Shown: piece by piece, positions 1 to 36,364 of the stretch | How positions within the stretch are numbered: position 1 is the first letter of the stretch | How the letters are laid out: each line of letters starts with the position of its first letter | Assembly (NCBI GenBank): GCA_963807635.1 | Contig: CAWEDJ010000077.1 | Span: forward strand, 1 to 36,364 | DNA from: an uncultured cyanobacterium | Lineage (GTDB): Bacteria > Cyanobacteriota > Cyanobacteriia > Cyanobacteriales > Microcystaceae | Direction of reading: 5' to 3' | DNA: 36,364 bases | The notes under the pieces: generated by a model | The model's database searches: none | Told to the model about the DNA's origin: nothing | What the model saw: the letters and a program-made list of their open reading frames with translations, nothing else | Program-made: the position numbers and the translations under genes

Positions 1-1057
1 AATAGATTTGGGCCTGTTCTTGCTGTTGTTGATTGAGTTGCAGTTGTTCTAAAAGATTTGCAAACCGTTGGCACTGTTCCTGTAATAAATTGGCTGTGAT
101 CGCGTGGGTTTGATATTCCTGTTCGGATTGTCCTTGAGTCAGGGCTTGGTTGAGTAAGGGTTGAATGAGAGCCAGGGGCAGAAGTTGGGGAGCCAGTTTC
201 AGCAGTTCGGTTTGATAATGTTGCCATTGTTGACGATATTCTGCCAGGGTTTGGTGGAGTTGGGTTTGTTGGGCGGCGATTTTTCCCCCTTCGGTATAGA
301 AACGTTCCTGGGCTTGGCGTAGTTCTTCCTTAGCTCGGTCTAATTTAGGTTGTAAAGTAGCTTTTTGAGCATAGGTTTCGGTCTGCTGTTTTTGGGCCGC
401 CTTGACTTCAGCTTCCAAATCCTCTAGTTTTTGGCGTTGGTCATTTTCGGTGATCGCCTTACTTTTACGGGCAATCAAAATATCCAGATCTCGATTCAAG
501 GTATTAGCAAGTTCTAATCCCAACAAAGTCCGCATGGCTTGCACAATATCGGCGGTGGGTTCATCCTGTTCCGCTAATTCTTTGACCTGTTCTCCATCAA
601 AGAGGAATAAGCTAGAAATTCCCAGGGGTAAGAGTTTTTCGATGTATTCATCCCAGGTTTGGGTCAGGGCTTCATCTTTCCAAATACCATCCAGAATTTC
701 CAGGGTATCGCGATTATTTTTGGTATTGTCATCCCAACTGCGGCGAATGCGATATTGCTTGGGTTTCCCCTCAATGATTTCTTCAATGACGAGTTCAACA
801 CAGGACAATTCCGCTAAAGGGGTTTGACGGTTGCGACACTGCCAGAGAAAATCCCCATAGCTGAGACTTCCCCTGGTGGAACATTTTGCCCGTTGTCCAT
901 AGAGAGCCAGACGGATGGCATCCATTAGGGTGGTTTTTCCGCCGCCATTCATGCCGCCAAACAGAATAATGGGGCTTTCGGGTTGGGTTTGCAGATTAAT
1001 GATCTGTCGTTTATGGTAGGGGCCAAAGTTCTGTAGAGTCAGTTCAAGGAAGTGCAT
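1..1057 (-). CDS. dndD: DNA sulfur modification protein DndD (SMC-like ATPase), 5' part; runs off the left edge
   Basis: Not in the ORF track (no stop in the window). Manual translation from ATG at 1057 gives MHFLELTLQNFGPYHKRQIINL...ILFGGMNGGGKTTLMDAIRLALYG, with Walker A GMNGGGKT, later YLFDGEQV and then a coiled coil. Lies directly downstream of dndC. Confidence 0.9.
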   Translation of the reverse strand, partial: MHFLELTLQNFGPYHKRQIINLQTQPESPIILFGGMNGGGKTTLMDAIRLALYGQRAKCSTRGSLSYGDFLWQCRNRQTPLAELSCVELVIEEIIEGKPKQYRIRRSWDDNTKNNRDTLEILDGIWKDEALTQTWDEYIEKLLPLGISSLFLFDGEQVKELAEQDEPTADIVQAMRTLLGLELANTLNRDLDILIARKSKAITENDQRQKLEDLEAEVKAAQKQQTETYAQKATLQPKLDRAKEELRQAQERFYTEGGKIAAQQTQLHQTLAEYRQQWQHYQTELLKLAPQLLPLALIQPLLNQALTQGQSEQEYQTHAITANLLQEQCQRFANLLEQLQLNQQQQEQAQIY

Positions 1058-1091
1058 GAAAAATATTCGTCAATATCTAAAAATAGGAAAG

Positions 1092-2258
1092 TTAAGGGGT
1101 TTTGAATTTGATACTGGCCCAGGTGGGAGTGGGAAGAGGTTCTTCTTGTTTGTCTAGCAGTTTACGCATTTCGTCCACATCTCCTGTTTTGGCTTTTTCT
1201 CGGAAGTCCCGTTTGAAGTAGGCGTTGTCTAGTGCTTCTTGTTTGTCGCGGGAACTGGCATTAAAGCATTTTTCGAGGGCTTCATAGATGCCTTTGCGGT
1301 TGCCTTTGAGGTGATATTGCCGTTCGGTGTCCATCAGTTTGGCGAGGAGTTCTAGTTGCATGGGATCATCTCCACAGATTTCAGAGAGGAGTTCCCATTC
1401 GTCGATTCCCAGTAGGCTATGCTCCGCTCCTGGTCGGGGATCTTGAAAGGTTTCTCCTGTCACCTCTTGGTAGATACGGGGTAGGGCATCATCGAATTCG
1501 TGTTTTTCTTCGAGCCAGATGCGCCGAATTTCGCTGAGTTCGTAGGCACTAATGAGTTCTAGATCTTGGGCGTGATCGGGAGCATTTTGTCGAGCTTTTA
1601 TTTGGGCTTGGAGTAGTTGTCTGAGCAGTTCTTCTCGCCAGGGTTTGAGGTAGGGGCCAGGAATATTGGTGATTTCCGTGCCACCTTGTTCTCTGTTTTG
1701 TCGTTCAAAGAGTTGGACGTGGCCTGTGATGCGCCGAAAGTCTCGATTTTCTCGTTCTTTTTCCCGTTTGCTGTCACTCCGAAAGTCGAGTAAGTCCCGA
1801 AATTCTAGGAGGGGTTCCATCCAGGTTTTTTCTTGATCGTTGATGATCATGGCTTGCATGGATTTATCTTTATCGACGAGGGTACATACCCAGCAACCGA
1901 AACGGGAGTCTCCACAACTGGGGGTGGTGGTATCTACGACTAGGGGGCATTCGTTGTCAGCGGTGGCTCCTCGATAGAGTCTAAAGAGTTCGTCGTTGCT
2001 TTGGCCCCAAGGGTTTTCGGTTTCGTTGAGGTAGAGCCAGACTTCGTTGTTTTCCCAGTCTTCGATGGGGCTATAGATGAGGGAGTTGGGCAAGCTGGCG
2101 TTGGGACTGAGGCGATCGCGGATGCGGCCTTGTTGGTGTTTTTTCATGGTGGCGGCCCGTTTGGCACTTTCGGCTTTACGGGTTCCGAGGACTAAAATGG
2201 TTTCGCCGTTTTCTCGTACTTTGTCGCGGATGAAGTGGTTGGCAGGATGGATTTTTAA
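1092..2258 (-). pseudogene. dndC: DNA phosphorothioation protein DndC, 3' portion only (5'-truncated or interrupted)
   Basis: Motifs PIEDW, CPLVVDTTTPSCGDSRFGCWVCT and GPY. The frame stays open upstream of the listed ATG (2147) as LKIHPANHFIRDKVRENGETILVLGTRKAES up to 2258, then hits TGA (2259-2261). The N-terminal PP-loop (SGGKDS) and RWCT regions are absent from the window. Confidence 0.88.
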
Positions 2259-2321
2259 TCATTAATTTTAGGTTAATATAATAAAAAATCATCAACAATG
2301 TATTAATTATCAAAAAAAGCC

Positions 2322-3104
2322 GTGACAGAACAAGAAAATTGGTATTCTTCTGAAGAAAGAAAAACTTTTCTTAAAGAAAGGTATTTCACTGGTTCTCATA
2401 ATTATTTTTTTGAACTTAAAGAAGCAAAAAATGGCTCCAAATACATAGTTGTAGATCAGAGAAAAAAGGTTGGGGATCAATTTGTCAGTGCGAAAATGCG
2501 TATTTTTGAAGATGAGATGTTAGAGTTTGAGCGAATTTTACATAAATTCATCAACTCAGCCCTAAATAATAATAAAACTGAAGAATTTATTATTCAAGAA
2601 AGTAATAATAATTTAACATCATCAAATTCAGATTTAACTCCTGCTTTTTTTACTAAATTATCCTCTACTAATAATTGGAAAGATTTTGAAGAATACACTT
2701 ATTACATTTTAAAATTACTAGGCTTGCCAGTTATTTATAGTTTTCTAAATGAACGACAGGCAGGCAAAGCAGATGGTTTTTTCAAAATTGGTAATTTAGC
2801 TGTTATTTACGATTGTACATTAAATGCAAGAGACATCGAAAATCATAAAAATGAACAAATACATAATTACTGTAATAGATTACAGCAAGGAAATATTGAA
2901 TTATCAGGAAACATAACGGAAGAATTTTTTAACCACAATAAACAAGTTTGGATTATTACTCAAGGGATAACGAGACAAATTAAAGTTGTTAATTCAATTA
3001 AAGTTAAAGAAATTTCAATCGAAGATATTATGCTTCTCTACCAAGAAAGACTTATTAAATCCCTAAATGATCAATCTCTTGAATTAAAATTGCGGAATCT
3101 ATAA
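2322..3104 (+). CDS. Putative restriction-endonuclease-fold protein with an N-terminal DUF3276/PUR-like nucleic-acid-binding domain
   Basis: N-terminus GSHNYFFELKEAKNGSKYIVV resembles DUF3276/PUR repeats. C-terminus DFEE...LLG...GKADGFF...YDCT resembles an Mrr-like PD-(D/E)XK core. Very AT-rich. Confidence 0.55.
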   Translation: MTEQENWYSSEERKTFLKERYFTGSHNYFFELKEAKNGSKYIVVDQRKKVGDQFVSAKMRIFEDEMLEFERILHKFINSALNNNKTEEFIIQESNNNLTSSNSDLTPAFFTKLSSTNNWKDFEEYTYYILKLLGLPVIYSFLNERQAGKADGFFKIGNLAVIYDCTLNARDIENHKNEQIHNYCNRLQQGNIELSGNITEEFFNHNKQVWIITQGITRQIKVVNSIKVKEISIEDIMLLYQERLIKSLNDQSLELKLRNL

Positions 3105-3199
3105 AAATAGAGATTTAATCAAAGATTCACGTTATTTCATAAGTATCTTAAGCTAAATCTAGGTTGTGAAAATAATTCTTTTTCTTATAAATTGTGATT

Positions 3200-4198
3200 T
3201 TAAGCAAGTTGATCGAATAAAAGATTTTTTGGATTCTCTTTCTGAAAAATATTTTCAAAATGCCACTGTAAAGCGTCAAGTCTTGGATAATATAATTCCT
3301 GATTTGGCAAAATTATTTGTTCACCTTCAAAATTTATCATTGCTCGATTGTTAGGCGTTATTTCGTGTAAATCTTTGCTGACACTAATTCTATAATTTTC
3401 ATCAATAGCAAACCAACCCCGATCAAAAGCCCAGTGATGATTTTTACAAAGTGAAAGACCATTATCAAAGCGATCATCTCGAAATACTGAAAAAGGTTTA
3501 ATGTGAGAACCATCTACAATATTTTGACCAAGAGAATTAATGATTTTTAATCCACAAAATACACAATGATAGTTATAAGCGGAGACAATGGCTTCTCTAA
3601 ATGCAACATCACGAACAATCCTCTTATCCTCATTTTTTAACTCTTTTTTTGTATAAATTTTTCCGCCTGATTCCTTAAGCTCATTCTGGAATTCTTGAAA
3701 CGCATCAATATGAAAGAGTTTGTTGATCTGTTCTTTTTTGTGAGAAAACCAAGTTTCTATTAAAGTATTAATTAAAACTGATCGAGAAACCGAATCTTGC
3801 AACAACAAAAATAATTCATCGTCTAAAAATGCATACAAAATAAAAGTTTGCAGAGATTTAAAACTTTTGGGTTTAAACTCTGAAATAACTTTTTCTAATC
3901 CTGATTTAACCTTAAGATGCCAAAATGCGTCACTTTTATTTTTATTTTTACCTTTTAAGTAAAAAAATGGCAAATAACTAGAATCTTTATGTTTATCTGA
4001 GCCTAAATAACTCCAATATTTTGAAAAAGTTGCAATTAAACTAGCTGATGGATAAATTTGATTGACTGTAATTTTTCTTTGTTCAAATTGTTCAATAACC
4101 GATAAAAGCATGATTGGCTGGTGTGGAGCAATCCCCCGTGATGTATCGATATTTAAACTCGAAAATTTTTGACAATAGTATTTTAGGTCTTTAGGCAC
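3200..4198 (-). CDS. HNH restriction endonuclease with N-terminal sulfur-binding-domain (SBD)-like region (COG3440-type)
   Basis: N-terminal APHQPIMLL, YLPFFYL, FWHL and YAFLDDELF motifs. C-terminal RDVAFR..I..AYNYHCVFCG, SHIKPFS and NGLSLCKNHHWAFDRG form a zinc-binding HNH domain. Confidence 0.8.
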   Translation of the reverse strand: MPKDLKYYCQKFSSLNIDTSRGIAPHQPIMLLSVIEQFEQRKITVNQIYPSASLIATFSKYWSYLGSDKHKDSSYLPFFYLKGKNKNKSDAFWHLKVKSGLEKVISEFKPKSFKSLQTFILYAFLDDELFLLLQDSVSRSVLINTLIETWFSHKKEQINKLFHIDAFQEFQNELKESGGKIYTKKELKNEDKRIVRDVAFREAIVSAYNYHCVFCGLKIINSLGQNIVDGSHIKPFSVFRDDRFDNGLSLCKNHHWAFDRGWFAIDENYRISVSKDLHEITPNNRAMINFEGEQIILPNQELYYPRLDALQWHFENIFQKENPKNLLFDQLA

Positions 4199-4318
4199 AA
4201 TATTTTTTAATGTAATCTAGAAGCCATTGGAATAATAACTTAATTGATTTAAGATTGCAATTAAAAAATAATGAATTGAGAAAATCAAAATTAGTTTTTT
4301 ATGCAAAAAGCGAAATTA

Positions 4319-4422
4319 GCGATCGCCAAAAACCCAAAACCCTAACTAAAAGCGATCGCCTTCTCCTAGATTGAAAAACGCGATCACCCAAAATCCAAAA
4401 CCCTAACTAAAAGCGATCGCCT
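4319..4422. repeat. HIP1-containing direct repeat (28 bp identical, 61-bp period)
   Basis: CCAAAACCCTAACTAAAAGCGATCGCCT at 4334-4361 and 4395-4422. Confidence 0.85.
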
Positions 4423-4507
4423 CTACCCAGCCACCGACATTCGTGGTATTCCTTAGCGGTAAACCTAACCATTGGCATTCCTTGTTTAAGCATGATGCGA
4501 TCGCCCT

Positions 4508-4537
4508 TTGATAAACTTCATATTCAATAGGTATAAT
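4508..4537 (+). promoter_or_regulatory. Sigma70-type promoter for brnTA
   Basis: TTGATA (4508-4513), 18-nt spacer, TATAAT (4532-4537), 17 nt before the ATG at 4555. Confidence 0.55.
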
Positions 4538-4554
4538 TTATATGGCGAAATCCT

Positions 4555-4833
4555 ATGAGTGCCACGTTTGACTGGGATAGTCAAAGAGAAGCAGACAACA
4601 AAGCAAAACATGGTGTGGACTTCCAGACAGCCCAATACGCCTTCTTTGATCCCCATCGTTTGATTGTCCATGATGCAAAACACAGTGAAGTTGAAGAACG
4701 TTGGTTTTGTATAGGCAAAGTCAAAGATAGGATTTTAACCGTCCGCTTTACCTATCGTGGCAACGTAATTCGTATATTTGGAGCCGCCGAATGGCGTAAA
4801 ACTCGAAAACTTTATGAAAAACATAACTCCTGA
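4555..4833 (+). CDS. brnT: BrnT family ribonuclease toxin
   Basis: FDWD...N.AKHGVDF..A...F.DP, HSEVEERWFCIG, LTVRFTYRG..IRIFGA pattern; 92 aa. Confidence 0.88.
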   Translation: MSATFDWDSQREADNKAKHGVDFQTAQYAFFDPHRLIVHDAKHSEVEERWFCIGKVKDRILTVRFTYRGNVIRIFGAAEWRKTRKLYEKHNS

Positions 4834-5047
4834 TCCCGCAGAAACCATTGGCAACATCACTATCGTCAAAGATTTTTTGCCATCCCCAGAGCAATTAGTC
4901 CCCAGAAAAACGACAGTACGGATAACAATGGAATTTACCCAAGAGAGTATTGAATTTTTTAAACGTGAGGCAAAAAATCACAATGCCTCTTATCAAGCAA
5001 TGATTCGTAATTTAGTAGATACTTACGCCAAACAACAACAGCAATAA
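4814..5047 (+). CDS. BrnA/CopG-like antitoxin
   Basis: Overlaps the brnT end; likely ATG at 4814. DFLPSPEQL...TVRITM...IEFFKREA...YQAMIRNLVD is a ribbon-helix-helix antitoxin pattern. Confidence 0.8.
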   Translation: MKNITPDPAETIGNITIVKDFLPSPEQLVPRKTTVRITMEFTQESIEFFKREAKNHNASYQAMIRNLVDTYAKQQQQ

Positions 5048-5201
5048 ATCTCAAAAGGATTAAGTCTCAAAATGCGATCGCCTACTTATCCCATCAAAAA
5101 CGCGATCGCCCAAAATCCAAAGCGATCGCCAAGAGATTCTGCTTGTTCATCTGATATCCTGTTTCATGCCACGTTTTAAAAATATTCTTTCATAAAAATT
5201 C

Positions 5202-7067
5202 TCAAAGCCACCAATTATTGACAATATCCTTAGTGATGTCATATTCAGAAAGAATTTGATTAGCATATTCATCACCCATCTCCTTAGAATGTCCAATCAA
5301 AGCCCCAAAAGCATCTGCTAAATGAGCCTTGCCTAAAAGACGAAGATGCTTCTCAGCAATATGTCGAAAAGCATGAGGATTAACCCATTTAGCCTCTCCA
5401 AATAAAGCATGGGTAGCGATCGCTGTAGCTCGACGAACAGTTTGCCAGAAAATAGAGACTTCGAGCGGTTGTCCAAAAGCGATCGCATCTTTTTTACCAA
5501 AGGAGAAAAATACCCGATCATTAGTTTTCAATTTTTCTTTAGCCACTGGCCAAACATCAAGACGATATTGTACCCCTGCTAAACGTTTTTCTTTTTCTTG
5601 AAGATAAGCCTCACGGGTTATAGTTAATTTCGGATTCAAAATTCCATTTTTAGCTTTTTCAATTTTATTTTGATATTGCTCAATGATGTTAGGAGAATAT
5701 CCCCAAAAATCCATCCATCCTTCTGGGGTTTGAACCAAATCAACCACTAATTTACGCCAATTAAACAGCCAAGCATCTAGATCTTCTGTCAAGATAGAAG
5801 GTAGAGGATAATGGCGAATCATACCTGTTTTATCACGTTTATGCTTATCTAATCTAACAACATAATAAGGATTACCATTATCATCAACATATCGAAATAA
5901 AGAATCATTAAAAACCCAATTCTTAATTTCTTCTTCCCGAATAGGGCAATAGACTAGAATTTTAACTAATAAATAGGTTTGCCAAGCCCTAACGATAGCC
6001 GATAGCTCACGAGCATGTGTACCATCGTATTCTTTTGCTCCACGTTTTAGTTTTTTTGAACTGCGTTCTGCACAAAGTGTTCTGAGATAATCTACTACCT
6101 TTCGGGCATCTTCATGGCTTAACTCTTTTGCAGCCCACTTTTGAGGATCAAGAATTTTTCTCTCTGCTTGATAGTCCTCTTTGTATTCACTATTAATACC
6201 TTTTAAATTAAGGATGAGTGGAATATCTGACCAATTTCTACGATTCGTTTTATTATAATTAAGCCATTTAGCAATTGAAATAGCAACTTCTGTCATTTTA
6301 ACGCTTGTAGAGTTAGTAACTTCTCGATTATCTATTACCCAATCAATAAAATTATCTAATAGATTAATATGGGTTAATAGTTCTAAATGCAATTCTGAAT
6401 CAGGAAAATTCTGGTTATACCAACCCAAAAAATAAAGTATGTTCACTTCTTCTTTTTGAATCGTAGAAGGCTTAACAGGATCTAATTTAGGACGACGAAC
6501 CATCCCTCTTTCTTCTCCGTTTTTAGATTGATTAATATTACGAGAAATTCCACGTCCTCCTGTTAAACGAAATTCTTGAAATTCTGCTAACTCTTTTTTT
6601 AAATAGTCAGGTAAATTGTTTTTATCCAGACTACGCCGAACTAAAGGCCCCCTTTTCTTTTTAGGCATAGCGGTTAGTTTTTCTCTTCTAGGAACGACCT
6701 TAACGATTGTTGAGGTAAATAAACCTTGCCACCAGGGTTGTTGCTCTAGCCAATCAAAAAATTGTCTTAAAGCAGCGCGATAATTTTTGCCCGTACTTTG
6801 AGCCGTTTGACCTTGTTCAACAGCGATCGCAAATTGAGCATCGAAAATAGCCAGACCATCTTTTAGCTTATCTATGGTGAAAGAGTCAGCATAAGTGGAA
6901 AATTCAGATTTTTCCAACTCCTTGGCTTTGGGATCAATTTTCGGTAAGACATATAACCTTAAAGCAATCTCTAGATATTTCTCTTGGTTCGGATTACTCT
7001 TGGCTCTCTGGGGAGACTCACTCCAAAGGTGAAGAACAAATTTTAGGGTGTATTTTTTTGAAAGCAT
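5202..7067 (-). CDS. Large tyrosine recombinase/integrase-family protein (paralog 1)
   Basis: Catalytic set R (CPIREEEI), K (KHKR), HxxR (HAFRH), H (IGHS) and Y (DEYA). N-terminal SAM-like helix NYRAALRQFFDWL. Confidence 0.8.
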   Translation of the reverse strand: MLSKKYTLKFVLHLWSESPQRAKSNPNQEKYLEIALRLYVLPKIDPKAKELEKSEFSTYADSFTIDKLKDGLAIFDAQFAIAVEQGQTAQSTGKNYRAALRQFFDWLEQQPWWQGLFTSTIVKVVPRREKLTAMPKKKRGPLVRRSLDKNNLPDYLKKELAEFQEFRLTGGRGISRNINQSKNGEERGMVRRPKLDPVKPSTIQKEEVNILYFLGWYNQNFPDSELHLELLTHINLLDNFIDWVIDNREVTNSTSVKMTEVAISIAKWLNYNKTNRRNWSDIPLILNLKGINSEYKEDYQAERKILDPQKWAAKELSHEDARKVVDYLRTLCAERSSKKLKRGAKEYDGTHARELSAIVRAWQTYLLVKILVYCPIREEEIKNWVFNDSLFRYVDDNGNPYYVVRLDKHKRDKTGMIRHYPLPSILTEDLDAWLFNWRKLVVDLVQTPEGWMDFWGYSPNIIEQYQNKIEKAKNGILNPKLTITREAYLQEKEKRLAGVQYRLDVWPVAKEKLKTNDRVFFSFGKKDAIAFGQPLEVSIFWQTVRRATAIATHALFGEAKWVNPHAFRHIAEKHLRLLGKAHLADAFGALIGHSKEMGDEYANQILSEYDITKDIVNNWWL

Positions 7068-7209
7068 GATACTACTTTATTAAACGGACTCTTCCATAGT
7101 ACACTTTTTACATATTTTTAACCATAATACGAGCGATGTAATTAGTAATGCAAGGTTTAAAATTTTGTGTTAAACTCTTATTTATAAAGAGTTATAGCAA
7201 TTTTATCTT

Positions 7210-7246
7210 AGTACGCTTTCACACATTTTCTGGGTGAATGCGTACT
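7210..7246. promoter_or_regulatory. 13-bp inverted repeat between the divergent recombinase genes (candidate operator or recombination site)
   Basis: AGTACGCTTTCAC-N11-GTGAATGCGTACT (1 mismatch). A second palindrome AACTCTT-N7-AAGAGTT lies at about 7173-7193. Confidence 0.5.
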
Positions 7247-7278
7247 CGTCTTAACTTAGTAAAATTAGCAGTAAATTT

Positions 7279-9135
7279 ATGAGTTCTTATACCCTCGATT
7301 ATGCGTTCAAAGCCTGGGCAAAAGTACACCCAGTAGAAAAACTAGCTGTGGATTTTGAGAGGAAGCTGAGTATGGCTCTCCGATTTTATGTGATTCCTGA
7401 GCTTGATTCAGCAGCACCGAAACTCAAACCGAAACAATTAGATCAATATGCTCAGTTATTAGATCTGGAAAAGTTGAAGCGTGCTGTGGCAATATTTGAT
7501 CGTCGTACCGAGATAGCAGTGGCTGATGGAAAACTTTCACCCAGGACAAGGGCCAACTATCGTTCTGTTTTAGTACAATTTGTCAATTGGATGGAAGAGC
7601 AGGTTTGGTGGCGAGAATTGTCCTTTGATCTAAAAACAGATGTGGCTCCCTTTCGGGTTAAATTAGACGAAAAATTGACTCAAAAACAACCTCCTTCCTA
7701 TGGTTTAAAGCGGAATGAAGTCTCTGAGACCCTAGACCAGGAGCTTAAGGATTTTCTGCAATTTCGAGCATTAGGTGATAAAAATTTGCGGAAGTCCAGA
7801 CGGGAACAAAGACGGGCGCAGGGAAATGAAAGAGGAAGTCGTCCGAAACTCGATATGGCTAAACCCTCTACCTTGAAAAAAGAAGAAGAAACAATTCTCC
7901 GTTTTTTAGGTTGGTATCGCTCTTACTATCCTGAAAATGAAAATGATTTATCCATCAATGTATTAACGGATATTCAGACTTTAGATGATTTTACCTATTG
8001 GGCAGTAACCCATCGCGGAGTCAGTTATTCGACTGGTTTGCACGCGGTTGCAACGGGTATTGCGATCGCTAAATGGACTAATTATGCTCAATGCAATCGT
8101 CGTAATTGGTCAGATATTCCCTTGATTTTGGATTTGCAAGATCTGCAAAATGAATATTCAGAGATTTATAAACAGGAAAAACAAAAGAAGCAGTCTGCAA
8201 AATGGGCTAAAAAAGAATTAAGTCATGAGGATGCTCGAAAAGTTGTTCAATATTTACACCTACTATGCGCTCCAGGCTATGGAAAGCATGATCCCGATAC
8301 AGGAGAATTTCTTAAACATGGAAATCGACCTGATTCGGCTATTGTTCGGGCTTGGCAAGTCTATATCATTACTAAGTTTTTAGTGTATTGCCCTGTCAGA
8401 CAGGAAGAGATTCGTCAGTTGGAATTAGGAAAAACGCTATTTCGACATCTGGATAAGGAGAGTAATCCCTATTATATTGTCCGAATCAAAGAACATAAAC
8501 GGTCTCATTTAGGAAAAGATCGTCATTATCAACTTCCTAATTTTTTGACGGCGGATTTAGATCTATGGATCTATAAATGGCGACCTTTGATGGCAAAATC
8601 TGTCCAGACCTTAGAAGGATGGATGAATTTTTGGGGTCGTCCTTTTGATAAAGTTGAGCGCATGGAAGAACGTTTGCAAGCTGCTAGGCAGGGTATTGTC
8701 AGTGACAAAGTTAAGCAATCCGTAGAAGATTATATCCAACAAGAGGAAATTCGCCTCCAAGGGGCTTTAAATCGCCATGATGCTTGGGAAGAGGCGAAAA
8801 ATAACTTAAATAGTCATAATTATCTATTTTTTATGATGGCAAAGGGAGAAGCCGTCAGTTTTGGTCAACCTCATACTGTTACTAGTGTTTGGACAATTGT
8901 TAAGCAGGCGATCGCCCAGGCGACCACCGCACTCTTTGAGGAGACTAAATGGACAAATCCCCATGCGCTCCGACATATCGCTGAAAAGCATATTCGACTT
9001 CTCAATAAGTCAGATGCCCTGGAATCCTTTGGGACACTAATTGGACACTCGAAAGAAATGGGGGATGAATATGCCGCTCAGATTACTACTGATTATGAAT
9101 TATCTCAAAAAGTTGTTGATGACTGGTGGCTGTAA
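7279..9135 (+). CDS. Large tyrosine recombinase/integrase-family protein (paralog 2)
   Basis: CPVRQEEI, EHKR, HALRH, IGHS and DEYA. Aligns along its length with 5202..7067 (shared NRRNWSDIPLIL, KELSHEDARKVV, C-terminal WWL). Confidence 0.8.
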   Translation: MSSYTLDYAFKAWAKVHPVEKLAVDFERKLSMALRFYVIPELDSAAPKLKPKQLDQYAQLLDLEKLKRAVAIFDRRTEIAVADGKLSPRTRANYRSVLVQFVNWMEEQVWWRELSFDLKTDVAPFRVKLDEKLTQKQPPSYGLKRNEVSETLDQELKDFLQFRALGDKNLRKSRREQRRAQGNERGSRPKLDMAKPSTLKKEEETILRFLGWYRSYYPENENDLSINVLTDIQTLDDFTYWAVTHRGVSYSTGLHAVATGIAIAKWTNYAQCNRRNWSDIPLILDLQDLQNEYSEIYKQEKQKKQSAKWAKKELSHEDARKVVQYLHLLCAPGYGKHDPDTGEFLKHGNRPDSAIVRAWQVYIITKFLVYCPVRQEEIRQLELGKTLFRHLDKESNPYYIVRIKEHKRSHLGKDRHYQLPNFLTADLDLWIYKWRPLMAKSVQTLEGWMNFWGRPFDKVERMEERLQAARQGIVSDKVKQSVEDYIQQEEIRLQGALNRHDAWEEAKNNLNSHNYLFFMMAKGEAVSFGQPHTVTSVWTIVKQAIAQATTALFEETKWTNPHALRHIAEKHIRLLNKSDALESFGTLIGHSKEMGDEYAAQITTDYELSQKVVDDWWL

Positions 9136-9159
9136 TTATCTGTGAAAAATATTTTAACT

Positions 9160-9191
9160 ATAGTGCAATAGTAGAATAGTGCAATAGTGCT
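9160..9191. repeat. 8-bp tandem repeats x4, candidate parS/centromere
   Basis: ATAGTGCA ATAGTAGA ATAGTGCA ATAGTGCT immediately downstream of the par operon. Confidence 0.65.
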
Positions 9192-9197
9192 AAAGAA

Positions 9198-9632
9198 CTA
9201 TTTATCTTGAAGATTTTTTGTTTTGGTGAGTAAAGAGCGAATATTTCCTGCTTTTGTACGTTGCTTTAGGCGAAATTGAGCTTCTTCAATGATTTTCTTG
9301 ACTAATTTCGGTTGAGTGCTACATACCGTAAAATAAGCTTCAAGCAGCGTTTCTACCGTAATACTATTTTCCTGACACAATTTTCGTACCTCGTCGTAGA
9401 TGCCCTCTTCAAGTCTGACCCCAATCTTTTTATTTGTTACTGAAGGCAGAGATGCTAACTCTTTCTCCAAAAAAAGAGTTGATTGGGCTGGCTTAGTTAC
9501 TTCCTCTTCTTGAGAAACCAGTTGAGTTTCAGGGAGCGATACCTCAGATTTAGGCAAAAGTTCATCCTGACGAGGGGGTACTTTGACAGTCTGTGATTCG
9601 TACTCGTTTTTAATTTTATCGAGCAAACTCAT
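9198..9632 (-). CDS. Small ParA partner (type Ib centromere-binding protein, ribbon-helix-helix-like)
   Basis: Directly downstream of parA. Low-complexity N-terminus, then KIGVRLEEGIYDEVRKLCQENSITVETLLEAY (beta-alpha-alpha pattern). Confidence 0.6.
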   Translation of the reverse strand: MSLLDKIKNEYESQTVKVPPRQDELLPKSEVSLPETQLVSQEEEVTKPAQSTLFLEKELASLPSVTNKKIGVRLEEGIYDEVRKLCQENSITVETLLEAYFTVCSTQPKLVKKIIEEAQFRLKQRTKAGNIRSLLTKTKNLQDK

Positions 9633-9658
9633 ATTTTATCTCCTACTTTTTTCTATGG

Positions 9659-10536
9659 TTATACTACTTTTGAAGATTTCTCTACTTGAGAGACGATTAC
9701 CTCTCTAACTTCTGGGGAGAAAAAAGGTAGCAGTCGAATCAATAGTTCATCAATGGGATACTCTAGGTTGTTCCCCCCTAAGTCCCTTGGCAAAACCTGC
9801 TCATTAATGGCTCGTTTATAAACATCACTTTCTAGAAGGTTCGGGAGCATTAATGATTCTCCTACGAGATTCTTCATCACTTCGATACTTTCCTTTGTGG
9901 TTTTGGTTGGACTTAATCCAACCCATTTAGCTCGGAATGGCATAATACCCAGCATTTTGCTTTGAGATAGGAGTCCTTGGTAAACTTTGATAAGCTCTAG
10001 AGTTCTTATGAGAGACTGAACCCCTTTTATGTTGGCTTCGGCAGGAATCGCCCAACAGGTTCCTGCTCCTAACGAAGAGAGGGCGAGATGAGATCGTTCT
10101 GGGGGAGGATCGACAATCATAATTCCAAAATTACGCGCCACACGTTCTTCTGGTTTTATTTCGTCACCAACTTGATAAAGTCGCTGACGAAGAACCGTTA
10201 GACTGACCCCAGAGGCGGCCAGAAAGTGGTTAGCATTCTCTAGCTGATCTGTTGCTGGAATGAGAAATACTTGATCTTCATCGGGAATGGGATGGATGGC
10301 ACTATAGAGGGGGATCTTCTTTTCTGGATTGGTAATAACCTCCAAAAGAGTGGGGCGATCAGTGGATGGTTCCACACCGAGGAATGCTGTCAAACTTCCT
10401 GGGGATCGGCATCAATAAAAAGTACGGGGATTCCAAGCCTCGCAATAATCCGTCCTAATATCAAGGCGATAGTGGATTTCCCTTGTCCTCCAGCTAATGC
10501 GAGGGGAACAAATGTCGGACAATCTACTGTAAACAT
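9659..10536 (-). pseudogene. parA: ParA family partition ATPase, frameshifted at about 10398
   Basis: From ATG 10536: MFTVDCPTFVPLALAGGQGKSTIA...LFIDADPQ, then EV*. Adding one G restores DPQGSLTAFLG, in frame with ORF 9659..10393 (IVDPPP Walker B). Confidence 0.85.
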
Positions 10537-10594
10537 ATTTAGTACCAAATTATATTAGAATGATATTATAAATGAACAAATGAGTCAAGGTACT

Positions 10595-10620
10595 TTAGTG
10601 CAAAAGTGCAAATGCACTAA
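10595..10620. repeat. WWAGTGCA repeats upstream of parA (operator/parS candidate)
   Basis: TTAGTGCA AAAGTGCA AA TGCACTAA: two direct and one inverted copy of the motif found at 9160-9191. Confidence 0.6.
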
Positions 10621-10877
10621 TAAATATTTCTACTAAAGAATAAATCTCTATTAGAAAAAATATCCCCAGAAGTGGCGAAAAGCTCAGGTTTGTTAGAAAG
10701 GCTAAGGAATTTAATTACAGAGAAAATAGATGATTTTATCTAATGGCATGGTAGGTTTAACGTTGAACGAAGGTGAATAATTGCTCTAATTTGGTTTTGC
10801 TAAAAGAGTTTAAAGCCTCGTCTTTGGCTGTTAATGATAGTTCTGATCTCCGTCCCTACCCAAAGTTAAACACAAGT

Positions 10878-11594
10878 ATGAATGCCTTACTACCCTATCT
10901 TAAAATTCAATCTCCTGATGGCGAGCTAGAAACTTTATCTTTAACGAAGACATATTATAAAATAGGTCGTTTGCCAGATTGTAATGACATTGCTTTGCCA
11001 GAGGAAGAAGGCATTATCACTCGTATGGGGCATTGTATTTTAGAACGGGAGGCTCAGGGATGGGGCATTACAGACAAAAGTACTAATGGAACAATAATAG
11101 AAAGGGAAGATAAGCAGATTCAATTAAAGGAACAACCCAATCAAAAAATATTTCTCTCGTCGGGCGATCGCGTTATTATTCATCATTGGCAGCTTCAATT
11201 TTTTGATCCAAATCAAACCACACCCATTAATTTAACGATTAATAGCAATACTTCTTCTAATTCTTGGATATTTAAACGAAGTCAATTAACTTTCTACAAA
11301 ATGGAACGGGGACAAAGAATTGAAGTCCCTATGCGTTTATATCCCAAGGCTATTCAGATGATTGACTGTTTAGCGGCTAAAAATTTGACTCATGAGAATA
11401 CACCCACGATTTGTCAGTACGATGAATTAATTGAGTGGATTTGGCCAGAGGATAGTTTTGGAAAAGGTAATCAAGATATTAATACTTTAGCTAAAGTGAT
11501 TCGTGTGAAGTTGGAGGAGATGGGAGGCTCGAAGGAGTGGCTAGAAACAAAAAAGACAGTGGGATATATTCTTAGAATTAGCTGTGAAGCATAG
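10878..11594 (+). CDS. FHA domain + C-terminal OmpR-like winged-helix transcriptional regulator
   Basis: FHA motifs IGR..CNDI, ITRMGHC, DKSTNGT. C-terminal YDELIEWIW...INTLAKVIRVKL...LETKKTVGYIL. The ATG at 10878 is more plausible than the GTG at 10773. Confidence 0.8.
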   Translation: MNALLPYLKIQSPDGELETLSLTKTYYKIGRLPDCNDIALPEEEGIITRMGHCILEREAQGWGITDKSTNGTIIEREDKQIQLKEQPNQKIFLSSGDRVIIHHWQLQFFDPNQTTPINLTINSNTSSNSWIFKRSQLTFYKMERGQRIEVPMRLYPKAIQMIDCLAAKNLTHENTPTICQYDELIEWIWPEDSFGKGNQDINTLAKVIRVKLEEMGGSKEWLETKKTVGYILRISCEA

Positions 11595-11595
11595 A

Positions 11596-11666
11596 AATTA
11601 CCATGCAAATTCTAGTTACTTTCCATTTGTTCTCTATGTTCATTACCCTCAATGACTTGATAGGCT
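11596..11666 (+). promoter_or_regulatory. 11-bp tandem repeat operator + extended -10 (site 1)
   Basis: AATTACCATGC AAATTCTAGTT ACTTTCCATTT, 32 nt, then TAGGCT (11661) preceded by TGA. Confidence 0.65.
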
Positions 11667-11695
11667 ACAAAGGATAAAGAAACAGAAACTATCCC

Positions 11696-12346
11696 ATGAA
11701 TCAGCCAAAACCAACTCATCTTAGAATTTTTCGCAGACAATCCCCTGTGCAGGTATTAGGGCCACATAAACGAGCAGTGATCTGGTTGCAAGGTTGTGAT
11801 TGGGGTTGTCGGGGTTGCATTGTCCCTGAGTCCTGGTCAAAAACGGCGGGGGAGTTAGTTTCCCTAGAGGATTTACAGACTTGGATTTTGGCTCAGTCCG
11901 AGATTGAGGGCATTACTTTTTCGGGGGGTGAACCGATGTTACAGGCAGATGCTCTGACGGAGTTGGTGGATAGGTTACGACAGGAACGCGATTTAGGGGT
12001 GGTCTGTTATACGGGTTATACAAATCAGAGGTTAGAGACCCAGGGGACGGTTGCCCAAAAGGTTTTTCTGAGTCGTATTGATCTACTGATTGACGGTCTG
12101 TATAGTGAAAATCAGCATGGTAATTTGCTGTGGCGAGGCTCAAGTAATCAGGGTTTGCATTTATTAACGGAACGTTATCGTACTGTTCTGGCTGAGACTC
12201 TGGAAAGGGGGGATGTTTCGGCGGGATTAGAGTTTGTTTCGAGTACGGAACGGGAACTCTATTTTACGGGAGTGCCTGAGAAAGCAGGGTTTCGGGGGGC
12301 TTTTGAGGCCAAGTTACAAACTAAAGGTATTTTATTGAGGGCTTAA
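11696..12346 (+). CDS. Radical SAM protein, NrdG/organic-radical activase-like
   Basis: LGP.KRAVIWLQGCDWGCRGC (CxxxCxxC), GITFSGGEP, YTGY, DLLIDG, WRGSSNQ. Confidence 0.88.
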   Translation: MNQPKPTHLRIFRRQSPVQVLGPHKRAVIWLQGCDWGCRGCIVPESWSKTAGELVSLEDLQTWILAQSEIEGITFSGGEPMLQADALTELVDRLRQERDLGVVCYTGYTNQRLETQGTVAQKVFLSRIDLLIDGLYSENQHGNLLWRGSSNQGLHLLTERYRTVLAETLERGDVSAGLEFVSSTERELYFTGVPEKAGFRGAFEAKLQTKGILLRA

Positions 12347-13643
12347 GTTATGTTTAATTGGACAGATTTAGAAGGTCAAAGAATTGGCTCCTATCATTTG
12401 GAAAAACTTTTGGGAGCGGGTACCTTTGGTGCGGTTTTTAAGGCGGATGAAGTTTTAAGGGATCGATTTATCAGATCGGTCGCTATTAAAGTTTTTAAAG
12501 AACAGGATATTTTCCCTTTAGATGAGTTAATTGCCACGACAAATTTAGAGCATCCTAATCTCATTCGTGGTTATGTAGCTAGAGAAGATCAGGTTGGCAA
12601 CACTAAATTTAAGGTTCTATATTTAGTGATGGAATTAGCCGATGGAACTTTAAATAATTATCGCCATGCAAATAGTCTAAAATCACAAGAGATTCGAGAA
12701 ATAGCTATTGCAGTTGCTTCAGGTTTAATCTATTTACACAGACAGAAAAAGATACATCAAGATTTAAAGCCTGATAATATTTTACGGGTTAAAAATATCT
12801 GGAAATTGTCCGATTTTGGCTTAATTAGAGATTTGGGCACTCGTAGTTATCTGGCAACACAACATCCCGTAGGGACTTATCCCTATATGTCTCCTGAAAT
12901 CTTTAATGGTGGCATACTTTCTTCAGCTTTTGATGTCTGGTCACTGGGAATTATATTAGTAGAACTGACGACAGGAAAATTACCTTATCAATTTAATGAT
13001 GAACATCATTTAATGAAGCGGGTGATGAATTGTGAATTACATTTGCCACTTTTGCCCGATCAATTTAAGCCAATTATTTTGGGCTGTTTACAACAGAATC
13101 ACCAACGCCGTTGGACTGCTCAACAAATCTTAAAAGCCTTACACCCCACAGTTATTGAATTTGTATCTCCTCCAGTTTCCCCCTCTCCCAATCCCCAAAT
13201 CCTAATCCAAGACTTGCCCAACAACATCAAATTAGAGATGATCAAAATTCCTTCAGGTAGTTTTATGATGGGTTCTGCGAATAATAATTTGAACACTGAT
13301 AATTATGAAAGTCATCAACACCAAGTGACTTTACAGCAATATTTTTTAGGAAAATATCTTGTCACCAATAAACAATATCAAGCTGTAGTAGGAAACAATC
13401 CTTCATATTTTAAAGATAATCCAAAAAATCCTGTTGAATGTGTCAGTTGGAATGATGCGAAAACGTTTTGCCAAAAACTCAAAGAAATTACAGGGAAAGA
13501 ATTTCGTTTACCTACAGAAGCAGAGTGGGAATATGGCTGTCGAGCAATGATCTCCCCAACCGCTCTTAAAAAAGGGTATAGTATGAAGTGGCCCCCCAAA
13601 ACTGGACAGTAGTGTAAGCTCTAAATCGAAACCCAGGAGATCT

Positions 13644-13961
13644 ATGAGCAACAAGAAAAAACAGTACGGTGCCCAGTTCAAAGCCAAAGTCGCCTTAGAA
13701 GCAATTCGAGGAGAAAAAACGGTATCTGAATTAGCCAGTCAATATGAAATTCATCCAACAATGATTAATGGATGGAAAAGAAAAATATTGGAAGAAGCTA
13801 GTCAAATCTTTGAGACAGAAAAACAAGGAAAAGAAATCAAAGAAAAAGCTGAAACCCAGATAGATGAACTATATCGACAAATAGGAAAGCTAAAAGTCGA
13901 GCGAGATTTTTTAGTAGACAGGTCGGTACAATTGGGGCTGCCGACCGAAAAACCTTGGTAG
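13644..13961 (+). CDS. IS3-family transposase OrfA
   Basis: FKAKVALEAIRGEKTVSELASQYEIHP HTH and LYRQIGKLKVERDFL zipper. Confidence 0.92.
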   Translation: MSNKKKQYGAQFKAKVALEAIRGEKTVSELASQYEIHPTMINGWKRKILEEASQIFETEKQGKEIKEKAETQIDELYRQIGKLKVERDFLVDRSVQLGLPTEKPW

Positions 13962-14776
13962 ACCCCAAGCATCCTGAATTGTGTATCCAACGTCAATGTG
14001 AATTATTAGGAATAAGTCGTTCGAGTTATTATTACGAACCGAAGGAAATAAGTTCCGAAGAATTAACGCTATTGAGACTGTTGGATGAGCAATATATGAA
14101 AACACCATTTTATGGGAGTAGAAAAATGACAGTATACCTCAATACGTTGGGTTATGAGGTAAATCGAAAAAGAGTGATACGATTGATGAATCAATTGGGG
14201 ATACAAGCAATTTACCCAAAGAAACGAACAACAATACGAAACCCTGAGCATCAAATTTATCCTTACTTATTACGAGAGTTAAGCATTGAAAAAGCCAATC
14301 AAGTGTGGTGTACCGACATCACCTATTTGCCAATAGGAAAAGGACACTTTTATCTAGTCGCCATTATGGATTGGTTTAGCCGTAAAGTCTTATCATGGAG
14401 GATGAGTAACACGATGGATGTTTATTTTTGTAAGTCAGCTTTGGAGGAAGCATTATTAATTTATGGCAAACCAGACATCTTTAATAGTGATCAAGGAAGC
14501 CAATTTACTTCAAAGGAATTTACAGGATGTTTAAAGCAAGAAAACATCAAAATTAGTATGGATGGAAGAGGACGTTGCTACGACAATATTTTTATTGAAA
14601 GATTGTGGCGTTCTCTGAAATACGAATTAATTTATATTTATTCCTTTGAGGATGGAAAACACTTGACAGAAGAGGTAAAGAAATGGTTTAATTTCTATAA
14701 TAAGGAACGTTTCCATCAAGCCTTAGAATATCAAACGCCAGAGCAAGTCTACGGTCAAAGTTTGAATTTGACTTGA
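13955..14776 (+). CDS. IS3-family transposase OrfB (DDE)
   Basis: WCTDITY, FNSDQGSQF, DNIFIERLWRSLKYE; overlaps OrfA in the -1 frame. Confidence 0.93.
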   Translation: MVDPKHPELCIQRQCELLGISRSSYYYEPKEISSEELTLLRLLDEQYMKTPFYGSRKMTVYLNTLGYEVNRKRVIRLMNQLGIQAIYPKKRTTIRNPEHQIYPYLLRELSIEKANQVWCTDITYLPIGKGHFYLVAIMDWFSRKVLSWRMSNTMDVYFCKSALEEALLIYGKPDIFNSDQGSQFTSKEFTGCLKQENIKISMDGRGRCYDNIFIERLWRSLKYELIYIYSFEDGKHLTEEVKKWFNFYNKERFHQALEYQTPEQVYGQSLNLT

Positions 14777-15257
14777 GAGAACGTTTTTAGTTAGGGAGTC
14801 CGTTAACTTCAGAGCTTCACTCCCCGCTATTTTTGTTCAGCCTATTGGGGCCACCTCAGTACACCTCTTTACTGTTTTGGCGATAACGAAAATCAGCTAG
14901 AAAACTATGCTTGGTATCGGAACAACTCAGGTGGTAAAACCCATCCTGTAGGACAGAAAAAGCCGAATCAATGGGGGCTATATGATATGCACGGAAATGT
15001 ATGGGAATGGTGTGAGGATGGTTGGCATGAGAGTTATGCAGAGAAACCAGGAAATCTCAAAACCAATGGCAACATTATATGGTCAGGTGATAGTAATTTT
15101 CATATACTGCGTGGCGGTTCTTGGTACGACTATGCAAGGGGCCTGTCGTTCGGCTATTCGGAACAGGATCAATACAGATTACAGAAACAACCTCATCGGT
15201 TTTCGCTTGGCTCTTTCTATTTTGTGAGATCCCTTATTGAGATTGGGAGATGAGGGA

Positions 15258-15412
15258 GAAAAAGTTATCCAAAAATTAGCCCTTAAATTATTTATTTACC
15301 AAGAACAAAAGGAGTTTATTTCCCAATGGATAAACTAAATTTTTATCGTGAAGTCATTCAAAAAATTTTTGGAGATTACAGCGATATTTATTGGGAATCT
15401 CTTCTGATATAA
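15258..15412 (+). pseudogene. Remnant of an xisH/xisI pair (XisH C-terminus + XisI N-terminus)
   Basis: 15258-15338 reads EKVIQKLALKLFIYQEQKEFISQWIN*. It overlaps ATG 15326, which reads MDKLNFYREVIQKIFGDYS... and stops at 15412. The ATGGATAAACTAA overlap is typical of the xisH-xisI junction. Confidence 0.7.
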
Positions 15413-15504
15413 CGATTATGCGGTTTCTTAAATTATGTTTAGATTTGGAAAGCAAACCCCTACCTTAACAAGATAAAATAAAACTAGCCTCTTATCAAAT
15501 TAAT

Positions 15505-15723
15505 ATGAACAGAAAAGCCCTTCTTCTACAAAACCTTGATGAGCTTCCTGAAGCTATCAGTCAAGAAGTTTTAGACTTTACCTTATTTCTACGCGATAAA
15601 TTAGAACAAAAAGAAGATGAGGAAGATGAGGAAGACCTAAAAGATATCCAAGCAGAACTCGCAGAAGAGGGTCTAATTTCCTTAGCTAATGTCAAAAAAG
15701 AATTGGGATTATCAGTAATCTAA
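15505..15723 (+). CDS. DUF2281-like small acidic antitoxin-type protein (no adjacent toxin)
   Basis: LDELPE...QEVLDF..FL motif, acidic stretch, ISL..VKKELGL C-terminus. Confidence 0.6.
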   Translation: MNRKALLLQNLDELPEAISQEVLDFTLFLRDKLEQKEDEEDEEDLKDIQAELAEEGLISLANVKKELGLSVI

Positions 15724-15766
15724 AATCATTCTCTTTACCTCCAAATCTCCCCCTCTCCTAGTCTCC

Positions 15767-17452
15767 CTAAACGGCGATCGCCTGAAGCTTTTCAATTAAA
15801 TCCCCCCGCCGAAAAGTTGCCGAAAGCTGCTGTAAAGAAACCGCTTGTCCTCCATATAAACTATTCAGCGCAAACTGAACATCCTGAACTGCTCCATTAA
15901 ATAAATCGTCTCCCTTTTCTTGAATTAAACGATGGGCCTCCTCAAAATAGCGATGATTCAACTCATTAAGATTGATCCTCATTGAACTTAATAGCCGTCG
16001 CCCCATTTGCATGGCAATAAAACAGGAAGCATAACGCACAAAATCAGGATCATTTGCCTCTGGTCGCTTACGCCGATTCTCAGCCATTCGATATAAATAA
16101 ACCGCAATCACAACCTGAGTGCCATTAAGCTGATTCGTAAAAATAAAATCGTAGAGTTTACCGAAATGTTCACGGGTAAAAAACTTCGCTTGATGGGGTT
16201 TTTCTCGCCAAATGGCTAACACAGCTTCTGCCGCCACTCCTGCCGTTATATCCGTAGATTTAAGACTCGAATCAGAGCGTTTACGACGATAGGTAAACCC
16301 CAATTGCTGGAGATCAATTTCTAATCTTTGTTGACGCTCATCATTAGCACGTAAATCCTTTAAATCTACTGGATTTTGACTATTGGTTGCATAGGTAATT
16401 TTTTGGACTAAATCTTCATTGTCACTGGGTAATTGATAGAGGCGCAGTAAAACATAGGCTTGGGAATTTTGCTGAAGCAAATTTAATAAATTTGGCTCTT
16501 GTAAGGTTCTAAAAATGGTCATACAAGTTTGACCACCATTAATAATTTGCAGATTTTCTACCCGCACCTTATAGTCGCCATTTTGAAGCGCGTTATAGGA
16601 AAATTTATCGCAAATCAAGGTAATGCCATTATTGTAAAAATAAAAATTACTTTTCTCCTCATTCATCAAAGTATTGCGAATGCCTTCATTAACTCGATTC
16701 CCTTGTAACCCCAAATAACGACGAATATTTCTTTCTAATAAACGCTCTCCATGTCGTTCAATCAGAGCCGCAATTTCAGTAACCGCAACTCTCCCCACTA
16801 ATACCCGACTAAAATTGAGATCTTCCACCACAGCTTGCCCACTGAGTTGGAGATGATCATTGACAGGTTTGGAGGCTTGGAGAATTTTAACTAAACGATC
16901 AGGATTGACGTGTTCCCAGGTCGCTTGATCCCCAAAACCTGCTCGATCAATAGCTTCCTGGGCGGAGGCATTCCACTCCAAGCCGTTGTTACAGGCTAAG
17001 GCTCGAATTTGGGGAATATAACCATCTCGAATGAGACTACGAGCTTCTTCGACTTTAGTTAATAAACGGGGATTAATATAGTCTAATTTGGCTGTCGGAT
17101 CGAATAAAAAACGAATGGCATTGATTAAAGCAGTTATTCCTTCTTCGGGAAAATTGGCATTGCCTTCTAAGTTATTTTTATATTTTCCTTGAAATAAACT
17201 AACGGTAAATTCACCATCATATTCTTCCGAAAGATGGATTGCATCTACACCAAAATCTCCACCGCCTTCTGTTAAGCAATCAAAAGCAACATCATTGTCT
17301 AAATCCAAAATGGTTTTAACACAAAAATAGACGAAAGATAAAGATTTGAGCCTACCTGCATCGGTAATACGCAATTCTTCCGCCGCTTGTTGGCGAATTT
17401 CTTCAACGACTGAAGTTAAACGTTGGTCAATGATAGAAACATTGATATTCAT
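15767..17452 (-). CDS. AIPR family (abortive infection phage resistance) protein
   Basis: DFGVDAI..FQGKY N-terminus; ERNIRRYLG, FYFYNNGIT, QIINGGQT, ATNSQNPV. Confidence 0.9.
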   Translation of the reverse strand: MNINVSIIDQRLTSVVEEIRQQAAEELRITDAGRLKSLSFVYFCVKTILDLDNDVAFDCLTEGGGDFGVDAIHLSEEYDGEFTVSLFQGKYKNNLEGNANFPEEGITALINAIRFLFDPTAKLDYINPRLLTKVEEARSLIRDGYIPQIRALACNNGLEWNASAQEAIDRAGFGDQATWEHVNPDRLVKILQASKPVNDHLQLSGQAVVEDLNFSRVLVGRVAVTEIAALIERHGERLLERNIRRYLGLQGNRVNEGIRNTLMNEEKSNFYFYNNGITLICDKFSYNALQNGDYKVRVENLQIINGGQTCMTIFRTLQEPNLLNLLQQNSQAYVLLRLYQLPSDNEDLVQKITYATNSQNPVDLKDLRANDERQQRLEIDLQQLGFTYRRKRSDSSLKSTDITAGVAAEAVLAIWREKPHQAKFFTREHFGKLYDFIFTNQLNGTQVVIAVYLYRMAENRRKRPEANDPDFVRYASCFIAMQMGRRLLSSMRINLNELNHRYFEEAHRLIQEKGDDLFNGAVQDVQFALNSLYGGQAVSLQQLSATFRRGDLIEKLQAIAV

Positions 17453-17527
17453 AACTTTTAGCTTACATCAAGCCTTACAGTTTTCAGCGATCGCGTTTTA
17501 TAGAGTAGGACGAGAGACGATCACTGA

Positions 17528-17597
17528 AAATTCCATCTAAATTCCAGACAATTTACAGATACCTACAATTCCCTTCTGATCAGAGATTCCCTATGCT
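17528..17597 (+). promoter_or_regulatory. 11-bp tandem repeat operator + -10 (site 2)
   Basis: AAATTCCATCT AAATTCCAGAC AATTTACAGAT, 31 nt, then TATGCT (17592). Confidence 0.72.
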
Positions 17598-17630
17598 GAA
17601 ATTATTGAACTAGCAAAGGAAAATCACCCC

Positions 17631-18911
17631 ATGAGCGGAAGTCCCAAATATACCAGAGCCGAACTCGATCGCCAACGTCAAGAAAAGTTAGAGAGCGATC
17701 GCCGTCGTAAAGCGGAACAGGAAGCCCGTCGTCGTCAGGAAGCAGAAGAACAGGAACGCCAACGACAATTAGAAAACCAGCGTCGTCAAGTTTCTGAACA
17801 ACTGAAAAGCTTGATTGCCCAACTTAAACAACAATCCGATCAGGTTTATGGCGCAAATTACCAACAGTTGCAACAACAGGGTCAATCCCTAGAAAAACAA
17901 GTTCAATCCGTCTCTGTCGCCGATCAATTCATCAGCATTCAATCCCAAATCAATCAATTGCAAAAAGCTTGGGAAACAGCTAAACACCAAAAATGGCACG
18001 ATGAACAGGAAAAATTGCGTCAACAGGAATTAGATAAACAAAAATTTGCCCTTGAAGACTGCGATCGCCGTTTAGCCCAAATTCTTGAAGATGGCCAAAA
18101 ATTTGATAGCCAGGGTTTAACCGTTGTTCAACAGTCCTTATCTAAGCTCAAAAATCTGATTGCTCAAGGAAATCCTATCCCAGTTCGTCAACCTTTAAAA
18201 GAGTCCCAACAGGCGATCGCGACTTACCTGGACAAGATACAAGCCCTCAAACAAACTTGGCAGAATCAGAAAAACCAAGCCGAGCAAGAATTAGGACAAA
18301 TACAAACCGCGATCGCGGGTCTCCAGGCTGACCCAGTGGTAATACTGTGGCAGGAAGCTATGGTCTGGGAATTACTCAAAATGCAACATCAGGCAGAAAA
18401 AGCGATTGATCAGGAGCAATTTACACAAACTGCGGTATTTTTGAGTCAAGTCAAAACTAAGCAATCTCAAATCATCGAAACAGCTAATGCGGCACAATTG
18501 AAGGCGGATCAACGGGATTATATTGCCGACAGCATCGCCGAAAGTTTGCAAGAAATGGGTTTCAGTATTGTTTATCGTCAACCTGAACAGGCCGATCATC
18601 CTGCCAGTGCGATTATTCTGGGGGCAGCGACTAATTCAGGGAAGGGCATCAGTGTCAGTGTTCCTGTAGAGGGAGAGGTTTTCTATGATGTGGAGGGTTA
18701 CAGCAAACAAACCGTTGCGGCGGTGGGAGGTGGCTCGGCTCCCGTTTGTGATGAAGCCGAACAGGTGATCACAGAGATGCACGAGGTTCTAGCGGCTCAA
18801 TTTGGGGTACAGATGGGAGTTTTGGATTGGGAAGGGAAAGATCCCCATCGGCAATTACGCAAAGCGGATAGTTTGCCCCAGGCTCAAGGCCATTCGGTGC
18901 GGCGATCGTAA
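17631..18911 (+). CDS. Uncharacterised coiled-coil protein with a C-terminal alpha/beta domain
   Basis: Long Q/E/R/K-rich helical region, then IAESLQEMGF...ISVSV...VFYDVEG...CD...WEG. AAGGA RBS upstream. Confidence 0.75.
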   Translation: MSGSPKYTRAELDRQRQEKLESDRRRKAEQEARRRQEAEEQERQRQLENQRRQVSEQLKSLIAQLKQQSDQVYGANYQQLQQQGQSLEKQVQSVSVADQFISIQSQINQLQKAWETAKHQKWHDEQEKLRQQELDKQKFALEDCDRRLAQILEDGQKFDSQGLTVVQQSLSKLKNLIAQGNPIPVRQPLKESQQAIATYLDKIQALKQTWQNQKNQAEQELGQIQTAIAGLQADPVVILWQEAMVWELLKMQHQAEKAIDQEQFTQTAVFLSQVKTKQSQIIETANAAQLKADQRDYIADSIAESLQEMGFSIVYRQPEQADHPASAIILGAATNSGKGISVSVPVEGEVFYDVEGYSKQTVAAVGGGSAPVCDEAEQVITEMHEVLAAQFGVQMGVLDWEGKDPHRQLRKADSLPQAQGHSVRRS

Positions 18912-18950
18912 GGGAGAATAGGGAGACTGAGAGACGGGGAGATTAGGAGA
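18911..18950 (-). repeat. G-rich short tandem repeats (inverse of 19349-19479)
   Basis: AGGGAGAATAGGGAGACTGAGAGACGGGGAGATTAGGAGA; GGGGAGATTAGG is the reverse complement of CCTAATCTCCCC. Confidence 0.7.
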
Positions 18951-18958
18951 CAACTTAA

Positions 18959-19348
18959 ATGGATCATGAACAGCCTCAAAAAATCAAAACCCATGAAGAT
19001 TTAAGAGTCTATCAAATGGCTTTTGAGGCCGCGATCGCCATTTTTGAACTATCCAAACAGTTTCCCATTGAAGAACGCTATTCTTTAACCGATCAAATCC
19101 GTCGCTCCTCCCGTTCCGTTTGTGCCAATCTAGCCGAAGCTTGGAGAAAAAGACGTTATCAAGCGGCATTTATCGCTAAATTAAATGATAGCGAAGCCGA
19201 AGCCGCAGAAGTCCAGGTGTGGTTGAAATTCGCTGTTAAATGTGGCTACTTAGACATCGAAACAGGCAGACAACTGTATGCCCAATATAATCAAATTCTC
19301 GGCAGCCTCGTCACCATGATCAAAAACCCCAAAAACTGGCTCCTCTAA
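18959..19348 (+). CDS. Four-helix bundle protein (23S-IVP/Avd-like family)
   Basis: DLRVYQ.AF, FPIEERYSLTDQIRRSSRSVCANLAEAW, EAAEVQVWL.FA..CGY. Confidence 0.9.
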   Translation: MDHEQPQKIKTHEDLRVYQMAFEAAIAIFELSKQFPIEERYSLTDQIRRSSRSVCANLAEAWRKRRYQAAFIAKLNDSEAEAAEVQVWLKFAVKCGYLDIETGRQLYAQYNQILGSLVTMIKNPKNWLL

Positions 19349-19479
19349 CCCCCAATCTCCCCATCCCCCTAATCTCCCCATCCCCCTAATCTCCCCCTCT
19401 CCCAGTCCTCCCCCTCTCCCAGTCCTCCCCCTCTCCCCTCTCCCAATCTCCTCATCCCCCTAATCTCCCCAACTCCCCT
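19349..19479 (+). repeat. C-rich STRR-like tandem repeat tract
   Basis: Units such as TCTCCCCA, TCCCCCTAA, TCTCCCAG, TCCTCCCCC fill the whole intergenic space. Confidence 0.9.
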
Positions 19480-21161
19480 ATGTACCCTGCAAGTTATTGG
19501 CAAAAGATTATTAAGAAAGATCAAGAGAAAGATCAGGAAACCTGGTTTGGCTCGAAATATCTCCTCAAGGAATTTATCGGTTGTGGAGCCTATGGAGCCG
19601 TCTTTAGAGCCGATGAGATGCTCGCAAAGCGTGTAATGCAAACGGTGGCGATTAAGATTGTGATTGTTGATCTGGAGCATTTAGATCAACAAATTGAGGA
19701 ATTACAGTTAGCTGTAAGGCTTAGACATCCCCATTTAATTAATGGCATTACCTGTGAACAAGGAGAACTAAATGGGGATTTATGTATCGGGTTAGTGATG
19801 GAGTTAGCAGATGATTCTTTGGAGAGTTATCTTAAGGTGAGTAAGCCCCCTTTAGCGGTAGAATTTGTTAGCACTTTGGTTCAGCATTTAGCAAAGGGTT
19901 TGGCTGACATTCATGGTCAGGGAATTATTCATCGGGATTTAAAGCCTGCCAATATTTTACGGGTGGGAGAAAAGTGGAAGTTAGCAGATTTTGGGATTGC
20001 TCGTTCTTTAAAGGATGGCACTAGCACTTATACAAGTAAACAATTTGGTACTTCAACGTATATGCCTCCTGAATCCTATTACGGAAAAATTTCCCCTGCT
20101 TGGGATTTATGGTCATTAGGGGTTATTATCCACAATTTATTGAGTAATCAGCATCCTTTTCCGACTCAAATTGAAGCTGAGTTAGTGAGGATGGTGTTAA
20201 ATGAAGAGCCAACTTTATCGGCAAATTTAGGTTCACCTTTTCGAGAAATCGTGACAGGTTGTTTAGTCAAGGAACCGAAAATCGCTGGACAGCAAAACAG
20301 GTTTTAACAACGTTACAATCCCCAGTTATTCAATTTGCTTCTCCTCCCGTCCCCCAATCTCCACCTCTCCCAATTCCCCTAGTTTCCTCTCGTCCCCCAG
20401 TCCTAATCTTAGACCTTCCTCATAACATCAAATTGGAGATGATCAAAATTCCTGCGGGTAGCTTTTTTATGGGTTCCGCAGACAATAATTCTAGAGCCTC
20501 TAAGTATGAAAAACCCCGACATCAAGTGACTTTACAGGAATATTATTTAGGGAAATATCCTGTAACTCAAGAACAATACCAAGCAGTCATGGGGTACAAT
20601 CCCTCACACTTTAAAGATAATCCCAAAAACCCCGTCGAGAGCATAAATTGGAATGATACGAAAACCTTTTGCCAAACAGTATATGAAATCATAGGACAAA
20701 AAGTACGCTTACCAACAGAAGCAGAATGGGAATATGGCTGTCGAGCAGGGACAACAACTCCATTTTACTTTGGAGAAACAATTTCAACAGAGCAAGCCAA
20801 TTACAATGGAAACTATACTTTCGGAGAAGGAAAAAAGGGTACTTATCGGGAAAAAACAACGCCAGTAGGAAGTTTCCCCGCTAATAAATTTGGACTATAT
20901 GATATGCACGGAAACGTTTGGGAATGGTGCGAAGAAAGTTGGCATGATAACTATGCTGAGAAGCCAGAGAAGCTAAAACAGAATGGAAACATTATATGGT
21001 CATCTAGCAATGAATCACTTCATGTACTGCGCGGTGGTTCTTGGCTGCACTATCCAGAGCATTGTCTTTCGGTGAAGCGGAGCAATTCTGAAAATATTTT
21101 TGTGTTTAGTCAGACAGTCGGTTTTCGTCTGGCTCTTTCTTTTTTCCAGGCTCCCTTTTAG
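19480..21161 (+). pseudogene. Ser/Thr kinase-FGE-sulfatase(CLec) fusion 2, frameshift at about 20276-20281
   Basis: Kinase (GCGAYG, VAIK, HRDLKPAN, DFG) ends GCLVKEP. The next frame continues NRWTAKQVL, as in the paralogs, then a Pro-rich linker and a full FGE domain. One base is missing. Confidence 0.85.
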
Positions 21162-21271
21162 CATGAGGAGATATGGAAACTATGAGAATTAGGAGATTGA
21201 AAAGAATTAACACAAATCATTTTAAATGTTCTTATAAAAATCACTGTATCTTTAAATTCAAACTTCTACCC

Positions 21272-21598
21272 ATGCTGAAATCTATCCCTAAAAGCTCAGT
21301 CTTAAATCAACTAAAACTTTACTTATCTGAAGTTTACCAAAACCAACTTGAGAAAATCATTCTTTTTGGTTCTCAGGTGAGAGGAGATGAAACCCCAGAA
21401 TCCGATTTTGATATTTTAATCATTTTAAGAAAGCCCTTTGTTTACTATCAAGAAATTCAGAAAATCAGTGAATATATTAGTGAACTATGCTTAGAAAATG
21501 ATATTTTAATCACCTGTTGCTTTACAACTCTAGAAAAATGGAATACTGAAAATAGTGCCTTTTATCGCAATATTCATCAAGAAGGTATGGTTTTATGA
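21272..21598 (+). CDS. Minimal nucleotidyltransferase (MNT)
   Basis: ILFGSQVRGDETPESDFDILI (GS...DxD); likely ATG at 21272. Confidence 0.88.
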   Translation: MLKSIPKSSVLNQLKLYLSEVYQNQLEKIILFGSQVRGDETPESDFDILIILRKPFVYYQEIQKISEYISELCLENDILITCCFTTLEKWNTENSAFYRNIHQEGMVL

Positions 21599-21969
21599 AT
21601 TCAGTGTCTCAAAAACTCCTAGAAAAAGCTCGTAAAAGTTTAGATATTGCCAAAAATATTAACGAATTAGGCTCCCCTGATTTTGCGGTTTCCCCCGCTT
21701 ATTATGCCATGTTTTATATTGCTACAGCATTTTTAGAAACCAAAAATCTTTCCTTTTCTAAACATTCAGGCGTAATTTCTGCTTTTGGTAAATACTTTGC
21801 GAAAATGGGGAAAGTTCCCAAACACTATCATCGTTATTTAATTGAAGCTGAAAAATTGAGAACGGCTAGAGATTACAGTTTAGACATAGAAATTACCCAG
21901 GAAGATGCGGAAGATATTATCAGTAAAGCCGAGGAAATGTTAATCTTTGCGACCCAAGAACTACTGTAG
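21595..21969 (+). CDS. HEPN domain protein (UPF0332-like), MNT partner
   Basis: AYYAMFY, SKHSGVISAF, LRTARDY; ATGA overlap with the MNT gene. Confidence 0.88.
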   Translation: MNSVSQKLLEKARKSLDIAKNINELGSPDFAVSPAYYAMFYIATAFLETKNLSFSKHSGVISAFGKYFAKMGKVPKHYHRYLIEAEKLRTARDYSLDIEITQEDAEDIISKAEEMLIFATQELL

Positions 21970-21983
21970 CAACACAGTCTTTA

Positions 21984-22054
21984 AAATTCCAGCCAAATTC
22001 CAGCTAATCTCCATCCCCTTACCATTCAAATTAGCCTATCCTCCTTGATACAGT
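21984..22054 (+). promoter_or_regulatory. 11-bp tandem repeat operator + extended -10 (site 3)
   Basis: AAATTCCAGCC AAATTCCAGCT AATCTCCATCC, 32 nt, then TACAGT (22049) preceded by TGA. Confidence 0.75.
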
Positions 22055-22081
22055 GAAAACAACATCAAGAGGAACAAACCC

Positions 22082-24043
22082 ATGACAAGCGATCGCCTAA
22101 TTTCCGCCCGTTGGATACAGGACTTTGAAAAACAACTTTATCGCCGCCGCCATCTCATTCTCTATGGCAATATCCACGATCAATTTCTCTGGCGAGGAGC
22201 CTATCTCGGTATTCAAGACTTTTTACAAACCTACTTTCAAGACTTAGGCTTTGACCTCGTTTCCCGTTATGACCCCATTGATGGCTTCACCTTTGCCCAG
22301 GAAACCATGCGGACAGAATTCGATCGCCTAACCCAACAAGCCCTACAACCTAACCCCGTTTCTCCCAATCCCCCTGTCTCCCCCGTCTCTCCTATTGCTC
22401 CACCCCCACGCCGTAGCCCTGCCGCCAACGTCCCCCGTCAAGTTAATCAACGGATTATTCCTGAAGAAGCTTTTGGGAATCTGCGGGTAGTCGTCAAACA
22501 GGAAAAAATCCCCACCGCCACCGTCATTGATCTTGGCGATATGCTCACTACCGACGGCGATCGCTATCCTGTCGAAGAACGCAATGCCCTGATTTTATTG
22601 AAAAAATGTACCCTAGAAGCGGCGATCGTCCGAGAAGGCAATTTAACGGGCTATCGCAACACCCTGATTATTCTTGCCAGTGACCTCAATCGCGTTCCTG
22701 TCTGGTTCCATGCCAACAATCCCCACGTCAGCATTATCCAAGTAACCCGTCCTAACAAAGAAGAACGCAAACAATTTATTCTGCGCTTTGGGCAAGAAGG
22801 ATTTTATCGCGGGCAACAAGCCCGTCCCGATACCTCGGAATTAACAAGTCTAGCGGAGGATTTTGCAGAATTGACCGATGGTTTTCAGACCTTGGAACTG
22901 GAAGCTCTACGCCATACTTCCCACCGTGAAAAACTTCCCCTCAGCCAAAAAGAGCTAATCAAATTAGTAGATTTTTATAAATTTGGGCAAAAAGAAGAAC
23001 CCTTTGAACAAATTAATGCTGAAAAAATTAGTCAAGCCAGAGAGCAATTAACCCGTTCTGTTCTGGGACAAAATCATGCTATTGAAGCGGTAACAAATAT
23101 GTTAACCAATGCCAAAGTGGGCATCAGTATGAGTCAGGTCAGTGGCCGCAATAGCAAACCCAAAGGAGTCTTTTTCTTTGTGGGGCCAACGGGCGTGGGT
23201 AAAACGGAATTAGCGAAATCCCTCAGTCGTCTGATTTTTGGGGATGAAGAGGCTTTTTTACGCTTTGACATGAGTGAATACAAGGAAGAACACGCGGCAG
23301 AAAAGTTAGCAGGTGCGCCTCCTGGGTTTGTGGGCTATGAAGAAGGGGGACAATTAACCAATAAAATTTTGGAACGTCCCTACCGTATTTTGCTCTTTGA
23401 TGAAATTGAAAAAGCCCATCCCAAAGTATTGGATAAATTCTTACAAATTCTCGAAGATGGTCGTCTAACCGATGGCAAAGGACAGACCGCCTATTTTAAT
23501 CAAACGGTAATTATTTTCACGAGTAATATCGGAGCTTCAGACCTGAGCGATCCGCAAACAGGAACAGTGATTCGTCCAGGCATTATGAATCAAGTGCAAG
23601 CGGGCGGGGTTGAAAATTTCAGCTATGAACAAGTCCAAGATCATTTTCAAGAAGAAGTAAAATGGTATTTCACCAGTCGCATTGGTCGCGCTGAATTGTT
23701 AAATCGTTTGGGGGATAATGTGGTAGTTTTTGATTTATTACGTCCCGATTATGTGGCGGCTATTGGTAACAAATTTTTACGCCAACTGAGCGAATCCGCT
23801 TTGGATAAGTATCAATTAAAATTGACCTTTGAGCCTTCTATTATTGAGGGATTAAGAACAGTAATGGAGCAGCAGGAAAATTTATTGTTTGGGGGACGAC
23901 GCATTAAGAGTTTATTAGAAACTTTGGTGGAGCGTCCGCTCAATCGTTGGTTATTTGAGCATTATCCTGATTTGAATCTTTTAATGGGCAAGGCTTTATC
24001 ATTAGGATTTAATTCCAGTAATGATTTAGTAGTTAAGGAGTAA
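22082..24043 (+). CDS. ClpB-like AAA+ ATPase with a degenerate N-terminal module and an intact C-terminal (D2-type) module
   Basis: FFVGPTGVGKTELAK, RFDMSEY, GAPPGFVGY, LFDEIEKAHP, FTSNIG, ELLNRL, GGRRI. The N-terminal LILYGNIHD lacks a Walker A lysine; no Clp N-domain. Confidence 0.88.
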   Translation: MTSDRLISARWIQDFEKQLYRRRHLILYGNIHDQFLWRGAYLGIQDFLQTYFQDLGFDLVSRYDPIDGFTFAQETMRTEFDRLTQQALQPNPVSPNPPVSPVSPIAPPPRRSPAANVPRQVNQRIIPEEAFGNLRVVVKQEKIPTATVIDLGDMLTTDGDRYPVEERNALILLKKCTLEAAIVREGNLTGYRNTLIILASDLNRVPVWFHANNPHVSIIQVTRPNKEERKQFILRFGQEGFYRGQQARPDTSELTSLAEDFAELTDGFQTLELEALRHTSHREKLPLSQKELIKLVDFYKFGQKEEPFEQINAEKISQAREQLTRSVLGQNHAIEAVTNMLTNAKVGISMSQVSGRNSKPKGVFFFVGPTGVGKTELAKSLSRLIFGDEEAFLRFDMSEYKEEHAAEKLAGAPPGFVGYEEGGQLTNKILERPYRILLFDEIEKAHPKVLDKFLQILEDGRLTDGKGQTAYFNQTVIIFTSNIGASDLSDPQTGTVIRPGIMNQVQAGGVENFSYEQVQDHFQEEVKWYFTSRIGRAELLNRLGDNVVVFDLLRPDYVAAIGNKFLRQLSESALDKYQLKLTFEPSIIEGLRTVMEQQENLLFGGRRIKSLLETLVERPLNRWLFEHYPDLNLLMGKALSLGFNSSNDLVVKE

Positions 24044-24055
24044 AAATCTGACTTG

Positions 24056-24098
24056 TATCCCCCCAGCCTTAACTTTGAAAGGGGGGATATCATTTTTT
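24056..24098 (+). terminator. Hairpin plus T-run after the AAA+ gene (cyanobacterial REP-like)
   Basis: TATCCCCCC-N16-GGGGGGATA followed by TCATTTTTT. Confidence 0.55.
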
Positions 24099-24172
24099 CT
24101 GGATAAAATGACATACGGACATTATAATGTAAAACTAGATTAGGCAATTTGAGATTTAGAAGAAGTAAAATT

Positions 24173-25928
24173 ATGAATCATGCACCACTTTGGTCAATGC
24201 TAGAAGACCAGATTATCAAAGAACAATACCATTTGAAAGAGCTTTTAGGAGTAGGAGGCTTTGCGGGGGTATTTCGGACGGATGAAGTAATTAAAGATAC
24301 CTGTGTGCGGGTAATAGCAACTAAACTAATTCCTATTGATAATGTTGGGAACAGTGATAAACAATTACAAGAGTTACAGGCTGGTCTTAGTTGTGATCAT
24401 CCTAATTTACTACGTTGTTATGGAGCAGGAGAAATAACCATTGGCAAACAGTCTTTTTTATATTTATTGATGGAATTAGCAGAGGAAACTTTACAACAAC
24501 GATTAGAAAGAGGTAATGTTTCCACTGAAGAGAGTATAGGTATTTTTAAAGATATTACTGAAGGATTAATATATCTTCATCAAAAAAATCAGGTTCATTT
24601 GGATTTGAAGCCTGCTAATATTTTAAAAATTAATGGAAAATGGAAAATTGGTGATTACGGTTTAGTTCGTTTTATTAATCCTGACAAAAGCTACATCCAA
24701 ACAGCTAATAGTGTAGGAACTCCCTTGTTTGTTCCTCCTGAAAGTTATCAAAATATTATTTTTCATGGATGGGATATTTGGTCATTGGGCATAATTTTTA
24801 CAATTCTGTTGACAGGAAAGTACCCAATTAAATATGAAAGCCCTAACGAATTACAAGAAAAAATTATAAATATTCAATTAGACAATCTTGAGCTTGATAG
24901 TTTAGACCAATGTTACAGAGATATAATTCAAGGGTGCTTAATCAAAGATCGTCAAAAACGTTTAACGGCTATACAAGTGAAGAATTTCTTACCCCCCGTT
25001 AATAAAGATTTTCAATCTTTTATTCCATCAAATATTATATCTAACCCTAGTAAGATCTCAAGAAGGACTTTTTTAATTACAGTCTGGGTTAACTGGAATA
25101 GGAATAGGTTCAGGAGTTTTTGTCTATGCTCGTCCAAAAGATGTAGAAAATGAAATAACATCATTAGTAAAATTAGAAACTTTTAAAGAAACTTTACCTA
25201 GCAATGTCATATTAGAAATGACAAAAATTCCAGCAGGAACATTTTTAATGGGGTCTGCCCCTACTGGTGATTCTGATGCAAGAAAATTTGAAAAGCCTCA
25301 ACATGAAGTAGAAATAAATAAATTTTACTTAGGAAAATATCCTATTACTCATGAACAATATTTAGCTGTAATGAAAAAAAGTCCTTATCCAGTTCAAGAA
25401 GATAGCATTAAAAATCCAGTTGAAAATGTTACATGGGATGATGCCCAAGAATTTTGTCGTCAATTAAGCTCCATGACAAGGAAAGACTATCGTTTACCTA
25501 GCGAAGCTGAGTGGGAATATGCTTGTCGTGCTGAAACAACAACGCCATTTTACTTTGGTAATAATGCTAATTTATTAAATGAATATGCTTGGTATGTTGC
25601 TAATTCTCAAGATCTAACTCATCCTGTTGGACAAAAGAAACCAAATAAATGGGGACTCTATGATATGTACGGTAATGTTGCTGAATGGTGTCAAGATGGA
25701 TGGCATGATAATTACATTGGTGCACCTACCGACGGCTCTGTATGGAATGGTAAAAATCTTCTGTGGAATCCATCTGATAAGATTATGCGTGGAGGTTCTT
25801 ATTTTGATGATATAGAGTCATGTCGATCTGCTGATCGGAGTGCTACTGATAAAAATATAGTTGTTAGTAGTATCGGTTTTCGAGTAGCTGTGTCATTTAC
25901 TTTTAGAACTGAAATAACATACTCATAA
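24173..25928 (+). pseudogene. Ser/Thr kinase-(TM)-FGE-sulfatase(CLec) fusion 3, frameshift at about 25075-25085
   Basis: Kinase (GVGGFAG, ATK, HLDLKPAN, DYG) runs to SRRTFL. The shifted frame reads LQSGLTGIGIGSGVFVYARPKDVENE...LPSNVILEMTKIP, continuous with ORF 25218..25928. Confidence 0.82.
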
Positions 25929-25966
25929 TTATAAAATATGGTAAAAGTCATAGCAGATTATTTCAG

Positions 25967-26036
25967 AATTTCCAGCTAAATTCCATCTAAATACCAGCCG
26001 TTTTCAATGGAGATTTCCAAAGTAACTTGATAACCT
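25967..26036 (+). promoter_or_regulatory. 11-bp tandem repeat operator + extended -10 (site 4)
   Basis: AATTTCCAGCT AAATTCCATCT AAATACCAGCC, 31 nt, then TAACCT (26031) preceded by TGA. Confidence 0.75.
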
Positions 26037-26068
26037 GAAATTGTCGGCAAATAACTCAGGTACAAGCC

Positions 26069-27058
26069 ATGAAAACCCTCTCCCTCCTTACCTCTGGTAT
26101 TATCCTCACCGCTACTGGTATCCTAACAGGACAAAATATGGCAACCATGCTGGGAACCGCGATCGCCGCTTCTGTGACCACCACCGCAATCTCTACCAGC
26201 GAAGAAAAAAAGAAAACCAACACCGCTCTGCAAGCCATAGAAACCGCGATCGCCACCACAGAAACGGCAATCCAACAGAAAATCGAAACTATTGAACAAA
26301 AAGTCAAAATCACAACCAAAACCACTGACAAAATCAGCAAAGAAATCCAAACTCTCCAGACCAGTAAACGCCTCATTATTGCAAAACTACAAACAGCCCA
26401 AAAACAACAAACTATTTTTTCTGGCAAACTTAACCATCAGCAACAACAGTTAACGGCTCTCAAAGCTCAACCCCCAATCCCACAGCCTCAGAAAACCGAA
26501 AAAAAAGTTCTTTCCTTTCTACCCAAGCAACGTCAAACCGTAACCCATATCTCCATTGACGGCAATAACTTTAGCAAAACGGCTGAAGAACTCAGTTTAG
26601 CCATTGACTGGAAGGCTTTAAAAATTGCCCTCACGGAACAGACTCAAGGAACGGATACTTTCACTTTAAAATATTACACAGGTCTGTACGAGAATCCGAC
26701 CTATGAGCAACGATCAAAACTCAACTATCTAAAATCCTTAAAATATGAGGTGATCTCGCTTCCCCTATCTCGACAAGGTAACGGAAAATGGAAAACTATC
26801 GGTGATGATATGGCGATCGGAGTTGACCTCATGGACTCCGTACAATCAGGCGATCAAGTCATCTTAGTAACAGGAGATGGAGACTTTCTTCCTCTAATTC
26901 ACAAACTATTAGATCGCCGAGCTAATGTTATCGTCATTGGAGCTTCTTCCCATACTAATTACCGCCTACAGGCATTACAACAAGAGGGTTTTCAATTTAT
27001 TCGTTTGGAATCCATTAGTGAACAAATTAGTCAATTGCAAAAACTAGCAGTTGCTTAA
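26069..27058 (+). CDS. NYN/LabA-DUF88 (PIN-fold) nuclease with N-terminal hydrophobic helices and coiled coil
   Basis: ISIDGNN, KTIGDDMAIGVD, LVTGDGDFLPL; hydrophobic residues 1-38, then a coiled coil. Confidence 0.82.
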   Translation: MKTLSLLTSGIILTATGILTGQNMATMLGTAIAASVTTTAISTSEEKKKTNTALQAIETAIATTETAIQQKIETIEQKVKITTKTTDKISKEIQTLQTSKRLIIAKLQTAQKQQTIFSGKLNHQQQQLTALKAQPPIPQPQKTEKKVLSFLPKQRQTVTHISIDGNNFSKTAEELSLAIDWKALKIALTEQTQGTDTFTLKYYTGLYENPTYEQRSKLNYLKSLKYEVISLPLSRQGNGKWKTIGDDMAIGVDLMDSVQSGDQVILVTGDGDFLPLIHKLLDRRANVIVIGASSHTNYRLQALQQEGFQFIRLESISEQISQLQKLAVA

Positions 27059-27073
27059 TCTTTTTGCCAATAA

Positions 27074-27103
27074 TCCCCATCTTAATTCGTGTTAGGGTGG
27101 GGA
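27074..27103 (+). terminator. Intergenic hairpin after the NYN gene
   Basis: TCCCCATCTTAA-TTCGTG-TTAGGGTGGGGA (two G-U pairs); no clear U-tract on the + strand. Confidence 0.4.
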
Positions 27104-27180
27104 ACAAATAAAGTAAATATTACATTTTTAGGATAATATTAATTTAAGCCCAGCTATCAGGGATTTAAGGAGTAAAAGTT

Positions 27181-29592
27181 ATGTTTGCCGCACCACTTTG
27201 GAGAATGTTGGAAGGACAGATCATCAAAGATCAATATTATCTCCAGCAAGTGCTAGGAACAGGGACTTTTGGCGGAGTTTTTCGCACGGATCAAGTGGTT
27301 CGAGATACGATTTTAAGAACTTTAGCAACAAAAGTGATTTTTATTAATCAACCTGAATTAGTCAGCTATCAATTACGAGAGCTACAGGTTGCCCTAAATT
27401 TTGATCATCCTAATTTGATAAAATGCCATGATGCAGGAGAAGCAAAAATTGAAAAGCTCTCTATTTCTTGTCTCTATCTATTAATGGAGTTAGCAGAGGA
27501 AACCTTAGAAAATAAATTGAAGCGAGGAAATATCTCTACAGAAGAAGTCAAAGTAATTGTTGAAAATATTGCTGAAGGATTAGCTTATTTACATGAAAAG
27601 GAGCAGGTGCATTTAGACCTCAAACCTGCCAATATTTTAAAAGTTAATGGGCATTGGAAGATTGGAGACTATGGTTTAGTTCGTAGTCTTGATCCTCAAC
27701 GAAGTTATATGGAAACGATGAACTTCTCTTTAGGAACCACAGCTTATTCTCCTCCAGAAAGTTATCAGGGTATTATTGCACCTGCATGGGATATGTGGTC
27801 ATTAGGAATAATTACTGTGATGTTATTAAAAGGTAAGTATCCGATTCAGTTTCAAACGCAAGAAGAGTTAGGAGAAAAGATTAAAGCGGGTCAATTTAAT
27901 AACCTTAATTGGGATGATTTAGAAGAGCCTTGGTGGAAGATTATTCAAGGATGTTTACAAGTCAACCGTCAGCAACGTTGGACAGCTAAACAAGTTTTAT
28001 CGGAACTTAATTCGGAAAATATCCCAGTTCTGACTATTATACTTCCTGGTGGAATTGAATTAGAAATGATCAAAATTCCTGCGGGTAGTTTTTTGATGGG
28101 TTCTGCGGATAATGAATTTGATGCTTATGCTTCTGAAAAACCGCAACATCGAGTGACTTTACAGGAATATTATCTAGGGAAATACCCTGTAACTCAAGAA
28201 CAGTATCAAGCAGTGATGGGTAACAATCCTTCACGCTTTAAAGACAATTCTAACAATCCCGTTGAGCAAGTAATTTGGAATGATGCGAAAGCTTTTTGTC
28301 AAAAGCTGAAAGAAATTACAGGAAAAGAATTTCGTTTACCAACAGAAGCAGAATGGGAATATGGCTGTCGAGCAGGGACAACAACGCCGTTTTACTTTGG
28401 AGAAACTACATCAACAGAGCAAGCCAATTACAATGGGAACTATACATTTGGAGAAGGAAAAAAAGGAATCTATCGAGAGAAAACAACGCCAGTGGGAAGT
28501 TTTCCCGCTAACAAATTTGGACTATATGATATGCACGGAAACGTGTGGGAATGGTGCGAAGACAGTTGGCATGACAGCTATGCTGAGAAACCAGAGAGTA
28601 TTAAACAGAATGGAAATACTCTCTGGTCATCTAGTAATGAATTACCTCACATACTGCGCGGTGGTTCTTGGAGCCGCGATCCGAGATACTGTCGTTCGGC
28701 GATTCGGCGCAGGGGGGGTAAGGGGAGCAACTACAACGGTTTTCGCTTGGCTCTTCCCATACAGGTTCGTCAGACCTCAGAACCAACCATCATTCAATTT
28801 GCAACTCCCCCAGTCTCCCTCTCTTCCTCGTCTCCCAATCCCCCAGTCCTCACCCTAGACCTTCCTACTAACGTCAAATTAGAGATGATCAAAATCCCTG
28901 CGGGTAGTTTTTTGATGGGTTCTGCGGACAATGATCCTGATGCTTATAATGAAGAAAAACCTCAACATCGAGTTACCTTACAGGAATATTATTTAGGGAA
29001 ATATCCTGTTACCCAAGAACAATATCAAGCAGTAATGGGTAACAATCCTTCAGGGTTTGATGATGATCTTAAAAATCCCGTTGAACAAGTCAGTTGGAAT
29101 GATGCCAAAACCTTCTGTCAAAAGTTATATGAAATCACGGAGAAAAAAGTTCGCTTACCAACAGAAGCGGAATGGGAATATGGCTGTCGAGCAGGGACAA
29201 CAACACCGTTTTACTTTGGAGAAACTATATCAACAGAGCAAGCCAATTACAATGGAAACCATTTCTTTGCCCAAAAGAAAGGAGGTATCTATCGGGAGAA
29301 AACAACCCCAGTGGGAAGCTTCCCAATGAACAAATTTGGACTATATGATATGCACGGAAATGTGTGGGAATGGTGCGAAGATAGTTGGCATGAAAGCTAT
29401 GCAGAAAAACCAGAGAACCTCAAATCCAATGGCAATACTATATGGCTATCTGCAATAGACCAAGGTCATCATCTGCGCGGTGGTTCTTGGCACAGCAAAT
29501 TGAGGGACTGTCGTTCGGCGTGTCGAGATAGGTTCCTTGCAGATTACTGGGACGAATCTCTTGGTTTTCGCTTGGCTCTTTCCATTTCTTAA
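27181..29592 (+). CDS. Ser/Thr kinase with two tandem FGE-sulfatase(CLec) domains (fusion 4, intact)
   Basis: GTGTFG, ATK, HLDLKPAN, DYG; two copies of RLPTEAEWEY...[12 protein letters not shown]...RGGSW...GFRLAL. AAGGAG RBS. Confidence 0.93.
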   Translation: MFAAPLWRMLEGQIIKDQYYLQQVLGTGTFGGVFRTDQVVRDTILRTLATKVIFINQPELVSYQLRELQVALNFDHPNLIKCHDAGEAKIEKLSISCLYLLMELAEETLENKLKRGNISTEEVKVIVENIAEGLAYLHEKEQVHLDLKPANILKVNGHWKIGDYGLVRSLDPQRSYMETMNFSLGTTAYSPPESYQGIIAPAWDMWSLGIITVMLLKGKYPIQFQTQEELGEKIKAGQFNNLNWDDLEEPWWKIIQGCLQVNRQQRWTAKQVLSELNSENIPVLTIILPGGIELEMIKIPAGSFLMGSADNEFDAYASEKPQHRVTLQEYYLGKYPVTQEQYQAVMGNNPSRFKDNSNNPVEQVIWNDAKAFCQKLKEITGKEFRLPTEAEWEYGCRAGTTTPFYFGETTSTEQANYNGNYTFGEGKKGIYREKTTPVGSFPANKFGLYDMHGNVWEWCEDSWHDSYAEKPESIKQNGNTLWSSSNELPHILRGGSWSRDPRYCRSAIRRRGGKGSNYNGFRLALPIQVRQTSEPTIIQFATPPVSLSSSSPNPPVLTLDLPTNVKLEMIKIPAGSFLMGSADNDPDAYNEEKPQHRVTLQEYYLGKYPVTQEQYQAVMGNNPSGFDDDLKNPVEQVSWNDAKTFCQKLYEITEKKVRLPTEAEWEYGCRAGTTTPFYFGETISTEQANYNGNHFFAQKKGGIYREKTTPVGSFPMNKFGLYDMHGNVWEWCEDSWHESYAEKPENLKSNGNTIWLSAIDQGHHLRGGSWHSKLRDCRSACRDRFLADYWDESLGFRLALSIS

Positions 29593-29782
29593 TCTCCTTG
29601 CCCTTTGCTCTTTTTGCTCTTTTGTTTCCTGCCAGAATTTTTCCATAGGGGATTTGAAGATCAAACCCTGGTTTATAATTTTATTTTTTTAATCTAAGCA
29701 TTAGGAAATTTTAATTCTTAATACTAAATATAACCCACTTAAAGATTAAAACTCCGTTAAAAAGCTTCTTTGCCTCTCTCAA

Positions 29783-29841
29783 AATTTCCATCTAATTTCC
29801 ATACAGATTCTATGGAGTCAATCAGATAACCTTGATACGCT
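29783..29841 (+). promoter_or_regulatory. 11-bp tandem repeat operator + extended -10 (site 5)
   Basis: AATTTCCATCT AATTTCCATAC (then a weaker AGATTCTATGG). The second unit ends 31 nt before TACGCT (29836), which is preceded by TGA. Confidence 0.7.
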
Positions 29842-29867
29842 AAAACCAGAAGATTATAGAAAAAACC

Positions 29868-31091
29868 ATGTTTAACCTCCAACTCGATTGGGATAGACCA
29901 AATCAACTCAGTTCCCAATCCGCCAACCATATTCTGCGTATTCGCCTTAACCCAGAAACCTCTGGAACCCAAACCCTTCCTCTCCATTTGGCGATCGCCC
30001 TCGATACTAGCCAATCTATGAACGGCGAAAAACTGACCTCTGCTAAACAAGCCTGTCAGGAAATTTTCAAACATTTGCGCGATCGCGATAAACTATCCCT
30101 CGCCAGCTATTCCCATCAAGTCAATAGCCTCCTCAACCAAGTCCAGGGCAACGATCAACAGGCTCAAACCACCATTAACCAACTCAAAGCCGAAGGGGTG
30201 ACTCGTACCGATTTAGCCCTCAATTGGTTAAAAAAAGCCCTACCCAAGGAAACAGGCATCATTAGAGTCGGCATCTTAGTCACCGATGGCCATGCCACCA
30301 ATAACGGCGGAATCCTGCTCGAAAACCTCAATCCCTTGCTCAATCAAACGACTGAACTCACGGAAGCAGGCATTATTCTTTGTACCGTTGGTTTAGGCAA
30401 TGCCGCTAATTTTAATACCGAGTTTCTGGTTAACCTCAGCGATCGCGGACGAGGAGCCTTTTTGTATGCAGACCGCCCCGAAGATCTGAGCCAACAATTA
30501 CAGGAACGTTTAACCGCCTGTCAAAGCATCGCCACCGATGAACTGAAACTACAATTAAAACCCCTTAATAGCGCAACTTTACAGGGTTTCTGTCAATTTC
30601 GTCCTGAATATCTCCCCCTCGAAGAAACTGCCCCCCATCAACTGACCCTGAGTGGGATTCGCGCTAATCAACCCACCGATATTCTGTTTAATGTCAACGT
30701 TCCCGCCCAGGGCTTTGGGGAAACTCCCACCCGTAAGCCCGTCCTCAATATCGAGTTAACCGCCCCCAATTTAGCCCCCATTCAAGCCCAAACCAGTCTG
30801 CAATATACCAACTCCTACCGTGAAGCCCAACAGGTCAATACCGAAGTCAACAGCGATCGCCTGGGTTGGATTATGAATCAATGCAGTACCGATCTGACTC
30901 GTACTTCTGACCCCCATCGCACAGGGGAATTATTAGTTGATCTCCAGGTCGCTGCCACTAAATCAGGTCAGACCGCGATCGCCCAACAAGCCGCGCAACA
31001 ACTCACAGACCTCCAAAAATCAGGTAAATTAGACCCTCATCAAACCACTGGGCTATTACAGGATACCCGCAAAGTAGGAGGTAACTCATGA
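29868..31091 (+). CDS. von Willebrand factor A (vWA) domain protein
   Basis: MIDAS motif ALDTSQSM, GVTRT, LVTDG, TVGLG. Confidence 0.9.
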   Translation: MFNLQLDWDRPNQLSSQSANHILRIRLNPETSGTQTLPLHLAIALDTSQSMNGEKLTSAKQACQEIFKHLRDRDKLSLASYSHQVNSLLNQVQGNDQQAQTTINQLKAEGVTRTDLALNWLKKALPKETGIIRVGILVTDGHATNNGGILLENLNPLLNQTTELTEAGIILCTVGLGNAANFNTEFLVNLSDRGRGAFLYADRPEDLSQQLQERLTACQSIATDELKLQLKPLNSATLQGFCQFRPEYLPLEETAPHQLTLSGIRANQPTDILFNVNVPAQGFGETPTRKPVLNIELTAPNLAPIQAQTSLQYTNSYREAQQVNTEVNSDRLGWIMNQCSTDLTRTSDPHRTGELLVDLQVAATKSGQTAIAQQAAQQLTDLQKSGKLDPHQTTGLLQDTRKVGGNS

Positions 31092-31492
31092 GTCAAGGCT
31101 TGGGCTTAGACCCCATTCCCGTCCTCAAACACCTGAGTCCAGATCGTACCCGTCTCAAATTACGCAATGGCCCCAAAGCCCAGAAAGAATTTACCCTCCA
31201 TCGACTCTCCCAGATCATCGGACGAAACGCGGCTAATCAAAATCCTATTGAGATTGACCTCAGCGATTGTGAACTTGGTAATCCACCGATGATTTCTCGA
31301 CAACACGCCCTACTGGAATGGATCGATGGAACCCTAAAAATTTGTGACCTGAACAGCCGCAACGGAAGTTGGGTAAATGATCAACAATTGATTTCCACCC
31401 CACCTGGCAAGCCCTCCCCCTTTGTCACCCTGACTATCGGCAATATTATAAAACTCGGCAACCTTGAATTTGAGGTAATCACCTGTGACTAA
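31088..31492 (+). CDS. Stand-alone FHA domain protein
   Basis: IIGR, ISRQHA, DLNSRNGSWVN, IIKLG; ATGA overlap with the vWA gene. Confidence 0.92.
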   Translation: MSQGLGLDPIPVLKHLSPDRTRLKLRNGPKAQKEFTLHRLSQIIGRNAANQNPIEIDLSDCELGNPPMISRQHALLEWIDGTLKICDLNSRNGSWVNDQQLISTPPGKPSPFVTLTIGNIIKLGNLEFEVITCD

Positions 31493-32296
31493 CGAAACCT
31501 TAGCAATTTCCACTCCCATCAAGCTTTCTTGGTGTCAAGCCTATGGTGCAACTGACCTCGGCAAAGTCCGTCACAACAACGAAGACCGCTATCTTCTACA
31601 AGCTGGCCTAATAATGAGGGAATTTTGGCGATTGTCGCTGATGGCATGGGCGGCAGTAGTGCAGGAGAAATCGCCGCTCAAATTGCCATTGATACCTTTG
31701 CTGAATTGCTCGACTCTCCTTTTCCCGAAGAACCCGAACAACAACACGATGCCCTACTCCAACAGTGTTATCTCGCTGATCAACGCATCCGAGAACAAGC
31801 TGTTACCAGTTTTCAGACCCTGGGCATGGGAACCACTATTGTTGCCGCGATCGTCACCCCAAAAACCTGTATTCACCTTTATGCTGGCGATAGTCGTCTC
31901 TACCATTTTCGAGACGGCAAAATTCTTTATCAAACCGCCGATCATTCCATCATTCAACTACTACTAGAAATGGGAAAGATTCAGCCCGAAGATATTCCCA
32001 CCCATCCCATGCGGGCGATCGTCAATTCCTGTTTGGGCGGCAAAAATGGTCAGGGAGATTTTTCCATTGATCCTAAATGGCAAAACGAACATCCTCCCGT
32101 AATTGCCTTGCAAAGCAAAGATAGTGTATTACTTTGCAGTGATGGATTAAGTAACCTAACGACAAATACCACCCTCGAAACCTTAGTCCAAGAATATCCT
32201 GCTCATCCAGACCTTCTCAACAGAGAACTGATACAGTCTGCCTTAGCAAATGGAGGGTCTGACAATATCACCCTCATCACTTTGGCAGTGACTTAA
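31485..32296 (+). pseudogene. PP2C/PPM Ser/Thr phosphatase, frameshift at about 31600
   Basis: GTG 31485: ...TDLGKVRHNNEDRYLLQ; the shifted frame continues WPNNEGILAIVADGMGG, MGTT, GDSR, LLCSDGL, GGSDNIT. One base is missing (CAA[A]GC TGG). Confidence 0.88.
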
Positions 32297-33083
32297 ATCT
32301 TTTTCAACCCTGAAAAGCCTCTAACAAAAGTATCTTTCCACTCGTTATTTCCCTTTCAGCAGAATACAGGCTAAACTAAAAAACAATTACTGACTTTTTC
32401 CGTCATAATTTTTATGTCCATCCAAGCATCTCTAGGTATTCTGGGTCATAAAAACCAGAACGCCGTCCTTGACCGCAAAATCTAGACGACGTTCTCCTTT
32501 TATTACTCTCCTTCAGGTTCTTGGTTATCAACCACAGGAGCTATCGGACTGACTAAGAAAAAAATATAACAATTTCTCTATTGGCTGTTGCATCAATCAG
32601 TGATGCTTTGACAGTAATATTACTGCATTTGTTCTCATCATAGTAGAGATTTGCGGCATAGGCAATTATTTGTCAATTTTTCCTATACCCAATAGTTAAC
32701 AAGGCCAGATTAGAGCCTTAATCTTGTTATATTTCTTCTTTTTTCGGTACGAACTCCATTAATCACTCAGCTACAAGGTCAGCATTAATGGAACGTTTTT
32801 TTACTCGCTTTTTCTTTCGATACGATTTTTCCTATTTTTTTCTTTTTCCAGAAAGTTTAGGCACTCCATCCTTCCGCCCTGATGGACTCTGTTTTACTGC
32901 ACAGAAAAATCCTGCTCATTTCCAGAAAAACAAGCTTCCATCAGTCTTGAAGAGAATATGGGTGAATTTACGACCCTATTCTCGCTTTAGCTATTCATAG
33001 TGATTTAAAGAGGAAATTGAATGGAGAATCTGAACCGTTTTTCTGGGAAGAAACAAAAAAGCTAAGAGAACCTAACACGCTTT

Positions 33084-33115
33084 TCTGGAAATAACCAAAT
33101 CTGGAAATAACCAAA
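33084..33115. repeat. 16-bp perfect tandem repeat in the AT-rich region upstream of rep (possible ori element)
   Basis: TCTGGAAATAACCAAA x2; a related TCTGGGAAGAAACAAA lies at about 33042. Confidence 0.6.
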
Positions 33116-33298
33116 CTCTATCTAAAAGTCCCATGCAGACAGTTTTACCGACTGTCCTAACCATTGAGATTAACCACCCAAAATATTTATTTTTGTACTT
33201 TTAGATTAAATCAAAGATCAGAACTTTAGTAATCTCTTTCAGGAATAATTCCCAAAAAACTTGTTCAGGTTCTCCCCACTAACCACAGGAGAACCCCC

Positions 33299-33391
33299 AT
33301 GAAACCCCAGAATGCTCAAAAAATAACGTTTTCGACTACTGATTCAGTATCACAAAAATTAACCCAACAGGGAGGAATGAGCCATGACTAA
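33299..33391 (+). CDS. Putative 30-aa leader peptide overlapping the rep start
   Basis: AGGAG RBS, MKPQNAQKITFSTTDSVSQKLTQQGGMSHD*. Its stop lies within ATGACTAA, overlapping the rep ATG at 33384. Confidence 0.45.
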   Translation: MKPQNAQKITFSTTDSVSQKLTQQGGMSHD

Positions 33392-36364
33392 GTTCCTTCC
33401 TTCCTCTCGACGCGAACCCTGTCCTATCTGTGAACAGACCAATGGCGACTGTCGCACTCTCGATACGGGTTTCATTCTCTGTCACTCTTACATAGACTAC
33501 GACCCCGCCCATCCCGATTATCAATGGCGTAAATCGGATAAATCTGGGGTTTGGGGAATTTTTGTCCAACGGTCTGAACAAAACCCTTTTTCACGAGATG
33601 AATGGCTCGCTCAAAAAGCCAAACGGGAACAACAACGACGAGAAGCCCTAGAACAACAATTTAAGACCGCTTTATCCGTTGAGGATAGAGATAAAGCCAT
33701 CCGTCAATTAGCTGCCGATTTAAAGCTCTCTAGCCGCCACAGAAATGATTTAAAACAACGGGGTCTAACGGATGACATGATCGAGAAAGGTCTTTTCTTT
33801 TCTGTCAGCCCCTATCAAGCGATTCCCCTCAACATTCCTAAAAACTTGCCTGGTGTCGATTGGTTCGGTAACAGATTGGCTATCCGCCACGATGGAATTG
33901 CCTTTGTTGCCTTTAATGGACAGAATCAGGCGATCGGGTTCCAGATTCGCCTTGATGGGGCAACGGATTCTAAATATCGCTGGGCGAAGGGTATAGCATC
34001 GAGCCACCTAAGTAATGGTGAACTGCCCTTATCGGTGGCGATTCCTGAAAGCATTACTCGCCCCCATCTCGGTTTCTGTGAGGGTATCGGGGCTAAACCG
34101 ACTTTGGCGGCCCATCGCTTTGGTCAACGGATCATTGGAGCCGCAGGAGGGAATTTTGTCGGCAGTCCAGAGCAAATTCAGGATAACCTTGCGGATTACT
34201 CGACCAATTTACCCATTGATCTCTATGTCGATGGAGGAGATGTACTCAATCCTTCCAAACTCAAAGCCTGGGAACGGCAAGTGAATTTTTTCCAAAGCTT
34301 GGGCTATTCTGTTCAATTTCCCTGGTGGGGACAGGTCAGTAAAACGAGTCATGATTGCGATGAATTGACTGAATCCGAACTCAATTCTGTCAGCTATCTC
34401 TCCCCTGATGATTTCTTTAAACTTGCCAAAGACTATCAAGCCCAAGCCCGTTGGCGCAAATCTAAACAATTCACTGCTCAAATGATCCTCAATCAAGAAC
34501 ATCTGAACTGGAAGACTTTTGATGATAATGCTGCCTATTTTATTAAATCTGGTCTAGGAACGGGAAAAACCACTAATCTCAGGGATTGGATAGAAGACAA
34601 TCGAAGCTGGTTACAACACAATCGTATTTTGGTCTTAGGAACCCTCAATAACCTTTTACGCCAAGGAGTCGCCCAAATTCGCGGCTTAGAATTACTCCAT
34701 GAAAAAGCCGACCATGTTTGTCTATCTGACCCTGATTATTGGTTGGCTCTCTGTCTGGATTCCCTCTGGCGATTCAAACCTGAAGATTTTGATAATTGTG
34801 TTTTAGTGTTGGATGAATTGATGTCCGTCATTAAACATCTGCTCTACGGGAAAACTGCCATTAAACAGCAGCGTGAGCAAATTATTGAACTTTTTACCCA
34901 GGCTCTCAAACGCGCTCGAACGATTATTTGTCTAGATGGTAATCTGGCGGATTGGGCCGTTGACTACATCCACAAACTTTGCCCCGACAAACCCATTCAT
35001 ACCGTCCACAATCAACACATTGGACAAAAATCTAAAATTCATTTCCTGGAAGGAGTGATTGATAAGAAAGAGGTTTTCCGTCCCAATAAATATTCTCCCT
35101 GGGTGAAACATCTTTTACAGGCTCCTGTGGTTGCCCTCTGTAGCGACAATAAAACTTTTTTAGATGGCGTTGAAAAACTCCTGAAAAAACAGGGTAAAAA
35201 GGGTTTAAACATTAATCGGGATACTTCCAATAGCAAACCTGTTAAAGAGTTTTTAACCAAACCAGATGCCTATTTATCCCAGCAACGGATTGATTATTTA
35301 CTCTATTCCCCCACTGCCCAAAGTGGCATTGATATTCCAATTACGGATTATTTTACCCATCATTTCGGTTTCTTCTTTGGCATCTTGGATGTGGATAATA
35401 TCCTGCAAATGATTGCCCGTATTCGGGATATTCAGGTGGATAAATGGCTATGGGTGAAAGAATTTAGTACGTTTTCTTCCGATGATATTTATGCATCAGA
35501 CCCCCTCTTGATTCAATCTTTGTTGACTCAACAACTGACTCTCAATGCCAACAAAACCCTTTCAGGAGAAATCAATGCGGAACAAATTATTGCTAATGTC
35601 TTGGATGTTTGGCACAGTCAACAACAATCAGTTCATGCCAATTGTGCTTTGACAATTCAAGGGATGTGGAATTATGAGAAACAGCATTTACGACAATGTG
35701 TAAAGGAGCAATTAACTGCCGCAGGTTATCAGATTACTCCCTATCGTCTCAATCACAGGATTGATAAGGGCGATATGGGTCTTAAGACTGCCATTCAGGA
35801 AGTCAAGGATGAGTATTATCAAAGGGTTTTTGAAGCTCCTGAGTTTCCTGCTGACCAACCTTTAGGCATTGATGTAGATCCCTGTGTCCAGATTAAGCAA
35901 CAGATTCTTCGTCTGCTTCCAGGGATTCAGTATCAGTCTATCTGGAGTCCTGAATTCTTGAAAACCCTGTTACAGGGTCAGATGGGGCTTTATTGGCAGC
36001 TTCATCGTTTCTGGATGATTCAACACTCTGAGGTTTCCCTATGCCGTTCTAAGCAAAAATTCAAGGGTATCCATGATCGTTTATTTACGGGAGAGATGCT
36101 TTGTTCTTGGCTCTACCGAGATGAACACCCTCTGATTCTGGCTTTAAAGGAGAGTGGTATTTTAGACCTTGATCCAGAGCAAGAGTATCACAATGATTCT
36201 CCCGAAATTTTAACGATTATTCATCGTTGTCGGCGTTTAAAACTGACTTTGGGACGGCAGGGTAAGGCTCTGAATATTCAGTTTGTTGGGCGTTTACTCC
36301 AGAAAGTCGGTCTCAAATGGCGATCGCGGAAAGTCCGAGGGAAGGACGGCAAGGAACTGCGTTA
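33384..36364 (+). CDS. Cyanobacterial plasmid replication protein (CyRepA1-like: Zn-finger + Toprim-like primase region + SF2 helicase), runs off the right edge
   Basis: Not in the ORF track (no stop). GGAGGA RBS, then MTKFLPSSRREPCPICEQTNGDCR..LCH, KYRW, FCEGIGAKP, IGAAGG, YVDGGD, WWGQ..K..HDCDEL, Walker A IKSGLGTGKTT, Walker B LVLDE, YSPTAQSGIDI, QMIARIR. Confidence 0.85.
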   Translation, partial: MTKFLPSSRREPCPICEQTNGDCRTLDTGFILCHSYIDYDPAHPDYQWRKSDKSGVWGIFVQRSEQNPFSRDEWLAQKAKREQQRREALEQQFKTALSVEDRDKAIRQLAADLKLSSRHRNDLKQRGLTDDMIEKGLFFSVSPYQAIPLNIPKNLPGVDWFGNRLAIRHDGIAFVAFNGQNQAIGFQIRLDGATDSKYRWAKGIASSHLSNGELPLSVAIPESITRPHLGFCEGIGAKPTLAAHRFGQRIIGAAGGNFVGSPEQIQDNLADYSTNLPIDLYVDGGDVLNPSKLKAWERQVNFFQSLGYSVQFPWWGQVSKTSHDCDELTESELNSVSYLSPDDFFKLAKDYQAQARWRKSKQFTAQMILNQEHLNWKTFDDNAAYFIKSGLGTGKTTNLRDWIEDNRSWLQHNRILVLGTLNNLLRQGVAQIRGLELLHEKADHVCLSDPDYWLALCLDSLWRFKPEDFDNCVLVLDELMSVIKHLLYGKTAIKQQREQIIELFTQALKRARTIICLDGNLADWAVDYIHKLCPDKPIHTVHNQHIGQKSKIHFLEGVIDKKEVFRPNKYSPWVKHLLQAPVVALCSDNKTFLDGVEKLLKKQGKKGLNINRDTSNSKPVKEFLTKPDAYLSQQRIDYLLYSPTAQSGIDIPITDYFTHHFGFFFGILDVDNILQMIARIRDIQVDKWLWVKEFSTFSSDDIYASDPLLIQSLLTQQLTLNANKTLSGEINAEQIIANVLDVWHSQQQSVHANCALTIQGMWNYEKQHLRQCVKEQLTAAGYQITPYRLNHRIDKGDMGLKTAIQEVKDEYYQRVFEAPEFPADQPLGIDVDPCVQIKQQILRLLPGIQYQSIWSPEFLKTLLQGQMGLYWQLHRFWMIQHSEVSLCRSKQKFKGIHDRLFTGEMLCSWLYRDEHPLILALKESGILDLDPEQEYHNDSPEILTIIHRCRRLKLTLGRQGKALNIQFVGRLLQKVGLKWRSRKVRGKDGKELR

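Follow-up and report, generated by a model that had tools for sequence, protein, structure and literature searches.

FtsH-type vWA-MoxR ternary conflict systems have been described by Kaur, Burroughs, Iyer and Aravind (eLife 2020, PMC7159879), whose sections on this type report a two-module AAA+ ATPase that has lost its N-terminal P-loop and keeps an active C-terminal module, a vWA partner, extra alpha-helical proteins and a separately encoded radical SAM enzyme whose predicted substrate is the product of a neighbouring gene, with an enrichment in multicellular bacteria and rarity in cyanobacteria. The TerY-P triad consists of a vWA protein, a PP2C phosphatase and a Ser/Thr kinase, with a presumed phosphorylation switch on the vWA protein, as outlined in the relevant passage of PMC11090510, which cites Anantharaman 2012 and Gao 2020. 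Each of these parts, the presumed switch and the enrichment in multicellular bacteria recur in the cassette described here. Type VI secretion is controlled by threonine phosphorylation via PpkA, PppA, Fha1 and ClpV; there a Hanks-type kinase, a PP2C phosphatase, an FHA reader, a vWA domain and a ClpB-like ATPase, all of which the cassette also has, act on one assembly. At the level of transcription, EmbR/PknH regulators and the pho boxes of the OmpR/PhoB type provide the comparison.

The window, that is, the whole stretch of 36,364 nucleotides analysed, is a plasmid-like cyanobacterial contig, on which the core genes all lie on the forward strand between ParA and CyRepA1, as the preliminary description had it (Table 1); a Pfam search of the window's open reading frames (ORFs) found every named domain where it had been placed. 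The core comprises an NrdG-like radical SAM enzyme, a long helical protein (CC), a Clp-like AAA+ ATPase, a vWA protein, an FHA protein, a PP2C phosphatase and at least one Ser/Thr kinase. In contrast to the FtsH type as presented in PMC7159879, the cassette has no MoxR ATPase, its two-module ATPase is of the Clp/Hsp100 type (AAA_2), its vWA protein is a stand-alone one whose MIDAS is intact, and the cassette includes kinase, FHA and PP2C genes. Unlike the TerY-P triad as outlined in PMC11090510, its kinases bear FGE-sulfatase, GUN4 or beta-helix domains instead of a zinc ribbon, and FHA, Clp-like AAA+, CC and radical SAM proteins are added. For the vWA protein, PADLOC gave no match at E ≤ 0.001. 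No type VI secretion structural families were found among the window's ORFs, the radical SAM enzyme and CC being present instead. The PADLOC matches in the window are generic (kinase models and the ClpB-like ATPase domain); no PADLOC, NCBIfam or Pfam model for such a system covers the cassette as a whole, and full-text literature searching found no description of it, in line with the earlier view that it matched no known system.

Table 1. Features of the cassette and its surroundings in the window
Feature	Position	Strand	Evidence or remark
ParA	9659-10393	-	frameshifted
FHA + OmpR/PhoB-type winged-helix regulator	10878..11594	+	Pfam FHA 2.2e-6
Promoter repeat site 1	11596..11625	+	upstream of radical SAM gene
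NrdG/PflA-like radical SAM enzyme, 216 aa	11696..12346	+	Fer4_12 5.3e-31; Radical_SAM
Ser/Thr kinase 1 + 5' part of FGE-sulfatase domain	12350..13612	+	Pkinase 8.8e-47
IS3-type transposase orfA/orfB, not part of system	13644..14776	+	HTH_Tnp_1, rve, HTH_21
3' remnant of kinase 1 FGE-sulfatase domain	14965..15253	+	profile positions 181-231; repeat families D6/D7
AIPR / AbiU-like gene, not core	15767..17452	-	AIPR 6.2e-54; PADLOC AbiU 1.2e-45
Promoter repeat site 2	17528..17557	+	upstream of CC
CC, 426-aa helical protein	17631..18911	+	helices residues 9-308; small C-terminal alpha/beta domain 312-391
Four-helix-bundle protein (23S rRNA IVP / Avd-like)	18959..19348	+	PF05635 6.6e-31
Ser/Thr kinase 2 - FGE-sulfatase	19480..21161	+	1-nt frameshift near 20270
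MNT nucleotidyltransferase / HEPN pair	21173..21969	+	NTP_transf_2, HEPN; MntA-like
Promoter repeat site 3	21984..22013	+	upstream of AAA+ gene
Clp-like AAA+	22082..24043	+	AAA_2 4.3e-51
Ser/Thr kinase 3 - hydrophobic (TM-like) segment - FGE-sulfatase	24149..25928	+	frameshift near 25085
Promoter repeat site 4	25967..25996	+	upstream of NYN
LabA-like NYN nuclease, hydrophobic N-terminus	26069..27058	+	NYN 7.5e-15
Ser/Thr kinase 4, two FGE-sulfatase domains	27181..29592	+	Pkinase 3.4e-43; FGE-sulfatase 5.5e-106, 2 stretches
Promoter repeat site 5	29783..29812	+	upstream of vWA-FHA-PP2C
vWA protein	29868..31091	+	VWA 2.7e-14
Stand-alone FHA protein	31088..31492	+	FHA 8e-12; start overlaps vWA stop
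PP2C phosphatase	31485..32296	+	PP2C_2 9e-12; Stp1-type 7.7e-48; 1-nt frameshift near 31603
CyRepA1	33384 to end	+	

The core is conserved and not a chance clustering. As proposed at the outset, its genes form one set, co-localising in 5 of 40 relatives and across 52 loci encoding CC in cyanobacteria (many of the host organisms being filamentous), Armatimonadota-type lineages, Riflebacteria and UBP7; 13 of these loci belong to Abditibacteriaceae, Chthonomonadales, Capsulimonadaceae, Riflebacteria, UBP7 or unnamed bacteria. Full-length AAA+ orthologs are present in five of the 40 relatives and in none of five same-genus genomes, and in all five AAA+-bearing relatives CC adjoins AAA+, with radical SAM, vWA, FHA, PP2C and kinase genes near where the contig permits. 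The 19 long loci (at least 8 kb on either side of CC) encode AAA+ in 18 cases, a kinase in 17, vWA and FHA in 16 each and PP2C in nine. A radical SAM gene, which adjoins CC in most loci, occurs in 29 of the 40 whose sequence reaches at least 1.5 kb upstream of CC, and AAA+ in 32 of the 34 reaching at least 3 kb downstream. Since 11 of the 40 evaluable loci lack the radical SAM gene and 10 of 19 lack PP2C, neither is obligatory within 10 kb. The commonest order is rSAM-CC-AAA-vWA-FHA-PP2C-STK, with frequent stop/start overlaps; in the Nostoc loci L031, L033 and L034, radical SAM and CC occur with no neighbouring Clp-like AAA+, L031 alone having at least 8 kb downstream and the other two ending about 1.5 kb and 0.3 kb from CC, respectively. 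In locus L056, genes for a T4SS coupling protein and a relaxase directly precede the cassette; this, together with the plasmid-like contig here, marks the cassette as accessory and mobile. Flanks outside this plasmid (100 ORFs scanned) are mostly housekeeping, with scattered PIN, Uma2, DUF559 and transposase genes, and the cassette is therefore not generally found in defence islands.

The radical SAM enzyme scores below the cut-off of the NrdG model TIGR02491 (7.5e-28; 97 bits against 126), its profile matches the PFL-activating enzyme (2e-11), and the motifs CxxxCxxC, SGGEP and WRGSxNQ are invariant. CC, for which 152 homologs were collected, matches nothing in Pfam, PADLOC or NCBIfam and is a protein family of its own, with M1, S2, P5, K6, G356 and C373 invariant and an AF2 model of pLDDT 85.9. 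The ATPase had been taken to be D2-only; alignment and Foldseek overturn this, the N-terminal half being a degenerate D1-like AAA module whose P-loop is replaced by HxILYGNIHD, followed by a Pro-rich linker and a ClpB-type D2 in which Walker A, Walker B and the ClpB-type pore loop are all intact. The ClpB model TIGR03346 covers residues 312-625 only (3.5e-72), and by fold the closest matches are the two-ring ATPases ClpC, ClpB and ClpA (about 1e-26 over 530-690 columns). The protein is predicted to be a Clp-like unfoldase in which D1 is dead and D2 is live. Sixteen orthologs of the vWA protein share the MIDAS residues D46, S48, S50, T112 and D140 without exception, and the C-terminal tail, T394-x-x-L397, is conserved.

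The complete circuit of kinases, readers and eraser envisaged previously is present insofar as kinase, FHA and PP2C genes stand beside vWA and the Clp-like ATPase, but only one kinase gene of four (kinase 4) is intact and PP2C is frameshifted. The other three kinase genes are broken between kinase and sensor domain, one by an insertion sequence (IS) and two by single-base frameshifts; the FGE-sulfatase match in kinase 1 covers only profile positions 4-124 of 255, its remnant beyond the IS is matched at 14987-15253, the corresponding domains of kinases 2 and 3 lie at 20259-21161 and 25218-25928, and the halves of kinase 2 are contiguous and in frame in L022. The breaks in the three kinases, PP2C and ParA may reflect decay or assembly error, and the IS insertion and three frameshifts within the cassette imply that it may be only partly functional on this contig. 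The sensor domains had been called variable lectin domains: the C-terminal domains do differ by genome, with fast turnover of the sensors and of the number of kinase copies between loci, but the domains here are FGE-sulfatase domains (of C-type lectin fold), replaced elsewhere by GUN4, S1 or beta-helix domains. As a membrane-spanning segment occurs in kinase 3 (STK3) and in none of the other three, the term "receptor" fits STK3 alone.

The NYN, AIPR, four-helix-bundle and MNT/HEPN genes are local insertions, absent from all 19 long loci. AIPR, on the reverse strand and found in one of the 52 loci (L022), was rejected as part of the set, as were the four-helix-bundle protein and the MNT/HEPN pair, each found among the 52 loci in L022 only. 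The NYN nuclease, previously cast as an effector, is not a conserved one: it occurs in none of the 52 CC loci and has no close ortholog in the 40 relatives (top match 34% identity), and a related metagenome contig carries no NYN between AAA+ and kinase 4. It matches PADLOC PDLC01154 over its full length (2.8e-85) and is a local accessory gene recruited under the cassette's promoter. On this contig, unrelated defence genes and a further kinase-NYN module have joined the cassette.

The five units with a common promoter motif were recovered. A window search for AAWTTCCA-N3-AAWTTCCA with at most 2 mismatches gave 10 overlapping matches forming five sites, all on the forward strand (0.53 expected; 0 of 100 shuffles reach 10) and 56-103 nt upstream of the ATGs of radical SAM, CC, AAA+, NYN and vWA, with none upstream of the regulator or kinase genes. 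At no more than 1 mismatch, the motif occurs in 7 of the 52 loci, always on the forward strand, and in G034; across loci, most sites are found 84-114 nt ahead of CC, AAA+ or vWA (88-114 nt ahead of CC in seven other loci), the few exceptions being more distant or having no core gene within 300 nt. In the alignment of 11 promoters, each has 3-4 copies of an 11-bp repeat, and TAnnnT is invariant. The regulator ORF opens with GTG at 10773, and the ortholog alignment begins at M36 (10878). Its Trans_reg_C match (5.5e-5, 23.6 bits) is under the Pfam cut-off of 26.2, and a profile of four regulator orthologs matches the DNA-binding domains of SaeR and ArlR (1.1e-4 to 1e-3). As in the EmbR and OmpR/PhoB-type comparison, an OmpR-type winged-helix domain is coupled to FHA, implying that a Ser/Thr kinase, not a histidine kinase, feeds the regulator, and the putative targets are tandem 11-bp direct repeats adjoining the -10 box; the order here, in contrast, is FHA then winged helix, with neither BTA nor receiver domain. 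Regulator orthologs occur, among the relatives and the 52 loci, only in L021, L035 and G034, both long loci encoding the regulator have the motif, and the remaining 45 loci have neither, a co-occurrence, confined to one subclade, that ties the regulator to the motif.

The reading we prefer, tentatively and at slightly under an even chance, is that of a single conserved, horizontally mobile cassette encoding an AAA+/vWA remodelling machine that is switched by phosphorylation and serves in conflict. Constitutively made kinases would detect a ligand by means of their FGE-sulfatase (lectin-fold) domains and phosphorylate threonines, a candidate target being the conserved TxxL motif in the vWA protein's tail, and these marks would be read by the FHA protein and erased by PP2C. 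The phospho-state may gate the binding and remodelling of CC, itself presumably modified by the radical SAM enzyme, by a vWA/AAA+ machine. In the subclade here, the FHA-OmpR-type regulator could carry the same signal to four tandem 11-bp repeats, standing in for a -35 box, and thereby switch on five units (radical SAM; CC; AAA+; NYN; vWA-FHA-PP2C).

An unlikely but serious alternative, taken as a whole, is a housekeeping or stress-signalling role, in which kinases report physiological cues (tetrapyrrole status via GUN4, RNA via S1, cell-surface glycans via FGE or beta-helix domains) and AAA+/vWA remodels a structural coiled-coil scaffold, for example in membrane or envelope maintenance of filamentous or colonial bacteria. 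The housekeeping flanks elsewhere, the filamentous hosts, PADLOC matches of a generic kind only, GUN4 and S1 sensors suggesting endogenous ligands, and a conserved core in which the Pfam search found no recognisable toxic effector agree with it, whereas the patchy distribution in relatives and same-genus genomes, the spread across phyla, the plasmid here and conjugation genes in L056, the fast turnover of sensors and kinase copies and the recruitment of an RNase into the regulon here oppose it. It is likewise doubtful that the contig carries only a decaying remnant on a degenerating plasmid with no working system: the disrupted kinases 1 to 3, PP2C and ParA, a DndC lacking its first 170 profile positions and the extra base at the PP2C break in related-strain contigs (3 of 4 runs) point that way, but the genes for radical SAM, CC, AAA+, vWA, FHA, the regulator and kinase 4 are unbroken, as are all five promoters, kinases 2 and 3 keep open kinase domains with catalytic residues, assembly errors may account for single-base indels in a metagenome-assembled genome, and the second CyRepA copy (contig C4) is likewise broken, in four pieces. 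Quite improbable is the combined proposal that the radical SAM enzyme acts as a true activase of the glycyl-radical type, altering CC, by H abstraction or another change, at Gly356 on a beta-hairpin tip of the C-terminal domain (between strands 351-355 and 361-365 of the AF2 model) near Cys373, making CC a new radical or self-cleaving effector loaded or reset by AAA+, for although the enzyme's closest families are NrdG and the PFL-activating enzyme, its gene mostly adjoins CC, the pair has no Clp-like AAA+ neighbour in the three Nostoc loci (two of which end close to CC), and G356, [YF]357 and C373 are invariant or nearly so in four phyla, the CC domain resembles no glycyl radical enzyme or solved chain in sequence (best E-value 0.11), its motif lacks the arginine of the glycyl radical signature RVxG[YF], no radical SAM gene is within reach in 11 of 40 loci, and glycyl radicals are oxygen-labile in oxygenic hosts.

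The role of the cassette is judged to be one of conflict or defence rather than housekeeping, defence being plausible. The kinases, phosphatase and phospho-binding proteins appear to control the ATPase, the radical enzyme and the long helical protein, and the cassette probably responds to invaders or stress.

The proposal of the preliminary description that the core genes co-occur in other genomes was borne out by a neighbourhood check, which revealed co-localisation around five of five orthologs of the Clp-like AAA+ protein and at loci of the helical protein CC across phyla. Among 40 related genomes, 5 encode a full-length AAA+ ortholog, and the five other genomes of the same genus encode none; in the remaining related genomes, the search returned only paralogous Clp matches to residues ~270-627. 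Searches by tblastn around the five orthologs detected CC in every case and, where the contig was long enough, the NrdG-like radical SAM enzyme (rSAM), vWA, FHA, PP2C and one to four Ser/Thr kinases (STK), with the FHA-wHTH regulator near two of the five. CC has 152 homologs at E<=1e-5, none of which carries a functional name ("hypothetical"), and a pattern scan based on the CC alignment identified 52 loci in GTDB contigs (one genome per species), 13 of them non-cyanobacterial according to their record titles, including Abditibacteriaceae, Chthonomonadales, Capsulimonadaceae, Riflebacteria and UBP7. Nineteen loci extend 8 kb or more to either side of CC; of these, 18 encode AAA+, 17 a kinase, 16 vWA, 16 FHA, 9 PP2C, 9 an FGE-sulfatase (FGE) domain and 2 FHA-wHTH. 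Where the contig reaches 1.5 kb or more upstream of CC (40 loci), rSAM was detected 29 times, and where it reaches 3 kb or more downstream (34 loci), AAA+ was detected 32 times. As the neighbourhood counts were obtained by tblastn with the proteins of the window (E<=1e-4, flank of at most 10 kb), distant or displaced members would be missed. The commonest gene order is rSAM-CC-AAA-vWA-FHA-PP2C-STK, with frequent stop/start overlaps, and the core genes are single-copy in their own genome. A chance pile-up in a defence island is ruled out by the gene order conserved across phyla. Gene content and order indicate that the cassette is one system. In the UBP7-type loci L063 (8724-11284) and L072, CC occurs as two paralogs in tandem.

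NYN, AIPR, the four-helix-bundle protein, MNT and HEPN were each found in 0 of the 19 long CC loci. AIPR/AbiU, the four-helix-bundle protein and MNT/HEPN are common to only one other locus, L022, a Snowella MAG contig of the same layout (91-99% identity in these genes), and the 52 CC loci hold no NYN ortholog, the closest sequence in the 40 relatives being 34% identical. In a metagenome contig ~95% identical to the window (record 23), position 24181 is joined to 27190, placing kinase 4 directly after AAA+, and kinase 3 and NYN are missing. Therefore, AIPR, the four-helix-bundle protein, MNT/HEPN and NYN are insertions, and NYN, formerly counted among the effectors, has to be withdrawn from them. 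A different neighbour was observed in Nostocales and Oscillatoria, where a Cdc48-like double AAA protein (PF00004 x2) adjoins (rSAM-)CC in L031, L033, L034, L036, L039, L040, L042, L045, L049, L051, L052 and L070, mostly directly upstream on the same strand and on the opposite strand in L049 and L051; a large LamG-domain protein is encoded close by in most of these loci. Downstream of CC, L031 has no Clp-like AAA+ within 10 kb; none was seen in L033 and L034 either, whose contigs stop ~1.5 kb and 0.3 kb past CC.

The C-terminal half of the AAA+ protein is a ClpB-type D2 module, in which GPTGVGKT, LLFDEIEKA and the pore-loop segment GAPPGFVGY are invariant. In the N-terminal half, HxILYGNIHD stands at the P-loop position in place of GxxGxGKT and is followed by a Pro-rich disordered linker with invariant P108 and R110. 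Family matches are to AAA_2 (4.3e-51) and ClpB TIGR03346 (3.5e-72), the latter confined to residues 312-625 and, at 244 bits, below the cut-off of 1232; Pfam detected no Clp_N domain. Foldseek aligned the AlphaFold model (pLDDT 76.5) with the two-ring proteins ClpC, ClpB and ClpA at ~1e-26 over 530-690 columns. Intact D2 motifs, the replaced P-loop and the two-ring alignment thus define a Clp-like protein with a dead D1, and the earlier reading of a D2-only ATPase does not hold, as a degenerate D1 is present. The protein shares with class 1 Hsp100 (ClpB/ClpA/ClpC) the two-tier fold and a D2 that carries a pore loop and both Walker motifs (A and B), whereas it has one ATP-binding module instead of their two and lacks their Clp N-domain. 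Within residues 490-505, a conserved loop (G494-x3-R498-x-G500-I-M502) directly follows the sensor-1 strand, at the position of the ClpP-docking IGF/IGL loop in ClpA and ClpX. A protease gene is absent from the cassette. The vWA protein (VWA, 2.7e-14) keeps all MIDAS residues, which are invariant, and T394-x-x-L397 in its conserved C-terminal tail is a plausible candidate for an FHA-binding phosphosite.

Concerning the kinases, four had been proposed, and all four kinase domains indeed contain the lysine, the catalytic aspartate and the D[FY]G motif as read off the translations, but kinase 4 is the sole intact kinase-sensor gene in the window. Kinase 1 is interrupted by an IS3-type element, and in kinases 2 and 3, as assembled, single-base frameshifts near 20270 and 25085 separate kinase from sensor domain; related metagenome contigs had no indel at either break among the matches listed. 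Across the two frames at 25085, the kinase and FGE domains of kinase 3 are separated by a hydrophobic segment (RRTFLITV / GLTGIGIGSGVFVYARPK), so that this kinase, alone among the four, looks membrane-spanning. PP2C, as assembled, is frameshifted near 31603 in the window, and it is intact in relatives. The sensor domains had been called lectins; they are FGE-sulfatase domains, which have a C-type lectin fold according to Kaur et al. (PMC7159879). Elsewhere, the kinase C-terminal domain is GUN4, a beta-helix or none, and S1 in L056 only. No sign that the kinase-FGE genes are targets of a diversity-generating retroelement (DGR) was found, as blastn of the five FGE 3' ends against the whole assembly revealed no template repeat and returned only their own paralogs at 68-81% identity, an absence that falls short of proof in a genome 93.7% complete.

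The claim that five units share one promoter motif was confirmed: AAWTTCCA-N3-AAWTTCCA occurs at five sites against 0.53 matches expected, all on the + strand and upstream of the rSAM, CC, AAA+, NYN and vWA genes, and nowhere in the window upstream of the regulator or kinase genes. Alignment of 11 promoters, five from the window and six from L021, L035, L022, L023 and G034 (one of the 40 related genomes), revealed three to four repeats of 11 bp, ~23 nt, an invariant TAnnnT and ~30 nt to the ATG; with this spacing, the last repeat occupies the place of the -35 box. Generic scans for sigma-70 promoters (49 vs 48.5 expected) and terminators (17 vs 18.1 expected) were at expectation and hence uninformative. 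With up to one mismatch allowed, 7 of the 52 loci carry the motif, in every case on the + strand, and the other 45 lack it; its sites lie mostly 84-114 nt upstream of CC, AAA+ or vWA, and a few are farther upstream or lie more than 300 nt from any core gene. Both long loci encoding FHA-wHTH carry the motif, as does G034, and the remaining five motif-bearing loci are short contigs, beyond whose ends the regulator could lie. The N-terminal domain of the regulator is an FHA domain, and no OmpR/PhoB-type receiver domain was found in it. Its C-terminal domain scored 23.6 bits as a single sequence against Trans_reg_C in Pfam (cut-off 26.2), and a four-ortholog profile matched the SaeR and ArlR DNA-binding domains at 1.1e-4 to 1e-3, SaeR over its whole length. 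Regulators of the OmpR/PhoB class usually target tandem 11-bp direct repeats. We infer from these sequences that the FHA-wHTH protein would activate the five repeat promoters of the window, NYN probably having been drawn into the regulon by gain of a promoter. At L021:15792-15810, an exact copy of the promoter repeat, flanked by the gene of an AI-2E transporter and by two small - strand genes (76 aa and 110 aa), precedes no + strand gene and may be a relic of a lost regulon member.

The model of CC (pLDDT 85.9) is helical over residues 9-308 and continues into a six-stranded alpha/beta domain with one helix. Invariant across phyla are M1, S2, P5 and K6 at the extreme N-terminus and R295, Y297, G356, C373, W400, K403 and P405 in the C-terminal domain, where Gly356 forms the tip of a hairpin in the model. 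A profile of this domain matched 253 representatives (50% identity) at E<=0.001 among 1.84 billion; in all 150 matches listed, the domain ends ~15-65 residues before the protein C-terminus, and carriers among them are most often ~425 aa long. Pfam detected no family in seven longer carriers (455-1050 aa) from these 150. Foldseek of the CC model against the PDB returned nothing at E<=0.001, a wide VIA-align search gave generic helical matches only, and the C-terminal domain matched the spermine synthase N-domain and KA1 weakly in VIA-align (both Z 8.2). In the ESM Atlas, residues 285-426 matched clusters without a name (best score 0.89). PF26137.1, precomputed for two CC homologs, was discarded because a Pfam scan at E<=10 fails to reproduce it.

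The families closest to rSAM are NrdG and PFL-activating enzyme, with scores below both family cut-offs (TIGR02491, 97.4 bits vs 126.1; PFLA, 50.9 vs 231.75). It has in common with these activases of glycyl radical enzymes the CxxxCxxC and SAM-binding GGE motifs, and C34, C38, C41 and S76-G-G-E-P80 are invariant in 19 orthologs. Neither an NrdD nor a PFL family, which could supply a cognate glycyl radical enzyme, was detected among the window ORFs. A new kind of radical effector could be envisaged, in which rSAM would place a radical on, or modify, Gly356 of CC and a kinase-gated ATPase with vWA would load, fire or reset CC. This scheme is improbable: the CC C-terminal-domain profile reached no glycyl radical enzyme chain and no significant match among PDB sequences (best E-value 0.11). 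Predicted complexes of CC 285-426 with rSAM, SAM and a 4Fe-4S cluster had an ipSAE of 0.00 in two runs, a value counted neither for nor against the scheme. If it were true, a protein-radical effector system outside metabolism would have spread horizontally, reaching four phyla or more.

Of the systems described so far, the FtsH-type vWA-MoxR ternary system comes closest; as outlined by Kaur et al. (PMC7159879), it combines a dead-D1/live-D2 ATPase, vWA and a radical SAM enzyme. The two are alike in dead-D1/live-D2 logic, vWA partner and radical SAM enzyme, whereas the known system uses MoxR and an FtsH-type ATPase without a kinase circuit and the cassette ATPase belongs to Clp/Hsp100. No MoxR family was found among the window ORFs scanned (>=80 aa), AAA_5 giving only a weaker overlapping match on the Clp-like D2. 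The TerY-P triad, as presented in an excerpt of PMC11090510, comprises only vWA, PP2C and a kinase. The cassette resembles it in encoding a vWA protein together with a kinase and a PP2C phosphatase (PP2C_2 and Stp1-type matches), vWA adjoining FHA in 16 and PP2C in 9 of the 19 long loci, whereas the TerY-P kinase ends in a zinc ribbon (or OB fold) and the cassette kinases in FGE-sulfatase, GUN4, a beta-helix or none, with S1 in a single locus. PADLOC includes TerY-P models. In a PADLOC search, vWA matched 0 families at E<=0.001, PP2C only PDC-M21C (9.8e-6), the kinases generic kinase models and the ATPase domain PDC-M37B and DolB only, so that the comparison with known defence systems suggested earlier yielded generic matches. 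Full-text literature searches, covering the main texts of papers, yielded no description of the gene set, and the cassette is unmentioned in the consulted portions of papers on cyanobacterial DGR targets (PMC7517822) and bacterial kinase families (bioRxiv 2025.01.12.632604). As regards the phospho-switch of type VI secretion, T6SS structural families were not detected among the window ORFs. Only two Nostocales loci (L036:19672-20700 and L042:18886-19920) encode a Tle1-like (DUF2235) hydrolase close to the cassette, on its downstream side; it may be a local effector there.

The window is the entire contig C77 of a 4.03-Mb assembly in 107 contigs, and it resembles a fragment of a cyanobacterial plasmid. 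Pfam found every core gene on the + strand between par and rep with the domains originally named.

Features of contig C77 with their positions
Feature	Position	Strand	Remark
DndD gene	2-2147	-	runs past contig end
Phosphorothioate-dependent HNH restriction gene	3200-4198		
ParA-like gene	9659-10393	-	
FHA-wHTH regulator gene	10878-11594	+	
CC gene	17631-18911	+	
AAA+ gene	22082-24043	+	
Kinase 4 gene	27181-29592	+	
CyRepA1-family replication gene	leaves contig at right end		NF042913, 1.1e-101

ParA, as assembled, is interrupted at 10330-10536 (-): its first 47 residues, including the GGQGKS P-loop, end in a stop, the remainder (9659-10393) being in another frame. The left part of the window encodes DndD, DndC, the HNH restriction enzyme and a BrnT/BrnA pair; the DndC match covers profile positions 171-472 of 481 only, its N-terminal third missing. 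Two divergent ORFs of ~620 aa each (5202-7067, -; 7279-9135, +) give faint tyrosine-recombinase signals (Phage_int_SAM_1, 0.007; XerC, 5.8e-4) and may serve plasmid resolution or integration. At about 33080-33120, within a 1.1-kb non-coding stretch upstream of the CyRepA1 gene, TCTGGAAATAACCAAA occurs in two tandem copies, which may be iterons of the origin. A second CyRepA1 copy in the same genome (C4:2719-5649) encodes a 99-100% identical protein in four tblastn pieces, which suggests strain heterogeneity or assembly indel errors. Between the four-helix-bundle gene and kinase 2, a C-rich CCCCTAATCTCCCCAT-like tandem repeat (19334-19487; units of 8-9 and 17 nt) lacks 60 nt in a related metagenome contig, so that copy number differs between strains. 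Megablast of 10700-32400 against PLSDB plasmids gave a single 228-bp match, and a sequencing-run search returned no RNA run among the matches listed, the best run holding at most 0.14 of sampled words.

Whether the cassette serves conflict is a question on which the evidence points both ways. Its patchy, cross-phylum distribution, its plasmid location here and the conjugation genes adjoining it in L056 fit such a role, as do the swapped sensor domains (FGE, GUN4, S1, beta-helix), the variable kinase number and the joints between FGE paralogs in related metagenome contigs. However, a recognisable toxin is lacking in the core, and most of the 100 ORFs scanned in the flanks of 16 long loci are housekeeping genes, with PIN, Uma2, DUF559 and transposase genes scattered among them. 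With its defined regulator, five promoters of clear repeat code, genome-swapped sensor domains and a CC family of 253 representatives whose conserved C-terminal domain has no known fold relative, the cassette is an unusually clean test bed. If it works, it would unite eukaryote-like Ser/Thr phospho-signalling, Hsp100-type unfolding and radical SAM chemistry on a protein partner, which have so far been studied apart, and would provide a function for an orphan NrdG-like enzyme in oxygenic bacteria.

Follow-up and report, generated by a model that had tools for sequence, protein, structure and literature searches.

Conserved tandem arrays at five promoters of a mobile cyanobacterial cassette are predicted binding sites of a linked FHA-winged-helix protein

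Introduction

Response regulators of the OmpR/PhoB type bind direct repeats head-to-tail. One-component activators with an OmpR-type winged helix are also bound in tandem, as described for ToxR and TcpP at the ompU and toxT promoters of Vibrio cholerae. At ompU, ToxR protomers cover positions -49 to -42 and -40 to -35, and both proteins are membrane proteins with periplasmic sensors (available text of PMC12802830). EmbR of Mycobacterium tuberculosis combines an OmpR-type winged helix with an FHA domain, in the order wHTH-BTAD-FHA, and its binding is enhanced by PknH phosphorylation (available text of PMC6213207). In SARP-type regulators such as AfsR, direct repeats have an 11-bp period, the 3' repeat is separated from the -10 element by 8 bp and the afs box spans -40 to -19; kinase-dependent DNA binding is shared by EmbR and SARP-type proteins (available text of PMC6213207 and PMC10936776). 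A further set of relatives is found in the NTP-dependent conflict systems, which contain vWA proteins, kinase/PP2C/vWA triads, FGE(FGS)-type tails and, in one subtype, a radical SAM protein, and which are patchy, mobile and cyanobacteria-rich (Kaur et al. 2020, available text of PMC7159879).

Here, we describe a cassette that shares features with each of these systems. It lies in a window of 36,364 nucleotides, the whole stretch of DNA analysed, from an uncultured cyanobacterium of the Microcystaceae (assembly GCA_963807635.1, contig CAWEDJ010000077.1). The cassette resembles the conflict systems in its vWA, kinase and PP2C genes, FGE tails, radical SAM protein and patchy, mobile distribution. 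However, the MoxR ATPase and GAP1 GTPase of those systems were not identified in the window, and the available text of PMC7159879 describes no radical-SAM/coiled-coil/Clp-D2 core, FHA-winged-helix regulator or promoter motif. In the literature that we searched, neither the regulator nor the motif is described, although the supplements of PMC7159879 could list the cassette.

Results and Discussion

The cassette contains the following genes.

10878..11594, plus strand: regulator, with an N-terminal FHA domain and a C-terminal OmpR/PhoB-type winged helix
11696..12346, plus strand: radical SAM protein, NrdG-like fold, under the NrdG cut-off
12350..15227, plus strand: Ser/Thr kinase-FGE gene 1, broken by an IS3-type element (transposase ORFs at 13644-14776)
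17631..18911, plus strand: coiled-coil gene, encoding a conserved helical protein without a Pfam family, with a small alpha/beta C-terminal domain
19480..21161, plus strand: kinase-FGE gene 2, in two overlapping frames (19480-20307 and 20259-21161)
22082..24043, plus strand: AAA+ ATPase, C-terminal module ClpB/ClpC D2-like, N-terminal half without assignment
24149..25928, plus strand: kinase-FGE gene 3, split (24149-25153 and 25218-25928)
26069..27058, plus strand: NYN-domain protein (Pfam NYN), with a hydrophobic N-terminus and a coiled coil
27181..29592, plus strand: kinase-FGE-FGE gene 4, frame intact, 803 aa
29868..32296, plus strand: vWA-FHA-PP2C unit, with vWA (29868-31091), stand-alone FHA (31088-31492) and PP2C
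31485-31967 and 31625-32296, plus strand: PP2C phosphatase of this unit, split over two frames

Of 401 genomes of the order, 31 carry the cassette, which also occurs in other phyla. PADLOC matched the NYN protein at full length to a single model (PDLC01154, E 2.8e-85) and the AAA+ and radical SAM proteins partially, and left the regulator, coiled-coil, vWA and FHA proteins unmatched. The helical protein has 251 representatives at E<=0.001 and a model (pLDDT 91.6), for which Foldseek found no match at E<=0.001; in VIA the best scores were on helical bundles (Z 9.5), and a KA1-like domain (Z 9.1) serves as a lead only. A DUF2997/DUF1257-like reading of its C-terminus gained no support from Pfam. 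Homologues of the PP2C elsewhere are single ORFs of 267-284 aa. As three of the four kinase genes and the PP2C gene are interrupted in the host genome, the circuit may be decaying there. We also considered whether the kinase-FGE genes, with their Avd-like neighbour, belong to a diversity-generating retroelement. This reading was rejected: the five FGE 3' regions had no adenine-biased partner in the assembly (93.7% complete), and the reverse transcriptase genes sit on contigs other than that of the cassette.

Tandem arrays precede the radical SAM, coiled-coil, Clp-like AAA+, NYN and vWA genes, as follows.

11596..11666, plus strand: promoter 1 (radical SAM), four 11-bp units (11596-11639), 21-nt spacer with TGn at its end, -10 TAGGCT (11661-11666)
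17528..17597, plus strand: promoter 2 (coiled-coil gene), units 17528-17571, 20-nt spacer without TGn, -10 TATGCT (17592-17597)
21984..22054, plus strand: promoter 3 (AAA+), units 21984-22027, 21-nt spacer, -10 TACAGT (22049-22054)
25967..26036, plus strand: promoter 4 (NYN), units 25967-26010, 20-nt spacer, -10 TAACCT (26031-26036)
29783..29841, plus strand: promoter 5 (vWA-FHA-PP2C), two strong units and a proximal unit (29783-29815), 20-nt spacer, -10 TACGCT (29836-29841)

Rereading the window returned the five array starts of the initial annotation, its distance of 31-32 nt between the last strong unit and TANNNT (32, 31, 32, 31 and 31 nt) and its CTTGA immediately 5' of TANNNT at four of the five sites, which is an extended -10 element. 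The site upstream of the vWA gene contains two strong units and not three. The element is also longer than was first described: an additional, degenerate unit, T-x-C-x-A-T, is present at all five sites and ends 20-21 nt before the -10, for which the pattern is TAnRCT. At the AAA+ promoter, TATCCT (22037-22042) is an alternative -10 in the same register, and the array of promoter 1 begins 2 nt past the stop codon of the regulator. To our knowledge, the motif is unlike the SphR, RpaB and ManR boxes of cyanobacteria.

In the host genome the arrays are specific to the cassette. When 8,050,714 positions in this 4-Mb genome were scanned with a two-unit matrix, nine of the ten best scores fell at the five sites, which ranked 26, 6, 2, 2 and 6 when each was left out of the matrix; promoter 1 is the weakest (rank 26). 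Within the window only the five arrays scored at least 18, and the regions upstream of the kinase, four-helix-bundle, FHA, PP2C and regulator genes scored at most 8.7. A single 11-mer with two mismatches allowed was not enriched (84 matches versus 74.4 +/- 9.6 in shuffles), so the signal lies in the tandem arrangement. The initial annotation had named a genome-wide dispersed repeat as one outcome that would overturn it; the matrix scan instead confines the top sites to the cassette. It might still be argued that the arrays are functionless relics of promoter duplication or of a dispersed repeat, as promoters are visibly duplicated in relatives (G011 and G046) and genes are broken in the window's cassette. 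Yet the five sites share their units (0.70, and 0.90 for the proximal core) but neither their spacers (0.35) nor their flanks (0.25), Rfam gave no match, and all five are intergenic and point the same way as the downstream gene. We therefore regard the relic explanation as hardly credible.

Next, we focused on conservation. Loci from other genomes (921,127 bases) contained 33 two-unit matches, 27 of which had TANNNT at offsets 53, 54, 64 or 65, against a background rate of 0.068. In 31 aligned sites the proximal unit, which lay outside the scoring, retained its T (84%), C (97%), A (100%) and T (100%), and its distance to the -10 was 20-21 nt, a phase kept over five cyanobacterial families. Orthologous promoters (10 pairs) retained the units and the -10, with a proximal core identity of 0.92, whereas the spacer (0.34) and flank (0.32) had decayed. 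Orthologous sites were found for promoter 1 in G011, G028 and G038, for promoter 2 in eight further genomes and also in G038, for promoter 3 upstream of the AAA+ gene in G614, and for promoter 5 in G011, G046, G143 and G459; in G196 an array likewise lies upstream of an NYN homologue. Some promoters have been duplicated, with two near-identical copies in G011 and duplicated kinase promoters in G046. These comparisons confirm that the five DNA sites are real and evolutionarily conserved.

The arrays also co-occur with the regulator. Among 30 coiled-coil loci, a site was found in 9 of 11 with an FHA-OmpR-type regulator versus 1 of 19 without. A geometry scan gave 21 matches in eight regulator-bearing clusters and none in ten regulator-less ones (233 kb), with about 0.3 in shuffles. 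A blind pattern search of 401 genomes gave 40 matches, four of them antisense inside coding regions and taken as chance (G539, and one orthologous stretch in G513, G642 and G660); 18 genomes were matched, 11 of which have the close-type regulator, and the reversed control matched none. On the coiled-coil tree, two changes explain the motif distribution, so that related loci are not independent and the motif may have a single origin. Sites near the regulator were missing in G022, in the second G035 copy and at 7 of the 11 distant-type loci examined; the geometry scan found none at the distant-type loci of G550, G639, G576, G619, G287 and the second G640 copy, and there was none within +/-1.5 kb of the distant-type regulator of G563. 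In a metagenome scan, two close regulator loci had downstream sequence too short to inform, and 73 single pattern matches in viral contigs, none near a cassette gene, were taken as background.

Co-occurrence of this kind could also arise if the sites were read by a host factor, either an alternative sigma factor or a common response regulator of the OmpR family, while the FHA-winged-helix gene merely travelled along. The small number of independent lineages is compatible with this, as are real-looking sites in three genomes where no intact regulator was found: G604 and G366, which are fragmented and whose vWA contigs stop short of the regulator position of their relatives, and G196, in which the regulator has an internal deletion. 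A host factor should, however, have other targets. None were found in the host genome, exact matches in G046 and G143 lie in the cassette only, and cassette versions without the regulator lack sites. Together with the paralogue-linked variants that coexist in one genome, described below, this makes a host factor very unlikely.

Two other regulator lineages adjoin motif variants of their own, TTCAAT and TTTTAT, where the main lineage has TTCCAT. The TTCAAT variant of the distant regulators has the same spacing as the main motif and forms one array per genome, at most ~1.6 kb from the regulator, in four of five genomes searched. The TTTTAT variant, a post hoc reading from the alignment of two sequence groups of one genus, forms an array with 20-nt spacing two genes after a second paralogue in G046, G143, G556 and G516, three of which also carry the TTCCAT cassette; its -10 candidate starts with G, and the strict TTTTAT triple pattern matched one of five genomes (G046). 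An array with a TTCTAT core in G658 is read as degenerate and not as a fourth variant, and in 21 loci that lack the main motif a relaxed de novo search for repeats revealed nothing convincing. Across cyanobacteria, the sequence of the site varies in step with the regulator. A comparison of recognition helices with the three variants gave no clean code.

Several lines of evidence agree on the winged helix of the regulator. Pfam matched FHA (1.6e-6) and Trans_reg_C (4.2e-5), the latter with 24 bits, just below the curated cut-off of 26.2. The family profile matched the DNA-binding domains of YycF, VicR, SaeR and ToxR, and also EmbR (best YycF, E 4.9e-6), and Trans_reg_C is found in 88% of its Atlas cluster. 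The secondary structure of the model (pLDDT 88) concurs. Residues 27-101 form the FHA domain, of which the fold was matched. The regulator thus has the DNA-binding domain family of YycF/WalR, SaeR and PhoB, but domain searches found no receiver, so that it is not classed as a response regulator, and the cassette has no histidine kinase. Unlike EmbR, it carries its FHA domain first and no BTAD was found by Pfam or in the model, in which the chain stops at the wing hairpin (residue 238). No membrane segment follows the wing in sequence or model; in contrast to ToxR and TcpP (available text of PMC12802830), the regulator is thus predicted to be soluble and FHA-bearing. The family keeps the FHA motifs G-R, hydroxyl-R-x-x-H and S-x-N-G, of which G30-R31, R49, H52 and G71 do not vary and N70 hardly does. 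In the close clade, Thr48 and a one-residue insertion take the place of the Ser of classical FHA domains; the distant clade mostly retains S-R-x-H.

The winged helix, the co-occurrence with sites, and the paralogues beside their own variants at the same spacing support the prediction that the protein encoded at 10878-11594 binds the arrays, and it probably does so as an activator. The scheme that we infer, from binding, activation and start sites to phospho-gating, feedback and the biological job of the cassette, would run as follows. Three or four protomers would bind head-to-tail, one each helical turn, placing the conserved core of the proximal unit at about -40 to -35, in lieu of a good -35 element. 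The regulator would then recruit RNA polymerase to a promoter that otherwise has a -10 alone, often extended, and the five transcription units of the mobile radical-SAM/coiled-coil/Clp-like AAA+/vWA cassette could be turned on through one regulator, with transcripts predicted to begin near 11673, 17604, 22061, 26043 and 29848. The FHA domain would stand in for a receiver domain and most likely read phospho-threonine from the cassette's own Ser/Thr kinases, whose tails (FGE, GUN4 or TPR) are likely sensors, with PP2C resetting the switch. As kinases and phosphatase lie inside the regulated units, the circuit could self-amplify and then damp.

Activation in the style of ToxR/TcpP is the best reading of the promoter geometry. 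If the -10 hexamer occupies -12 to -7, the proximal unit would take the place of the proximal ToxR protomer; the site sequence differs from that of ToxR/TcpP, and here five promoters belong to one mobile cassette (available text of PMC12802830). The SARP-like geometry of the initial annotation does not stand: the arrays have the 11-bp period of SARP direct repeats, but the proximal repeat lies 20-21 nt from the -10 versus 8 bp for SARP (available text of PMC10936776), and the kinase dependence of EmbR and SARP-type proteins would apply here by analogy. PhoB works through contact with sigma, whereas in ToxR-like activation the proximal protomer contacts alpha-CTD; the geometry of the arrays is of the ToxR-like kind.

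The same regulator could instead repress, covering the -35 region until released on FHA engagement, like some defence-island repressors. OmpR-type proteins can repress, the proximal unit overlaps the -35 position, and the extended -10 found at 12 of 31 sites could work without an activator. A repressor, however, has no need of the exact 20-21 nt phase, and the majority of units, being upstream of -35, would not block polymerase. Furthermore, a sigma-70 consensus scan, with totals at shuffle level, left all five promoters uncalled, with no consensus -35 at any of them. We thus consider repression unlikely and favour activation.

The motif was first proposed to mark the member genes of the system. 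This holds only for cassette versions with the regulator, and there for the gene that opens each transcription unit: the window's kinase, FHA and PP2C genes lack sites of their own, and 18 of 19 regulator-less coiled-coil loci have none. A tentative, less probable extension is an inducible immune or cell-conflict cassette built purely on a Ser/Thr-phosphorylation circuit, in which kinases with lectin-like tails might sense an invader, the FHA-winged-helix protein activate and PP2C stop the response, the array acting as a barcode for dispersed members. The five promoters would then drive the radical SAM protein, helical protein, Clp-like unfoldase, NYN nuclease, vWA protein and kinases, and the NYN gene in G196 and a DUF6717 gene in G035 would be dispersed members.

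Conclusions

With these arrays, a cassette without description in the literature searched gains a candidate operator, promoter architecture and regulator. The three natural regulator-site pairs suit tests of specificity. If the proposed regulation is true, the whole cassette should come on once a single small protein is overexpressed or activated, which would be the easiest route to its function. The system is a candidate for a cyanobacterial counterpart of two-component signalling that is based on Ser/Thr kinases.

The promoter arrays

The five arrays of tandem 11-bp repeats are real, and they lie where the initial annotation had placed them. The gap to the downstream TANNNT is 32, 31, 32, 31 and 31 nt, matching the 31–32 nt claimed, and CTTGA is present at four of the five sites, again as described. 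The arrays occur in a cassette with the following composition and surroundings.

1092–4198: dndC fragment, 260-aa uncharacterised gene and HNH nuclease
5202–10393 and 33384–36362: cassette flanks, with a ParA-like gene and its small partner, two recombinase-like genes and a helicase-like ORF
10878–32296: cassette, in the order FHA-wHTH regulator, radical SAM, kinase-FGE, coiled-coil protein, kinase-FGE, Clp-like AAA+, kinase-FGE, NYN, kinase-FGE-FGE, vWA, FHA, PP2C
12350–15227, 19480–21161 and 24149–25928: interrupted kinase-FGE genes
31485–32296: interrupted PP2C gene

The possibility that the motif is a genome-wide dispersed repeat was examined with a matrix built from 14 units and scanned as pairs over 8,050,714 genome positions. 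Single 11-bp units showed no enrichment in the search, whereas tandem units were enriched. The five array sites took nine of the ten best pair scores, and the 11 best triple matches were all registers of these sites. Because the top scores of the tandem-unit scans fall at the five sites, the arrays are not a dispersed repeat. Leave-one-out pair ranks of the five sites were 26, 6, 2, 2 and 6, where the training sites themselves sit among the higher ranks.

Loci from other genomes, 921,127 bases in all, gave 33 matches to the window matrix, 27 of which had TANNNT at the window offsets of 53, 54, 64 or 65 (25 of 31 after removal of exact duplicates; background rate 0.068). Aligned on the -10, the 31 sites share two strong units (consensus AAWTTCCAKCT), preceded in some by a distal unit and followed by a degenerate proximal one; a TAAGCT/TAGGCT-like hexamer comes 20 or 21 nt later. 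The proximal unit, which was unscored in the scan, keeps its T, C, A and T in 84, 97, 100 and 100% of sites. Comparison of 10 orthologous promoter pairs gave identities of 0.92 (proximal core), 0.74 (strong units), 0.34 (spacer) and 0.32 (flank); the sites had been picked by their strong units and TANNNT letters, not by the proximal core. An extended -10 element is defined by a TG upstream of the -10 hexamer. TG is found at -15/-14 in 12 of the 31 sites and, judged by its sequence, CTTGA is such an element.

Arrays track the regulator

The protein encoded at 10878–11594 combines an FHA domain with an OmpR/PhoB-type winged helix; no receiver, BTAD or membrane segment was found in it. Its named relatives come from records of Snowella, Microcystaceae and Oscillatoria. 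Of the 401 genomes of the order, 17 have close homologues and 10 more have distant ones, with the split set at E 1e-53 by our own reading; the coiled-coil gene is present in 31.

We compared 30 coiled-coil loci, one genome having yielded no locus. An array stands directly 5' of the coiled-coil gene in nine of the 11 loci with a close regulator (scores 24.5–31.4). In the tenth (genome G038) it lies on the contig carrying the start of the gene, and in the eleventh (G658), whose cluster has broken genes, a degenerate array occupies the expected place. Among the 19 regulator-less loci, one has an array (G604) and the others score at most 10.8. As the coiled-coil gene is often operon-internal in regulator-less loci, whole clusters were also scanned for the geometry: 10 regulator-less clusters (233 kb) gave no matches and eight regulator-bearing ones, window included, gave 21.

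A strict pattern matched 40 places in 18 of the 401 genomes, and the reversed-pattern control matched none. Eleven of the 18 carry a close regulator. In G366 and G604, sites occur in the cassette and no regulator was found, their contigs stopping before its usual place. G196 has an internally deleted regulator and a single site, 5' of an NYN homologue 45% identical to that of the window; the site is missing from two NYN homologues that belong to genomes of a different genus. In four further genomes the match falls within coding DNA and is taken as chance. In G035 the regulator stands alone, with one well-formed site far off, 5' of a DUF6717 gene; this array (locus L103:13351–13933) is like the coiled-coil promoter and lies 2.7 Mb from the regulator. 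An ORF of ~75 aa, short and hydrophobic, lies downstream of a regulator–kinase pair in G640 (L177:12854–13180) and has a site in front of it.

On the coiled-coil tree, which omits two motif-bearing rows missed by the ORF filter (G614 and G622), the motif distribution needs only two changes and may have a single origin. The co-occurrence thus represents few independent events.

Motif variants accompany regulator variants. In G449, G572, G646 and G687, distant regulators from four families are accompanied by a single TTCAAT array each, which has the spacing of the main motif, is unique in its genome and near the regulator, and is upstream of the regulator itself in two of the four; no array was found at seven other distant-type loci. 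A second paralogue (G046, G143, G556 and G516) is found beside a kinase gene and a gene of 240 aa; TTTTAT arrays stand 5' of the latter, their proximal unit 20 nt from GAG(G/T)CT; this variant was read after the fact, from two sequence groups in one genus. At L025:4630–5623 (G046) and L316–L318, the paralogue, kinase and 240-aa gene together make up a module of three genes whose TTTTAT array is double. No site was found in the stretches examined for G022 or for the second regulator copy of G035; the recognition helices of both deviate. With a shared host factor, it would be hard to explain why paralogues within one genome stand next to different variants.

Proposed mechanism

Given the hexamer at -12 to -7, the proximal core would lie at -40 to -35. 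We infer that three or four protomers bind head-to-tail and would recruit RNA polymerase where a promoter lacks a good -35; no -35 was called at the five promoters. At ompU, ToxR protomers lie at -49 to -42 and -40 to -35, with an alpha-CTD contact (PMC12802830), a position matching the predicted proximal core. In contrast, the SARP geometry, with the 3' repeat 8 bp from the -10 (PMC10936776), does not fit these arrays.

With its FHA domain, the protein may be gated by phospho-threonine, for which EmbR, whose DNA binding is enhanced by PknH phosphorylation (PMC6213207), provides a model. Kinases follow four of the five window promoters, and four kinase genes in G046 each carry their own arrays, so kinases are regulon members. 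Since PP2C lies in the vWA unit, both positive and negative feedback would be built into the regulated units. Kinase tails vary (FGE, GUN4, TPR), as expected from a sensor role.

Genomic setting and role of the cassette

The window is the entire contig C77 of a 4.03-Mb genome (G000, 93.7% complete), and HIP1 octamers are visible in it; together with the named relatives of the regulator, these point to a cyanobacterial origin. Interspersed in the cassette are an IS3 element, an AIPR gene, a four-helix-bundle gene and an MNT-HEPN pair. Three of the four kinase-FGE genes and PP2C are interrupted, one by IS3 and three by frame changes, which may reflect decay or assembly error. In the flanks, the recombinase-like genes are divergent, ~620 aa long and weakly like tyrosine recombinases, and the large helicase-like ORF (993 aa) is open. 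The dndC and HNH genes adjoin the flank, and 1092–4198 is likely the edge of a phosphorothioate locus. The cassette with its flanks is probably an integrative or plasmid-type element; we infer that it is mobile and sits in a defence-rich location.

The AIPR/AbiU-like gene (15767–17452) is inserted divergently, just 5' of the coiled-coil promoter array. Pyrimidine-rich tandem repeats of 8–9 nt lie 3' of the four-helix-bundle gene (19334–19487), with an inverted partner 5' of it (18912–18949), and similar tracts encode the Pro/Ser linkers of the kinases. In the model of the coiled-coil protein (17631–18911), an N-terminal strand completes a C-terminal alpha/beta domain that appears to resemble kinase-associated KA1 domains (Z ~9); an Atlas look-alike cluster of this protein is phage-rich.

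Winged-helix proteins on 11-bp repeats are already known, as is the combination of FHA and winged helix; no description of the domain order, motif, promoter geometry or regulon was found in the open-access literature searched.

Coiled-coil homologues extend to Planctomycetes and other phyla. Some regulator-less versions combine the core of radical SAM, coiled-coil and AAA+ genes with vWA-Hsp70 genes, and some with other uncharacterised genes: at L056:14899–19960 (G110) and L184 (G577), the core is joined to vWA-Hsp70-coiled-coil genes or to five unannotated genes in a run, two of which, by eye, begin like P-loop GTPases. One regulator-less version is carried by plasmid pGM01 of Geminocystis, close to genes annotated as anti-phage dCTP deaminase and dGTPase. 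Our guess, offered at modest odds, is that the cassette may have a role in defence or conflict.
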